Shown: positions 1 to 64,000, numbered from the stretch's first letter. The stretch: DNA of 64,000 nt from a virus (IMGVR_UViG_3300028886_000028:64001-128000); one strand, 5' to 3'. The notes: generated by a model not told the origin, from the sequence alone. Numbers and translations are program-made.

Positions 1-3000
1 ACTGTTAACTTTACCCCTGTTGTATTTACTAAGACACATGTTGGTTCTAAAGCAACAGAACACGAAGGAATATATGAATGGCAAGATGTTCTTGAAGCAG
101 ACATTAGACTTGCTGACCATATTACTGATAATATTTTGCATAAAGATAGAACTGGTAGATACCTTTATGTAAAAGGAACTGCTGACAATATCAAATACAA
201 AGATGGCCTTACGGTTAAAGATGCGTTAGATAATACAAGTGCAAATATTTCATCAAGCGCAGGTAATTTAATTTACAGACGCCCAGATGGTATATATGCC
301 ACTGCAATGATTGGCTACAATTCAGCAGAAAACAAACTTATCTACACATATTCTGATAGTGAAACAGGTAGAATTAAAGAACAGGAGATTAAACTTAATG
401 GAGTTAAATTACTTGAAGATATTACATATGACCCAATTAAAGAAGCAATTGTTATTAGATATGTAGATTCTCAAGGAGAATATCAAAGAGTCGAAATACC
501 TGTTTCAGATATTATAGAAGAATGGGATATTGAAAATGAAGGCCATAACATAATTTTAGATAAGTTCCGCAGCGAAGGTAAAGGAAAGGACATTCTTACA
601 GCAGACGCTAGAATACATGTTGGCGATAATAATATCCTTCAAGACGTTAACCATGAATTATATGTTAAAGGCATTTCAGAAAATATTAAATATGACGTTA
701 CAGGAGATACAACAGTAAAGGACGTTCTTGATGGCCTTTCTTTATCTGCTGAAACACTTAACGCTAAAATAAACCAAGAAGCCGAAAGAGCCAAAGATGC
801 TGAAATTGAAATAAACAACAAAATAGGCAATGGCTTTGATATTAGGAACACTGTAAGGGACGAAATAGATGCTTTAAAGGGTAAGATTGATAACGTTAGT
901 GCTAACACTGCTTTAAAATTAAGCGATGTCATTAACGAAGATAACTCAATAAATGTTGAAACAAGAAATGATGAGTTTGATAATCCTACAGTTAAGGTAA
1001 TTAAAACCAATTTAAGCAGCGAGGTTGAAGATGGTAAGGCAAACATCATCAAGTTAAATGCTGATGGTATATATGCTGGCGTTGACCTTATTTACGAGTT
1101 TAATGAAGAAATAGGAACTAATCAACTTATTTTCAAAACAACAAACGGTACTAAAACATATGACCTTAAAACCAATTCTGTAGTAGATAAAATTTATTAT
1201 GATTCTAACAGAGAAGCAATTATAATAGAATACACTGTAAATGGCCATAGAATGCCTGATGTTGTTATTCCTGTTGGAGATTTAATAAATGAATGGAGAG
1301 TTTGGGATGGGCATGAAGGCGCAGTACAACTTGAAAAAACAAGAATTCCAAGCGGAACATCAGAACAAGATATATTAAAGGCTTCTGTTGTAATTTCAGA
1401 CCATGATGATAATATAGTCATTAATGATAATGGGGCACTTTATGTATCTAACAGTGGTATTACAAGCAACAAGAATGAAATTGATTCGTTAAAAGAAAGA
1501 CTTTCAACTGATGAAGAAAACATTGGCATAATAGAAACTGCAATTTCAAATGAAATCACCAGAGCAATATCTGCTGAAACGGTATTGCAAACTAACGATA
1601 ATAGAATCGAACATTTATTAGAAGATGAAATTAATCGTTCTACCAACAAAGATAATGAGTTGCAAAATCAATTAAGCAACATTGAATCAGCGCTTGAAAA
1701 TGAAATTAATCGTTCTGAAAATGTTGACAATCAGTTAAGGTCAGATTTAAATACTGAAATTACACGAGCAACAACTCAAGAATCATATCTTCTCCATTTG
1801 ATTAGTGATGAGGTTGAAAATAGAATTAGTGGTGATTCGATTAATTCAAATGCAATAGTTAGTGAAGAAACTCGCGCTAGGGAAGCAGAAACGAGATTGG
1901 AGGCAACTATTAATAGTGAAATTTCAAGAGCTCAAAACGCAGAGGGAGATTTAAGGGAAGCAATCACTGCTGAAACGTTAAGGGCGCAAGAAGCCGATAA
2001 CGAACTTTATCAGAGGATTTCAGATGAGGTTGTTGAAAGGTCTAATGGCGATGCATCATTAAGTGCTGCAATTATAACAGAGATAAGTAGAGCAACTGGA
2101 GCAGAAAACACTATTTCTCAAACATTAAATACAGAAGTTGAACGCTCTACGCAAGAGGATGCAAGGCTTAATAGTCTAATTACAGCAGAAACGGCATCAA
2201 GGGAAGCAGCAGATAACGAATTAGAAGAGGAAATTAGGAAACTAGTATTGACATTTGATGATACTAATTCAATTGATTTCACAAAGACAACAGGCAATGT
2301 TGTAACTGCTGACGTTAAGCTACAAAGTGGAAATAATATCATAAAAGTTGGAGAAGGCCTTTATGCGACAGTTTCTCTTTCTTATGATGGGGCGAGAAAC
2401 ACTATTAAATTGATAACTTCTAATGGAGAGCAAGAAGCAATTCAATTGAATACTGTTGGAAGCTTAATTGATGGGATGGAATATAATGCTGACGAGAGAG
2501 CACTTGTTATTAAATATCATGATGCAGCAGGAAATCCATTACAAATTTCATTCCCTGTAAATCAGTTATTTAACGATTGGGAGGTTGATAACCCATCTGA
2601 AAAGAGTGCTGTTGAATTGACCAAAACTTCTCCTTCTGAGCCAGATGACCCAGATAAATTAAAGGCTCGCATCCTTATTACAGATGACCATGACGGCGAC
2701 GGAAAGCCAGACCAAGGTAGTAATAACTTAATAGAAATAAGGAATAATGGACTTTATGTTGATGGTTCTTTTATAGATTCATATACAGGAGATAGCGAAT
2801 GCTTGAAACGAGAAGTTAAAGCAGTAGAGAGGGCTATATTTGGCAATCAACAGATAAATGAATGTGGCGATGGATTTGTATATGTTGCGCCAGATGGTAC
2901 TTATTATATAAACAGTGCAAATACAGTTAATAATGCTACATACATTTTAGACCTATCAATAAAAAGATTGTCTTCATATACTGAAGATATAGATAATAGA

Positions 3001-3852
3001 CTTATTATTGTGTCAGGCAAAACTGATTGCAACGCTGAAGAACTAAAAGTTGTAGAAAACGATTTCCTTGGAATGCCACTTTTACACGCTTGTGGAGAAG
3101 GTGATTCATATAGGCCAAATCAAGGAACGTTCTACATATTTAGCGGAACGTCATTTAACGACACTGATATTATATTAGATAGAGAAATAAAACGCACAAA
3201 TGATGATGTTGATATTTTAAATCAAAAAGTAAATATAATATCTGGCGATGTTGAGTGTCTTGAATCTACAGTTGATGCGATGAATGCAATAACATTCGGT
3301 TCAGCTTATACTATGCCTGTTTGCGGAGAAGATGCCGCATATCCAGTATATGATGGGTGCGTAATTAGTGCCGCTACGTCATTCTATGAAGCAGACAAAC
3401 TTTTAGACCAAGCTGTATGTGAATTGATGGGTAAAAGCACTGTAGCAGGCTCTGATACCCCTTCTAATCACACATCAATTGAAAAGATAGACGATTTAGA
3501 CCATATTAATGTTGATACTAGACTTTCTCATGGTAGCCTAAATGGTATGTCTGATGATGATTTAGTTATTACTGATGCAAGTGGCGCTTATATAGACCCA
3601 ACTAGAACAGAATTCACAGATACTAATGCATTAAGAATAATAAGCATTAGTGGAGAATCTGCCGATAGTCCATATAATGGTATTTATTTGAGTAATATTT
3701 GGGATTGCGGTTTATATTATGACGAAACTGAAGATGCTGATGCAATAGAAGCAGCTAATGAGGCAGGATATAATACAAATTACAGAACTGATAATGCACC
3801 AAGCGCAAGTAATATAAACTATATGAATAACGTCAGACAGAACGATATTTAA
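1..3852 (+). CDS. Large repetitive tail fibre/adhesin-like structural protein (5'-truncated by the window)
   Basis: Frame 1 is open from base 1. Three copies of a module I.YD...AI.I.Y...IPV.DLI.EW...L.K...D.L.A...NI...LYV; central coiled-coil repeats EI.RA..AE..L; Cys-containing C-terminal repeats. Confidence 0.6.
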   Translation, partial: TVNFTPVVFTKTHVGSKATEHEGIYEWQDVLEADIRLADHITDNILHKDRTGRYLYVKGTADNIKYKDGLTVKDALDNTSANISSSAGNLIYRRPDGIYATAMIGYNSAENKLIYTYSDSETGRIKEQEIKLNGVKLLEDITYDPIKEAIVIRYVDSQGEYQRVEIPVSDIIEEWDIENEGHNIILDKFRSEGKGKDILTADARIHVGDNNILQDVNHELYVKGISENIKYDVTGDTTVKDVLDGLSLSAETLNAKINQEAERAKDAEIEINNKIGNGFDIRNTVRDEIDALKGKIDNVSANTALKLSDVINEDNSINVETRNDEFDNPTVKVIKTNLSSEVEDGKANIIKLNADGIYAGVDLIYEFNEEIGTNQLIFKTTNGTKTYDLKTNSVVDKIYYDSNREAIIIEYTVNGHRMPDVVIPVGDLINEWRVWDGHEGAVQLEKTRIPSGTSEQDILKASVVISDHDDNIVINDNGALYVSNSGITSNKNEIDSLKERLSTDEENIGIIETAISNEITRAISAETVLQTNDNRIEHLLEDEINRSTNKDNELQNQLSNIESALENEINRSENVDNQLRSDLNTEITRATTQESYLLHLISDEVENRISGDSINSNAIVSEETRAREAETRLEATINSEISRAQNAEGDLREAITAETLRAQEADNELYQRISDEVVERSNGDASLSAAIITEISRATGAENTISQTLNTEVERSTQEDARLNSLITAETASREAADNELEEEIRKLVLTFDDTNSIDFTKTTGNVVTADVKLQSGNNIIKVGEGLYATVSLSYDGARNTIKLITSNGEQEAIQLNTVGSLIDGMEYNADERALVIKYHDAAGNPLQISFPVNQLFNDWEVDNPSEKSAVELTKTSPSEPDDPDKLKARILITDDHDGDGKPDQGSNNLIEIRNNGLYVDGSFIDSYTGDSECLKREVKAVERAIFGNQQINECGDGFVYVAPDGTYYINSANTVNNATYILDLSIKRLSSYTEDIDNRLIIVSGKTDCNAEELKVVENDFLGMPLLHACGEGDSYRPNQGTFYIFSGTSFNDTDIILDREIKRTNDDVDILNQKVNIISGDVECLESTVDAMNAITFGSAYTMPVCGEDAAYPVYDGCVISAATSFYEADKLLDQAVCELMGKSTVAGSDTPSNHTSIEKIDDLDHINVDTRLSHGSLNGMSDDDLVITDASGAYIDPTRTEFTDTNALRIISISGESADSPYNGIYLSNIWDCGLYYDETEDADAIEAANEAGYNTNYRTDNAPSASNINYMNNVRQNDI

Positions 3853-3858
3853 CAAAAT

Positions 3859-3890
3859 AAAAAAGGTTAGGGAATTCCCTAACCTTTTTT
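3859..3890. terminator. Bidirectional intrinsic terminator
   Basis: AAAAAAGGTTAGGGAATTCCCTAACCTTTTTT, a perfect inverted repeat between convergent genes. Confidence 0.9.
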
Positions 3891-6800
3891 ATTCATCAGG
3901 AGTTCTATCAATGTAATCATATGATATATCATCAAATACAAGCCCACCAGTAGATGGTGTCATTGAAGGGATTTTAATGAAATGAAATCTCATATCAGTG
4001 TCTAAAGATACTACATCTAAAATAGATTGTGGTATTTCTCCATCATTTTCAAATGCTTCAACATCTTTATTTGTTAAATTATTTAAAGCATCAATATATT
4101 TTTTATTTTCTTCTTGAAATAATTCATCCTCTTCTTTTTTCTTTTCTTCTAAATATTGCTTAACTAATTCATCCCAATCAATTCCACATTCTTCAACAAA
4201 AGGAGGAACTTCATTTATTTTAATCCAATAACCTATTTCTTTTTTCTCAGGCGTCATTAAAGCCTCATATGTGTCTTGGTCAGATTCTTTATTTGGATAA
4301 CCTGATACTAATTTAGATTCTTCTTCTGTAAAATATTTTCTATCTTCAGGGTTTGTTATCAATATATTATTTCTTATTTCAGGAGAAAAGCAGACAAGTA
4401 ATGGCGTAATTCTATTGTTAAATTGTTCAATATATTTTTCTGAATTATATTCTAGACCTTCAACATCGCTACAAAGAATTTCCTTTTCATCTTCTATAAT
4501 ATCATTAGGAACTAATTGGCAATTAAGTATTATTTCTTCTTCTTCTCTTATGACATACTTTTTTATTATTTCCTTTTTTATTGCAGCAGAAAGTTCTTTA
4601 ACTTTTTCAACACCATAATTATTTAATTCTTTTTTAAATAATTCTGTTTTCATTTTGTTGGTTAGTTCTATTTCATCACCATCTTCATTTTTTATGAATT
4701 GATGGGTTACTTTTTTTACATCAGAATGGCCTTTTTTCGTTCCTGTGTTTATATAATAAATTGTATCGCTAACGTTAACATTAAGATTTTCTCTTATAGC
4801 CAATTCATACCAGGCCTGTCTTGATTTTTTATTACCTGCCTTTGTCAAAGTATTGCAGTCTTCTTTATATTCTTTGATGGTTTTCTTTATTTTACCTTTT
4901 GAAGCAATATCTTTAATTGGTATTTGGTAATTATATATTTTTGAAATATATTCATAATAATTTTCTAAAAATTTTGAGCCATTGCCATGAAGAAGAAGAT
5001 TAATACCATCATCAATAAATTTTTCAAGATACCCTGACATTTTTCTTGATTTTATTGTATTTCCTACTTTTTTTGTTTTTCCGCTTGGCATTAAGTCAGC
5101 ATAATTTTTTCTCGCAAAATTAATTGTTGCGTCACAAAATTCATCTATTCCTAATCCCATTTTATTTATGCCACCATTATATGCTTTGTTTAGGTATAAA
5201 TCTTCAAATTCTGCAACATCTGCTTCTACACCAGTGTATGTTTTTCCTTTTATTGTATTTCTTCCTTCCCCATTACTAATATATGGGTGCTCATTAGTAT
5301 AACGGAATTTATCTTCTGTGGGCATTTGGAAGTTGAAGCCATCGGTGTCACCTACAATTGGATTATATCCCAAATTTGTAAAATGAGAAATCATCAATCT
5401 TAATGACATTCTTCCTATACAAGTTGTTTTTTCAGCAGCATCAATGTCTCCAAATGGAAAGACCATAGGACACCCATAGGAGCCGAAAAATGAATTAGCT
5501 AGAATTTTAAGAGGCAATTGTTTTTTATCATTAGCCATTTTTTCAGCTTTCCACATTTGTATTTCATTTTTAATGCGTGATTTATCTTCCTCTGTTCCAT
5601 CGAAAATTTTTAACTTCTTTTCAAGTTCTTTCGCCTTCTCTCCAGCCACAGCTTTAAGGTCTTTATATTTTTCACGGTTTGTAAGAATATACTCTAATAA
5701 ATATAGCATGATATTATCAATATCAAGCGGAGTTTTAACCCACCATGTCAAATCTATAGAAGGATAAAGAGAGTTATAGTCAAGTTTAACAATTCTATCT
5801 ACATAGCCCGTTCTAATGAGTCTTGAAAGACCTCCAGTAAACCTTTTATTTGAATCAGATGATGGTACAGCAAGATTATTTTCATAACACCACGCCAACA
5901 TAATTAATTTCCATATTCCAGCTGTGCCCATTGTACAAGCCCTTGTAAATGTTGTTGGTAAAATTTTAGATACAAGAAAATTTGACTCGTTAAGTTTCAA
6001 TTCAACTTTATCTGTTTCCCATAAGTCATCAAGCAAATATCTTTCTACAATATATCTACCGCTTGTTGGTTTATATCCATCCAATAAACCCCTTCCTTCT
6101 TTTATTTCATACCAATCGCCATCAGATTCTCTAAAGGCATATCTATTTGATATGACATTCCATGTTTTTGTGATAATATTACCAGGGACATATACACGAT
6201 TAGGCTTTTTTAAATCAAGATATTTTGTAGCATACTTCAAACTTGCTGATTTCATATTTGAATCAAGTGCTTGCGCCCTTCTTACAGCATGTAACGAATC
6301 CAATACACTGAATCCCCAAGCGATAGTAGGCCTATAATACTCCATTTCACCACCAAGTTTAAGTATTGATTCTTTTTTCTTTTTATAAATCGCATGTTTG
6401 AAATATTTCAAAGACATATCAGCAAATGATGTGCCCAACACCTCGCATCTTACAATAAGGAAGTCCCAGTCAAAATTTTCTGAGTTATGTCCTGCTATAA
6501 TATCAGGTTTTTCAATTGCTATGGTTTTTAAAAATTCATCAATTGCTTTCAACTCGTTAATTTTCCTTTCTTCCCCTTCTCCTGTGATTGTTATAATTTT
6601 TTCAAAGCCTTTATTAGTGCGCATACCAATTTGGTCAATTGCGTGAATTTTTGGATTAAGACCTTGTGTTTCAAGGTCAAATAAAAACCTTTTTAAATCG
6701 TCATAATTTTCATAACCTTTGAACAATCTTTTGCCTGTTTGAATCATGTATTGTTCAACAGGTGAAATAACCATAAATTCTTTTGAACCATCGCCAATAC

Positions 6801-7212
6801 CGTCCTTCTTTTTTTCATATACAGGAGTACCCGCTTCTGTGAAGAAGTTTAAAAATTTAGAATAAGGCATCCGTTTTGTTGAATAAAATATATATTTATA
6901 TCCATTTGTTAATCTTTCACTATCAATGCTATCATCAGTTTTAGTTATAAGTTCTTTCACATTGATTCCAAGTTCTCTCATTTTTCTCCTGAGAGTTCCT
7001 CTATTACCTCCAAACATTCTTACGCATGCGCTATTCTTAACCCAAGCAAATGGCTTAAAATCATCTTTTTTCACTCTTTTTTCGCCATTTTCGTTAAGGT
7101 AAACAATGTTAACTTTATCTTCCATATAATCGCATTCAATTGTGACTATATGTTCCATAGGGTCGTGTCCACTAAGGAAAGTGTTTACCATTTCAGCTGT
7201 TATTTCTTTCAT
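3889..7212 (-). CDS. Family B DNA polymerase with 3'-5' exonuclease
   Basis: ExoI FDLETQG, ExoII GHNSENFDW, region II KLDYNSLYPS, region III KILANSFFG, region I VGDTDG. Confidence 0.95.
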   Translation of the reverse strand: MKEITAEMVNTFLSGHDPMEHIVTIECDYMEDKVNIVYLNENGEKRVKKDDFKPFAWVKNSACVRMFGGNRGTLRRKMRELGINVKELITKTDDSIDSERLTNGYKYIFYSTKRMPYSKFLNFFTEAGTPVYEKKKDGIGDGSKEFMVISPVEQYMIQTGKRLFKGYENYDDLKRFLFDLETQGLNPKIHAIDQIGMRTNKGFEKIITITGEGEERKINELKAIDEFLKTIAIEKPDIIAGHNSENFDWDFLIVRCEVLGTSFADMSLKYFKHAIYKKKKESILKLGGEMEYYRPTIAWGFSVLDSLHAVRRAQALDSNMKSASLKYATKYLDLKKPNRVYVPGNIITKTWNVISNRYAFRESDGDWYEIKEGRGLLDGYKPTSGRYIVERYLLDDLWETDKVELKLNESNFLVSKILPTTFTRACTMGTAGIWKLIMLAWCYENNLAVPSSDSNKRFTGGLSRLIRTGYVDRIVKLDYNSLYPSIDLTWWVKTPLDIDNIMLYLLEYILTNREKYKDLKAVAGEKAKELEKKLKIFDGTEEDKSRIKNEIQMWKAEKMANDKKQLPLKILANSFFGSYGCPMVFPFGDIDAAEKTTCIGRMSLRLMISHFTNLGYNPIVGDTDGFNFQMPTEDKFRYTNEHPYISNGEGRNTIKGKTYTGVEADVAEFEDLYLNKAYNGGINKMGLGIDEFCDATINFARKNYADLMPSGKTKKVGNTIKSRKMSGYLEKFIDDGINLLLHGNGSKFLENYYEYISKIYNYQIPIKDIASKGKIKKTIKEYKEDCNTLTKAGNKKSRQAWYELAIRENLNVNVSDTIYYINTGTKKGHSDVKKVTHQFIKNEDGDEIELTNKMKTELFKKELNNYGVEKVKELSAAIKKEIIKKYVIREEEEIILNCQLVPNDIIEDEKEILCSDVEGLEYNSEKYIEQFNNRITPLLVCFSPEIRNNILITNPEDRKYFTEEESKLVSGYPNKESDQDTYEALMTPEKKEIGYWIKINEVPPFVEECGIDWDELVKQYLEEKKKEEDELFQEENKKYIDALNNLTNKDVEAFENDGEIPQSILDVVSLDTDMRFHFIKIPSMTPSTGGLVFDDISYDYIDRTPDE

Positions 7213-7285
7213 GAAAAATTGTTTTTTAAATGTTATTATTTTTTAAATTTTAAGTTTTCACTTTTCGAAAACATCAATTTATTTG

Positions 7286-7293
7286 CAAATATA
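7286..7293 (-). promoter_or_regulatory. Bacteroidota-type -7 promoter element (TATATTTG) for the DNA polymerase
   Basis: Matches TAnnTTTG; the same octamer lies upstream of five other non-structural genes. Confidence 0.65.
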
Positions 7294-7342
7294 TAAAAAA
7301 ATTTTAAGAAAAAGAAATATATTTATATATAAATTGTTATAT

Positions 7343-7579
7343 ATGAATATTAAAAAAAATATTATAAATGAAGTAATAAATAACTATTTAAAAAGTAAGT
7401 GCATGATAAAAGAATATAAAAATCCTAATGATGCTGATACAGTTAGGGCTTGTGGAGATATGCTTCAACAGTTGTATAACAACATAATTGGAAACGGAAT
7501 GTCTAAAAGGGAAATAACTGTTGAAATTATGGCAAAAATAATAGGTGAACTTAGACACCTTGAAGAAATGATGAAATAA
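7343..7579 (+). CDS. Small hypothetical protein with an I-x-E rich leader (IINE, MIKE)
   Basis: ATG at 7343 follows a TATTTAT motif at 7320-7326. Confidence 0.65.
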   Translation: MNIKKNIINEVINNYLKSKCMIKEYKNPNDADTVRACGDMLQQLYNNIIGNGMSKREITVEIMAKIIGELRHLEEMMK

Positions 7580-7580
7580 T

Positions 7581-7958
7581 ATGCAAGAATTTTATATAAA
7601 CAAAAATTCATTATTACCAATAATTAGGATTGAGTTAATAGAAGACGGCAGGCATGACTATAACAAATTTCATGAATTAATACAGAATAGCAATATTACG
7701 TTTACAATGGTTAATAGGGAAACCGGCGTTACTAAAATTGCTAAAGCCCCTTGCTATATTAAAGCAAGAGAAAATGGTGGCTGTGTTGAGCAATATGTTA
7801 TTTGTTACGACTGGAAAAAACGCGATGTAAATGAAGAAGGTAACTATATTGGAAAGTTTGATATAGAATTTGGAGAAGTAAAAAATGATGAATATGATTA
7901 TCCAACAGGCAATTTAATCATGCCGATTAGAGAAGAATTGCTAATTGTCATAAAATAA
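7581..7958 (+). CDS. BppU-N-like baseplate/fibre-associated protein
   Basis: Pattern FYI.KN..LP...L...ITFTM...Y.W...D....G.Y.G.F.I.F typical of BppU N-terminal domains. Confidence 0.55.
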   Translation: MQEFYINKNSLLPIIRIELIEDGRHDYNKFHELIQNSNITFTMVNRETGVTKIAKAPCYIKARENGGCVEQYVICYDWKKRDVNEEGNYIGKFDIEFGEVKNDEYDYPTGNLIMPIREELLIVIK

Positions 7959-7960
7959 AA

Positions 7961-7985
7961 AAAGGTGAGATAATTTCTCACCTTT
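7961..7985. terminator. Bidirectional intrinsic terminator
   Basis: AAAGGTGAGA-TAATT-TCTCACCTTT between convergent genes. Confidence 0.85.
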
Positions 7986-8385
7986 ATTGTTCTATTAGTA
8001 TGTTTTTAAGAGCAAGTTTTCTTTCAACTTCGTTAAAAGTTTCTCCAAACATAAAAATCAGTCTTCCATCTTCTGGATATGTTTCATAATCGTCCAATGA
8101 TTCATATGCAATTGCAACAATACCATCTAAAGCGTCTTGCATACCAAAGCAACAATTATTTTGTATTAAATCTAATTTTATTTTAGTTTTAACAATATGT
8201 ATTTCTGTTATATATTCATCAGATGGCATTAAATTATTTACCAAACAGCATGGCTTAAATTCGAAATTTTCCCCCCATGCTTCATCCGGGTTATCAGTAA
8301 ATAAGAATTCATATCTATAATATCCATCATTTTCCTCTCCAACCAATCTAACAAATAGTAAATATATGTTATTTTCTTCTTCCAT
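7984..8385 (-). CDS. Hypothetical phage protein
   Basis: 133-aa ORF coupled to the upstream gene. Confidence 0.75.
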   Translation of the reverse strand: MEEENNIYLLFVRLVGEENDGYYRYEFLFTDNPDEAWGENFEFKPCCLVNNLMPSDEYITEIHIVKTKIKLDLIQNNCCFGMQDALDGIVAIAYESLDDYETYPEDGRLIFMFGETFNEVERKLALKNILIEQ

Positions 8386-8819
8386 TATTCAACATTTTCG
8401 TTTTTTTCATCATCTGAACTTATTATTCTTTTTTGTTTCGGCGTTTCTCTTTCATCATTAACAACGTATGGGTCAGGTTCTGGATAAAATTCTATAGTAT
8501 TTTCTCCTTTTTTAACTTTTCCATTTTCTACTTTAGGATAAATGTTTAAAGTACCAATTTTTTCAATTGCAGTATAAGGAATATCTTTTATTTTATTCAT
8601 TAAATTTTTGCTTTTATTCAGTGGCAACGAATCAATCTCATATTTTTTCTTTTCAGATGATTTGTTGCAAGTACAAGATTTATCACAACAATTTTTTTCT
8701 TCTTCAATTTCAACGTCTTCTAAATTGAAATTTCGTAGCTTAAATATGATAGTTTTTCCTTCTTTTACTTCGTATTTAATCTCTTTAATTTTGTATTGGT
8801 TTAGCCCTAAATCAATCAT
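8385..8819 (-). CDS. Hypothetical protein
   Basis: 144-aa ORF in the operon with the SNF2 helicase; contains a CCDKSCTC cluster. Confidence 0.7.
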   Translation of the reverse strand: MIDLGLNQYKIKEIKYEVKEGKTIIFKLRNFNLEDVEIEEEKNCCDKSCTCNKSSEKKKYEIDSLPLNKSKNLMNKIKDIPYTAIEKIGTLNIYPKVENGKVKKGENTIEFYPEPDPYVVNDERETPKQKRIISSDDEKNENVE

Positions 8820-8823
8820 AATG

Positions 8824-10782
8824 TTATTTATTTTTTTCTGTTAATATTATTTTGTCTATTACTTTTTCTTTATTATGTACTATTTCAAGCATTTTATCAA
8901 AATATGTATCATTAAACGATTGATAATACACCGTACAAGGTTTCGTTTGATTCAATCTGTGAATTCTATCTTCACATTGCAAATTATCAGCTGGTACAAA
9001 TGAGAAATTATTGAAAATTGCAACTGTTGCAGATGTAAGAGTTAGGCCTACCCCTGCTGATATTATGTTACCAATGAATACTTTTACAGAATCATCGTTT
9101 TGAAATTTTTCAACTGCTTCATTTTTCTTTTTTTCTGTGAGTTTTCCATTATGATACACACATATATCGCCAAATTCTTTCCTGAATTTATCTATTTCAT
9201 TGTCATACGCACAAAATATAACAATTTTATGATTTAATTCAATACATTTTTTTGCGAGGCTAATGGTTCTAGGTATCATTTTGTCTGCTAACCATTGTCT
9301 CATAAGGCTTGTTTCTTCTAATTTTTTATATTTTTCAGCCCTTTCTTTATCCTCTTGCATTAAAACATATTCATCCCATAGATTTTCATATGATTTCTTT
9401 TCATCTGGAGACATTTCGTAGTGCAAATATTTTATTTTTTTATCAACAATTGTTGAAAATTCTTCTTTTAAACGTCTTAAATAATATGGCTTAATTATTT
9501 CTTGAAGTTCTTCCATATTAGTGTCTTCGCCAGGAATGCACATTTTTTTACATTTTTTCTCTAAAATTTCATCAAGTTGTTTTTTTTCGTCATTTGAAAG
9601 GTGAAACCAATCTGTTTTCCCAACTGATTTACAGAAAAGAGCAGTGTGAGCGTTTCTTTCGTTCTTTTTATAAAATACTTTTGCTCCACAATACCTTTTC
9701 ATATAATATTGCCAATCTTTTGTTATAGGAAGCCCTATTATTTTAAGCAAATTATACAAATTTTTTGAAGAATTTGTAATCATAGTACCTGTCAACTCAA
9801 AAATACCCTTTGGATTACTCCTTTTAATTAGGTCAGATAGTATTTTAAACCTTCCAGAAGTGCTATTTGAGAGCCTATGTGCTTCATCTATTATAATTAA
9901 GTCATATTGTGCTTGAAAAAGCTGGCTATCTGCCATTGCTTTATCTATTATTTTCTGACTTCTTGAAACAATTTCCTTTTCTTTATATTCGGCGACAACT
10001 TCTCCATCATCATTTACGTTCAATTCCTTTTTTTTTATCTTTTGTATAGGAATTTTATAAAAATTATCTAGAATATCATAGTTAATTATTGTAAATTTTG
10101 CATCTTTCCATTTTGAGCCTTGCACAATTGTTATATCTTCATCATCTACAAGTGTTTTTAATTCGTTTTCCCACGTTTTTTTCACAGATGATGGGGAAAT
10201 TACCAATATGTGCTCAAAATTGCCCTCTAAAGCCGCTAAAATCGCTGAAAAAGTCTTTCCATAACCCATATCTAAAGCAAGAATTCCTTTTTTCCTTGAT
10301 AATAAGAATTTCACTGCTTCTTTTTGGTGCTCATACACTTCTCTGCCACTTTTTTCTTCATATGGTTTGAAATCCACTTCTAGTTTTCTATAATCTTCAA
10401 GCAAAAAGTCTGTTAGAACAGCATTTTTAGGGGCAAATGCCATAATAGCCTTTTCCTGTGACTTTCTATATTTGCAATAAAACAAATAATGTGTTTCTGT
10501 GCAGCCAAGATACCAACCAATAACTAGCAGCCTTGGAGAGAAATCAATTTCCCACTTTTCTTGCAGTTTATCTCCCCACCAATCTGCTATTTTAACTAAT
10601 TTATTAACGTATTTTGGTTCTTTATCGTAATTTCTTAATATGAATTCAGATTGAAAATCATTAAGTGTTGCTGTTTTATATGCATATACATTGTTTTTAA
10701 GGTCAATAATATAAGAATTATTACCTTTATATTTTTTTAAAATATCATATGATTTTTTTATTTTATCTAGTGATAACGCCAT
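8824..10782 (-). CDS. SNF2-family (SMARCAL1-like) helicase/translocase
   Basis: HQKEAV, LDMGYGKT (Walker A), DEAH, LTGT, GVGLTL, QCEDRIHRLNQ motifs. Confidence 0.9.
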   Translation of the reverse strand: MALSLDKIKKSYDILKKYKGNNSYIIDLKNNVYAYKTATLNDFQSEFILRNYDKEPKYVNKLVKIADWWGDKLQEKWEIDFSPRLLVIGWYLGCTETHYLFYCKYRKSQEKAIMAFAPKNAVLTDFLLEDYRKLEVDFKPYEEKSGREVYEHQKEAVKFLLSRKKGILALDMGYGKTFSAILAALEGNFEHILVISPSSVKKTWENELKTLVDDEDITIVQGSKWKDAKFTIINYDILDNFYKIPIQKIKKKELNVNDDGEVVAEYKEKEIVSRSQKIIDKAMADSQLFQAQYDLIIIDEAHRLSNSTSGRFKILSDLIKRSNPKGIFELTGTMITNSSKNLYNLLKIIGLPITKDWQYYMKRYCGAKVFYKKNERNAHTALFCKSVGKTDWFHLSNDEKKQLDEILEKKCKKMCIPGEDTNMEELQEIIKPYYLRRLKEEFSTIVDKKIKYLHYEMSPDEKKSYENLWDEYVLMQEDKERAEKYKKLEETSLMRQWLADKMIPRTISLAKKCIELNHKIVIFCAYDNEIDKFRKEFGDICVYHNGKLTEKKKNEAVEKFQNDDSVKVFIGNIISAGVGLTLTSATVAIFNNFSFVPADNLQCEDRIHRLNQTKPCTVYYQSFNDTYFDKMLEIVHNKEKVIDKIILTEKNK

Positions 10783-10885
10783 TTTATTAATTATATTTTA
10801 TACTTTGTATAAAATATAAGATTTTTTTAAAAACAATCAAGTTTATTTGTTTTAAGTACTATTTATTGTAAATAAAGTGTTTTTT

Positions 10886-11575
10886 ATGAAAATTTTATTG
10901 TCAGAATCTCAATTTAAAAAGATATGCGAGGCAATGATGCCAGGGTTTAGACTTGATTATTTAACATCTGCTCAATCATTTAGTGAAAGGAACAAATATT
11001 GTTTGAAAATGTTGGGTGAACCTGTAGGAAAAGGTTCAAGTAGAATTGTCTACCAAATAGACGATGAGACTTGCCTTAAATTGGCATGGAATGAAAAAGG
11101 TATTGAACAAAATTTGGAAGAAATTTCTATAGCAAGTGATGGGTTTATATCTTATATACCTAAAATATATAATGGTAGTGATGAAGAAAATGGTTTGTGG
11201 ATTATAACACAATACGTTTTACCAGCAAAAGCGTCAGATTTTAAAGAAATACTTGGAATACCTTTCAGAGACGTAGCTAAATTTGCAAAAAATACAGATG
11301 ATAGATTTAAATATAAATCAGGGCAATTTTATATGAACATTGCTGATAATATTGTGCGTAAATTATACCAAAAGTATGAAGATAATTATGATGTAATATC
11401 TTTATTCAATGATATTAGCGATTTAAAAGCAAATTATAATCAACTTGTTATTGATTTGGCAGCAATACGAAATTGGGGTATGGTAAGAGAAAATGGAAAC
11501 ACATACATGGTAATGTTAGATACTGGTTTTAGCGAAGAAGTTTATAACCAATATTATAAAAGTAATTTTAGATAA
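10886..11575 (+). CDS. Protein kinase-like enzyme with leader MKILLSESQFKKICEA
   Basis: Gly loop GKGSSRIVY, catalytic Lys CLKLA, alphaC QNLEE, catalytic loop DLAAIRNWG, Mg-binding LDTG. Confidence 0.7.
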   Translation: MKILLSESQFKKICEAMMPGFRLDYLTSAQSFSERNKYCLKMLGEPVGKGSSRIVYQIDDETCLKLAWNEKGIEQNLEEISIASDGFISYIPKIYNGSDEENGLWIITQYVLPAKASDFKEILGIPFRDVAKFAKNTDDRFKYKSGQFYMNIADNIVRKLYQKYEDNYDVISLFNDISDLKANYNQLVIDLAAIRNWGMVRENGNTYMVMLDTGFSEEVYNQYYKSNFR

Positions 11576-11576
11576 T

Positions 11577-12119
11577 ATGGCAAATTTACAATTTAACGCA
11601 AAAAATATAAAACGTGTTCCAATAAATAGAAATAATATTTTCTATTCTGAAGAATCATTTGCTTTTGAGGGTGCTATCGGAAAAAACTATATTGAACAAG
11701 ATATGAATCAAACTGCTGTTTTATATCAAGTTGACGCTAGCGCAACTAATATACATGATGTCTATGGAGAAACGCAGTCAGATAATGTTCAATTTAAAAC
11801 CCCAGTAGAATTCCATTGCGTTTATAAAATTGAACAGCCAGAATTGAAAGCATATGATAAAACGAAAAACATTGGCACTTATATGAAAACCGGTAAGCTG
11901 ACCATTGGCGTTTATGAAGAAACTTTAAAAGAACTTGGGATAGATATTAAAAAAGGAGATTATATTGGAATACAAATAACCCCTGAACATATGGAGTTCT
12001 TTAGTGTGACAAATGATGGAAAAAATAACTATGATAATGCTCATACATTGTTCGGTGTTAAACCTTTATATAGAACAGTGCAGTGTTATCCGGTTGATTC
12101 AAGCGAATTCCAAGCATAG
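11577..12119 (+). CDS. Neck/head-closure protein (T4 gp14-like)
   Basis: LYQVD...DVYGE....FKTPVE...L....I..GD pattern of head-closure proteins. Confidence 0.6.
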   Translation: MANLQFNAKNIKRVPINRNNIFYSEESFAFEGAIGKNYIEQDMNQTAVLYQVDASATNIHDVYGETQSDNVQFKTPVEFHCVYKIEQPELKAYDKTKNIGTYMKTGKLTIGVYEETLKELGIDIKKGDYIGIQITPEHMEFFSVTNDGKNNYDNAHTLFGVKPLYRTVQCYPVDSSEFQA

Positions 12120-12120
12120 T

Positions 12121-13179
12121 ATGAAAGTTATATTAACAGAGGAACAGTTTATAAAATTAACAGAGTCTGCCGAAAATTTGGACTCTCCGTTATATCATTA
12201 CACATATTTATCTTTTTTGATAGGTATGTTAGAAACCGGCACGTTTGAAACGTCTTACGACGATTTTGATTATTATAGAGCAGATAGACAAAATGGAGTT
12301 CTGCGGTGTGGTGGCGAAGATACAAGAGATTATATATCATTTACAAGGGATAAAATGTATAATGTTAACATGGATAAGGGTTTGTATAGTATTCCTTCTT
12401 TTAGAGGTTCTTACGAAAAAACGGATTACATAGGCCCACAAGTTAGAATACAATTTAATCCTAATTTTGTAAAAAATGTTAGAAATGGTAGATTACAACC
12501 TTATTTTTTTGACAGTTATCCAGACCAAAAGGAAGAAAAACTATATTTTGAGAAAGACACAAAATCAATACCATTAGATACAAAATATATTGAAAAGATA
12601 GATATTCTTCTTCAAGTTTTAAGAAAAGACGATATTCCTTTCATTAAAAAATTATTTGATTTCCCTGAAATCGTTGGTAAAACACGAATTTATTATGTTA
12701 AATACGCTGTCAGCCAATGGTCTATAGATAGAAGCAATGGCAAAGCGATAAAAGACGATAATTATAAATTGTATATTGAATTTTTAAAAGGCAATGAAAA
12801 GTTTTCAACTCCATTAATTTCATTAAAAAATGTTTTACACTATTTTTCTGATGATGAATTAAACAATTATAAAGAACCTTCTTATATGGAAAAATATTAT
12901 AATGGAAATGTAAAAGATGAAAATGAACAATGGGAATTAAATAATAAAAGGAAAAAATATACTGACAAAATTATTTCATTATATAATCAGGCCACTGATG
13001 AGCAGAAAAAAGAAATAAGAAACATATATAGAAAGTATAAAGATAAATTAGCAATGCCGTTATCGTATAAAATTCATGACCAGACCACAGGCTATAAAGG
13101 TGATTTTAGTGATGATGTAGGGTATTTGGAAAAGTTTTACGATGATGTTAACGAAATTTTTGAACGTTTTGAATTATGA
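12121..13179 (+). CDS. Putative ADP-ribosyltransferase-fold protein with leader MKVILTEEQFIKLTES
   Basis: LYHYT...YISFTR...QKEEK arrangement. The likely start is the ATG at 12121, directly after the previous stop. Confidence 0.5.
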   Translation: MKVILTEEQFIKLTESAENLDSPLYHYTYLSFLIGMLETGTFETSYDDFDYYRADRQNGVLRCGGEDTRDYISFTRDKMYNVNMDKGLYSIPSFRGSYEKTDYIGPQVRIQFNPNFVKNVRNGRLQPYFFDSYPDQKEEKLYFEKDTKSIPLDTKYIEKIDILLQVLRKDDIPFIKKLFDFPEIVGKTRIYYVKYAVSQWSIDRSNGKAIKDDNYKLYIEFLKGNEKFSTPLISLKNVLHYFSDDELNNYKEPSYMEKYYNGNVKDENEQWELNNKRKKYTDKIISLYNQATDEQKKEIRNIYRKYKDKLAMPLSYKIHDQTTGYKGDFSDDVGYLEKFYDDVNEIFERFEL

Positions 13180-13202
13180 AAAATATTTATAAAAAAAATT
13201 AT

Positions 13203-13967
13203 ATGAAAAAGATAATTAGGTTAACAGAAGGTGATTTACATAAAATTATAAAGGAATCCGTTAAAAAAATAATAAAAGAGGCATCTATATATCCAGGATA
13301 TAATAGCACATCAACACAAGGCATGACACCTATTAATAATAAAAACTATGAGTATGACCCATCAACGTTTACTGGGGTTGACAAAACAATGGGTTATGCA
13401 CAAAAATTCAAGTATAATGGTGATGACCCAGAATGGTTTAGAGAGACACTAAGAATATCAGATGGAGATGATTTCAATCCAGATTGGATGGAAAGCGCCG
13501 GCGTAGATTTTGAAGGGGATACAGCTTTCGATGTTGATTCTTTGTATAATAGTATAACGGAAAAACTCATTAGCGCAGGAGTAAAAGATGTTACTGAAGC
13601 ACATAAAAATGTTTATCAAAACGCATATGGTGGCGGAAACTACGATGATGAAGAATATTATGTTGTAAATCCTGAATTTGTAAAACATTTTTTAAGTGCA
13701 AGTGGAGAACAGCGTTTACATAAACAAGGATATGTGTATAATTGGTTTATTGAATTGGGTGATAGAACATTTTGTTCAAGACATAATTTTGATGATGAAG
13801 ACATTGCACAAGAAAATTGCGATAAATATATAAAATTAATAAACAAGTTAGGCGGAAGTTGTGAAGCGTGGGTAGATGGAATATCTTTAGAAAACGGAAA
13901 ATATATAATGGATACATGTTTAGCCTATGAAAATTTTGGCGGCGGAGAGCCTTTTTGGATGGATTAA
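13203..13967 (+). CDS. Hypothetical protein with leader MKKIIRLTEGDLHKIIKESVKKIIKEA
   Basis: Leader shared with the 26888 and 59720 genes; TATTTAT at 13184-13190. Confidence 0.75.
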   Translation: MKKIIRLTEGDLHKIIKESVKKIIKEASIYPGYNSTSTQGMTPINNKNYEYDPSTFTGVDKTMGYAQKFKYNGDDPEWFRETLRISDGDDFNPDWMESAGVDFEGDTAFDVDSLYNSITEKLISAGVKDVTEAHKNVYQNAYGGGNYDDEEYYVVNPEFVKHFLSASGEQRLHKQGYVYNWFIELGDRTFCSRHNFDDEDIAQENCDKYIKLINKLGGSCEAWVDGISLENGKYIMDTCLAYENFGGGEPFWMD

Positions 13968-13984
13968 TTAAAAAAATATTAATT

Positions 13985-15082
13985 ATGATTAACGAAGCAG
14001 ATATAACAAGAAGGTTTAGAAACCTTGTTTCAACAGCACAACTTGTAAAAAAGATTGCTCAACATGGGTATTTCAGTTTTAAAAATATTGTAAACGAAGC
14101 CGTTGATGAAGATTATGGCCAATATAAAATGCCAACTATTAATGATATAGAAGGAGAAACAATGACAACTATATATCGAGTGGCTTTTAAATATCAATTG
14201 GACAGTATTTTTGAATTCGGATATAATAGAGCATTTACTGGTTCAAAAGGTGGCAATATGTATGGAGCAGGAGTTTATTGCACTTATAAGTTAGAAGATA
14301 GCATACATAATGTAAAAACAAAATCAGAATACGGCGATTGTATCGTTAAAATGTTTTTAATAGGCGGCTTTGATGGGTTTATAATATTTGATGAACGTAA
14401 TGCAAGGCGTATGTATGGTAATTTTTGGCGCATTAAAGACCAATTAATTCATAGATATGGAGTTGACAGTTTCGAGGCTGAAAGAATTGAGAGACGTTGT
14501 TCTTCATCAGGAGTAGATTTATACCACGGAAGAACAGCTCCTGCCGCATATACTTTTGCGTCTGATTATAAAAATTTAATAAAAGAAAAGGGGATAAGAG
14601 GCGTCATATATAAAGGTAATAGAGACGGACATTGTGTAGTACCTTATGATTTTAGTGCAGTAATACCTTATTCTGTGTCATTTGACCAAGGTAAAACATT
14701 TAAAAAAATGTTTAAGCCGGAAACATACCAAAGAATGCATGATAGTATAGATGTGCAATTTAGATATGGTAATAGATATGCAAAGGTTTTTGAAAGTGTA
14801 AAAGGTTTTACGATGGTTCAAAAAAGAGACGGTAAATATAATTTCATTGATAATAGTGATGATAAAGAACTATCTCCAATATGGTTCGATGAAATATTAA
14901 GCAAAATAAACCCTAATAATGGAACTTTTGGCTTTAGATGGGGAGGGCATGATTTTATTGGCTCTATAATGTCGCCACAAGGCTCATCAGAAAAGGGGTG
15001 CATAATGGATGATGGACAACCTTATTGCGATTTTTCTGATTTACCAGAACTTGTTCAAGCGATAGAAAATGGAGAAGAGTAA
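13985..15082 (+). CDS. PARP-like ADP-ribosyltransferase, paralog 1
   Basis: IYRV...GGNMYGAGVYCT PARP-like signature; aligns along its length with 55041..56075. Confidence 0.65.
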   Translation: MINEADITRRFRNLVSTAQLVKKIAQHGYFSFKNIVNEAVDEDYGQYKMPTINDIEGETMTTIYRVAFKYQLDSIFEFGYNRAFTGSKGGNMYGAGVYCTYKLEDSIHNVKTKSEYGDCIVKMFLIGGFDGFIIFDERNARRMYGNFWRIKDQLIHRYGVDSFEAERIERRCSSSGVDLYHGRTAPAAYTFASDYKNLIKEKGIRGVIYKGNRDGHCVVPYDFSAVIPYSVSFDQGKTFKKMFKPETYQRMHDSIDVQFRYGNRYAKVFESVKGFTMVQKRDGKYNFIDNSDDKELSPIWFDEILSKINPNNGTFGFRWGGHDFIGSIMSPQGSSEKGCIMDDGQPYCDFSDLPELVQAIENGEE

Positions 15083-15086
15083 AAAT

Positions 15087-15113
15087 AAAAAGAGTGGTTT
15101 TTCCACTCTTTTT
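15087..15113. terminator. Bidirectional intrinsic terminator
   Basis: AAAAAGAGTGG-TTTTT-CCACTCTTTTT between convergent genes. Confidence 0.85.
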
Positions 15114-15163
15114 AAATTGTATATAGCTATTTTGTTTAATAGTTAACATGTATATGGTTCACT

Positions 15164-16690
15164 TTATTTTACCATTCTATTGAACAAATCAACAAAATCA
15201 TTTTTAATTTTTCTTTGTTCTTCAATTTGTTCTTCAGGTAAGCCATATTTTTTAATTGCCATGTTAATAATATCATCTATCGTAAATTCTTTTTTATTTT
15301 CCATTACTTCAAGTATTTTTGATTCTGAAATTTTCTTTGCCATTGTTGGTATTATTGAGTTTGTTATTGTAAATATTGACATTACATCATTATCGTTATA
15401 CGTAATATTACCACCTATACCTGTTAAAATTTTATGATTTGCTTCATTAATTCCTGAACTTATAGCGACTATCAATGTTGATACTAACGCAATTCGTTCT
15501 ATATCTTGAGGTTTTACATAACCAAGAGATTTTGCCATTACTTTAGAATATTGATAAGTTCCATCTACAATAAATTTTTCATCAGATACATTTTTTAAAG
15601 TTGGTATGTTTTTCTTTCCGCATAACCATTCTATTATTCCTTTCCTTTTTTTCATTGCGGTGCTTGAACTTGCTGATGGCTGAGTCTGTTGCTGCGTTTG
15701 AACACTTCCAATTTGGGCTTTTAATTCATCTTCTTTAGTTTGAGCAACTGAATTAATTTCACCGGTTAAATTGTTTATTAACCCCATGTCATTTGTGAAA
15801 ACATCATCTTTCGGGTCTGATGGCGGTATTGTATCTGCTACGTCATACATTATAACTTTATAAAATCCACCATTTCCTTTGTTAGCATCCATTTCAATGC
15901 TTCCAATTGTTTGTACTGAATTTTTAGTAAAATCTTTAGCATCTTTCATATCTTGGAAGCCATGTGCTCTAGCAGAATTATTCCTTGCCGCCCAAGATGT
16001 ATTTCCATAATTTGATGATTTAACAACTATGATTTTTTGCGCCCCAGGTTTAATTTGCCTGTTAAACTTTAAACGCCAAGTTTCTGGTGTTGTTACAAAA
16101 CTAGCCATAGGGTTTTGAGATAAGATGCTCATAACGTTTTTCTTACTAAGTACATGCCCATATTTTTTAGCGCATGCGACTGTAGTTTGGAAATTAAGAA
16201 GCGTTTTTCTAAAGTTAGGGTCTTGTAACTTTGTAAGCATTTCTTTCCAGTTTGAGGCTATGTTAGCATTACTATTTGCAATGTCTGCTTCTGTTGGGCA
16301 TTGTGCTATTTTATCCATCAATGAATCGCCAAATGAATCAGCTGACGTGTCGTTATATGTTCCTAAACTTTTTATGCAATTAGTTATTTTGTCAATAAAT
16401 GTTGTGCCTAATTCGTTGATTTTATCAATGTTTATTTTTAAAATAATACCTTTATCATATTTAGGATGCGCAACAGCAACCATTATATTATTAGGAATAT
16501 TCGCAGCCCATGAATTAATTAATTGTTGTCTGTCTGTTGGGTTAATTCCATCAACATATGCTTCAAGATATTCTTTTTCTTTACCTGTAACTTTACTTCT
16601 CGCTTTTTTAGCTTCGCAATGACTAATTCTTATAAAAGATTTAGATGAAGTATTATTATTAAATTTGTTAAATTTTTTTGGTAGTGCCAT
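15164..16690 (-). CDS. ArdC-N-like ssDNA-binding domain protein, paralog 1
   Basis: LSKKNVMSILSQNPMASFV....W...FNRQIKPGAQKI...F.....YDVADT matches the ArdC N-terminal pattern. Confidence 0.6.
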   Translation of the reverse strand: MALPKKFNKFNNNTSSKSFIRISHCEAKKARSKVTGKEKEYLEAYVDGINPTDRQQLINSWAANIPNNIMVAVAHPKYDKGIILKINIDKINELGTTFIDKITNCIKSLGTYNDTSADSFGDSLMDKIAQCPTEADIANSNANIASNWKEMLTKLQDPNFRKTLLNFQTTVACAKKYGHVLSKKNVMSILSQNPMASFVTTPETWRLKFNRQIKPGAQKIIVVKSSNYGNTSWAARNNSARAHGFQDMKDAKDFTKNSVQTIGSIEMDANKGNGGFYKVIMYDVADTIPPSDPKDDVFTNDMGLINNLTGEINSVAQTKEDELKAQIGSVQTQQQTQPSASSSTAMKKRKGIIEWLCGKKNIPTLKNVSDEKFIVDGTYQYSKVMAKSLGYVKPQDIERIALVSTLIVAISSGINEANHKILTGIGGNITYNDNDVMSIFTITNSIIPTMAKKISESKILEVMENKKEFTIDDIINMAIKKYGLPEEQIEEQRKIKNDFVDLFNRMVK

Positions 16691-16713
16691 AGTGCATTTT
16701 GTATTTTAATTAA

Positions 16714-16729
16714 TTATAAATATTTATAA
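16714..16729. promoter_or_regulatory. Palindromic back-to-back late promoter (TTATAAATATTTATAA)
   Basis: Perfect 16-bp palindrome with TATTTAT on both strands, between divergent genes. Confidence 0.6.
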
Positions 16730-16764
16730 ATAAAAAAAACTTTGATAATTTAAGTAATGTAATT

Positions 16765-17961
16765 ATGGTACAATATAATGATTTAACGCAGCAAGAATCT
16801 ATTAAAAATATCAGTAATTTATTGAATGAAGCTGATGTATCAAGAAGGTTTAGGAATTTAATATGCACATCAACACTTGTTAAATACATCGCTAAGTGTG
16901 GGTATGAAGGAAAATATACAGAAGAAGCGTTATATAAAACGTTAGAAAAGTGTGGTATTAAACCTAAAACTTATCGTGGAGGTAAACCATATTTCAATAG
17001 GAAAAATGCATGTAATTGCGTTGAAAAACACATATTTGATATAAGAGATATGGCGGAAAAAATGGAACAGTATAATCAACCAAAAGACGAAACTGAATGG
17101 AATGTTGGTTATGGCAGGGGCGATATGAGTGTTGCCTCTAGAGAAATGTTGGCTAACGATGGTGTGTTTGGTTCTGATGAAAATGAGTTGTATAAAACAA
17201 ACGAAAGCAAAAAAATTATCAGAATATCTGAAGATAAACTAAAATTGTTTACAATAAATGTTAAGCAATTAGAAGAAGCCTATGATTGGAATGCATGGGG
17301 TTCATTAGAAGGCGGCATCGGTAAAAGACCGTATCGTAAAACAGCAACAGCAGAAATGCCAAAGAGAAAGCCAGTAAAAAGTTTTTACGACGCAAAAACA
17401 GTTAGCCAAATAGGTAAAACATTAAGAAAGGCATGGGATTCTTTAAAATTGAGGGCAATAATAGGCTATAATAGAAATGTTACTCGTATATACGGACGTG
17501 GTAACGCTGATGCTATTTACAATTTTTTTAATGATAATGGAGAAAATATGTTTGCCAAATTTGCAGAAAAATATAACACAATTTCAAAATTAACAAGCGA
17601 TATTGAAAAGTGGGCAAAGGAAGGCGATAGAAACGGGGTAGATTATAGATTACGTGATTTGCCTAAAAATTTAGAAGAACTTGCTATTATGTTAAATGGG
17701 CTTTTTAACAAATATAAAGAATTGAAAAGAGTTCGCCAATTCAGCCCAACTTTAAATGGTAATGCAAATATGGTCGGAAATATGATAGATGGATATAAAA
17801 CAACTAATGGATTATCTGATTTAGTAATTGCAAAAAGTCCGGCAGAATTATCAAAAATAACAAGCCAACTTAATACTTGTGCCGAATACATTAGAAATAT
17901 GTGGGGAGATAACCTTGAAGGTGGAACAGTTAGGGATGGCTCAGATAGAATTGTACGTTAA
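16765..17961 (+). CDS. Hypothetical protein with NEADVSRRFRNL N-terminus and an internal leader-like motif
   Basis: N-terminus is similar to that of the 13985 gene; internal NESKKIIRISEDKL...LEEA. Confidence 0.75.
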   Translation: MVQYNDLTQQESIKNISNLLNEADVSRRFRNLICTSTLVKYIAKCGYEGKYTEEALYKTLEKCGIKPKTYRGGKPYFNRKNACNCVEKHIFDIRDMAEKMEQYNQPKDETEWNVGYGRGDMSVASREMLANDGVFGSDENELYKTNESKKIIRISEDKLKLFTINVKQLEEAYDWNAWGSLEGGIGKRPYRKTATAEMPKRKPVKSFYDAKTVSQIGKTLRKAWDSLKLRAIIGYNRNVTRIYGRGNADAIYNFFNDNGENMFAKFAEKYNTISKLTSDIEKWAKEGDRNGVDYRLRDLPKNLEELAIMLNGLFNKYKELKRVRQFSPTLNGNANMVGNMIDGYKTTNGLSDLVIAKSPAELSKITSQLNTCAEYIRNMWGDNLEGGTVRDGSDRIVR

Positions 17962-17973
17962 TAGTAAAAAACA

Positions 17974-19329
17974 ATGTTAATTCAACCTAAACCATATATG
18001 GATAGATTACGACTCAGAAATCACGCTGTTGGAACTGAGCGTAGAAGAAATATGTCCAAAATTGTTTTGGAAAATCAAACATTTTTTCCAAAACCAGTAG
18101 AGTATGTAGATATAGATAAGGCTTTTTTTGATTGGGTTGACAAAAAATTAGATGTTGTTTACAACGGCAAAAAATTACCAACATACAAATTATTTAGTAA
18201 CCAAAAATTAAGCGAATATTCTCAAACTTGGGAAAATCTTGATGAAACAGGTAATATAATAATGAACTTTAAAACAATAACACGAGAAAATAACCCTCAG
18301 CATGGAGAAAGTCAGGGTGGCAATTATAATGTTCCCGGTAATCGTGATTATCCAATGTTTTATGTTCCAATACTGCAAGAAAATGGGGAAGAAGCTTATG
18401 ACCTTTATTCAATGAAACAGCCTTTGTCGGTCAATTTTATGTATACTGTATCAGTTATATGTAACAAATATGAAATTTTAAATAAGTTTAATGAATTAAT
18501 GCATTATGAATTCAGTGCATTAGAATGCTATATTTACCCTAATGAACACCCAATGCCTATGGTTATTGAAAACATAACAGACGAGTCAGAGTATAGCATA
18601 GATGATAGGAAATATTATTCTCAATCGTATCAAATTAAACTTATGGCTTACATAATAAGGAAAGAAGACTTTAAAGTTAGTAAAGTTCCTTCTAGGTTTA
18701 TTGTTAAAATAAATGATGTTAAGTCTAAAAAGAAATACAAGAAAAAAACTTTAAATGATTGCTGGCTTGGTAATTTAAACAATTTACCACTTGAAAACGA
18801 TGATAAAAAAGGTATAGAAAATGAATTACCAAAATTAGAACGTTCGTCAGCATTTGAAAAATGCGAAAAACCTATTGATTTAGCACCACCTCATAGAACC
18901 CCATCAGTCATAGTAGAAGAAGAAGTGCCTGAATGCTGTTTTAAACATGAAGACCCATATATTCACAAAAAGATAAAACTTATTGCAGATTTTCCTTATT
19001 GCGAAGAACATACAGTTACATTTACAGCAGACACAATCATAGATATTGATGAAATAGAAACAAATAATGTTCACGATTTCATTATAAAGATTAATGGAAA
19101 AGTTGAGACTTTTGAAGATGAAGTAAAGATAAATGTAGGCGATGAAATTTTTATTAATATAAGTAGAGAAGATGAATATGGAGATTCTTCATTAACAATT
19201 GTAGGAAGCGACCCGGAAACTGTTATTGATACAAGAATAGATTATGAATCAGAATTGGACACTCCAGTATCAGAAGAAGATATATACATAAATAAAGGCA
19301 ATAATATAGCAGTTGACACGAATAAATGA
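17974..19329 (+). CDS. Tail terminator/sheath stabiliser (T4 gp15-like) with C-terminal extension
   Basis: DIDKAF...LP...E...W...D..G....TITR...P..V...Y pattern; location among the neck genes. Confidence 0.5.
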   Translation: MLIQPKPYMDRLRLRNHAVGTERRRNMSKIVLENQTFFPKPVEYVDIDKAFFDWVDKKLDVVYNGKKLPTYKLFSNQKLSEYSQTWENLDETGNIIMNFKTITRENNPQHGESQGGNYNVPGNRDYPMFYVPILQENGEEAYDLYSMKQPLSVNFMYTVSVICNKYEILNKFNELMHYEFSALECYIYPNEHPMPMVIENITDESEYSIDDRKYYSQSYQIKLMAYIIRKEDFKVSKVPSRFIVKINDVKSKKKYKKKTLNDCWLGNLNNLPLENDDKKGIENELPKLERSSAFEKCEKPIDLAPPHRTPSVIVEEEVPECCFKHEDPYIHKKIKLIADFPYCEEHTVTFTADTIIDIDEIETNNVHDFIIKINGKVETFEDEVKINVGDEIFINISREDEYGDSSLTIVGSDPETVIDTRIDYESELDTPVSEEDIYINKGNNIAVDTNK

Positions 19330-19330
19330 G

Positions 19331-19359
19331 AAATGCAGCCATAAATGGCTGCATTTTTT
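19331..19359. terminator. Intrinsic terminator, AAATGCAGCCAT family copy 1
   Basis: AAATGCAGCCAT-AA-ATGGCTGCATTTTTT. Confidence 0.85.
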
Positions 19360-19364
19360 GCTAT

Positions 19365-19724
19365 CTATATTATTGTTACTTCTGTTACTATTGTTTTTGC
19401 GCTATTAACAACAGAAGCCCTAAGTTTTATTAATTGGCTTATAAAAAATTGTTCTTTATTAGCGAAATCAGAAAGGTATGAATTGTAAATAAAATCATCA
19501 AAATTTTTTCTTTCTCCATTCCCAGTTTCAAAAACTAACTTATATTCTATAAAGTAGTCATCAACCTCAATATAATACGTAATTTGCTTTTTCAAAAATT
19601 TGTTCCATTCTTGTTTTTGAACTTTCTTTTTTGATTTTACAGCAGATAGTATATTAAGCCACAAATGCTGATTATGAGGTTTTTGAGTACTCTTTAATAA
19701 AGAATTAAAAATAATTTTTTCCAT
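19365..19724 (-). CDS. Hypothetical protein
   Basis: 119-aa ORF ending at a terminator. Confidence 0.6.
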   Translation of the reverse strand: MEKIIFNSLLKSTQKPHNQHLWLNILSAVKSKKKVQKQEWNKFLKKQITYYIEVDDYFIEYKLVFETGNGERKNFDDFIYNSYLSDFANKEQFFISQLIKLRASVVNSAKTIVTEVTII

Positions 19725-20075
19725 ATGACAACAATTAAAACTTTAATAGATATTGAAGAAATTCTTCTTAAAGCAGATAATGATTTAAGATATTCGTATT
19801 CTTTAAATGAATTGATGACAAGCGAAAAATATATAAAAGAGCTAGGAGAAATAACTAATCTTTTTTTTGCTGTTCAAATAGAATATGGTAAAATAAATGA
19901 TGAAAAAAATAATGATTATAAACAAAAATTGGTTGATTACCATAATAAATTAATTTCTGATGAACTAGATGTAAATATAGAAAAATATGTTGATTTCATC
20001 AAAAAAATTGAAAGCAAAATAAAAGATAAAGAATATTTTGATAAAGCAAAAAATATACTGGCTTTTAACAATTAA
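19725..20075 (+). CDS. Hypothetical protein
   Basis: 116-aa ORF ending within a terminator hairpin. Confidence 0.6.
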   Translation: MTTIKTLIDIEEILLKADNDLRYSYSLNELMTSEKYIKELGEITNLFFAVQIEYGKINDEKNNDYKQKLVDYHNKLISDELDVNIEKYVDFIKKIESKIKDKEYFDKAKNILAFNN

Positions 20076-20089
20076 GCCAGTATATTTTT
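20050..20089. terminator. Bidirectional terminator overlapping a gene end
   Basis: AAAATATACTGGCTT-TTAACAATT-AAGCCAGTATATTTT. Confidence 0.75.
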
Positions 20090-21182
20090 ATACAAAACCT
20101 ATTTTCCTTTGTTTCTTTTCTGAAAAATCATTTTTCTTATGAGCATTATGAGCATCGGCAAGAGTCATAGGCTCTTTTGCTTCAGGATATATTGCTTTTG
20201 TTTTTTCTAATGATAATTCTTTAAATTCGTATTTTAAAGAAAGTCTTCCTTTCCTGAGAAGCGCTTTATCAACCTTTTCCAAATCACAATTGAATGTACA
20301 AATGAATTTAATTTTCATTGATTCTGCTATTATACCATCAGTTAGATTTAAAATAGTACCAATTGATTCATTTACACTATCTTCTCTACTTGATAACAAT
20401 TTTTCACAATCTTCAAACACTATTACAGCATTTTTGTTTTCCTGTAAAAACTCCAAAAACAAACCGTCACTTATAGATTCACATACAGATGTGTCAACAA
20501 ATATAAAGTTTGTTTCCCTGTTATCGTTTATTAAAGATTTAACCAATGATGTCTTGCCGGTTCCTGGCTTTCCGTAAAGCATAATAAGTCCTGCATTTTC
20601 ATCCCTTATGATTGAATTCATTTCTTTGTAAGGAACATCATCATTATAGTTGGTATCAATATTACTTTTCCAATCGTTAAATTTACAAACAGTTGTGTCA
20701 ATTGAATACTGGCCTCTATATGCTATCCTATAACTATTTTCATCGTTAATTACATTTTTAATAACAAGAGAACCTTCAATCAAACTGCATACAGTTTCTA
20801 AATCATCACGATTTGTTGCAATGCTAATGTCATCAATCGCTCCATATCCGGAGGTGTCAGCGTTAAGTTTTAGAATAATCTTATCTCCAACTATGAATAT
20901 TTGACCTTCGTGAATTTGGAACTTAATACCATCAAATGCTGCAACTAAATTTTTAACTGTTGGTGTTAAATCAATAATGTTGTTTCTACCATCCGTCATA
21001 GGCTCTTCAGAGCTAACAACTTCAACAGCAAAACCAGTTTTTTTCTTATTGAAATGATATATATAACCAATATCATCAAAAAGATAAGAGAACAATCTGA
21101 CTTTTGTTATTCCCTCATAACTGTCTATAGACATATCGCTAATAAGTTTAATTAAGCGAATTTTAATGTGTTCATCTAACAT
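20088..21182 (-). CDS. AAA+ ATPase (BCS1-like)
   Basis: Walker A GKPGTGKT, Walker B VIVFED, SRH TFN...DKALLRKGR. Confidence 0.9.
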   Translation of the reverse strand: MLDEHIKIRLIKLISDMSIDSYEGITKVRLFSYLFDDIGYIYHFNKKKTGFAVEVVSSEEPMTDGRNNIIDLTPTVKNLVAAFDGIKFQIHEGQIFIVGDKIILKLNADTSGYGAIDDISIATNRDDLETVCSLIEGSLVIKNVINDENSYRIAYRGQYSIDTTVCKFNDWKSNIDTNYNDDVPYKEMNSIIRDENAGLIMLYGKPGTGKTSLVKSLINDNRETNFIFVDTSVCESISDGLFLEFLQENKNAVIVFEDCEKLLSSREDSVNESIGTILNLTDGIIAESMKIKFICTFNCDLEKVDKALLRKGRLSLKYEFKELSLEKTKAIYPEAKEPMTLADAHNAHKKNDFSEKKQRKIGFV

Positions 21183-21218
21183 TTAATATATTATTTGTAT
21201 TTATAGTTAAACTCGATG

Positions 21219-21226
21219 CAAATATA
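21219..21226 (-). promoter_or_regulatory. Bacteroidota-type -7 promoter element for the AAA ATPase
   Basis: TATATTTG on the minus strand. Confidence 0.65.
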
Positions 21227-21344
21227 CATAAAAAAAATATAAAAAAAAACTTTTTTATGTTAAAAAATATTAAAATATTAGATATTAAATATTTGTTTAT
21301 ACGTTTTTTTTACATTTATTAATAAATTATCTAAAACTATCAAA

Positions 21345-21351
21345 TATTTAT
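21345..21351 (+). promoter_or_regulatory. Putative late promoter TATTTAT (tail sheath)
   Basis: The motif recurs about 12-45 nt upstream of structural and leader-bearing genes. Confidence 0.55.
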
Positions 21352-21392
21352 TATTAAATAAAAATAATAAAATATAAAAATATAAAGAAATT

Positions 21393-24300
21393 ATGGCAGA
21401 TAATGCAAGAGGAGTTCATGTCTCACCTGGAGTTTATTCACGTGAAATCGACCTAACATATGCTGTGAAGAGTCTTGGTATTACAACACTCGGTGTTGCT
21501 GGCGAAACAATGCGTGGCCCAGCATTCCAACCAATGCATATTGAAAACTGGCGCCAATTTACTGAAGTTTTCGGTGGAACAAGTACAGAAAAATTTAAAG
21601 GAAGCCAATATCCTAAATATGAGTTACCTTATATTGCAAAGTCATATCTTACTGAATCTAAACAATTGGAAGTTGTTCGCGTTCTTGGACTTAGCGGATA
21701 TAAGGCTGGACCCGCATGGGTTGTAACAGCTAATAGGCCAAACGCTAATGGTGAAACGGTTAAAAAAGATATGGTTGTTGCAGTTCTCCGTTCAAGAGGA
21801 CATTATGAAAAATACCATAAGTTTGATGTAAATAAAGATTCATGCGAATGCCCTTCAAGTGCATATGATAAATTAATATATGAAGTTGGAGAAATAAAAA
21901 GAGAAAGCGGAACGTGCAATGTTTATGGCTATAACGATATTGTCAAACTTAAAGCCTATAAACCTTTGTATGCAGCAGGAAATGAATGTACAGGCTATGA
22001 AATAGACGGCATGGCCAGTGATTTCAAAGTAAGTTCAACAAATTATGGAAGATTTACAATTTATGGATTGAAAGGATTCCAATCTACTGGTACTACAGAA
22101 ATTTCTAGCGGCAATTCTGATTATTTTGAGTATTCTGTTTCTTTAAATCCTCATGATAAAGATTTTATTTTGAAAGTTTTAGGAACAGACCCTCAAGATG
22201 GCGATGCACCATTATATGTTGAATCATTGTATGATGTTGCACTTGCTCATGGTATTATGGATGGAATTACTGAACCAACTTATATTGACGGTATTAATCA
22301 AAAACTTACATTCTATAATGTATACGACCCATCTGATTATTGTGGTTTAGAGCCTATAAATGGTTTACTTAGGCTACAAGAATCTTCTTTACAGAGAAAA
22401 AATGTTGGTCAGAGATTTGTTGCAGATTGCAGCACAGTTAGCAACGAGGATTATAAAGGTGATGTGTACATTTATGCTCACCCATATGATTATGAGACAG
22501 GATTACCATTTACATTTGATAATTTGTTTAAAACAACCGCAACTGCAACAGAAAATAAAGATAGTTCTGGCTCTATAACATCATATACTGTTACAGTAAA
22601 TGGTAATTTAGATACAGAATTTGTTAGTAAAAATTTTGGCGATGCTTCCGGCTCTGTATGTTGCATTTATGATGATGAAATCAAAAAAATAGATGAAATT
22701 AATTTTACCGGTACCGGAACATGCGCAACAGCAGAAGAAAGCGGCACTACAGTTGAAGCAATAATCGCTGACCATTTTACACCTGAAGGGTTAATATTAT
22801 CAATAATAAATAAAGACCTTATTGGACAAGTATTTACAGTAGCAAGATATGTCGATAATCAAGGAAAAGTTCATTATTTCTACAAATACTATCCTGAAGC
22901 AAATGTAAAAAAATGGGGAGAAGACCATAAAAATGTTGACCTAGTTCCTATAGTTGATAAGTTGCAATCAGGTAGCGAATCTATTACAAACAAAGATTAT
23001 AATGATAAGGGAGAATCCACAAGACTTGTTATAGTTAAAAATTTAGCCGATAACTTGTACTATAAATTAGTGGAAGATGAAAATATTGAGAAATCTGATT
23101 GTGGCGGAAAAGATGTAAGGTTTGTAAATTGCGACCTTAACAACTATGCTTCTCCGTATAGATACGCTTCTACTCCTTGGATTGTTTCTAACCTTAAGGG
23201 AGATTACAATCATATAGAACTGAATAAGTTGTTCAGATTCCATACTATTTCTGATGGTACTAATTCTAACTACGAAATCAAGATTTCTATAGAAAATATT
23301 AGGCCTGATGAGGGTGTATTCGATGTAGTTGTAAGAGATATAAATGATAGTGATGAATTCATTATGCCACTTGAGAAATTCTCAAAATGTACATTAACCC
23401 CTGGCGATAGGAATTATATTGGTTATAAGATTGGTACATTTGATGGAATTTATGAAACAAAATCTAAATTCATTACAGTAGAGATTGCTGAAGGAACTGC
23501 TGTTGAACATTCTGCACCTGCTGGTTTCTTAGGATACCCAATGGCTCATTATGATGGTTTGGAAATTGTTTCTCCTAGCGAAGAAAATGAGAAAAAAGTT
23601 GATGGCCCAACTATCAAGTACAACTTGTACTACGATAATGATGTTAAGAACAGAAAACAGTATTTTGGCTTATCTACAAGAGTTGGTGTTGACGTAGACA
23701 CATTCACATATAAAGGAAAAGCCGCATATATTGATTTACCAGAGATGTTAACGCAAGGCTTCCACCTTGACTCAAGACTTGACAAGTCTAATTATAAAGG
23801 AGGGCATTTGCCATATATTACTGTCGATGGAGAAAGTGGCTATACATTCGATGCAGTATCTGTAAACAACAGAACATCAGTTCTTACTGACATTCCAGCC
23901 ATTGGAACTGAAGAACTTATGAACGGTTCAATTTATGAATACGTAAATCTTCGTAAGTTCACAGTTTATTTCTATGGAGGATTTGACGGATGGGACATTT
24001 ATAGGAATCAGAGAAGTAATACTGATGACTTTAAGATGTCTAAATATCTTGGAGTGTATGACAATAACAGTGGAGAAGGATATTCATTCAATAGAATTGA
24101 TGACCCTGATGGACTTGGTTTAAATCAAAATGGTATTACATCTGACTGGTATGCTTATCTTGCAGCATATAGACAGTTTGCTAACCCTGAAGCTGTAGAT
24201 ATTAACGTATTTGCTTCTCCTGGTATTGATTATGTTAATAACAAAACTCTTGTTAATGAAGTAATTGATATGCTTGAAGAGGAACGTGCAGACTCAATCT

Positions 24301-25025
24301 ATGTTGTTACAACTCCAGATAAACCAAGTGGTGCAGCAGATTTCGTAGACGAAATGTATACGCCTGACGATGCTGTTTATAACCTTGAGGATACTGAAAT
24401 TGATTCAAATTATACTTGTACATATTATCCTTGGGTTAAATATCTTGACCAAGATAATAACCAGTATATTTACTTGCCTGCGACAAAAGACGTTGTACGT
24501 AATTTCGCACAGACAGATAATCAAACATTCCCTTGGTTTGCACCAGCAGGTCTTGAACGTGGTGATGTTAATTGCGTAAGAGCACACTTCATTACAAAAT
24601 TAGCTGACGAAGATGTACTTTATGAAGGAAGAATTAACCCAATTAAGACATTCGCAACAGATGGAGTTAAAGTTTGGGGACAGAAAAACTTACAAGTACG
24701 TGAGTCACAACTTAACAGAATTGCAGTTCGTAGACTACTTCTTAGAATGAGAAAACTTATTGCAATCGCTTGCAGAAGTTTGATATTCGAGCCAAACGAC
24801 CCAGTAACAAAGAACATGTTCTTGAGCGCAGTTTCTCCAATTATGGACAATATTAGAGCGAATAGAGGTATTTCAGATTATAAGATTGAAGTAAATGATA
24901 CGCCTGAATCTCGTGACAGACGCGAATTACCGGCTAAGATATATTTCAAACCTTATAACGCATTAGAGTACGTTGTTCTTGACTTTATACTCACGCCAGA
25001 AGGTGTTTCATTTGATAATATTTAA
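21393..25025 (+). CDS. Contractile tail sheath protein (T4 gp18-like)
   Basis: SPGVYSREIDLT, GPAFQP, YYPWV, PWFAPAGLERG, RINPI, WGQKNL, RIAVRRLL, FEPND. Confidence 0.95.
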   Translation: MADNARGVHVSPGVYSREIDLTYAVKSLGITTLGVAGETMRGPAFQPMHIENWRQFTEVFGGTSTEKFKGSQYPKYELPYIAKSYLTESKQLEVVRVLGLSGYKAGPAWVVTANRPNANGETVKKDMVVAVLRSRGHYEKYHKFDVNKDSCECPSSAYDKLIYEVGEIKRESGTCNVYGYNDIVKLKAYKPLYAAGNECTGYEIDGMASDFKVSSTNYGRFTIYGLKGFQSTGTTEISSGNSDYFEYSVSLNPHDKDFILKVLGTDPQDGDAPLYVESLYDVALAHGIMDGITEPTYIDGINQKLTFYNVYDPSDYCGLEPINGLLRLQESSLQRKNVGQRFVADCSTVSNEDYKGDVYIYAHPYDYETGLPFTFDNLFKTTATATENKDSSGSITSYTVTVNGNLDTEFVSKNFGDASGSVCCIYDDEIKKIDEINFTGTGTCATAEESGTTVEAIIADHFTPEGLILSIINKDLIGQVFTVARYVDNQGKVHYFYKYYPEANVKKWGEDHKNVDLVPIVDKLQSGSESITNKDYNDKGESTRLVIVKNLADNLYYKLVEDENIEKSDCGGKDVRFVNCDLNNYASPYRYASTPWIVSNLKGDYNHIELNKLFRFHTISDGTNSNYEIKISIENIRPDEGVFDVVVRDINDSDEFIMPLEKFSKCTLTPGDRNYIGYKIGTFDGIYETKSKFITVEIAEGTAVEHSAPAGFLGYPMAHYDGLEIVSPSEENEKKVDGPTIKYNLYYDNDVKNRKQYFGLSTRVGVDVDTFTYKGKAAYIDLPEMLTQGFHLDSRLDKSNYKGGHLPYITVDGESGYTFDAVSVNNRTSVLTDIPAIGTEELMNGSIYEYVNLRKFTVYFYGGFDGWDIYRNQRSNTDDFKMSKYLGVYDNNSGEGYSFNRIDDPDGLGLNQNGITSDWYAYLAAYRQFANPEAVDINVFASPGIDYVNNKTLVNEVIDMLEEERADSIYVVTTPDKPSGAADFVDEMYTPDDAVYNLEDTEIDSNYTCTYYPWVKYLDQDNNQYIYLPATKDVVRNFAQTDNQTFPWFAPAGLERGDVNCVRAHFITKLADEDVLYEGRINPIKTFATDGVKVWGQKNLQVRESQLNRIAVRRLLLRMRKLIAIACRSLIFEPNDPVTKNMFLSAVSPIMDNIRANRGISDYKIEVNDTPESRDRRELPAKIYFKPYNALEYVVLDFILTPEGVSFDNI

Positions 25026-25044
25026 AAACAGCATTTTATAATTG

Positions 25045-25077
25045 TTGTGGGTTAACTCTCGTTAGCCCACAATTTTT
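25045..25077 (+). terminator. Intrinsic terminator after the sheath gene
   Basis: TTGTGGGTTAAC-TCTC-GTTAGCCCACAA followed by a T run. Confidence 0.85.
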
Positions 25078-25121
25078 ATTTTTCTTTTTTTGAAAATATT
25101 TATTGAAAAATAGTATACGTT

Positions 25122-25604
25122 ATGAAAAAACCTAGTAAAATTAAAACAGTATCTGCCAAAAAGGCATTTTTATTGCCATCTTCTTTCGCGGCAATAACTC
25201 TTTTTGGCGTGGTTTATTGCAAATCAAAAGCAAAAGCAGATAAAATAAATGAAAGCGATAAGATAGATAGTCAACTTGAAAGTCATGAAACAATACATGT
25301 TAGGCAAGCAGAGAGTACAAAAAATTCTTGGCTTTTGTTTTATTTAATTTACATTTGGCAATGGATTAAAAATTTACAATTAATTTTTATAGATTCACAC
25401 GCTCCTTATAAGTTCATGCCATTTGAATTGGAAGCGTATAGGTATCAAGATAATTGGGATTATTGTTTTGGAAAATGCGAAAAATGGAAAGAATATAATA
25501 AATTGAAATTAAAAGAAAAATATTATTTAGCAAAAAAGTATTATAGTAATAAAACATATTTTCCCAGTTTCATTTATAATAATGTGGATGAATTTTTAAA
25601 TTGA
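25122..25604 (+). CDS. Small zincin-like (HExxH) protein
   Basis: HETIHVRQ and PFELEAY; hydrophobic segment WLLFYLIYIWQW. Confidence 0.65.
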   Translation: MKKPSKIKTVSAKKAFLLPSSFAAITLFGVVYCKSKAKADKINESDKIDSQLESHETIHVRQAESTKNSWLLFYLIYIWQWIKNLQLIFIDSHAPYKFMPFELEAYRYQDNWDYCFGKCEKWKEYNKLKLKEKYYLAKKYYSNKTYFPSFIYNNVDEFLN

Positions 25605-25632
25605 TATAAATATTTATATAAAAAATATTAAC

Positions 25633-26028
25633 ATGAATAAAAAAAATAATTTTGTAAAAGATTTGCTTAAAGATTTAAAAAATACTTCTAAATATCTTTC
25701 AGAAGCATATATATTTGATGGCCAAGAAGGAGCGCCAGAAATACCAGGAGAAGAGCAAGAAATGTATCGCGGAGAACACCAAGTTGCTGACCCAACAGTT
25801 CCACAACAGCAGCCACAAGCTGCGCAACAAGGAGATAATGCGGAGGAACAAGCAATGCATGCACAAGAAGTTATTAAGCACGAACCAATTATCGGAAGAA
25901 TAAGAGAAACTGCCATAGAAGGATTGAAAAAATATTCTGACAATCCAACATCAAAACTTTATGAGTTCTTTAAAAAAGTGTTCTTGGAAAGCGATAAAGT
26001 TTTAACAGATACAGGAAGCAAAAATTAA
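25633..26028 (+). CDS. Hypothetical late protein (possible prohead core component)
   Basis: YLSEA site followed by a Q/E-rich linker; TATTTAT at 25611. Confidence 0.65.
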   Translation: MNKKNNFVKDLLKDLKNTSKYLSEAYIFDGQEGAPEIPGEEQEMYRGEHQVADPTVPQQQPQAAQQGDNAEEQAMHAQEVIKHEPIIGRIRETAIEGLKKYSDNPTSKLYEFFKKVFLESDKVLTDTGSKN

Positions 26029-26084
26029 ATTAAATTTATTGCTGTAAAAGATAAATATTAATGGGAACAACATACTTGTTTATA

Positions 26085-26115
26085 AAAAATGCAGCCATTT
26101 TTGACTGCATTTTTT
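26085..26115 (+). terminator. Intrinsic terminator, AAATGCAGCCAT family copy 2
   Basis: AAAAATGCAGCCATTTTTGACTGCATTTTTT. Confidence 0.8.
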
Positions 26116-26244
26116 GTTTATTGGGGCCAAACCATATATAATTGCCAAAATTTTAAAAAAAGAGAATTTTTTTGTTGAAAAAATATAATATTATATATTT
26201 ATATTAAATAATTAAAATAATCTAGATTAAAATATTTATTTACA

Positions 26245-26733
26245 ATGAGTGATTTACTTTTGAAAATGCCATTGAATTATGAGCCACTCCGGAAGAATAG
26301 ATGGCTATTTAGATTTCCAGCAGATTTGGGAATTCAAGAGTGGTGGTTATCAAGTGCAGCTCGTCCTTCAATAACACAGGATGAAACTCAAATACCTTTC
26401 TTGAACACTTCAACATATGTTGTAGGTCGTTATACTTGGGATACAATTCAGGTTACTCTTCGTGACCCAATCGGCCCTTCAGCATCACAGGCTGTTATGG
26501 AATGGGTTCGTTTACATTCTGAATCTGTAACTGGTAGACAAGGCTATGCAGCCGGTTACAAAAGAGATGTTGAACTTGAAATGCTTGACCCAACCGGTGT
26601 TGTGGTTTCAAAATGGATTCTTAAAAACTGTATGCTAACTACAGTAAACTTTGGTGACTTGGATTATCAGTCTAGTGATTTGGCAACAATTCAAATGACC
26701 CTGAGGTTTGATTATGCTATATTAGCGTATTAA
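26245..26733 (+). CDS. Tail tube protein (T4 gp19-like)
   Basis: NRWLFRF...RP...W.TI.VTL.D...EW...YKRDV.L.MLDP.G...W.L.....FGDLDY; downstream of the sheath. Confidence 0.92.
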   Translation: MSDLLLKMPLNYEPLRKNRWLFRFPADLGIQEWWLSSAARPSITQDETQIPFLNTSTYVVGRYTWDTIQVTLRDPIGPSASQAVMEWVRLHSESVTGRQGYAAGYKRDVELEMLDPTGVVVSKWILKNCMLTTVNFGDLDYQSSDLATIQMTLRFDYAILAY

Positions 26734-26759
26734 TCTGATAATCATACTATTAGTAATTT

Positions 26760-26785
26760 TGGCGCGCTTTATGTGCGCCATTTTT
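26760..26785 (+). terminator. Intrinsic terminator after the tail tube gene
   Basis: TGGCGCGC-TTTAT-GTGCGCCA-TTTTT. Confidence 0.8.
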
Positions 26786-26822
26786 ATTGGCAATAATATA
26801 GCAGTTTGCACAACTAATTCTT

Positions 26823-26851
26823 AAAATGCAGCCATTTCTGACTGCATTTTT
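26823..26851 (+). terminator. Intrinsic terminator, AAATGCAGCCAT family copy 3
   Basis: AAAATGCAGCCATTTCTGACTGCATTTTT. Confidence 0.75.
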
Positions 26852-26887
26852 CATTTGCACTGATATTTATTATAAAATTATAGTAAT

Positions 26888-27208
26888 GTGAAAAAGATTA
26901 TAAGATTGACGGAATCTGACTTGCATAGAATAATAAAAAGGTCAGTTAGCAAGATATTGAGAGAGGGCGTATTAGGAAACGACTGGCGTCAAAATGAAGA
27001 TGATGCATTAAATAACTACGAGCCATTTGAAGACCAGATTGATAGATATGAAGCTGAAACAGAATTCAGAAATCAACATAGTGATGCATTGGGTTGGAAT
27101 GATGACGAAGCAGAAGGATATGAGGAAGACCCTGATTGGCATAGAGATGATGTTAGCGGGTGGAATGGAGATATATCTGATGGCGATTTATATAGAGGCA
27201 CATGGTAA
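26888..27208 (+). CDS. Small acidic protein with leader KKIIRLTESDLHRIIKRSVSKILREG
   Basis: GTG start; own TATTTAT at 26864 and terminator at 27264. Confidence 0.75.
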   Translation: MKKIIRLTESDLHRIIKRSVSKILREGVLGNDWRQNEDDALNNYEPFEDQIDRYEAETEFRNQHSDALGWNDDEAEGYEEDPDWHRDDVSGWNGDISDGDLYRGTW

Positions 27209-27263
27209 AAATAAAGTAATCTATATAGATTATATGATTGTGGATGCGGAGTTTATGTTTACA

Positions 27264-27302
27264 AAAGGAATAAGTAAAAAATGCTTATTCCTTTATTTTT
27301 TT
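27264..27302 (+). terminator. Intrinsic terminator
   Basis: AAAGGAATAAGTA-AAAAA-TGCTTATTCCTTT followed by a T run. Confidence 0.75.
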
Positions 27303-27328
27303 TAATAAATGGCTATTTTTTAAAAAAA

Positions 27329-28756
27329 ATGAACATATTAATAGTTAATTATAATACGCAAAATCTAACTAATGCTTGTATATTAAGTGTTTTAAAAACC
27401 ACTCCTGATGTAAACATATATGTGTTTGATAATAGTGATATTGAACCTTTTAAAAATAGTTATGATAATGTAACTGTAATAGATAACACTAAAGGAGATA
27501 TTATTAATTTTGATAAAATACTTAATAGTTATGATAATAAAACAGAATATGGTGCTGAAAGTGGTTTTGGAACTTTGAAACATACTATGAGTATTGATAA
27601 ATGCTTTGATATAATAAATGATAATTTCATTCTTCTTGATTCTGATGTGTTAGTTAAAAAAGACTTGACGGAATTGTGTGACGAAGGCTGCATATATGTT
27701 GCTGATGAAGAAATAAACGGTAAATCAAAAAAAATGCGTGTATCTCCACATGTTTGTTTTATCAATGTTAATGCATGCAAAAAGTATGGAATAAGGTATT
27801 ATGATGAAAAAAGAATTGTAGGTTTATCAAAAGAATCTGATGATTATGATACTGGTTCATCATTTTATTTTGACTGTAAGGGGCATAAGTCAAAAAAAAT
27901 TACAGAAAAAAATTGGATTGTTCATTACGGTGCCGGAAGTTGGGTTAAGATGACTAAATTAAAAAAAATCAGTGAAGATGAGTGGCTAAAAAAATATATA
28001 GATTTATGGAGTGATAAAAAAAAAGTGAATGAAAGCAATGTTGACATTTTTATTTGTACTCATAAATCATTTGAACCAAAGGTTAAGTCCAGTAAATATA
28101 AAATAATTGATAGTAGATATATAACTGTTGATTTGCCATTGAAAGATGATTTTTTTAGCGAATTTTACCAATATAAATACGTTAATGATAATATTCCTCT
28201 TGAGAAATATGTTGGCTTTTGCCATTATAGAAGGTATTTCAGTTTTTTTGATGATGTGCCTGATTTAGATTATTTATTTTCAAAATGTGATATTATTATA
28301 GGCAAACCAATTAAATATGATTTTTCTATAAAAGAACAATATGAAAGATGTCATAATATAGAAGATTTATACTTGATTGGCGGTATTTTGACTGACAAAT
28401 ATCCTGAGTATTCAGATGTGTGGCATAATTTTATTAATGGTAACACATTTATACCTTATAATATGTTTATAATGAAAAGTGAAGATTTTAAAAAGTATTG
28501 TGAGTTTATTTTTACAATAATGGGAGAATATTTAAAAATTGTAGGCGTTGATATTTATAAAAGAATTGAAAATAACAAAGAACATTATTTGAAACATATT
28601 AAAGATTTACCTCAAAACAGTAAAAGCTGGTATCAATATAGAATAGGAGGGTATATAGGAGAAAGGCTAACAAATATTTTTATCATTAAAAATTTTAGTA
28701 AAGCCATGTATTATAAAGTTATAACTACTGAAGATAAATATAAAACTGACAAATAA
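27329..28756 (+). CDS. Two-domain glycosyltransferase (GT-A/GT2-like plus DUF4422-like)
   Basis: ILIVNYNT, VFDNS, LLDSDV, YDTG in the N-half; IFICTHK, VGFCHYRRYF, PYNMFIM, RIGGYIGERL in the C-half. Confidence 0.8.
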   Translation: MNILIVNYNTQNLTNACILSVLKTTPDVNIYVFDNSDIEPFKNSYDNVTVIDNTKGDIINFDKILNSYDNKTEYGAESGFGTLKHTMSIDKCFDIINDNFILLDSDVLVKKDLTELCDEGCIYVADEEINGKSKKMRVSPHVCFINVNACKKYGIRYYDEKRIVGLSKESDDYDTGSSFYFDCKGHKSKKITEKNWIVHYGAGSWVKMTKLKKISEDEWLKKYIDLWSDKKKVNESNVDIFICTHKSFEPKVKSSKYKIIDSRYITVDLPLKDDFFSEFYQYKYVNDNIPLEKYVGFCHYRRYFSFFDDVPDLDYLFSKCDIIIGKPIKYDFSIKEQYERCHNIEDLYLIGGILTDKYPEYSDVWHNFINGNTFIPYNMFIMKSEDFKKYCEFIFTIMGEYLKIVGVDIYKRIENNKEHYLKHIKDLPQNSKSWYQYRIGGYIGERLTNIFIIKNFSKAMYYKVITTEDKYKTDK

Positions 28757-28779
28757 AATATTAAAAAAAGGATATACGT

Positions 28780-29571
28780 ATGGATAACAAAGAAATTTTA
28801 TATGAAATATCATTAAAGTATAACACATTAAAAATGTATGAAAGTACTATAGAAGAAATGAAAAAAAATAACATTTCCGGAAAATCTTTAGACGCTGTTA
28901 TCTTTGAAAAAAACGTCGTTGAAAAAGAACTTATTGATTTATTGAATCCAAACACTCCTACTCCTGAACATGGATGGCTTAAAAACCCATCAATAAGTAA
29001 TGGCAATGAATTTATTCAAAAATTGCAAAAAAAGGCTGAATATAATAGTTTATATGATATTAGGAAAAATTTTTTTGATGATATAGTTAAAGAGAGTGAT
29101 AATTCTATTGCTAATGATTTTTCTAATGAAATAAATTTTAAAAAGCCGACATATGCTGAAATACAGGAAAAGATTTCAGATTCTCAATGGATTAGTATGT
29201 CTAACTTTATAGTTAATTTTCCTAAAAATAAGGTTAATATTGACGAATGGAGGGTATCTAGTTTTTATTATACTTCAGGAGATATATATGTAATTGTTAA
29301 TGATTTTGCTGAAAAAAAAGATGATGGTAAATATGTTATTTTATCTCAAATAATAGAAGATTTATATGTTAATAGTGAAGATGTAATTGGAAATATAATT
29401 CTTGATGTGGTTAACAACAACGGAGATACGTTATATAGCATTAATTTTTCAAATTGTAAGTTTAGCGATGCTTCTCCGGATTCTTTTACATATGAATCAA
29501 CAGAATTAAGAAAAATTAATTTGCATTTTACTTATGATAATTTTAAAATAATTCCTCCAACTGAAAAATGA
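28780..29571 (+). CDS. Protein with a C-terminal tail-tube (gp19)-like domain
   Basis: The C-terminal ~110 aa align with the tail tube gene 26245..26733. Confidence 0.55.
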   Translation: MDNKEILYEISLKYNTLKMYESTIEEMKKNNISGKSLDAVIFEKNVVEKELIDLLNPNTPTPEHGWLKNPSISNGNEFIQKLQKKAEYNSLYDIRKNFFDDIVKESDNSIANDFSNEINFKKPTYAEIQEKISDSQWISMSNFIVNFPKNKVNIDEWRVSSFYYTSGDIYVIVNDFAEKKDDGKYVILSQIIEDLYVNSEDVIGNIILDVVNNNGDTLYSINFSNCKFSDASPDSFTYESTELRKINLHFTYDNFKIIPPTEK

Positions 29572-30065
29572 GGCAACCCATAAAAAAAGGAAAGGTTATT
29601 GATGGTAAAAAGCCCAAGCCAAAAAAAAGGTTAATTAAACCTAATGGCAAATTAGAAAAAACTCATCCTAAGTTTGGCACATCAAAACTCGAACAGGATT
29701 TTGCAGAGCAATTTTTAGACAAACTTGGAGTTGAATATATATGGCAATTTGAAGCAAAAGATATTGGTAGGTTTTATGATTTTAAAATAAAAAATGGCCC
29801 AATAATTGAAATAAATGGCTCTTATTGGCATGGCGACCCTAGGTTATATGAAGAAAAGGATTTGAACAAAACTCAAAAAAACGCAAAAAGAATTGATGAG
29901 TATAAAGAGAAATGGGCTTTAATTAATGGAATACCAATTTACTATATTTGGGAAAAAGACATACGTGAGAACCCATCAAAGGTAATGTTATTTTTGAAAA
30001 AAATATTGTACAAATCTGATATTAAAAAAGAAAAAAATAAAAGGCATAAAAACATTTTGAAATAA
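29568..30065 (+). CDS. Vsr/DUF559-like PD-(D/E)XK endonuclease
   Basis: SKLE...F, YDF, IIEINGSYWHGDP, IWEKDI. Confidence 0.75.
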   Translation: MRQPIKKGKVIDGKKPKPKKRLIKPNGKLEKTHPKFGTSKLEQDFAEQFLDKLGVEYIWQFEAKDIGRFYDFKIKNGPIIEINGSYWHGDPRLYEEKDLNKTQKNAKRIDEYKEKWALINGIPIYYIWEKDIRENPSKVMLFLKKILYKSDIKKEKNKRHKNILK

Positions 30066-30075
30066 AAAAATTATC

Positions 30076-30684
30076 ATGAAAGTTACATTGTATTTAAAAA
30101 TAGAAAATTTTGATGATGGAGATTTTGATATGAATGACGATTATTATAAATCTGATGAAGATTTTTTTAACGCTATGGATGCAGAAAATAGAAAATATTC
30201 AGGCGTTACAAAAGATGCATTATGGCACATTGGAATGAAAAATAAAAGTGATGCAACCAGTTTTGGAACTTTATCAAAATCTTCTAAAAACGCAAAAGAA
30301 AATATTTATAAATCCGAAGCATTACTTTTTGATGAAAAAGGAAATGCTGAAACTGTTGATAATTTAATTACAAATTGTTTTTCTAATGATGTTGTTGTTA
30401 ATATTATAAAATTTAATCGTGAATCTATGGACGAAGAGTTTGAAGAAGATTATAATTTTTGGATTAATGACCATGAAAATATTAATAACCCAAAATATAA
30501 AGAATCACTTGACGAAGAAAAAATTTGGAAAAATGAACCAACAAGGACGTTTTATGCTGAATTTTTAAATAATGCAAATGAAATTAAATACGCTGTTTTT
30601 GAAAATTGTAAAATTTTAGAAAAAGGTGATGAAGATGAATATGCTATATTAGCAGAAAAAATAAGTTTAATAGAAAAAATATAG
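30076..30684 (+). CDS. Hypothetical acidic protein
   Basis: 202-aa ORF in the tail operon. Confidence 0.7.
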   Translation: MKVTLYLKIENFDDGDFDMNDDYYKSDEDFFNAMDAENRKYSGVTKDALWHIGMKNKSDATSFGTLSKSSKNAKENIYKSEALLFDEKGNAETVDNLITNCFSNDVVVNIIKFNRESMDEEFEEDYNFWINDHENINNPKYKESLDEEKIWKNEPTRTFYAEFLNNANEIKYAVFENCKILEKGDEDEYAILAEKISLIEKI

Positions 30685-30686
30685 TT

Positions 30687-32048
30687 ATGCCAGCAAAGAA
30701 AAAACTAACGCCAGAACAAGAAAAAGAAATTAAGTTGTTGCAAGCAAGCAACGAAATGTACGAGCGCGCTAAAGAAGAAACAATGTTGAGGGGCAATAAA
30801 CAGTCCGTAAAGCGAATAGAAATTGCCCAAGAGGAAGTTCAGCAAAAAATGAAAAGTATTATGGATGGTACTATTAAAAACATAGAAATTCCTAAAGAAG
30901 ATTTACAAGAAGTAATTATCGAGCATAAACCGATTATTGAAACAGAAGAAAGCATAAACAATTTAAATGAACCTTCTTTTTTGGATTTTCCATCTAATAA
31001 AGAGACAGATTCAATTTTTGATATTTTGGAAAGCCATAAAAAAGAAGAAGAATTGAAGATTAAAAAGCATAAAAGGCGCGAAACAGAAACATATGCTGAA
31101 GAAGAATTGAAATATGGAGAAGAAATAGTAAATCCAACCAATACTACATTCAATAATACAGATAGTAATGCTCAATATGACGTAATTTCATTGCCTAGTA
31201 ACGGAGAATGTTATAAGAGTAAAATTGGAAGAGTACCAGTTTCATATCTAACTGCATATGATGAAAATATTATAACATCGCCAAATCTTTATAGGGATGG
31301 ACTTGTTATTGATTATTTGCTAAAGAATAAAATAGTTAACAAAGATATTAATGTAGAAGAATTAGTTAGTGGTGATGTTGATGCTATTGTATTGTTCTTG
31401 AGAGCGACAAGTTATGGCATAGATTTTCCTGTATCTGTATCAGACCCAGAAACTGGTGAAAATATAGAAACAACAGTTGATTTAACAAAAATAAAATCAA
31501 AAGAATTTAAGTTAAAAGGTGATGAAAATGGGCATTTTACATACACTCTTCCTAATTCAGGAGTGGAAGTAAAATTTAAATATTTAACAAGAAAAGAAGA
31601 AAACGATTTGAGGCTTCTTTCAAGAATAGAAGGGGAAGGCGCAGCTGCTTTAGACTTAAGGGATTCAAATAGGGTTATCAGCGGCATTTTAAAATCTGAT
31701 ACTGTTCTGGATAGCAAAGAAAAATCTGTAATACTTGAAGCAACAAGAAAAATAGATGAGTGGGCTAAAAAAATAGAAAGCAAAAATAGTAATAAATTCA
31801 ATAAGGCAATTACCAATAGAATGGAAATGCAAATTATGGCTATAAACGGAAATTATGATAAAGAATACATAAGAAAGGCCATATATAATATGCCGGCTAA
31901 TGATTCACTTAAATTAAGAAGGTACATAATTGAAAATGAGCCTGGTTTGAATTTTGAAGTTGAAATAGAAAGACCTGAGAGTCTTGGAGGTGGCTCATTT
32001 AAAACCTTTCTTGAATGGAACGATATTGTTTTCTGGAATATCGCCTGA
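30687..32048 (+). CDS. Baseplate hub assembly protein / tail assembly chaperone (T4 gp26-like)
   Basis: LPSNG..Y...YLTAYDENI, GD.DAI..FLRATSYG, DS..LR; upstream of the tape measure. Confidence 0.7.
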   Translation: MPAKKKLTPEQEKEIKLLQASNEMYERAKEETMLRGNKQSVKRIEIAQEEVQQKMKSIMDGTIKNIEIPKEDLQEVIIEHKPIIETEESINNLNEPSFLDFPSNKETDSIFDILESHKKEEELKIKKHKRRETETYAEEELKYGEEIVNPTNTTFNNTDSNAQYDVISLPSNGECYKSKIGRVPVSYLTAYDENIITSPNLYRDGLVIDYLLKNKIVNKDINVEELVSGDVDAIVLFLRATSYGIDFPVSVSDPETGENIETTVDLTKIKSKEFKLKGDENGHFTYTLPNSGVEVKFKYLTRKEENDLRLLSRIEGEGAAALDLRDSNRVISGILKSDTVLDSKEKSVILEATRKIDEWAKKIESKNSNKFNKAITNRMEMQIMAINGNYDKEYIRKAIYNMPANDSLKLRRYIIENEPGLNFEVEIERPESLGGGSFKTFLEWNDIVFWNIA

Positions 32049-32292
32049 TTCAGAAAGACTTCTTAAAGAAGAATTGTTTGGGTGCTTCAAGCATATAAAA
32101 ATACCTTTTGACGAACTTTTAAAAATGCCAACTAGAGATAGGAAATTTTATATTTTAAAGCATAATGAAGCAACAGATGCTGAAAGACAAGAATATGAAA
32201 ATCTTCAAAAAGGTGGAAGCACAAAAACAGAAGCAATTGATGCTTATACAGATATTGACCAACAAAATCTTAAAAACGCTACTAGTAGATAA
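31984..32292 (+). CDS. gp51-like / tail assembly chaperone C-terminal ORF, possibly expressed by frameshift
   Basis: ELLKMPTRDRKFYI motif; overlaps the previous gene in the +1 frame; only weak TTG starts (31984, 32011, 32026) and no early ATG. Confidence 0.6.
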   Translation: MEVAHLKPFLNGTILFSGISPDSERLLKEELFGCFKHIKIPFDELLKMPTRDRKFYILKHNEATDAERQEYENLQKGGSTKTEAIDAYTDIDQQNLKNATSR

Positions 32293-32320
32293 TGGGAACT
32301 TAAAAAGAGTTCCCATTTTT
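32291..32320 (+). terminator. Intrinsic terminator
   Basis: AATGGGAACTT-AAAA-AGAGTTCCCATTTTT. Confidence 0.8.
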
Positions 32321-32391
32321 ATTTCAAAAAAATAATATATATAGTATTTATAAGTAATTAAATAATTGCATAATATTAGTTTCTATTAAAT

Positions 32392-35300
32392 ATGTCACCA
32401 TTAATAGCACAATTGGCAGCAAAAGGAGGAAAAATAGGAGCATTGGCAAACACTTATATGGAAGCCAGTGCGTGGAAAGATTTTTTTAAACAAATTTCAT
32501 CTGATGCCACTTCCATGTTTAACAAGTTAACCGGTCAATGGATTGAAATGCAAGATATAGCATTCCAAACCGGACGTTCTATGGCCATGAGCCGTGAAAT
32601 GGCTATGCGTTATGACCGCCAATTAATGCAAACCACAAAAGAGTTAGCGAGACAATATGGCATAACTGCAAAGGAAATTGCTGATTTCCAAAAATCATAT
32701 ACAGAAGCCACGGGACGTAATATAATGCTAACTAAGCAGCAAACGGAATCAATGGCTGCTTTGCAGAAAATAGCAGGAGAGAATGCAGGAACACTTATTG
32801 ATGAGTTTGATAAAATTGGTGTTGGCATTGAAAGGGCAACTGCATATACTGGGAGATTCCAAGAAAGGGCAAAGGCATTAGGCGTTAGCCCGGCGAAGGC
32901 AACTAAGATGATGGCTGATAATATTAAATTGGCAGCATCTTATTCATTTAGAAATGGCGTTTCTGATATAGAGAAAATGTCATTGAAAGCATCATCCATG
33001 AGAATGGATATGCAGGCTGTTATGAACGCTACTGAAAAGTTTGCAGATATTGAAGGTGCTATAAGCAATTCTGCAAATATTCAGATGCTTGGCGGAAGCT
33101 TTGCTAGAGAGTTCAGTAACCCTATGGGCGCTATGTATGAAGCAATGGCTGACCCTAAAGCATTCCAAGATAGAATCCTTAGAACAATACAAGGAAAAGG
33201 TAAATATGATACGAAAACAGGAGCAGTAACATTTGACCCTGTTACCATGCGTATGATGCGCGAAATGGCCAAAAATCTTGGAATGACAGTTGACCAAATC
33301 ACAAACCCTGCAATGGCTCAAGTTCAAAATGATAAAGTAAAACAAGAACTACAAGCAGCAGGAAAATGGGATAAATGGTCTGATATAGAACAAGAAGCAA
33401 TACAAAATCTTTCTAGAACTAATGTAGATTTAGAAACAGGAAAACATCAAGTAGTATATAGGGATGTTAATGGAGAAGAACATAAAGTTGACATTGAAGA
33501 TTTAACAAAAGACCAACTTAAAGTAGCTTTAGACCAACAGAAAACAGAAGAAGAACTATTTGGCGACGTACAAGAAATTAAAGAAATACTTCAAGACACT
33601 TTAGGTCGTGCTAGGGGAACAACATCAACAAAGGAAAATATTAAAGGATTTGGGGAAGAAATAAATTCTTTTATTGCTCAATTCCAAAATATGTGGGCTG
33701 GTAGTTTGTCCGGTTTATTAAATGGTCAACATTTTATGCCTTGGGATGCTATTAGAACTTTAAGTTGGCCTACAGGACAAATGGATGTTGGAACTCACGC
33801 CACTGAAGGTTTGTGGGAAGATTTTTTTAGTGGGACCGGAAAATACTCATTCAAAGAAGGAGGAATTGTTAAACCTGTTAAGCATGCATCATTAGGGACT
33901 ATAATTCCTGGGAGTTCAAGGATGGGTGATAAAACTCCGATAATGGCTAACGCCGGAGAAATGGTTTTAAATCCTCGTGAACAAAAAGGACTTTTTGACT
34001 TACTTAAAGATATTGCAACAACTGGTTTATTAGCATATGGAGGCAATAAACTTGGCAAAAGAATGGGGATGAAAGGAATTGGCACTAATTTAGCTATTGG
34101 CAATTTATTCTCAGGAATGAATATGGGTGTCGGTAGTATGTTAGGAGCAGGCGCAGGGTTAATGATGAGTAATAGAATGATGAGAAGCATGATGCCTATG
34201 GGAATGGGCATAAGCCCAGTTGGTAGAATGGAAGGCTCTATTACACTTATGAATCCTACTGTATTAATGAATGGCCAAACTATCATGAATGGCAGTATTA
34301 GAAATGGAGAAATTGTTGAGCAATTGGAAAACGTAGCAGAAGCAGCAGCTGACGCAAGTAAAAAAACAAGAGGATTCTCATCTAGATTAATGTCTCTTGC
34401 AAGAAGAAGAACAATGATGGGTGGCATAACAAGGTTTATGCTACATGCAGATAGAAAAAGAAGAGCATTTGGAAGTAGAATATCTAACGGTTGGCTTGGA
34501 CATTTTTACAGAACTAGAGCAGCTGAAGTAAAAATACTAAATGCTAAAGCATTAGATAAACTATCAGACTTAAAAGTAGTAAAAGGTGCTAAAAACCTTA
34601 AAGCAGATATTAAATCTTTGTTTGCTTCTCCTGTTGTTGAAGAACAAATAGAAAATGCATCTATAGAAAATGGCGCAGCAAATGTTAAAAATAAGCCAAA
34701 AAAAGGTAAAAATGCTAAAGCCACAAAAACTCTCAAAGATGTTAAAAAATCAAATGCAGTGGCGAAAGCAGCAAAGGCATCAAATGAAACAACAAAGGCT
34801 GTAAGTAAAGTAGGCAAAACTATTGGAGGAATAGGAAAAGTAGGGAAAATATTAGGCAAAGCAGCCGGCCCAATTGGTGCTATAATGGCTATAGGTAGTG
34901 CTGTTGGAGATATTTCATCTGCATCAAGCCAATATGATGCAAAAATTGATGAGATAAACAATAGTGGAATGTCAGAACTTGACAAAGCTCGTGCCAAAGA
35001 TAGAGCATCTAAAGAAAAGAATGCAGGTTATGGAATTTCTATAGGAGACGCTGTTGGCGCAGCTGCCGGTGCAGCATTAGGTTCTGCATTGGGTCCATTG
35101 GGCATGATTGCCGGTGGTTGGTTAGGAGAAAAAGCAGGAAGTTTTATAGGAAAAGGAATTGGAGGATTATTTGGTGGCGGAGAAGAAAGGAAGTTCAAAA
35201 AGGAGCAAAAAAAACTATTTGGAGAAGAAAGAATCAAATCAAACGGAGAGGCTGTTAAAATATTAACATCAATAGACCACAAACTTTCTATTATTTCAAG

Positions 35301-36048
35301 TAAGTCAATAGGCGTTACAAAAACTCATTTAGCATCTCCTTCATTGCCGGACATTGGTAAAAAAATATTTGGTTCTGCTACTGATGAAGTTACTAATGTT
35401 ATCAATAATGTTAAAGAATCGTCAATAGTAAAAACTTTTACAAGTCAGGCTAAAGAAAAGATAAAATATTTGTCAAGCGATGGAAGTTTTTTTCAAAGTA
35501 AAAAATCTCCAATGGACGAAATGTATTCTGCTATGAAAACACCAATTTTAAATGATAGATTGAAAAAATATGGTATAGATAATAATACAATAAATTCTAT
35601 AGCAGAACCAGTTGATTCATTAAAAAAAACAGCACAAAAGCAAGTAATACAGAACATTGATAATAAAATAGCAAGTCCTACAGTACAACCTATTGAAAGG
35701 CTTAAAACAAGTTTTTCTTTAGAGCCTTCTTCAACAAAAGTACAAGCAATACCTGATAAAACTACATATTTAAGAGTTAATCCTTCAAAACAAGAAACAG
35801 TAAACGGTAATTCTGTTAATTTAGGAAAAGGCGACATAAATTTAAATGTTAACGGTACTATTAAACTTGAAGGTGGCAATAAATCTGTTGACCTTGATTT
35901 AAATAAATTATTGGATGACCCTTCATTTAGAAGACAACTTACAGATGTTATTACTAAAATGTTAAATGAAAATAGCAATAGTGGTAAGAGAAATATGGAG
36001 TCAGAAAGAAATAATATGGCAAGAATATATAATAGGTCGGGCAGTTAA
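32392..36048 (+). CDS. Tape measure protein
   Basis: Ala/Gly-rich helical repeats, FKEGGIV...GDK.P.MANAGEMVL motif and Gly-rich hydrophobic stretches; follows the chaperone genes. Confidence 0.8.
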   Translation: MSPLIAQLAAKGGKIGALANTYMEASAWKDFFKQISSDATSMFNKLTGQWIEMQDIAFQTGRSMAMSREMAMRYDRQLMQTTKELARQYGITAKEIADFQKSYTEATGRNIMLTKQQTESMAALQKIAGENAGTLIDEFDKIGVGIERATAYTGRFQERAKALGVSPAKATKMMADNIKLAASYSFRNGVSDIEKMSLKASSMRMDMQAVMNATEKFADIEGAISNSANIQMLGGSFAREFSNPMGAMYEAMADPKAFQDRILRTIQGKGKYDTKTGAVTFDPVTMRMMREMAKNLGMTVDQITNPAMAQVQNDKVKQELQAAGKWDKWSDIEQEAIQNLSRTNVDLETGKHQVVYRDVNGEEHKVDIEDLTKDQLKVALDQQKTEEELFGDVQEIKEILQDTLGRARGTTSTKENIKGFGEEINSFIAQFQNMWAGSLSGLLNGQHFMPWDAIRTLSWPTGQMDVGTHATEGLWEDFFSGTGKYSFKEGGIVKPVKHASLGTIIPGSSRMGDKTPIMANAGEMVLNPREQKGLFDLLKDIATTGLLAYGGNKLGKRMGMKGIGTNLAIGNLFSGMNMGVGSMLGAGAGLMMSNRMMRSMMPMGMGISPVGRMEGSITLMNPTVLMNGQTIMNGSIRNGEIVEQLENVAEAAADASKKTRGFSSRLMSLARRRTMMGGITRFMLHADRKRRAFGSRISNGWLGHFYRTRAAEVKILNAKALDKLSDLKVVKGAKNLKADIKSLFASPVVEEQIENASIENGAANVKNKPKKGKNAKATKTLKDVKKSNAVAKAAKASNETTKAVSKVGKTIGGIGKVGKILGKAAGPIGAIMAIGSAVGDISSASSQYDAKIDEINNSGMSELDKARAKDRASKEKNAGYGISIGDAVGAAAGAALGSALGPLGMIAGGWLGEKAGSFIGKGIGGLFGGGEERKFKKEQKKLFGEERIKSNGEAVKILTSIDHKLSIISSKSIGVTKTHLASPSLPDIGKKIFGSATDEVTNVINNVKESSIVKTFTSQAKEKIKYLSSDGSFFQSKKSPMDEMYSAMKTPILNDRLKKYGIDNNTINSIAEPVDSLKKTAQKQVIQNIDNKIASPTVQPIERLKTSFSLEPSSTKVQAIPDKTTYLRVNPSKQETVNGNSVNLGKGDINLNVNGTIKLEGGNKSVDLDLNKLLDDPSFRRQLTDVITKMLNENSNSGKRNMESERNNMARIYNRSGS

Positions 36049-36092
36049 TTTTCTATTTAACATTTACAAATTAAAAATATATTTTAAACATT

Positions 36093-39000
36093 ATGGGTTT
36101 TTTAGATACAACATCAAAGATTCTAGATACGGCTTCAAAAGCTTTAAATGAAGCAGCATTTGGGGATATTAGAAATATCTTCAATAATGGAGAAATGTAT
36201 ACTTTTATGATGCGCCCTATAGGACTATATCAGAAAAGTTATGGGTTTATGCTAAATCATATATATAGGAATATAGGAAACACTGAATACACATTTGATG
36301 GCTATAGTACACAAGTTGGAGAATTAGCCAATCCATTTTATAATACTCTTACACGTATTCCCTGGTTTTATTTAGATGATTTTAAAAAAAGTACTTCTAA
36401 TTATCTTGAATATATAAGGGAAACATATGGGGCAGCGCTTAGTGTGGAAAACATAAATACAAATGATATATTCCACATAAGTGACAAAGCATCAGAAGTT
36501 GGGTCTGTAGATGGCATATATGCTATTGATAATATGGTTAATGACGGTCAATTATTGCCAAATAAAAATGGAACCGGCGCTGATACACATATGGCTATTG
36601 AAAGTGGTTATTATAATAAAGAAACGCTAAAGAATGCTGTTGTAACAAATAACACTAGATACGAATATGGTAATAATATAACATCAAATCTTGGCGATTA
36701 TTTAGGATTAACTGCAAATAATGTCACTAAAGAAAAAACATATTATGCAAAAGTAGATACAGAAACAGGAAGATTAGCAGATGGAGTATTTAATCCTTTA
36801 TCTAATGTTGAAGGACCTATAGGAAAAAATAATTGGGGCAAAAATATTGATAATTTAAATGGAACTAATGGTTTTTATGATGGCATTTATAAGGCAACTA
36901 GTAAAAAATCAAAAGGTTTTTATAAAGAAGCAATATCAAAAAACAAATATTATTTTAATGTAGAAGATTCTGATGCTAATACTTATTTTTTAGATACTTC
37001 TATAGTACCTTCAATTGATGAACAAAATATAAGATATATATTTAAAACAGTTTCTGGTGAACATTCAAATGTTAGTGATATAAAAAATGGTGGCGTATAT
37101 GTTTACACTGAAAATGAATATGGGGTTTCAACTAATATTACGTATGCTAGTTTTAACTCAGGCACAAGATTTAGTAGATACACTTCTTACAATACAGGAT
37201 TAACAGCAAATGATTTATTAAAAAAGACTAATGAACGTTTTAAAAAAGGCAATTACAAAACCATAATTGCAAGATTCCATACTGATGCAGATGAAGCTGA
37301 AAATACAGATACAACACAAACTGCTATAAGCGAAAAATTTGGTTTGTCACATGGAAGAAATCTTTTAAAAGTCACACCTGATAAATCTGAGGAATATGAT
37401 AATCCATATTGTAGGGTGTGGACTTTCCATCATCAATATCATAGATTGGCTGATGCTATAAGGCCGTTACCATATACTGCTGAAGAACTATATAATAAGT
37501 ATAATTTTAGTGCATTTACTGCTGACCATTCTGAAAAGGGGTTTGAAAACGGTAGAGTAAGATTAAAAAGATTTGGCACTTTAAATAAGAATAATGGACT
37601 GGTAAATATTACGCCGATTGAAAGTGGTGATGAAAAGAAAAGGGTAGACATAAAAAATTGTATGTTTTCAATTGAAAATCTTGCATGGAAAGATGCTTTT
37701 AGTACTGATGCTACGTCAAGAAAAACTTTTCAAGCAGGCGGCTTATCTCCAGAACAAAAAGGCCCATTTGGCGGAAGAATTATGTGGTTTCCACCTTATG
37801 ATTTAAAATTTAATGAAAATATTAGTGTTAATTGGAATGAAACTAATTTCATAGGGCGTGGAGAAGGCATATATACATATACTAATACTACAAGAAGTGG
37901 CAATTTAAGTTTTAAAATATTGGTTGACCATCCTTCTGTTATAAACTATTGGGAAAATAGAGGTAAAAGTTATAGCAATTCAGTAGATGAAGTTAATGAC
38001 CCAGAACAACAGTTATTAAGATTTTTTGCAGGATGCGATATGTTAACAGCAAAATCAGGACCAAATCCTGAACCTCAACCTGTGATTAAAGAAAATGCAC
38101 TACCTTCTCCCGATACACAAGTTATAAAATTTTTTGTGTTTTATCCAAACAATTATAGTGGCATTTATGATGATACTGATTTTGCAATGAAATATTTGAC
38201 AAATGGTTTGGGAGCAGGTAAAATTAAAAATAATAGCACAGGTAAAACTGTAGATTATAATGTTCCTTATACAAATGCAGAAAATGGTTTTGGAGGATAT
38301 GAAATGATACCGGGTAAACCTATCAGTATAGTTAAAACTCAAACAGATAATAACCCTCACATAGCAGATACAAATGTTGGTAATACTGAAGTAAAACTTT
38401 ACGTACAAGAAGGTGATAACACTAATACATGGTGGCAAAGGAAATGGTATTATAGAGTAGATAAAACATATAAAAATCAGCTTCTTAAAAAAGAAAGTTA
38501 TATTGATAGGGAAAGCTATGGCTTAAATTCTACGGTAGGACTAACTAAAATAATTGAGCATTTTGGAATTAAAGATAGTAACAACGTTTATAGTTTTGCT
38601 GACGTTTATGCTGCGCTTGAAGGCGGAGAGGCTAGAACTGTTTTATCCGGTTTATATGATGTATCGAAGGTGAATGAATTCATAAACGCCATAAAACAAT
38701 ATGGTATTGACCATGTTGAATGTATAGGAAGAGCATCTACACAAGGCCATAGCAATTTAAATGTTGATTTACAATTAAACAGAGCAAGGAATGTACAAAG
38801 ATGGCTAAGTAAATGTTCATATTTTGATGCAAATAAAATTTCAGCAGTTACAGGTGGAACTGGTGGCGATGGCGTTGGCATTAATTCTGGTGATGAAAGC
38901 GCGATTTCTAATAAATTATGGCGTTGTGCTGAAGTTAATATATATTTGAAAAAATCAGCATCTAAAACTGTTCAATCGTCACTTACTGAGAGGCAAACAA

Positions 39001-40052
39001 ATATTAAAGAAGAAGAAGGGCATCCAGTTAATATATTAAACACTCCTCAAAATACAATTTCTAATTCTCAAAATATGGGAATAGAAAGAATAAAAAATTT
39101 TAATGACTTATCAGGAAACAAATTAATAGAAGAAAAGGTTATTAAGGATAGAATAACAAGTATTAGATTGAATAATTTGAGCGACAATATAAATGGTTTG
39201 GCTTTAAATTTAAAAAACAGTGTTAGAAATGGTAATGTTAATGTAAATAGTGTATTTGATGCTGTTGCTGATTTTTCTGAACATTCTAAACATTTCCAAT
39301 ATGACAGTTTAGGGTACATAACAAATGGATTAAGAGGCAAGAGTACATTTAATTATGCCCTTAATGAAATGCACGATAATTCAGCCCAAGATGAAGTTGC
39401 AGGATATAACAATACTGTTAGTGATAAAACAGAAGTTGCAACTGTTAATGGCAAAAATAATTATTCTACAAGAGAGGGTACTAACAATAATAGTGTTACT
39501 AGGTATGATAATGAATCAAAGTTCTTCTCTATGTTAGAAAAAGAAGAGCCATTTTTACATCATAAGATAAGTGATAAAATTAAATATTTTGACCCTGCTT
39601 TTCATTCAATAAGTCCTGAAGGGTTTAACGCAAGATTAACATTCTTACAGCAGTGTACAAGACAAGGGCCTACTATTGGAAGTAGTGATAATTATACAGA
39701 AAACAACACTGCTAATAATTTGGCTTTTGGAAGGCCCCCAGTATGCATATTAAGAATTGGTGATTTTTACTATACTAAAATATTAATAGAAAGTATGTCA
39801 TTCAATTTTGACCCTTTAATGTGGGATTTGAACACAGAGGGTATTGGAGTTATGCCAATGATTGCAAATGTTGATATTAATTTCAAATTCATTGGCGGAA
39901 GTAGTCTTGCCGGTCATATCACAAGGCTTCAAAATGCTCTTTCGTTTAACTATTATGCTAATACTGAGGTTTATGATGATAGGTCTGAACTTGCTGATTA
40001 TGACGAGAATGGTAATATTGAAAGATTAGGAGTGCAAAATTCAAATAATTAA
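36093..40052 (+). CDS. Baseplate/tube-initiator-like protein with an inserted OmpA-like segment
   Basis: W....FIGRGEGIYTY.NT.RSG.LSF and PPVCILRIGDFY motifs; GRAS..G....N..L...RA..V..W. Confidence 0.6.
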   Translation: MGFLDTTSKILDTASKALNEAAFGDIRNIFNNGEMYTFMMRPIGLYQKSYGFMLNHIYRNIGNTEYTFDGYSTQVGELANPFYNTLTRIPWFYLDDFKKSTSNYLEYIRETYGAALSVENINTNDIFHISDKASEVGSVDGIYAIDNMVNDGQLLPNKNGTGADTHMAIESGYYNKETLKNAVVTNNTRYEYGNNITSNLGDYLGLTANNVTKEKTYYAKVDTETGRLADGVFNPLSNVEGPIGKNNWGKNIDNLNGTNGFYDGIYKATSKKSKGFYKEAISKNKYYFNVEDSDANTYFLDTSIVPSIDEQNIRYIFKTVSGEHSNVSDIKNGGVYVYTENEYGVSTNITYASFNSGTRFSRYTSYNTGLTANDLLKKTNERFKKGNYKTIIARFHTDADEAENTDTTQTAISEKFGLSHGRNLLKVTPDKSEEYDNPYCRVWTFHHQYHRLADAIRPLPYTAEELYNKYNFSAFTADHSEKGFENGRVRLKRFGTLNKNNGLVNITPIESGDEKKRVDIKNCMFSIENLAWKDAFSTDATSRKTFQAGGLSPEQKGPFGGRIMWFPPYDLKFNENISVNWNETNFIGRGEGIYTYTNTTRSGNLSFKILVDHPSVINYWENRGKSYSNSVDEVNDPEQQLLRFFAGCDMLTAKSGPNPEPQPVIKENALPSPDTQVIKFFVFYPNNYSGIYDDTDFAMKYLTNGLGAGKIKNNSTGKTVDYNVPYTNAENGFGGYEMIPGKPISIVKTQTDNNPHIADTNVGNTEVKLYVQEGDNTNTWWQRKWYYRVDKTYKNQLLKKESYIDRESYGLNSTVGLTKIIEHFGIKDSNNVYSFADVYAALEGGEARTVLSGLYDVSKVNEFINAIKQYGIDHVECIGRASTQGHSNLNVDLQLNRARNVQRWLSKCSYFDANKISAVTGGTGGDGVGINSGDESAISNKLWRCAEVNIYLKKSASKTVQSSLTERQTNIKEEEGHPVNILNTPQNTISNSQNMGIERIKNFNDLSGNKLIEEKVIKDRITSIRLNNLSDNINGLALNLKNSVRNGNVNVNSVFDAVADFSEHSKHFQYDSLGYITNGLRGKSTFNYALNEMHDNSAQDEVAGYNNTVSDKTEVATVNGKNNYSTREGTNNNSVTRYDNESKFFSMLEKEEPFLHHKISDKIKYFDPAFHSISPEGFNARLTFLQQCTRQGPTIGSSDNYTENNTANNLAFGRPPVCILRIGDFYYTKILIESMSFNFDPLMWDLNTEGIGVMPMIANVDINFKFIGGSSLAGHITRLQNALSFNYYANTEVYDDRSELADYDENGNIERLGVQNSNN

Positions 40053-40064
40053 AAAAATATATTT

Positions 40065-40388
40065 ATGGCAACATACGACCGTTATTATAAATTTAGAAGG
40101 GATGGTAAAATATTACATGTTCCTTTCATAGAAATACCTAAAAGGGAAACTGATTATTACACATATTATGTTGCTGGTAAGACAAGACTTGATTTATTGT
40201 CTTACCAGTATTATGGCGATGCCAATTATGATTGGCTAATAATGCAAGCTAATCCTGAATATGGCTCATTAGAGTTTATGATACCAACAGGGTCTAGGAT
40301 TAGAATACCTTACCCTTTAGAGAATGTTATTGCTCAATACAATAACGATATAGATGTTTACGAAGAATTATATGGTTTAACAAATTAA
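40065..40388 (+). CDS. LysM-like baseplate wedge protein (gp53/tail X-like)
   Basis: RLDLLSYQYYGDANYDWLIMQANP...G..IRIP. Confidence 0.8.
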   Translation: MATYDRYYKFRRDGKILHVPFIEIPKRETDYYTYYVAGKTRLDLLSYQYYGDANYDWLIMQANPEYGSLEFMIPTGSRIRIPYPLENVIAQYNNDIDVYEELYGLTN

Positions 40389-40392
40389 TTAA

Positions 40393-43300
40393 ATGAAAAG
40401 GACTAAAGTAGGTAATATAGAGAATAACATTATATATGTTGAGCCTAATTATGTGTTTTCTACAGAGGAATATGGAATAAATGGGCTTAACACATATGAG
40501 TTTGCGCCTCCGCTTGAAGATTATAGTATTTTTGTAAATCTTGAAGTTGAAGTAAGAGGTAGAAATGTACAGTCTAGTAAATCATCTAATAATAGAAAAC
40601 TTATATTAAGTTTTGTAACAAACACAGATGGTTCTAGTGCTGTTAATTTCATGCAAGGTTCTAAAATTCCTATAGGAGAAAAAGGAGCTTCAATTAATTC
40701 TTTAACTACTAACTATACTGATATATTTCTTGGAGATTTAAAAAGAAACGGGCCTTCAACAGAAACATTCGGAATACAGTCAATTGATATTTCTTATAAT
40801 TCTTATATGGTTCCTGAAGTGACAATTGAATTCATAGATGTTCGTGGAGTTGCACTTTTTGCACAAAAAGAATATTATGAAACCAATAAAAATATAGATG
40901 AAGCCATAAACAGCAATAATAAAGAAGATATTGCAAATACTTTTTTCCAATGTTTTTTTACTTTCCCATATCCTAAATTTACTATATTAGTGAAAGGATT
41001 TTATGGGCAACCAGTTTCTTACGAATTAACTTGTGCTGATTTTAGAGCCAGATTCGATTCTAAAACAGGTAATTTCGCATGCACTGCAAAATTTGTAGGT
41101 TATCATTTTTCATTCCTTAATGACGTAATGATGAATGGTATTGTGGCAGCACCTTATTCTGATTACATAGGAGCAAGTTATTGGGAAGAAAGGAATTTTA
41201 AACTTATAGGAAACTCAGGCCAAGAAGTTAACTTGCCAAAAATAGGCTGGTTGCTCAATAAAATGAAAGATATTGAGGCTAATGCTATTAAAATGGCTCA
41301 ATCAGACCCGGCAGCACAAGAAAAAATAGAACTTGATAATAAAACTAACAGATACCAAAATATTGAAAGCGCTTATAATAAATTTGTTAACGAAATAGAT
41401 AGATTAGTTTTAGAGAAAAATGAAAGAGAAGATTTGTATTATAGAGTTAATACAGATAACGGTGCTTTAAGAGGCGCAGTAATGCTAACACCTACTGAAA
41501 ATGGTAAAGAATTTAGAGTGCATTTTGCTGATATATCAGGCCAAATAAAAGGCGTATATGATAGGCTTGAAAGTTTATTGGACGAATATAATAACGAATT
41601 TCCAAATGAGAAATTACCAAAACCAGACAGATTTTATGATAGCACACCAAGTCTAAGAATAACTGACCAAGGAAATGATGGTACTAAAGCCACAATGTAT
41701 ATTAAGGGTAATGAAGACATTAAAAATGACTACAAAAATCTTTTTGATGCTTTCAAAAAAGGCGTAGATGACGGTAATTTACAAGGCTATAATCCATTAT
41801 TAGATTATCGAAGTGTTTATTATTACAAAGATAATAAATTCGCGTCAACTCTTGAAGAATACAAAAAAAACAATGCAGAAAAAACAACAGATGTAGAGAA
41901 AAAAATAGAAAAAATAGTAGACACTGCTATATCTGAAGCATTGGGTTTTCATCCAACTGTAGAAAACATGACAAGAATTGTAATGGCTCATTTTGAGACA
42001 TTCGCAAGAATGATATTTAAAACTGCACAAATTATTTGTGATGAAAAACCATCTAGAACAATTAGGTCTTTAGGAGTTAGCGACGCTCGTGATATTAATG
42101 ATGTGCCAAATAAAGGCGGAAGTTACGATATTGTTGTGCCTCCATTCCCTAAAGTAGTCACTGAAGTCAAAAGAGAAAACTCAACAATTAGAGAAGAATC
42201 TTGGGTTGGAGATTATCCTGGAGATTTTAGAGAAAAAGATTTAGTACACGGCATTATTAATGGAGTTAAAGAGGTTGCAAAAGACATTGCCACATATGAA
42301 TCAACAGGAGATACGCCTTCTTATGGCGGTTCTGAAACCTCAAAAAACGCTGTTATGAGATTTCCACTATCACCAATTGATATGGTTGCAGATAGTAATC
42401 CTTATTTATCAGGTGGATACGACCCAAATGATGTTTCTTCATTGTTAGGACTTGTTGCTTTGAGAGCAATAAACATTTTTGGAATGACCAATTTTAAAGA
42501 TTGGGATTCTAATGCCAAGACAATTGGAGTAGCAGAAGCATATAATTTCCTTGATGACCATAAACTTAGTAAAGAAATGTTACAAAAACTTTCTAACATT
42601 TCTGGCGGCGATGTGGTATCTATGCTACAAGGTAATAGTAATGGTTTAATAAAGCGTCCTGGAGACGGTACTAAGCCTTGGCCTTGGAGTTTAGAGGTCA
42701 ACATAGGAAAAGATGGTATAATAGCCTCAAATGGCGATTTAAACGCTTGCAGAGTTAAGGCTGAGAAAAATGCTAATGGTACTGAGGTAGATGGCTTTTC
42801 TGTACCTTATCAAAGCCTTTCTTGGACTAATTACAAAAATGAAGTTTTAAGTTTTAATGGAAATAAAGCAGCTTGGTCTAACAATTACATTAACAGCAAG
42901 GGGTATGCTAATTTAACTAAAAATAATATTTTCACATTTGATACAAATATAAGTAGATTTTCTGCTATAGCAGAAGACCAATTAAAAGGATTAGATGGAA
43001 TTGATGTTTACCAAACAAAATTCACAAATGAATGTAAATACGATAAAGAAAAATACGAAAAAATTTTAAAAAATGCTGATAATGTTATTTCTTATGTCAT
43101 AGAGAATGCTTCTTCAATAGTTCCTTCTGATGGCTCATGTATGCTTCCAACATCAAAAAATGTATTTTCTAACAAATCTTTCGAGCATGGGTATAATTTA
43201 GATTATTTTAATGATGAATATCCCGGAGAAGGCTCAAGTGGACAATGGTGGTGGAAAGATGGATGGAAAGATAAAGATGGAAATGAAGTTAAAAGAAAAG

Positions 43301-46300
43301 CATCTGATGGATACGAAAAGTATTTGGATGTGTTAAACTCAAGAGAATTTACATTTACTGAATTTCCTGGCGTTAATAACGATTTAAGTATTTTAACAAG
43401 AGGACTCAGCAGTAGTCCTGCTAATTCAATTTTTGGAGAATTGCTATATTATAAACAAAAAAGCAAAAAAGATAAAGCATTATTGTTTTTAGCATCTCTA
43501 GGCTATGCTTTCGATTATAAAAAAATAATAGAGGACTATATCACAAATGATGATGTTACAATGTGTATTATTCCTTTGCCAGCAATAATGTTTATTGGCG
43601 CATTACTTTGGTCTGATACAGAAAAAAGTATAGTAAAACATTATAATACAAACTATTATAAAGAATCGTTAGAGTTATTAAACAATTTGAGGGGAGATGT
43701 AAAAAGAAGATTTATTGAAATTTTTGAAAATTGGGTTTTTGATGGTGTTGAAAACGATTCACTTTTACGTTCATTTGATGAAATGAGAGAAGGGTTGGAG
43801 TTATCATTTGAACATAAAGATAGAACTTATAGTGATTTTTTTAGGCTAATTCCGGAAATTGAAGATAAAGGATTGTTTGGAAATTCAAGAAGCGGAAAAC
43901 TTCGCTATTTAAATGAATCATATGATTCTATAATGGATTTACTAAAAGGTGAATTAAAAGATGATTTTTTTAGAAATTATATTACAATAGATGAAGATGT
44001 ATGCGGCAGTTCAGAAGATTTTACAAGGGGTATAAGATTAGGCAATAGGGATGGCGGACCAAGTTCTGTTCACGCCATTAATTTTGCTTTAGCCGGATGT
44101 GTTTTTTCTAAGAATAGTAAATATTTTAAAAACAATTCAAACACAAACGTTAATGTAAATATAGGCACTTTAGAATCGTTTTTTGATGGCTTTTTAGAAA
44201 AAATACATGAAGAAAACATATATGAAAATAATGAAACTAATTCACAAATATCACAAGCAAAAGAGCCTGATGACTCTAATACCGATATAAAAATAGGTAT
44301 ATACAGGTATTGTAAGATGATATATGATAAATGGCTCGCCGGGTTAACTGATGAGGAATTTGAAGAACAATGGACTATGAAATCTTTTTTTTCAGGAGAA
44401 GATAAGTATTTTTATTTCATTGATGCATTTTATAATATTACTGATTTCATACCAATCAATATTGGAGATTTTTGTGACCAAATAGTAAGTTGTTACAGGG
44501 ATGACCAATTTTCATTATTATCGTTTTTATCTAGCGTATATGCGAAGAATAAATTTAATTTCTTATGCGTACAAAATTTTATTGATTTAGGTAAAAGGGA
44601 AAACATGGAAAAAATGTTTGATACGGTTCCATATACAGAAAATTGGAGCATTAAAAGACATCCTAATTTCATAGTTATGTATCCATATGAATCATCTAAT
44701 TATCTTGATATTGAAAATGGAGAATATGAAAATGATGGCTTTTTAATTAATCAGCCTAATAGTGTTAGAAATAAATGGCCTGAACCTTTAACTTCAAGGA
44801 ACGCTAATTCAAGTATAAGGTATAGTATTCCTGCATTTGGTGTGTCATATGGAAAAATGTATCAGAGTTATTTCAAAGATATAGATATATCTATGGATAA
44901 CCCTACAGTAACTGAACAATCTATAAAGGCTCAATTTGCTATAGCTTGTCAGAATAATACAGGAGAACAAACCGGTGACCGTGCTAAATTGTACACATAT
45001 GGTCAAGATTTATATTCAATATATTCAAACAACTCTTACACTTGTAACGTTACTATGATGGGCTGCGCTTGGATTCAGCCACTTATGTATTTTGTTTTGA
45101 ACAACATACCAATGTTTAGAGGAACATATTTAATAGAAAAAGTCACCCATCATATAGAGCCCGGAAATATGATTACTAAATTTATGGGGGTAAGAATGTC
45201 TAACGTTTGCACAAGAATAGCTCGTGAAGAAGCAATAAGAGAAAGGAATAACCAAACAGGCAATGGAGAAGCCAATGGCACATATACATCAGTAAGGGAA
45301 AAAATGGCAAGCGTAGATAATGATTGCCCATATAAGGAATATCCTTTAACATTTGATGAAGGTTATCTTGAATTATCTGAAGATGTCGCATCTAACGCAA
45401 ATCAAATAATGAAAGCTATTATGCTAAGAGGCTATACTAAAGCACAAGCGGCAGGGATAGTTGGAAATATGCAAGTTGAATCTCCCGGTTTAAACCCAAA
45501 AACTGTTGTTTGCGACACATCAGGATATTTAAGCGGAGGATTGTGTATGTGGCACAAGCATTCTTTAGCTGCTTTAATTAATAGAGACCCTAAAAATGTA
45601 TCACAAGTTGTTCATGGGGAAGGTTATCCTTGTGATAGTACCGATAAAAATGAAATATCAGCAAACTTACCTGATGGAGCATATCAAGTGAAATTCCTTT
45701 TAGACTCTTTAGAAGAAAATTCTTATCTACTTATAAATAGAAATGTTAAACCTTTATTAGAAGCAGAATCTTCCCCAGAAGGAGCAGCGGCTGTATTTGC
45801 AGACAAATTCGAAGCTTGCGGCGGGTGCAGTAATACTAATAGCAAAACTGTCAAAGAAAGAATGAAAAATGCCAGAATGTTTTATGATAATTATAGTGAG
45901 CCTAATGCGCCTAAAATTGAGAAAAACTCTGACAATCATATATCAGATTTAGCTAATGGATTTTTACACGCTTTAAATAAAACGGCAGCAGCATCTTCAA
46001 ATTCAGTAGAAATTGGAATTGATTCTAAAAAAAGTAATGGAGATACCATATGGTTGACTAACGCGAAAAATAGTAGTGATTTCAGTTCAGTATTAGATAT
46101 GATATTATCTGCATACAGTGAAAAAGTTTCTAACATTAATTGGATTTTACCAGGTGATGGACAAACTCAAAATTCTATACCGTCTGCTTATTTGGTTACA
46201 GTTAAAGAAGGAAGTAAATCTGTTAATATAAAAGTAACATCTGAAAACTATCCAAATACTGAAATTAAACCTAAAGGCAGTAATGCGGCAGGAATACACA

Positions 46301-47019
46301 TTTCAAAAGGTAATGATAATGGAGGTATTCATCAACATTTTTGTAAGGCGCTTGTTAAAGCATATAAATCGCCAACAGAAGAACTTAAAAAAGACACTAA
46401 CAATAATATTGATGATTATAATGCATTGTTTATTGATGAAAAATATAAGTTACAAAATTGTAATGAAGCAATGGCAAACGCAGGATTAATTGAAGGAAGT
46501 ACAGGTGGAGAAGAAAATGAAACCGGCTATATTGGTGATTGGAATGTTGGTTTGTTTGTACAAAAGTTGTATTATTGGCAGGCTAATATATGCGAAAAAA
46601 GAGAAGATGGTAAAAGAAAAAATAGAGTAAGTAGAAAGAAAATATGCTCACCGCATTCTGAAGACTGCGGTTGTGGATGGTGTACAGGAGCAGTTAATAG
46701 AGCATTACGTGATTCTGGTTTTGGAGATAAATATTGGGCAGAATTCCCTTGGCAAGTATATGAAAAAATGAAAAGTGAAAATAGTGATTTTGTAGAAGTA
46801 AGGGGTGCTCAGTCTGTTACCAATAAAACTGAATTCCAACTTGGAAAAATTAATAAAGGAGATATATGTGTTATGTGGTCTAAAGATAAATCTACACATT
46901 TCCATACTTGTGCATATGATGGCTCTAATTGGTATTCTGATTTTAAACAAAATTCATGCAACGTATATAGAAGCAGTAATGCGTGTTCTATGGAATGGCA
47001 TCTTTTCAGACACAAATAA
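40393..47019 (+). CDS. Giant baseplate hub/tail-associated lysin with phage tail lysozyme and CHAP/NlpC-like amidase domains
   Basis: Hub-like F.GTY.I..V.H.I.PG.M.T; lysozyme GYTKAQAAGIVGNMQVES.GLNP...GLCMW; C-terminal GWCTGAVNRAL...GDI...H.....G..W.SDFKQ. Confidence 0.8.
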   Translation: MKRTKVGNIENNIIYVEPNYVFSTEEYGINGLNTYEFAPPLEDYSIFVNLEVEVRGRNVQSSKSSNNRKLILSFVTNTDGSSAVNFMQGSKIPIGEKGASINSLTTNYTDIFLGDLKRNGPSTETFGIQSIDISYNSYMVPEVTIEFIDVRGVALFAQKEYYETNKNIDEAINSNNKEDIANTFFQCFFTFPYPKFTILVKGFYGQPVSYELTCADFRARFDSKTGNFACTAKFVGYHFSFLNDVMMNGIVAAPYSDYIGASYWEERNFKLIGNSGQEVNLPKIGWLLNKMKDIEANAIKMAQSDPAAQEKIELDNKTNRYQNIESAYNKFVNEIDRLVLEKNEREDLYYRVNTDNGALRGAVMLTPTENGKEFRVHFADISGQIKGVYDRLESLLDEYNNEFPNEKLPKPDRFYDSTPSLRITDQGNDGTKATMYIKGNEDIKNDYKNLFDAFKKGVDDGNLQGYNPLLDYRSVYYYKDNKFASTLEEYKKNNAEKTTDVEKKIEKIVDTAISEALGFHPTVENMTRIVMAHFETFARMIFKTAQIICDEKPSRTIRSLGVSDARDINDVPNKGGSYDIVVPPFPKVVTEVKRENSTIREESWVGDYPGDFREKDLVHGIINGVKEVAKDIATYESTGDTPSYGGSETSKNAVMRFPLSPIDMVADSNPYLSGGYDPNDVSSLLGLVALRAINIFGMTNFKDWDSNAKTIGVAEAYNFLDDHKLSKEMLQKLSNISGGDVVSMLQGNSNGLIKRPGDGTKPWPWSLEVNIGKDGIIASNGDLNACRVKAEKNANGTEVDGFSVPYQSLSWTNYKNEVLSFNGNKAAWSNNYINSKGYANLTKNNIFTFDTNISRFSAIAEDQLKGLDGIDVYQTKFTNECKYDKEKYEKILKNADNVISYVIENASSIVPSDGSCMLPTSKNVFSNKSFEHGYNLDYFNDEYPGEGSSGQWWWKDGWKDKDGNEVKRKASDGYEKYLDVLNSREFTFTEFPGVNNDLSILTRGLSSSPANSIFGELLYYKQKSKKDKALLFLASLGYAFDYKKIIEDYITNDDVTMCIIPLPAIMFIGALLWSDTEKSIVKHYNTNYYKESLELLNNLRGDVKRRFIEIFENWVFDGVENDSLLRSFDEMREGLELSFEHKDRTYSDFFRLIPEIEDKGLFGNSRSGKLRYLNESYDSIMDLLKGELKDDFFRNYITIDEDVCGSSEDFTRGIRLGNRDGGPSSVHAINFALAGCVFSKNSKYFKNNSNTNVNVNIGTLESFFDGFLEKIHEENIYENNETNSQISQAKEPDDSNTDIKIGIYRYCKMIYDKWLAGLTDEEFEEQWTMKSFFSGEDKYFYFIDAFYNITDFIPINIGDFCDQIVSCYRDDQFSLLSFLSSVYAKNKFNFLCVQNFIDLGKRENMEKMFDTVPYTENWSIKRHPNFIVMYPYESSNYLDIENGEYENDGFLINQPNSVRNKWPEPLTSRNANSSIRYSIPAFGVSYGKMYQSYFKDIDISMDNPTVTEQSIKAQFAIACQNNTGEQTGDRAKLYTYGQDLYSIYSNNSYTCNVTMMGCAWIQPLMYFVLNNIPMFRGTYLIEKVTHHIEPGNMITKFMGVRMSNVCTRIAREEAIRERNNQTGNGEANGTYTSVREKMASVDNDCPYKEYPLTFDEGYLELSEDVASNANQIMKAIMLRGYTKAQAAGIVGNMQVESPGLNPKTVVCDTSGYLSGGLCMWHKHSLAALINRDPKNVSQVVHGEGYPCDSTDKNEISANLPDGAYQVKFLLDSLEENSYLLINRNVKPLLEAESSPEGAAAVFADKFEACGGCSNTNSKTVKERMKNARMFYDNYSEPNAPKIEKNSDNHISDLANGFLHALNKTAAASSNSVEIGIDSKKSNGDTIWLTNAKNSSDFSSVLDMILSAYSEKVSNINWILPGDGQTQNSIPSAYLVTVKEGSKSVNIKVTSENYPNTEIKPKGSNAAGIHISKGNDNGGIHQHFCKALVKAYKSPTEELKKDTNNNIDDYNALFIDEKYKLQNCNEAMANAGLIEGSTGGEENETGYIGDWNVGLFVQKLYYWQANICEKREDGKRKNRVSRKKICSPHSEDCGCGWCTGAVNRALRDSGFGDKYWAEFPWQVYEKMKSENSDFVEVRGAQSVTNKTEFQLGKINKGDICVMWSKDKSTHFHTCAYDGSNWYSDFKQNSCNVYRSSNACSMEWHLFRHK

Positions 47020-47043
47020 TTTCCTTTTTTAAAAATTTTCTTG

Positions 47044-47051
47044 TATATTTG
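47044..47051 (+). promoter_or_regulatory. Bacteroidota-type -7 promoter element
   Basis: TATATTTG 18 nt upstream of 47069. Confidence 0.65.
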
Positions 47052-47068
47052 TTGAAAAACATAAGAAA

Positions 47069-47662
47069 ATGAAAAAATTAGGATATATTGTTTCCGATAG
47101 AAAAATTAATAATGCAAAGGATTTCGTTGAGGTGGTTAATGATATTTCATTAGTGGACTCAACGAAACCTGTTTTATTAGTTGGCATCGAAAATGCCAAG
47201 AAAAATATAAAAAATTTTTCTATTTTAGAAAAAAAAGTTAATGATAATCTTTTTTGGACATTTAAAAAAATAGAAAAAAGGGTTGACTTTGAAAATGATA
47301 TAAATTATTTTTATAAATATATTATATATAATATTACTAGTAATATAAAGTATTATTATATTAATATATTAAATTTAAAATATAATAAAATAAAAAAATT
47401 ATATAATATATTATTTTCTAGTGAAAAAAAATATATTTATATTAGTAATAATATGCTTTATGTATTATATAACGGAAGCGTTTTAGGTATATCAATTTCA
47501 ATTCTTGAATACATTAATATTGATATTAAAAAATTCTTTAGGAAATTATATTCAAATAAAGAAAATATAATTTGTACAAACGCATCTGAATGCGTAAAAA
47601 GCATTAAGTCTGAAATAGGAAATAAAAAATACGTTATACCGTATTTTATGTCAATACTTTGA
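47069..47662 (+). CDS. Hypothetical protein
   Basis: 197-aa ORF, extremely AT-rich. Confidence 0.7.
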   Translation: MKKLGYIVSDRKINNAKDFVEVVNDISLVDSTKPVLLVGIENAKKNIKNFSILEKKVNDNLFWTFKKIEKRVDFENDINYFYKYIIYNITSNIKYYYINILNLKYNKIKKLYNILFSSEKKYIYISNNMLYVLYNGSVLGISISILEYINIDIKKFFRKLYSNKENIICTNASECVKSIKSEIGNKKYVIPYFMSIL

Positions 47663-47666
47663 AATA

Positions 47667-48080
47667 ATGTTAACAAAAAAAGGTGTTATAATAAGTACAT
47701 TTGTAGCAAAAAACAGAATACTTTCGTTTTTAGAAATGCTTAAATACAAATTTGGGATAAAATTAGATAAAACTTTTGTATATTCTATAAGTACAAATGA
47801 AAAAGAATATCTAGTCACATTCAAAACATTTAATAAAAATAAATTTATAAAAAAACTTCCAAATTCAACTATTATGCATGTAAAAAACGGATGTTTGTTC
47901 TCAATTAATGCACTTAACAGGTTGATTGAAATTGATAATAATTTTGATAAAGATAAGCCTTACAATGAAGTTGAAATAGATTGGGATTTTTATAAGGATA
48001 AACTTATAATTTTAACAAATGGTATTCTAAATATCTACAGTTTGTCAAAAATAGAGGATAAATGCTCTTTTTTGGCTTAA
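47667..48080 (+). CDS. Hypothetical phage protein
   Basis: 137-aa ORF (LFSINALNRLI motif). Confidence 0.7.
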   Translation: MLTKKGVIISTFVAKNRILSFLEMLKYKFGIKLDKTFVYSISTNEKEYLVTFKTFNKNKFIKKLPNSTIMHVKNGCLFSINALNRLIEIDNNFDKDKPYNEVEIDWDFYKDKLIILTNGILNIYSLSKIEDKCSFLA

Positions 48081-48112
48081 AATGATATTTATATATATAA
48101 ATTATTAATATT

Positions 48113-48424
48113 ATGGCTTTTATAATTAAGAAATCTCAAAGCGTCAAACCACAGCAAAAAAACGCTAGCAGAAAACGCGAAGAAATTATTAAAAAAGAAA
48201 CAGTTAAGCCAATAGAAAAAAAAGAGGCAACTGTTGAAGAAAATAAAGACAAAAAAAAAGAAATAATTAAAGTTATGGATAAAATTTCAACTATAGAATC
48301 AATAGTAAATAACACCCCAAATAAGGATGTTAAGAGAATAAAAAGAGATAAGGGATTAATAGAAAGAACAGAAAGTTCAAAAACAATTTTAACTGAAGAT
48401 AATAAACAGCTTTTAGTGGATTAA
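48113..48424 (+). CDS. Lys/Glu-rich hypothetical late protein
   Basis: TATTTAT at 48086-48092 upstream. Confidence 0.65.
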   Translation: MAFIIKKSQSVKPQQKNASRKREEIIKKETVKPIEKKEATVEENKDKKKEIIKVMDKISTIESIVNNTPNKDVKRIKRDKGLIERTESSKTILTEDNKQLLVD

Positions 48425-48436
48425 TAGCATATAATA

Positions 48437-49267
48437 ATGGCAAACTACAAGTATTTAAAAGAAAATAATCTTTTTGAGGCTCATATGAGATATATGAGAG
48501 CATTGGGAGAATCATTTGCGCCTATAGAAGAAGCTGATAATGACCAAAACCAGCAGCAAAACCAACAAGGAGCAGGAATGCCACCGGCACCTGGGTCTGA
48601 CCCAATGGGTGGCGGACAAGACCCAATGATGGGTGGAGTTCCCGGTGGGGCAATGCCTGGACCTGACCCTATGGCAGGAGGAGCACCTGGTTCAGATAAC
48701 GGTGGTATGCCAGACCCAAATGCAGACCCAAATGGAGCAATGCCTGGTGCTGACCCAATGGGCGGTCCTGACCCTATGGCAGATGAAGGGATAGAAGAAG
48801 ACGAGCCTAAAGAGGATGATGAAGTTATTGATGTTGACGATTTAACTGATGCACAGGAAAAGGTAAATGATAAGGTAAATTCTGTTGGAAGAGATTTAGG
48901 AAAGGTAGACGCTAGAATAGAAAAACTTATAGGCGCAATAGAAACATTGCAAAGTATGTTTGACAAGAACAATCAAGAAATTGCAGACCTTAAAACAGAA
49001 TTTGAAAAGAGAAACCCAACGCAGACAGAAAAGTTAAATCTTCGCTCATTAGATTCTTATCCATTTAAAGTTAGGCCTACTGATTATTGGAAAGATAAAG
49101 CCGAAAATAGTAATTACTCTGCATATGCAGATAATCAGGAGCCTACAACTCAAGAATATGTAATAACAAATGATGATGTTGATGATTTTAACGAAAGAGA
49201 AATAGCAGATACTTTTTCTATTACAGATGATTTGGAACAAAACATAAAAAAAATATTTGGCATATAG
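48437..49267 (+). CDS. Putative prohead scaffold/core protein with Pro-Gly-Met low-complexity region
   Basis: LKE/LFE/LGE/IEE sites, DPMGG repeats, an acidic linker and a coiled coil. Confidence 0.55.
   Translation: MANYKYLKENNLFEAHMRYMRALGESFAPIEEADNDQNQQQNQQGAGMPPAPGSDPMGGGQDPMMGGVPGGAMPGPDPMAGGAPGSDNGGMPDPNADPNGAMPGADPMGGPDPMADEGIEEDEPKEDDEVIDVDDLTDAQEKVNDKVNSVGRDLGKVDARIEKLIGAIETLQSMFDKNNQEIADLKTEFEKRNPTQTEKLNLRSLDSYPFKVRPTDYWKDKAENSNYSAYADNQEPTTQEYVITNDDVDDFNEREIADTFSITDDLEQNIKKIFGI
48577..48782 (+). repeat. Coding low-complexity repeats (GACCCAATG / DPM-G)
   Basis: Multiple GACCC(A/T)ATGG and ATGCCTGG units. Confidence 0.7.
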
Positions 49268-49270
49268 TAA

Positions 49271-49756
49271 ATGAAGATTATAATTAATGAAGAACAAGTA
49301 AAATTTTTAAATGAAGACATAAGCACCATTGGCGAAGTTTCTTATAATTTAAAGGAATCTATTGCTATATGGTGCTTAATGAATGATTTTAGGTTTTTTA
49401 TTCCTAACAATATTTTTGGCAGCAAAATAAGTGTTGCCAATAGCGAACAAATTAATAGGGAAATTTGTTCTGATATTATGAATGGAGAAATTATGCCGGC
49501 AGATGATGAAAAAGAACTGTTTGGGCATAATGATTATGATGATTTTGAAGATGGTGACGATGAAAGAGAAGAATTTATGAACAGCAATAAAATATATAAA
49601 GTTCAATATGGTGAAGAAGAATATTATATAGAAGTTGCTAGCGATATATATGAATATAGTGGAGAAATGATTTTAGAAAAATATATTGATAAAGAATTAG
49701 ATGATACTGTATGGTATTATGATTCTATTGACTGGTTTTTTAAAAAATTTAAATAA
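49271..49756 (+). CDS. Acidic hypothetical protein with leader MKIIINEEQVKFLNED
   Basis: Leader similar to those of 10886, 12121 and 54278. Confidence 0.7.
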   Translation: MKIIINEEQVKFLNEDISTIGEVSYNLKESIAIWCLMNDFRFFIPNNIFGSKISVANSEQINREICSDIMNGEIMPADDEKELFGHNDYDDFEDGDDEREEFMNSNKIYKVQYGEEEYYIEVASDIYEYSGEMILEKYIDKELDDTVWYYDSIDWFFKKFK

Positions 49757-49783
49757 AAGTTTTTATTTTTAACATTTTTTTTG

Positions 49784-49791
49784 TATATTTG
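49784..49791 (+). promoter_or_regulatory. Bacteroidota-type -7 promoter element for the SSB-TK-UvsX operon
   Basis: TATATTTG within TTTTTAACATTTTTTTTGTATATTTGTAA. Confidence 0.7.
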
Positions 49792-49841
49792 TAATATAGA
49801 ATTTAAGTGCCGCATGGCACATTTTTAATAATTTTTAATTT

Positions 49842-50831
49842 ATGGAAGAAAAAGTTTTAACAGCAAACATTGATGCAGATGCTGTAGCAGAGCAGTATGA
49901 AAAAGAACACACAACTACAGTTTCAACAAAAAAGAAAACAGAATTTAATGAAAAAAATTATCTTCAGGCAAGATTAAAACCTGGAGAAAAATCAAAATCT
50001 TTAACAATTAGGTTATTACCTTTTTCCACAGAAGGCGGTAGCCCTTTCAAGAAAGTTTTTATTCATACAGTTAAAGTCAACAAGGAATTAAGTCCCGGAG
50101 GTTGGCGTACTTTCGTATGCCCCACTAATAACAAGATGGGCGATAGATGCCCATTTTGTGAAGTTTCTGCTGAAGCTAAAAAATTGAGATTTGAAGCATC
50201 AACAGAAATTGAGAAGAAGAAATTTGGTGACGTTGAATTTATGAACAGGGCAAAGGCTGCATGGATTGTAAGGTGCGTTGAAAGAGGTCATGAAGATGAT
50301 GGGGTTAAGTTTTGGCTTTTTAATGATTCTAAGTCTCAAAAAGGCGTTTATAACGACATTATGAACATTTATTTTGAAAGGAAAAAAGCAGCAGAGAGAA
50401 AAGGTAAAGACTGTAATATATTTGACCTTAATGACGGCAAGGATTTAATAATTACTCTTTCAAAAGATGAAAATGGTAAAACTGTAACTAAGGTTGTTGA
50501 TGATGACGAAAGAACGCCGTTAAGTGAAAGTTATGAGCAATCAATGGCTTGGATTACTGATTCTAAGCAATGGAACGAGGTATATACAGTTAAACCATAT
50601 GAATATATGGAAATAGTTGCAAAAGATGGAGTCCCGGTTTTTGACAAAAATAAAAATAGATACGTTGATAAATTTGAAAAAATAGAAGAGGACAAAAAAG
50701 CAGCAGAAGAAGAACTAAAAGAAAATTTAACTGAGCATACAAAGGATTTTTCTGATTTCCCAAAAGAAGAGCAAAAAACAGATGATTTTGGAGGTATAAT
50801 AATTGATGGCGAAGATGATTTGCCGTTTTAA
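49842..50831 (+). CDS. Single-stranded DNA-binding protein (T4 gp32-like)
   Basis: IRLLP, H...CP......CPFC zinc ligands, VKFW, D.N.GKD, acidic tail EDDLPF. Confidence 0.85.
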   Translation: MEEKVLTANIDADAVAEQYEKEHTTTVSTKKKTEFNEKNYLQARLKPGEKSKSLTIRLLPFSTEGGSPFKKVFIHTVKVNKELSPGGWRTFVCPTNNKMGDRCPFCEVSAEAKKLRFEASTEIEKKKFGDVEFMNRAKAAWIVRCVERGHEDDGVKFWLFNDSKSQKGVYNDIMNIYFERKKAAERKGKDCNIFDLNDGKDLIITLSKDENGKTVTKVVDDDERTPLSESYEQSMAWITDSKQWNEVYTVKPYEYMEIVAKDGVPVFDKNKNRYVDKFEKIEEDKKAAEEELKENLTEHTKDFSDFPKEEQKTDDFGGIIIDGEDDLPF

Positions 50832-50847
50832 AAAAAAATCATTTTAG

Positions 50848-51453
50848 ATGAGTAAATTGTATTTCTATTTTGGGGTAATGAATTCATCAAAATCTTTAAG
50901 ATTGTTAGCCACAGCACACGATTTTGATGAAAAAAATATACCTATATTAGTATTAAAACCATCTGCCGATACAAGAGACGGGAAAAATATAATTAAGTCA
51001 AGGGCAGGGCTAGAAAGAGAATGCGTTTCAATAGATGCAGATGTCAACATATTTGATATTGTTAACGATTATAAAAAAATAGCAATGGCAACTCAAGCTA
51101 GGGGAATAAAATGGATTCTTATAGATGAATGCCAATTCTTAACAGAAGAACAAGTTGACCAATTAACAGATATTGTAGATTATCTAGACATCAATGTAAT
51201 ATGTTATGGTTTGAGAACTGATTTTAAATCGAAATTATTTCCGGCTTCAAAAAGACTTTTTGAATTAGCAGATGATATTGAAGAAATAAAGACTACATGC
51301 GATTGCGGAGAGAAAGCATCCATAAACGCTAGATTTAGTAAAGATGGTAAAATAATAACTGAAGGCAGTCAAATTTTAGTTGGAGGCGATGATTTATATC
51401 ACGCGATATGTAGAAAAGATTGGAAAAATCTAATAAGAGAAATTGTAAAATAA
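50848..51453 (+). CDS. tdk: Thymidine kinase
   Basis: G.MNSSKS, KP..DTR, IDECQF, YGLRTDF, CDCG, Y.A.CR. Confidence 0.95.
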   Translation: MSKLYFYFGVMNSSKSLRLLATAHDFDEKNIPILVLKPSADTRDGKNIIKSRAGLERECVSIDADVNIFDIVNDYKKIAMATQARGIKWILIDECQFLTEEQVDQLTDIVDYLDINVICYGLRTDFKSKLFPASKRLFELADDIEEIKTTCDCGEKASINARFSKDGKIITEGSQILVGGDDLYHAICRKDWKNLIREIVK

Positions 51454-51460
51454 AAATGTT

Positions 51461-52663
51461 ATGAAACAAGCAATAAGGAAAAAGGTTTTTACAAAACCAA
51501 GTATTGATGAATTAAAATCTGAAATGGGCTTTGAAACTAAAGCGTCAGATGAACCCATTAAGAAAAGCGAACTTAAAATGTCTAGTGCTGAGAAAGAAAC
51601 AGAATTTATAATCTTGCCTAAAGCATTTGAAAACGCACTAAAATTACCAGGAATACCTAAAGGCTACCTTACTATAGCAACAGGATGGTCTAATACCGGC
51701 AAATCTACTATTAAAAATTGTTTAATTGCTGCTTGTCAAAGAGAAGGCATTGTTCCTGTTATTTTTGAAACAGAAGGAAATTTTGATTGGAAATATGCAA
51801 TAGATTGTGGAGTAGAGGCTGAACCTATATATGGAAATGTGTTGGATGAAGAAACCGGAGAAATAACCGAACAAATTATTAATTATAAAGGCTTCTTTTA
51901 CTTTTTAGACAATAAAGCTTTAGCCGAAAAATATGGAAAAATGGATTATTCAGCAGGCAAAGAGGGTTCTAAACAAAGAAAAGAGGCTGTTTTGGAAGAT
52001 ATAGCATATTGTATAAATGATTTTCTAGATAGGCAAGAAGATGGTAGATTTCCATATCCATTATGCTTCATATGGGATAGTATAGGTTCAATTCAATCAT
52101 TTAAGTCTTACACTAGCAAAAGCGGTAATAATATGTTTGATGCAGGTGCAATTTCACAAGCATTCAATAACATTATAAATAATAGGATTCCTTCTTCAAG
52201 GAAGGTAAGTGAACCTTATACTAATACGTTTTTTTGCATTAATAAAATTTGGAATGATTCTATGAATGGAATGCCTGGAGTTCCTTCTATTGAATTAAAA
52301 GGAGGAAAAACTATGTATTATGGCGCAAGATTAATAATGCATTTAGGAGGCGTTGCAAAAGCAGCAACAAAGGTTTTAAAGGCTACGGCAAAAGGAGAAA
52401 ATTTCAATTATGGAATTGTGACTAAAATTAAGGTAACTAAAAACCAACTTCCGACTCCTTACAATGTTACCTATGAAGGTACTATGTGCTGTGTACATAA
52501 TGGAATTATTTCAGAAACTGATATTGATACTTATAAAAAAGAAAACATTAAGTTAATTCTTGAAAATTTAGAAAAACAAAGGAATAAAGAAGATAAAACA
52601 ATAGTAACAGAAATAACAGAAGCAGATTTACAATATTCTGAGGAAGAAACATTAGATGAATAA
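51461..52663 (+). CDS. RecA/UvsX-like recombinase
   Basis: PGIPKG, Walker A GWSNTGKST, FETE, WDSIG, INKIW, GGK...Y, K.TKN. Confidence 0.85.
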   Translation: MKQAIRKKVFTKPSIDELKSEMGFETKASDEPIKKSELKMSSAEKETEFIILPKAFENALKLPGIPKGYLTIATGWSNTGKSTIKNCLIAACQREGIVPVIFETEGNFDWKYAIDCGVEAEPIYGNVLDEETGEITEQIINYKGFFYFLDNKALAEKYGKMDYSAGKEGSKQRKEAVLEDIAYCINDFLDRQEDGRFPYPLCFIWDSIGSIQSFKSYTSKSGNNMFDAGAISQAFNNIINNRIPSSRKVSEPYTNTFFCINKIWNDSMNGMPGVPSIELKGGKTMYYGARLIMHLGGVAKAATKVLKATAKGENFNYGIVTKIKVTKNQLPTPYNVTYEGTMCCVHNGIISETDIDTYKKENIKLILENLEKQRNKEDKTIVTEITEADLQYSEEETLDE

Positions 52664-52688
52664 AATGGGCGGTTAATACCGCCCATTT
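52663..52688. terminator. Bidirectional terminator
   Basis: AAATGGGCGGT-TAAT-ACCGCCCATTT between convergent genes. Confidence 0.85.
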
Positions 52689-52718
52689 ACATTGAATATA
52701 AAGTTAATTCAGTGGTTT

Positions 52719-54269
52719 TTATTTTTTTTTTAAATATTTTGAATTAGCCCCTATGTTGCATAGCTTTGTTTTATTTTCTATTTTTTCTTTGCTTAATATT
52801 CTTGACCTGAGCTTTTCTATTTTTTCTCTGTGTTTATTTTCAATATTTATAATTTCATTGTTAACAGAGTTTTGCATATTTTTTTTCGTATGCTTAGTTT
52901 TCCATAAAAACCATTTAGAATTAAACAATTTCTTATCCAAATATTTTACCTTAATATCAGGTAATTTCCAAGAAACATAATTAAATGACAATTGGTCTCT
53001 GTGAGAGCCATTTTTAATTTCTTCCCACCATTTTTCCATTAATTTTATGCAGTCTTCATTGTTGTGCTTTCTAAGCAAAATGCCACTTTGAAGTAACCCA
53101 TTTTTTTTGGGAAATTTTTCTTCTTTATAACGATTTATTTGTTTTTCAGTATTTTCTTTTGTGTCTTTTTTTAAAGATATTACTGCTCTTTCTTCGTCAT
53201 AAATGCATTTTCTAGATGGATGCTCAGGAACAAAAACAGAGCAACCAATTTCGTCATTTTGTTCAATAAAATCGTTTAAATCATTTTTAATCTCTATATT
53301 ACCATCTACCCATATTGAAATATCGTAATCACTAAGTAATAAATGAGGGAGGGTTTTTACAAATCTTTGTTTTTTAACTTGTGATAGCTCATCAGTTTCA
53401 TTTGGTAATGGCTTTATTTCCCACACATCACTTTCTATTGCTAAATCATCAGTAAAACAAATGTAATCGAACCCTTCAGTTACGTATTTAGGTTCTGTTA
53501 AAGTATCATATCCTCCAGTTATACAAGTGTATACGACTTTTTTGTTTTTTTCCATAATATTTTTATTGCCATCCCAATATTTTTTATTAATTTTTAACCA
53601 ATCGTTAGGCGTGTAATTATGAACATACCCTTTTTTAACCCAAGACCCGTGTCCATAATGTAAAGCATATTCATTTATTTTAATATCTTTATGACTTAAA
53701 TTTGATGTATTTAAATAAAATGATGCACCAGTATCATATCCATCTCCACCTGGTATACAATTAAGCCCGTGCATTTTTTTTTCATTAAAATACTTTACGT
53801 TTTTTTCATTGCATTTTTCTACATTAATAAAACACAAGTAAGGTAAAACTCTTTTAATTGTAGAATTTGGCTGTGCCTTTATTTCCGCACAGTAAATGTA
53901 GTTATCATCAAATAAATCAGATATGTCTTTTTTTATTAGCACGTCAGAATCAATTAAAAGGAAATTTTGGTTTATAATATCAATACATTTTTGAACTGAT
54001 ACGCAATGTTTTGCGCTACCCCAATTATTAACTTTGCCATTGGAAAATTTTTTCTTTGGGTATTTTTCTAGCCACTTTTCGAAATCAATTATTTGCCCTT
54101 TAGTATTGTCTAAAATAGTAACATTATCAAATTTGGCAGTGAATGGGTATTTGTCGCTATTATCAAATATATAGATAATAGCGTTTTCGACAAATTTATT
54201 TATGCTCATAACCAAATGCTCAGTAAGAACAGGAGTATTGTAATGTATTATAACAATATTTTTTTTCAT
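52719..54269 (-). CDS. Two-domain glycosyltransferase (GT-A/GT2-like plus DUF616/TOD1-MUCI70-like)
   Basis: The N-half is paralogous to the 27329 gene; the C-half has VYTCITGGYD, YICFTD, SIWVDGN, HPSR.CIY.E, RDQLSFNY. Confidence 0.8.
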   Translation of the reverse strand: MKKNIVIIHYNTPVLTEHLVMSINKFVENAIIYIFDNSDKYPFTAKFDNVTILDNTKGQIIDFEKWLEKYPKKKFSNGKVNNWGSAKHCVSVQKCIDIINQNFLLIDSDVLIKKDISDLFDDNYIYCAEIKAQPNSTIKRVLPYLCFINVEKCNEKNVKYFNEKKMHGLNCIPGGDGYDTGASFYLNTSNLSHKDIKINEYALHYGHGSWVKKGYVHNYTPNDWLKINKKYWDGNKNIMEKNKKVVYTCITGGYDTLTEPKYVTEGFDYICFTDDLAIESDVWEIKPLPNETDELSQVKKQRFVKTLPHLLLSDYDISIWVDGNIEIKNDLNDFIEQNDEIGCSVFVPEHPSRKCIYDEERAVISLKKDTKENTEKQINRYKEEKFPKKNGLLQSGILLRKHNNEDCIKLMEKWWEEIKNGSHRDQLSFNYVSWKLPDIKVKYLDKKLFNSKWFLWKTKHTKKNMQNSVNNEIINIENKHREKIEKLRSRILSKEKIENKTKLCNIGANSKYLKKK

Positions 54270-54277
54270 ATGCTTAT

Positions 54278-55027
54278 TTAAAAGTCATCATCGTCAATTC
54301 CAACGAAGTTAGTTATATTATTTGTTTCCTGATTATAAAATAGTTCCGGTTTACAGTTTATTCCCTTTTCTATTTTCTTAGTTTCTTGATTTATTTCATT
54401 CATAAAGAAATTAAGTTGCCTATATTCATCCATAGGCAAAAGCTGTGAATACAAATCTTTATTTGTTTTCATAACATTAGTTATCTTCATTCTAATGTCA
54501 TCATATTTCTTTTTTTCATTTGAGAAAAGAGGATTGAAAAAGAAATCATTCCATATTGCTGGGTTTTGGAACAATTTTAAAACGGTTGTATAAAAACAAT
54601 GGAATTCATCGCCCCCTTCGCCACTATTTAAATCAGAATATTTCCAATCAGGCTTACCATTTAAAGATGATACCCATTTTGGGTCTAATAAAAGAGAATG
54701 TAAAGGCCCATTCAGTCTGTCGCCGACATATGATAAATTCCTTAAGAAGCCTCCAGAACCAAGCATGAAATTTTTAAATTTTGAAATATATATAAAATAT
54801 TCTTGGCAATTTTTATCATAACCGGTTTTTTTCCAATTGTTCCATGCCTCATCAAGTTCGTAATCTTTATATCTGTCTGTGTGAAGATTTTTAATTTTAT
54901 TTATGCTATCTATATACGGCTTATAGTTTATAGAACGTGCGCCATTGCCAAATACTGGGTAATTGGCTTCATTTAGCATTTGTAAAAAAAATACGTCAAG
55001 CTTTTGCTCATTTATTTTAATTTTCAT
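54278..55027 (-). CDS. Hypothetical protein with leader MKIKINEQKL...MLNEA
   Basis: 249 aa; ends in DDDDF. Confidence 0.7.
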   Translation of the reverse strand: MKIKINEQKLDVFFLQMLNEANYPVFGNGARSINYKPYIDSINKIKNLHTDRYKDYELDEAWNNWKKTGYDKNCQEYFIYISKFKNFMLGSGGFLRNLSYVGDRLNGPLHSLLLDPKWVSSLNGKPDWKYSDLNSGEGGDEFHCFYTTVLKLFQNPAIWNDFFFNPLFSNEKKKYDDIRMKITNVMKTNKDLYSQLLPMDEYRQLNFFMNEINQETKKIEKGINCKPELFYNQETNNITNFVGIDDDDF

Positions 55028-55040
55028 GTTGTTTTAATTT

Positions 55041-56075
55041 TTAAAAATCGTCATCTGAATCATCAAAAGAAAATGTCATTAATGAATTTGTATTTTGGTC
55101 AACAAAGGATGCTAAGTCATCCAATTCGCATAAATAAGTTCCATCTTCATAATAAACATAAAATTTTTTATTTTTATCATCAAGATGTAATATCAATCTA
55201 TCCTTACCTAGTGTCACTAAACAATTACCTTTATTGTTGAAAGTTTCAGGGGCCTCATTAAACCAAACAGGACTAATTGGGCCTTCTTCAAATGGTTTGC
55301 CTCTAAAAAGGAAATTACATTTACCGTCTTTAACAATACGTGCAAAATTATTAGTGTAATGGAAAGGCATTTCATCTAATGATTTATATAGTTCGTAATT
55401 TCGTTTTCCTAATTGCCATTTTATATCAACATCATTTTTTGCGTATTTGTCGAATGTTTTACCGCCGCTAAATGGTTGAAATGTTTTACCTCCGTCTGTA
55501 GTTATAGCAACAGGATATACGTTTTTAAAGTCTTCTATTAGGCATACATATCCATCGTTATGGCCAAAGAAAATATAGCCATTTATACAATAATACAAAC
55601 TAGGGTGATTATTTTTTAATGCATGTATTAAGTGCAATGCACATGTTGAAGTATATAAATCTCCTCTTGTATTACATACCTTATCGTAATCAATATATCT
55701 TGAATTTCTTAATTCTTGATACTGTTCAGGCGTGAAAATTTTTCTTAATTGAAAATCAATATTTGTGTTTTTATATACTTTTAACGCAATATCATTATCA
55801 TATATTATGAAGTTTCTAAGACTTTTTACTTTCATTTTAAGCAAGCATCCGCCATATGTTCCATTTGTGTTCTGATAGCCGGCCGCCAATTTATATGTGC
55901 TATACACTCCTGCGCCATACATATTGCCGCCATTAGAATCAGTAAATATCCTTTCAAGTCCCGCTTCCCCTAAACCGTCTAATGATTCTGCTTTTGTTCC
56001 ATGATATACGTAAAATCCATCATGCTCAAAATCTTCGGTTAATATTTTTTTGTATGCTTCGTTAATTAAACTCAT
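55041..56075 (-). CDS. PARP-like ADP-ribosyltransferase, paralog 2
   Basis: YHGT...G...GNMYGAGVYST canonical H-G-T / G.MYG.GVY signature; leader MSLINEAYKKILTED. Confidence 0.7.
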   Translation of the reverse strand: MSLINEAYKKILTEDFEHDGFYVYHGTKAESLDGLGEAGLERIFTDSNGGNMYGAGVYSTYKLAAGYQNTNGTYGGCLLKMKVKSLRNFIIYDNDIALKVYKNTNIDFQLRKIFTPEQYQELRNSRYIDYDKVCNTRGDLYTSTCALHLIHALKNNHPSLYYCINGYIFFGHNDGYVCLIEDFKNVYPVAITTDGGKTFQPFSGGKTFDKYAKNDVDIKWQLGKRNYELYKSLDEMPFHYTNNFARIVKDGKCNFLFRGKPFEEGPISPVWFNEAPETFNNKGNCLVTLGKDRLILHLDDKNKKFYVYYEDGTYLCELDDLASFVDQNTNSLMTFSFDDSDDDF

Positions 56076-57619
56076 TTTAATAACTTGTTAAAATTTCTTA
56101 TAAACGTTTCCTTTACATAATTTAATTCGCCTAATGCTTCTTCCTCTGTGTCCGGCATCATTTTATATTCTTCTACAGACATTCCTAATTTGTCTAACGC
56201 CCAAACAAATAAATCGCTAGCTGTGTCTTCAGCAAGTCCAACCATAATAAAGTATATGTTTTGGAAATCTGAAATAACTGAATTGAACATATTTTTATTA
56301 AAAGACCCGTCTTTCTTTTTAATGATGTTCATATTATTTGCTATTATTTGCTTAGCTTCATCCATAAACATGCCAAACCTCATAAAAATCAATGCTTTTG
56401 TTAAATCCGCATATATTTTTCTTTTATTGGCTGCGTCTCTAATTGCAGTATTCCATCCTGTATAATTTTTACCTCTCAAACGCCTTATTGTTTCAGATTG
56501 GTCAACAAGGTAAGAAATACATTTTGATAAGTTTCCTCCATTTGCAGCATATTTTTCCAATTCAGTATCTCCAACATTTGCTGCGAAATTTGCAATATTT
56601 GATAATATGGTTTTTTCATCAAATTTATTGGAGTCGTCATCAGGCTTTAATACATCAAATCTTGATGCATCATCATCTTTTTTTGCAGCGGCATTAATAT
56701 TGGTGATTGATTTATTATTCACAATTGCATAGAAATCATAATTATCTTGCATTCCCTGTATTAATTGCGTTTCACTTAAATCATAATAAGGGCCATCAAC
56801 ATTAAATTTACCGCCAGTGTTATTATTACTATCTCCATAGTTAATGTCATTCATTCCTTTTTTAACAAGTAATCTTGACATCGCGTTACTGTCATAAGTT
56901 TGTTGGTCAACACCAAACTTATTCATTGCAGCAGACTTACTACCTTTTTGCGTATTTGAAGGTCTAACTGCATAAATAGGCTTTGCCCCTTGAACAGGCT
57001 CTCTGTTAAATATTCTCCATTGTACAGCAGTAGCTAAGAATCTAGGAATGCCTTGATGACCACTTTTTAGCCATTGAGTTAAAATCATTGCATTGTTCAA
57101 TGCAGAGAAACTTATAATTTTTTCATAATCATCAGGGTCAAGTCTTCTAATCGCTCCAATAGAATTCAAATATTGCATAAAGTTTGGGTCATTAAAATTC
57201 TGTTCCAAAGCTTTCAGAATATCGTCAATATAAGCACCCCTATCTATTTGTAGTTTGCTTGATAAATCAGATGTCACAACATTATTTATTGTTTGCTCCA
57301 CTTGTGCTTCAAGATTAGGTAAATCGTTTATATCATAAACATATCCGCCAACTTGTTCAAGCGCAGATAGTATTTTTGAAAAAGCATTTTTACCATAAAT
57401 GAATTTTTTATAATCATCTACTTTAACTGCCCTGACTAGTGAATCTCCATCTACACTTAAACCCTTTGCGACACCTGAACCAGCAACAACGTTTGCTGTT
57501 TTATTATCGCAATTAAAATAGAAAAAAACCGTTGGAGTCAAAATGGCCTTTCCATTAGGGTCAATGCCTGTTTTCGTGTTTGGTGAATATTTCGAACCAA
57601 TTGTTAATAATTTTGCCAT
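56072..57619 (-). CDS. ArdC-N-like ssDNA-binding domain protein, paralog 2
   Basis: FSALNNAMILTQ...FLATAVQWRIFNREPVQGAKPI...YYDLSET; C-terminus F...FN.L.K resembles paralog 1. Confidence 0.55.
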   Translation of the reverse strand: MAKLLTIGSKYSPNTKTGIDPNGKAILTPTVFFYFNCDNKTANVVAGSGVAKGLSVDGDSLVRAVKVDDYKKFIYGKNAFSKILSALEQVGGYVYDINDLPNLEAQVEQTINNVVTSDLSSKLQIDRGAYIDDILKALEQNFNDPNFMQYLNSIGAIRRLDPDDYEKIISFSALNNAMILTQWLKSGHQGIPRFLATAVQWRIFNREPVQGAKPIYAVRPSNTQKGSKSAAMNKFGVDQQTYDSNAMSRLLVKKGMNDINYGDSNNNTGGKFNVDGPYYDLSETQLIQGMQDNYDFYAIVNNKSITNINAAAKKDDDASRFDVLKPDDDSNKFDEKTILSNIANFAANVGDTELEKYAANGGNLSKCISYLVDQSETIRRLRGKNYTGWNTAIRDAANKRKIYADLTKALIFMRFGMFMDEAKQIIANNMNIIKKKDGSFNKNMFNSVISDFQNIYFIMVGLAEDTASDLFVWALDKLGMSVEEYKMMPDTEEEALGELNYVKETFIRNFNKLLK

Positions 57620-57632
57620 ATAATATTTTTAT

Positions 57633-58451
57633 TTAAGGGTGTCTTCTGTTATTATTTTGTCCTGATAATCTTGCAAATCTTGCATCTTGTTTTCCATATC
57701 CTTGTGGCTTTAAAAACGCATATAAAAGAGTGGATTTATCAATTTCAAGACTTACCTTAGCGTTCATTTTAGCACGTCTTCCGAGACCTTGTAAATTACC
57801 AGTTATAGGAGTAAAATCTAGTTTTTTAGCCGCTTCTTTGTCAGGTAATATAATGTGTATGCCGTTATTCATACTTCTATAGGCAAATAATGGTTTAATT
57901 CCTGCTTTTTGTATAATACTCATTGTCATATTTATGTCATTTTGGTCAGCAGAATCAACATCAACAAAACATATAGAACGTTCAGGGCCCTCTAAAACTT
58001 GGTCAAATGACCTACCAGCGGCTATAGCCATAGCAGTTTCTCTATTGCCACGAACCCTTTTTAAATAATTTGATGTATATTTATCAATAACAGCTTTTGA
58101 ACGAGGATTAAGGAAAATGCAAGCTCTTGCCCTTTCTGATGCACATAAATATTTTATTTCTTTTTCAGCAGCATTGAATTCATCAATACTTTTGAAAAAG
58201 TAATTTTTTATGTATTGAGCAGCATTTCTTGGAGAATGTTGACCGGGATTGTCTTTATCTCGTTTCATTAATTGAACAAAATAAATAGTATCACCAGGCT
58301 TGTCAAATTTAAGCATTTCTCTTATATTGTCAAAATTGTCAATCTCAACAGCACCATTTGAAAGCTCAATCCTATCTTCATCCATCATTTCATTAATTGA
58401 TTGCCTTAAAGCATTTTTTATAACAGATTCACTAATTATTACGTTTCTCAT
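57633..58451 (-). CDS. Putative AEP/primase-polymerase-like protein with leader MRNVIISESVIK...SINE
   Basis: FVDVD (motif I-like), RSMNNGIHII (motif II-like), IDK. Confidence 0.5.
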   Translation of the reverse strand: MRNVIISESVIKNALRQSINEMMDEDRIELSNGAVEIDNFDNIREMLKFDKPGDTIYFVQLMKRDKDNPGQHSPRNAAQYIKNYFFKSIDEFNAAEKEIKYLCASERARACIFLNPRSKAVIDKYTSNYLKRVRGNRETAMAIAAGRSFDQVLEGPERSICFVDVDSADQNDINMTMSIIQKAGIKPLFAYRSMNNGIHIILPDKEAAKKLDFTPITGNLQGLGRRAKMNAKVSLEIDKSTLLYAFLKPQGYGKQDARFARLSGQNNNRRHP

Positions 58452-58466
58452 TTATTTTTAATTTTT

Positions 58467-58482
58467 ATATAAATATTTATAT
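58467..58482. promoter_or_regulatory. Palindromic back-to-back late promoter (ATATAAATATTTATAT)
   Basis: Perfect 16-bp palindrome between divergent genes. Confidence 0.6.
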
Positions 58483-58504
58483 GTAATTAATAAATATAAA
58501 AATT

Positions 58505-59671
58505 ATGACAATAACTGATGAAATAAAAGACCTTTTTCGTAAAGTGCGCACAAGCTGTGGAGCTCCTATAAGGCCAGTTCAGTTGGAAGATGAACAATTA
58601 TGCGACCTTCTCGAAATGTGCGTTGGAGATTATGCTTCTTATGTACAAAATTGGGTAATCGAATCTCAATGGCTTAATATGATGGGAAATAATCAATTAT
58701 TAGATAATCCAGCGGATTTGGCTTTTGCATTAAGTACTAGAACTTTAGATTGGAGTCGTTCGTGGAGTGAGTGGTTTTCTAAGGAAGTAGGACTCCAGCA
58801 ACGTGGAACAAAATGGGAATTAAAAAAAGATTTTTTCACTATTGAAAAAGGAAAACAAGTATATGTCATACCAGCAGGTAGGGAAATAAATAGAGTGATG
58901 TATGTGACTCCTTCAACTACAAGGGCTGCTTTGTATGGAAACATTGGAATGTTAGATAGTGGAATTGCTGGAGGATATGGCCAATATGGGACATTTCAAA
59001 ATGGAATGGGTTTAATAGGCTTTTATGTTGGAAGTGCATATGACACAGCACTTATGGCAGCAGATTTAAAATACAAAAATTCTCTTTTACGTGGAGATTT
59101 GGCTTATAAAGTAACGGCAGGTCCTAATGGAACTCATTTAGTTCATTTGTTGTCCACTCCAGGTTCTAAGAATGCACTAGGTGGATTATCAGCAGATGAT
59201 TCATATGGATGGGGTAGATTCATAAATTGTGTTTGTTGGTATACGTACTACGACGTTTCTACCGGTGAAGATGGAAACACAACTGAACAATGTATGCTTG
59301 ACAATAAAGATACTTTATTGATTACTCCTGACCAAGTTCCATTGAGCAAGATGCATTATGAATTGCTTAATTATCCAACGCAACAGATTGTTAGAAGATT
59401 GTTAATAGCGGAAGCTAAGATATTGTTGGGTAATATCAGAGGTTATGCTAGTGGTGTAGTTAAAATACCAGAAGCAGAAATGCAACTTGACTATTCAATG
59501 TTGTTAGACCAAGGTAAGCAAGAAAAAGAGGCTGTACTAAGCGAATTAAAGGAGCGTTTAGATAGAATGCTTCCTTGGAATCAAATGAAGAACCAAGCCG
59601 ATATGAACGAAAGCCTTATGAATGTTCTTAAAATGAAAGCTATGCCTTACAGTGGAATAATGGTAAGATAA
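58505..59671 (+). CDS. Neck protein / head-tail adaptor (T4 gp13-like)
   Basis: GAP...VQLEDEQL, A.AK..LG.IR.....V..P...QLDY..LL..G..E...L. Confidence 0.8.
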   Translation: MTITDEIKDLFRKVRTSCGAPIRPVQLEDEQLCDLLEMCVGDYASYVQNWVIESQWLNMMGNNQLLDNPADLAFALSTRTLDWSRSWSEWFSKEVGLQQRGTKWELKKDFFTIEKGKQVYVIPAGREINRVMYVTPSTTRAALYGNIGMLDSGIAGGYGQYGTFQNGMGLIGFYVGSAYDTALMAADLKYKNSLLRGDLAYKVTAGPNGTHLVHLLSTPGSKNALGGLSADDSYGWGRFINCVCWYTYYDVSTGEDGNTTEQCMLDNKDTLLITPDQVPLSKMHYELLNYPTQQIVRRLLIAEAKILLGNIRGYASGVVKIPEAEMQLDYSMLLDQGKQEKEAVLSELKERLDRMLPWNQMKNQADMNESLMNVLKMKAMPYSGIMVR

Positions 59672-59719
59672 TTTTTCATTTTACTTATATTTATTAAGAA
59701 AATAAATACGTATTATAAT

Positions 59720-60307
59720 ATGAATAAGAAACTTATAAGATTAACAGAAAGTGACCTTCACAAAATTGTGAAAGAGTCAGTTAGGAAAGTGTTGGCAGAA
59801 GCAGACCCACGCTCATGGGATGCGGTTGCAAGAAGATATGACCAAACAGACCCACAGAAGGCTGCGTATGCAAGACAACGTGGAGTTCAACAATGGAATA
59901 AACAGTTCGGAGGCGATGTGAGGATGAATAATGATGGAAGCCTTGAAGATGTTGGAGAAATACATCCAGTTCCATTTCGTGATTCTGAAGTCAATGCCCC
60001 ATTTAGTATGAGTAGATTTCAAAGTGATGTAGTTTCAAATGAACCAAAATATAGTGGGTGGGGAAGAACAAAATATACTCCAAATATGGATGGGACATTT
60101 GATTTAGAGCATAATGACTACACAAGATTATCAAAAAATGGTATGGAAAGGGAATTTGATGGTACAAGAGTAGCAAAAGAAAATCCTACTAAAGTAAATT
60201 ATCAGCAAGACGTGCCATTTGGTAATTATAGCAGACGTTTTAATGTTGCAAGTCAAATGAAAACAGGTAATGGTGTTTACGACAAAACAAGAGGTGGATG
60301 GCAATAA
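59720..60307 (+). CDS. Hypothetical protein with leader MNKKLIRLTESDLHKIVKESVRKVLAEA
   Basis: Own TATTTAT (59688) and terminator (60377). Confidence 0.75.
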   Translation: MNKKLIRLTESDLHKIVKESVRKVLAEADPRSWDAVARRYDQTDPQKAAYARQRGVQQWNKQFGGDVRMNNDGSLEDVGEIHPVPFRDSEVNAPFSMSRFQSDVVSNEPKYSGWGRTKYTPNMDGTFDLEHNDYTRLSKNGMEREFDGTRVAKENPTKVNYQQDVPFGNYSRRFNVASQMKTGNGVYDKTRGGWQ

Positions 60308-60376
60308 TTAAGCAGCCACAAGTCCAACCTTAATCTCATACCACTTACGAACTAAGCCAATCGACTTGTCGAACAT

Positions 60377-60409
60377 ATGGGCGAATCTCTCTGATTCGCT
60401 CATTTTTTT
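60377..60409 (+). terminator. Intrinsic terminator
   Basis: ATGGGCGAATC-TCTCT-GATTCGCTCAT followed by a T run. Confidence 0.8.
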
Positions 60410-60478
60410 ATGTTCTAACGATAATTGGGTCAAACCATATATAATTACCGATAATTTTGTTTTTTTAACATTTTTTTG

Positions 60479-60486
60479 TATATTTG
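60479..60486 (+). promoter_or_regulatory. Bacteroidota-type -7 promoter element
   Basis: TATATTTG within TTTTTAACATTTTTTTGTATATTTGTAA. Confidence 0.7.
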
Positions 60487-60501
60487 TAAAAAAATATATA
60501 C

Positions 60502-61158
60502 ATGATTAATAATAGAAAAAATGATATGGTTATTGAAAGAGAAATAGCCGTGTTTTTAGACGAACATCTTTATAACAATGTTGATGTTTTTACTGAGTTT
60601 GCAAGAACTGACACATTGGATGAACAGATTGCTGGTTCTGACTTACTATTATCTACTGCCAATGGGAAATTAAATAGGTCTATAGTTGACGAAAAAGTTG
60701 CAAGTAGATATGCAAACAAAAATTTGGAAACATTTTCGCTTGAACTTTCTTTTTTAGGTAAAAAAAACGAAAAAAGATGTGGGTGGCTTTTAGACGATAC
60801 TAAAAAAACAGAATATTATTTGTTAGGATGGATAATAGAAGCAGATATACCTTATATAGAAAATAAAAAGAGATATGATACCAACCAAATTAATAGGAAT
60901 AACATAAAAAAACTTCAATGGGCATTAGTTAAAAGAGATAAAATTGTTAAATTCTTGGAAAAGAAAGGTTGGACTATTGAAAAACTTGCAAAACAAGATG
61001 AAAAAATAAGGAAACAAGGGTATGTAGCGACAAAAGAGTTTATAGATGGGATTTCTTTCAGGTATAGTGACGCTTATATTGAAAAACCAATTAATTTATT
61101 ATTAAAAAAAGAAACATATTTGGAATTAAGTGAGTTAAATGGAATTGTTTATGGATAA
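60502..61158 (+). CDS. Putative PD-(D/E)XK nuclease-fold protein
   Basis: E...Q..GSD.L...VDEKVA...F..EL...GWL pattern. Confidence 0.5.
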   Translation: MINNRKNDMVIEREIAVFLDEHLYNNVDVFTEFARTDTLDEQIAGSDLLLSTANGKLNRSIVDEKVASRYANKNLETFSLELSFLGKKNEKRCGWLLDDTKKTEYYLLGWIIEADIPYIENKKRYDTNQINRNNIKKLQWALVKRDKIVKFLEKKGWTIEKLAKQDEKIRKQGYVATKEFIDGISFRYSDAYIEKPINLLLKKETYLELSELNGIVYG

Positions 61159-61444
61159 ATTTAATTATAAAATTTACGATTATTCAAAAATTGGTATACC
61201 TAAAGAGAGAGTTTTCTATAGAAGGGCATATTCTGAGTGGGAAGTAGATTATTTGAAAAGGAATTGTTTTAATAATTTGTCTAATCAACAAATTGCGGAA
61301 AAACTAGTAGAATCTTTAAAGGATAATTTATATAATAATGGGCCTTGGGTTTATAAAGATAGCCCAAATTTTGATTTTGAGTGGGAAATAATAATGCCGG
61401 AAAAAACATTTAATTTTCATGATACAAGTAGTAAAGAAAAATAG
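61151..61444 (+). CDS. Hypothetical protein
   Basis: Short ORF coupled to its neighbours; ATG at 61151. Confidence 0.6.
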   Translation: MDKFNYKIYDYSKIGIPKERVFYRRAYSEWEVDYLKRNCFNNLSNQQIAEKLVESLKDNLYNNGPWVYKDSPNFDFEWEIIMPEKTFNFHDTSSKEK

Positions 61445-62588
61445 AGCAGACGCAAATGGCGTTAAATCTGAACAAAACATTTATACATTATTAGTTGATG
61501 GTAATTCATTGCTTAAAATGTCTTTAGTTGATAAAAGAATGAATTCAAAAGGAGAAGAATATGGGGCTGTATTTTTATTTTTGAAGCAATTAGGAAATAT
61601 TTTACAAAAAAAAGACTTTAATTTTTGCGTATGTGTATGGGATGGATATAATTCTGGTGTTTTAAGATATAATATATACAATGATTACAAAGCAAACAGA
61701 GACAAACATTACGAATTAGCTTCAGGCGTTTCTGATTATGACAAAGCAATAAATGATTATGTCAAAAAAGTTTTGAAATATAATAAATCTAGCAAAAAAG
61801 AAGTAAAAAGGATAGAAACTGACGATGAATTATTTCAAAGGCAACGTGAGATACTTCAAAACATATTAGAAAATCTTTTTGTTAGACAATTTATATATGA
61901 TGAAGTAGAAGGCGATGATTTGATAGCATATTATGTTTTACATAAAAAATCAAATGAAAAAATTGTAATTGTTAGTGGCGACAGGGATTTGACACAGTTA
62001 ATTAATGATGATGTATGCCAATATATTCCGTCTCTTAAAAAATTTGTAAGCCCAAAAAATTCAATTGAAGAGTTAGGAATTACTCACGAAAATACACTAC
62101 TTAAAAAAATACTATGTGGAGATTCATCTGATAACATAAAAGGGATAAAGGGGATTGGTGAACAAACTCTTATTAAATTGTTTCCTGAGATAAAGGATAA
62201 AAAAACCACATTAGAGGCAATTGTAGAGCGTTCAAAAGAGATACTGGAAGAGAGAAAGGCTAATAAGAAAAAACCTCTTAAATCGCTTGAAAATATTGTT
62301 AATTGTATAACTGATGGAATTCAGGGGGAAGACATTTATGAAATAAATAAGAAAATAATAGATTTATCAGAGCCATTATTAACTAAAGAAGCAATTGATG
62401 GGCTAAATGATGAAATGTATGCTCCTATGAATGTTGAAGATAGGGATATAAAAAACATATATGAGATTATAGAAGGAAATGGTATGAGTGATTTATTAGA
62501 TGAAACTAAATTCGGAAGTTTATTTGGCCTGTATGAAAGAATTATTGTAATGGAAAAAGAGTATTTTTTAAAAAATGTGAAATATTGA
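61419..62588 (+). CDS. 5'-3' exonuclease / T4 RNase H-like flap endonuclease
   Basis: LVDGNSL, WDG, YKANR, EGDDLI, SGDRDL.QL, GDSSDNIKGIKGIG. Confidence 0.92.
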   Translation: MIQVVKKNRADANGVKSEQNIYTLLVDGNSLLKMSLVDKRMNSKGEEYGAVFLFLKQLGNILQKKDFNFCVCVWDGYNSGVLRYNIYNDYKANRDKHYELASGVSDYDKAINDYVKKVLKYNKSSKKEVKRIETDDELFQRQREILQNILENLFVRQFIYDEVEGDDLIAYYVLHKKSNEKIVIVSGDRDLTQLINDDVCQYIPSLKKFVSPKNSIEELGITHENTLLKKILCGDSSDNIKGIKGIGEQTLIKLFPEIKDKKTTLEAIVERSKEILEERKANKKKPLKSLENIVNCITDGIQGEDIYEINKKIIDLSEPLLTKEAIDGLNDEMYAPMNVEDRDIKNIYEIIEGNGMSDLLDETKFGSLFGLYERIIVMEKEYFLKNVKY

Positions 62589-62621
62589 GTTAATTTTTTT
62601 TGTTTTTTAAAAAAAGTTTTG

Positions 62622-62629
62622 TATATTTG
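62622..62629 (+). promoter_or_regulatory. Bacteroidota-type -7 promoter element
   Basis: TATATTTG upstream of 62657. Confidence 0.65.
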
Positions 62630-62656
62630 CTTTGTTAAATAAAGTTAAATTTATTT

Positions 62657-62899
62657 ATGGACAGAGAAGAAATATTGAAAAAATATCAAGAAACGATTTC
62701 TTTATTATATTATAGGAATCCAAGGTTTTCTTATCATGGAGATTTTATCACTAATGAAAATGGAAAGATAGCGTTTAGGCTTATATATTACGATATTATT
62801 GATTCAGGTTATTATAAAAGTGAAATATTTAAATACGTTGATACTAAAGAGAAAGCGGTTGAATATTTTATTTATATGGCGCAGAATAGATTTTTTTAA
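62657..62899 (+). CDS. Hypothetical protein
   Basis: 80-aa ORF after a promoter. Confidence 0.6.
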   Translation: MDREEILKKYQETISLLYYRNPRFSYHGDFITNENGKIAFRLIYYDIIDSGYYKSEIFKYVDTKEKAVEYFIYMAQNRFF

Positions 62900-62934
62900 A
62901 AAATATGTTTAACATTTAATTTATTATTTAGTTT

Positions 62935-63684
62935 ATGGCTAATTTAAAAGAACAAAGTTACAAAGAAGAAAGATTTGAGTTTGCACTTTATGTTAACAAC
63001 AACATCATTTGTAAAAGGAATTTTAAAATCAATGATTTCATTGAGCATAGTATGGAATCTTTAGAATTTAAAGAGAAAGTAGATGATATTGTTAATATGG
63101 TTGACAATGATTTAAAATCTAAAAGTAGAGTTTATACGTGGTATTTCTTTAATCCTATGGAGCCTGAGTTATTTGAAGAATATGCAGGAAAACTTATTGA
63201 GCCTTGGGAGTGTACTTTTAAGTTTGAAGTATCTGACAGAAAAAAGGTAGTAATAAGTAAGATTTGGGATGGGTACGCATATCCAAAGGCAGTTAGGGAT
63301 AAAGTGGATATTAGCAACAAAGCCGTGAAGATAACATCTAAAGATGGAAGAGTTTATACTTACGACAAGGAATCGTTTTTCAAATCTAATGAAGATAGGC
63401 TATCATTTGAGCATCAGGTTTTAAAAGGAATGATTATGGATAAGTCTGATTTGTTGGCGCAAATTACAAAGCAAATTTGTGAAACATGCTCTGTACATGA
63501 TGATATGTTTAATAAGATTGGTGACTACACCATGACAGAATATTATGGTAAAGATAAGGATGGCAATCCTGTTTCTTATAATTTTAACATAGAAGCACAG
63601 AATAGGAAACTTGAAAGAAAGTGGATGAAACTTTCAGCAGAGAACGCAAAAAAGAAATTAGAGGAAGATAATAACAATAAATAA
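62935..63684 (+). CDS. Hypothetical phage protein
   Basis: 249-aa ORF directly upstream of the putative helicase. Confidence 0.75.
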   Translation: MANLKEQSYKEERFEFALYVNNNIICKRNFKINDFIEHSMESLEFKEKVDDIVNMVDNDLKSKSRVYTWYFFNPMEPELFEEYAGKLIEPWECTFKFEVSDRKKVVISKIWDGYAYPKAVRDKVDISNKAVKITSKDGRVYTYDKESFFKSNEDRLSFEHQVLKGMIMDKSDLLAQITKQICETCSVHDDMFNKIGDYTMTEYYGKDKDGNPVSYNFNIEAQNRKLERKWMKLSAENAKKKLEEDNNNK

Positions 63685-63687
63685 ATT

Positions 63688-64000
63688 ATGGCAAAAGACG
63701 CACAAACAAATAAGCTTGGTTTTCTTGGAGAAGATTTTCAATATAAATTAGTCCATGAGTTTATAGAAGATAAAGAATTTTTCAAAGATTTGTGCGACAT
63801 AATAGACCAAAACCTTTTTACTGACCCCAACCTTAAAACATTGGTTGGGGTTATGAGAGAATATTATAAAAAAGAGCAAGTGCCAGCAAATTATGATATT
63901 CTTAAAATAGCACTTGCTAATAAATCTCATAATGAAACTGAAAAGGAATATTATGATGCCATAATTGATAAAATTCATGGATTATCTTCTGAAGGTTCTA
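63688..64000 (+). CDS. N-terminus of a probable DnaB-like replicative helicase (3'-truncated)
   Basis: My translation: MAKDAQTNKLGFLGEDFQYKLVHEFIEDKEFF..L.DII..N.F....L....EYY.K...P, a DnaB/gp41 N-terminal pattern; open to the window end. Confidence 0.6.
   Translation, partial: MAKDAQTNKLGFLGEDFQYKLVHEFIEDKEFFKDLCDIIDQNLFTDPNLKTLVGVMREYYKKEQVPANYDILKIALANKSHNETEKEYYDAIIDKIHGLSSEGS

Follow-up and report, generated by a model that had tools for sequence, protein, structure and literature searches.

The window analysed here, a stretch of 64,000 nucleotides, corresponds to bases 64001-128000 of a 401,138-bp virus record (31% GC). The virus is a jumbo phage of approximately 401 kb, whose genome holds 34 tRNA calls together with tail sheath, gp32, RecA-like and SNF2 genes, and a T4-like head cluster (portal, protease, scaffold and capsid) was recognised by eye at genome positions 18.5-29.5 kb. 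The sequencing runs that matched the phage best were bovine gut metagenomes, of which the top two may be its source, and this habitat, together with distant homologues in Lak and pT24 phages, would fit a Bacteroidota host. The window carries two copies, A and B, of a gene pair encoding a homologue of ADP-ribosyltransferases (ART) and an ArdC-like partner (Table 1). All four open reading frames and their orientations are as the sequence-only reading of this DNA had given them. That reading had described a duplicated two-gene module; two copies are indeed present, and no further full copy was found in the 401-kb genome. They do not, however, stem from a recent duplication, and the reading had left out a third, AEP-like gene beside pair B, the nature of the partner as a whole ArdC, and the head-maturation sites.

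Table 1. Genes and gene pairs of the locus, with positions in the window and predicted layouts.
Feature	Position	Strand	Length (aa)	Layout and remarks
ART-A	13985..15082	+	365	Leader with V-N-E site; ART domain ~55-250; WG-like beta repeat
ArdC-like partner A	15164..16690	-	508	N-terminal alpha/beta domain ~15-130; ArdC-N ~140-315; degenerate zincin/MPTase ~335-460; propeptide-like C-terminal tail
Pair A				ART-A and partner A convergent; 81-bp gap
Neighbour of pair A	16765..17961	+		N-terminal segment in common with ART-A; only a candidate for module membership
ART-B	55041..56075	-	344	Leader (INE, ILTE); ART domain 9-198; WG-like beta domain 234-311
ArdC-like partner B	56072..57619	-	515	Architecture as partner A
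Pair B				Partner B and ART-B co-directional; 4-bp overlap (56072-56075)
AEP/prim-pol-like protein (putative)	57633..58451	-	272	phrog_14949; with leader; 13 bp upstream of partner B

The two ARTs are 30% identical over 311 aa (E 1e-28), and the motifs that had been listed as shared between them are present. ART-A has an N-terminus approximately 105 aa shorter than those of its close relatives. The AF2 model of ART-B (pLDDT 85) revealed a split beta-sheet ART fold in the N-terminal domain, and its best 12 structural matches were all members of the ART superfamily, with moderate and consistent Z-scores of 5.5-6.0 (ParT, 6.0, rmsd 4.2, 126 aa; PARP3, 5.9; PARP1, 5.8; MbcT, 5.7; cholix, 5.5). The sequence profile of the family independently matched PARP10 (best E 2e-4), PARP14 and PARP15. 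A feature search placed the ART near an ART-PolyVal-containing cluster (0.92; 24% PF18760), and PF18760 itself matched none of the 49 ART members. WG-repeat matches in the small beta domain that follows the ART domain were weak and occurred in 9 of the 49. Neither ART and neither partner gave a match above cut-off in Pfam or PHROGs, Foldseek against PDB and BFVD returned nothing at E 0.001 or better, and the annotated phage records searched held no match to ART or partner. A Tpt1/KptA identity was not supported, with no such Pfam match in the 49 members and a low structural rank. By homology and model, both ARTs are homologues with the ADP-ribosyltransferase fold, of the PARP/diphtheria class, and may be active enzymes.

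Across 49 sequences, down to 23% identity, the pocket Gly-x-x-Tyr-Gly-x-Gly-x-Tyr, Tyr74, Asp174 and Gly175 are invariant, as are G54, G56 and Y58 of the strand-2 Tyr motif. The ART domain of ART-B has His25, Tyr58 and the invariant Asp174-Gly175; ART-A keeps the conserved Tyr motif and the DG, but its strand-1 His is replaced by Arg (YRVA). The strand-1 residue is His in copy B and in most clades, the YHRP clades included; the clade of copy A has Arg instead, and one other clade has Gln. No canonical catalytic Glu was evident in the ARTs; the invariant Asp174 sits just before strand 175-180 and could correspond to the Asp in the H-Y-D configuration of polyvalent-protein ARTs (PMC5512222). These features would suit a pseudo- or atypical enzyme that acts as an NADase or that binds NAD+, ADP-ribose, nucleic acid or a signal nucleotide; in a largely non-catalytic complex with the pseudo-protease, it might serve as a sponge, a decoy or an ejection scaffold. 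Besides the whole clades with Arg or Gln and the lack of an obvious Glu, such a role would agree with the dead protease site of the partner, with the RES-type NAD-degrading toxins that ranked level with PARPs among the structural matches of ART-B, and with a cyanophage pre-ejectosome chain of ART fold that was also among them (Z 4.9). Pocket residues that stay invariant over such divergence, and a His kept in most clades, argue against it, and we consider this reading distinctly unlikely.

The two partners are related only marginally by BLAST (E 9e-4 over 30 aa); comparison of their family profiles revealed homology from end to end (97.9%, E 4e-13, 398 columns). The ArdC-N homology claimed for them was borne out by hhalign, in which the partner family profile matched an annotated plasmid ArdC-like ssDNA-binding protein (97.8%, E 8e-13). 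With the partner profile, this protein and four relatives, five in all, scored E 1e-17 to 4e-10, and the ART and AEP profiles, used as controls, were both negative. The partner model (pLDDT 87) matched R388 ArdC (6sna) over residues 161-453 with a moderate Z of 6.3 (rmsd 8.4, 193 aligned), both domains being spanned, and six of ten Atlas rows for the model were ArdcN clusters, mostly with Peptidase_M78 (TM 0.31-0.35). PF08401 (ArdcN) did not match the partner, and R388-type ArdC gave no significant profile match; of the ArdC types compared, only the Firmicutes-type subfamily did. Aligned alone, the protease domain gave a weak match (10%, E 0.003) that was in register with the HExxH and glutamate helices, with a Tyr-rich helix of the partner lying on HExxH; the HExxH motif occurred in 0 of 201 partner homologues. 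Because the profile and structural matches span both domains and HExxH is absent from these homologues, the partner appears to be a whole ArdC homologue with a dead protease and an extra N-terminal alpha/beta domain, and it is predicted to bind DNA. Its best conserved part is the ArdC-N DNA-binding core. Among the motifs reported earlier as shared by the partners, the C-terminal F..FN.[ML].K is not an ArdC feature. The anti-restriction activity of R388 ArdC is independent of its protease activity (PMC7213743), which fits the lost HExxH of the partner. At E up to 0.001, the partner homologues form 820 clusters at 50% identity, the weak tail of which is possibly ordinary ArdC. Tailed phages inject double-stranded DNA, so a single-stranded substrate for the partner is not obvious.

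The linkage proposed for ART and partner is conserved in related genomes. The partner adjoins the ART in 48 of the 52 loci fetched via the ART, a partly redundant set whose four exceptions come from contigs that are short or cut, and partner-side look-ups found an ART in all eight testable cases, members near 20% identity included. The genes flanking the pair vary between loci. Four arrangements were observed: partner then ART, which is usual; convergent, seen only in the small clade to which copy A belongs; ART followed by partner (L065); and a partner-ART fusion (P0276 and P0282). A read-through artefact was ruled out for the P0276 fusion, which has no internal stop. Trees of 39 distinct loci, one for the ART and one for the partner, agree in their main clades and place A and B far from each other, and the pairwise identities of the two proteins correlate at 0.75, which is no proof of co-evolution because kin share history. 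Since A and B are deep clades, a recent duplication was ruled out; these deep clades, together with two near-complete relatives that have one ART only, therefore indicate an old duplication or the acquisition of a second copy. Functional coupling, which had been deduced from adjacency, is supported by the natural ArdC-ART fusions (P0276 and P0282). Complex prediction for partner B and ART-B gave a score of 0.23 (mark, 0.32) and was counted neither for nor against binding.

The product of the third gene has the motifs D164-x-D166, G197-x-H199 and D238, which do not vary among 30 sequences and follow the motif order of AEP primases (DxD, GxH, then a third Asp). Searches returned no Pfam or PDB sequence match and no profile match for it. 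From its motifs, we consider this protein AEP/prim-pol-like, with a putative priming activity. Many A-type ARTs are approximately 600 aa long and have an extra C-terminal domain, the sole homologue of which in this genome is the product of 57633-58451. In 25 of the 39 distinct loci the AEP is a direct neighbour or a fusion partner, and in L065 it is fused to the partner, so that all three pairwise fusions exist (partner-ART, ART-AEP and partner-AEP). All five records searched contained the AEP gene, once far from the pair. The 14 of 39 loci with no AEP in the neighbourhood, and the distant homologues in Lak and pT24 phages, which are stand-alone and leaderless, count against a three-part kit. 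In one rumen metatranscriptome, short near-identical contigs were seen over partner B and the AEP gene and over their neighbours as well; with the neighbours covered too and DNA carry-over possible, they were not taken as evidence of expression.

Putative signals of head maturation recur in the three families. About 17 proteins of this genome have a common N-terminal leader ending in I/L-x-E. Such sites lie ahead of the ART domain in 32 of 46 deduplicated sequences, against a background of approximately 10% per 30 residues, and they are present in all seven stand-alone AEPs. In the partners, a strict site was found in the C-terminal region (36/149 versus 5/150 in the background) and a conserved tail follows the C-terminal site (106/149 versus 9/150); the tail F..FN.[ML].K after an I/L-N-E site looks like a propeptide. 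The string KILTED is common to ART-B and the putative scaffold. These sites, which are like those of the scaffold, suggest that ART, partner and AEP are packed into the head and undergo a putative cleavage; the packaging evidence is suggestive, as the motif was defined once these proteins had been inspected and the sequences share ancestry. T4 Alt, a head-packaged ART, is processed at both ends by gp21 and then ejected (PMC9026906). Leaders of this kind could also imply that ART and partner are uncoupled, as unrelated head-packaged proteins brought together by a common late promoter and leader. A related leader on some 17 other proteins of the genome and the ease with which common leaders permit fusion would favour that view, and shared descent alone predicts the congruence of the trees. 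However, the pair persists at 15-30% identity while other nearby leader genes vary, it is kept in different genomic neighbourhoods and in four arrangements, one of which, the convergent one, cannot have a common promoter, and three different pairwise fusions occur. We therefore regard the absence of coupling as very improbable.

The claim that no system like this had been described was too strong, since polyvalent proteins and T4 Alt are precedents; the parts and the general logic are already known from polyvalent proteins, ArdC and Alt. ArdC-N, MPTase and H-Y-D ART are among the main components of polyvalent proteins, for which delivery along with the DNA was proposed, with ArdC-N drawing the effectors to that DNA (PMC5512222; Iyer et al., 2017). 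The module resembles them in its ArdC-N, zincin MPTase and H-Y-D class ART parts. It differs in that these are mostly separate genes (fused in P0276, P0282, P0238 and the 600-aa ARTs), in the dead MPTase site, the AEP-like member and the T4-type maturation sites, and in an ART that has WG-like repeats and falls short of the ART-PolyVal Pfam model. With R388/pSa ArdC (6sna) the partner has in common an ssDNA-binding N domain followed by a metalloprotease-fold domain, and a squiggle-like YDxxDT. Unlike that protein, it lacks HExxH and the glutamate ligand, has an extra N-terminal alpha/beta domain and a C-terminal tail, is nearer in sequence to the Firmicutes-type ArdcN+M78 subfamily, and is encoded by a lytic-type jumbo phage. 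The likeness to T4 Alt and the internal proteins of T4 lies in an ART combined with a T4-like head module, short I/L-x-E propeptides and presumed co-ejection. On the other side, T4 Alt is an ART of the R-S-E class whereas the module ARTs belong to the PARP/diphtheria class, and we know of no fixed partner for Alt. The mono-ART PARPs (PARP10/14/15), the RES toxins (ParT and MbcT) and 6kyf, which we take to be the anti-CRISPR ART AcrIF11, have the same fold, and copy B has their first two motifs; compared with them, the module ART is 10-24% identical, is ambiguous at the third catalytic position, has no regulatory or translocation domains, and is not an animal toxin. The third member resembles the AEP (prim-pol) superfamily, as judged from the motifs alone, in its three invariant motifs in AEP order (DxD, GxH and D), and differs from it in having no helicase or zinc domain. 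The three-part arrangement as such (a dead-protease ArdC, an H/R/Q-variant ART, an AEP-like protein, T4-type sites and fusions of every pair) was not found in the literature searched.

The explanation that we tentatively prefer, and to which we give a little less than an even chance, is a split polyvalent-protein or Alt-like kit that would travel in the head and enter the host together with the genome as its escort, probably protecting the phage DNA in the first minutes of infection. The proteins would be synthesised late and, judging from their motifs, targeted to the prohead, and a protease of the T4 gp21 type would trim them at I/L-x-E, N-terminally in ART and AEP and C-terminally in the partner. 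After ejection, the ArdC-N of the partner, by homology, would bind the phage DNA where it is single-stranded, at ends, gaps or nicks, with the dead protease domain of the partner acting as a scaffold. The ART, as its fold implies, would draw on NAD+ for mono-ADP-ribosylation at this site; a nuclease or defence protein of the host is the likeliest target, and the DNA end a possible one. The AEP might then prime or fill, leaving a genome that is repaired or ready for replication. Copies A (Arg-type) and B (His-type) would be old variants, probably with different targets or activity. The strand-1 His swapped for Arg or Gln in two clades, the lack of an evident catalytic Glu, the moderate structural Z-scores and the absence of Pfam matches above cut-off count against this explanation.

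Alternatively, the packaged ART alone might modify host RNA polymerase or translation factors in a takeover like that by Alt, with the partner mainly as its chaperone or antitoxin-like inhibitor while the proteins are made late and packaged, or as its carrier at ejection. T4 Alt itself is a precedent, polyvalent-protein ARTs were proposed to act on host proteins (PMC5512222), the WG-like repeats could bind a protein target, and the near-obligate one-to-one linkage, mostly with the partner first, resembles toxin-antitoxin order. Yet the best conserved part of the partner is its DNA-binding core, some phages have the two genes in reverse order or fused, and a nucleotidyltransferase-like third member that fuses to both proteins points to nucleic acid; we think this reading rather unlikely. 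A stronger version of the escort, which we hold to be doubtful, is a virion-delivered three-protein machine for DNA-end protection and repair, in which an ArdC/XPC-BHD-type sensor would call in a prim-pol and a PARP-like enzyme wherever the incoming genome is broken or ends. If true, gut jumbo phages would have a counterpart to the lesion sensing, ADP-ribose marking and repriming of eukaryotes, turned against restriction or CRISPR cuts.

Two ideas have so far been put forward as proposals only, namely that ArdC-N is a header guiding effectors to DNA on its entry, and what H-Y-D phage ARTs act on. The module, conserved and unannotated in uncultured rumen jumbo phages, is a candidate new counter-defence system. 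Its parts are small, separately encoded and tightly linked, natural fusions occur in all pairings and a single genome carries two natural active-site variants, so both questions are directly testable.

A leader of the form IRLTESDLH..IKESV..IL.E was found to be common to a family of small proteins that are unrelated beyond it. This leader is probably a capsid-targeting sequence that labels the injected proteins of the phage. The putative capsid leader is also present on a minimal 152-aa ART-like protein, which matched the ART profile (E 8e-4) and has a compact ART-like core with the motifs G-x-G-V-I-Y and YHGNRDG. This third ART-like protein of the genome has no partner.

The first 30 residues of ART-A (window 13985-14070) match the start of the 398-aa product of a neighbouring gene. 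Close relatives of ART-A retain a full domain of ~110 aa like that of this product, and ART-A of the window has lost most of it. The inverted gene of partner A, the ArdC-like protein, is flanked on both sides by genes with a common N-terminal domain. The additional N-terminal domain of partner A itself (window 15164-16690; residues 15-130) resembled the eIF1/SUI1 and KipI-N folds (Z 5.4-6.7), which represent a common arrangement.

In the double-ART gene of one relative, the strand-1 His is kept in the second domain and missing from the first. The Tpt1/KptA gene and the macrodomain and RNA-ligase-like genes of two other relatives might point to a wider NAD/ADP-ribose or RNA-repair context of the three-gene module (ART, ArdC-like partner and AEP-like gene).

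Features of the window, the whole phage genome (C1) and the loci of relatives (L005, L065, L082)
Feature	Coordinates	Remarks
Leader-bearing small protein genes	window 13176-13967, 26888-27208, 59720-60307	~14 more in genome
Neighbour gene, 398 aa	window 16765-17961	far side of partner A from ART-A; start like that of ART-A
Minimal ART-like protein, 152 aa	C1:386987-387445	outside window; leader, ART-like motifs, profile
Tandem double-ART gene	L005:10324-12309	after partner
Tpt1/KptA gene	L082:6794-7333	just downstream of three-gene module
Macrodomain and RNA-ligase-like genes	L065:9721-11837	near three-gene module
Glycosyltransferase-like genes, two	window 27281-28756, 52719-54269	
tRNA, CTA anticodon (amber suppressor-like)	C1:270569-270646	

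The two glycosyltransferase-like products have in common an N-terminal domain of ~300 aa (38% identity) and differ in their C-terminal domains, DUF4422 in the first and TOD1/MUCI70 in the second. The gene of the second and module B belong to one minus-strand run. The genome carries the amber suppressor-like tRNA despite a coding density of ~90% under code 11.
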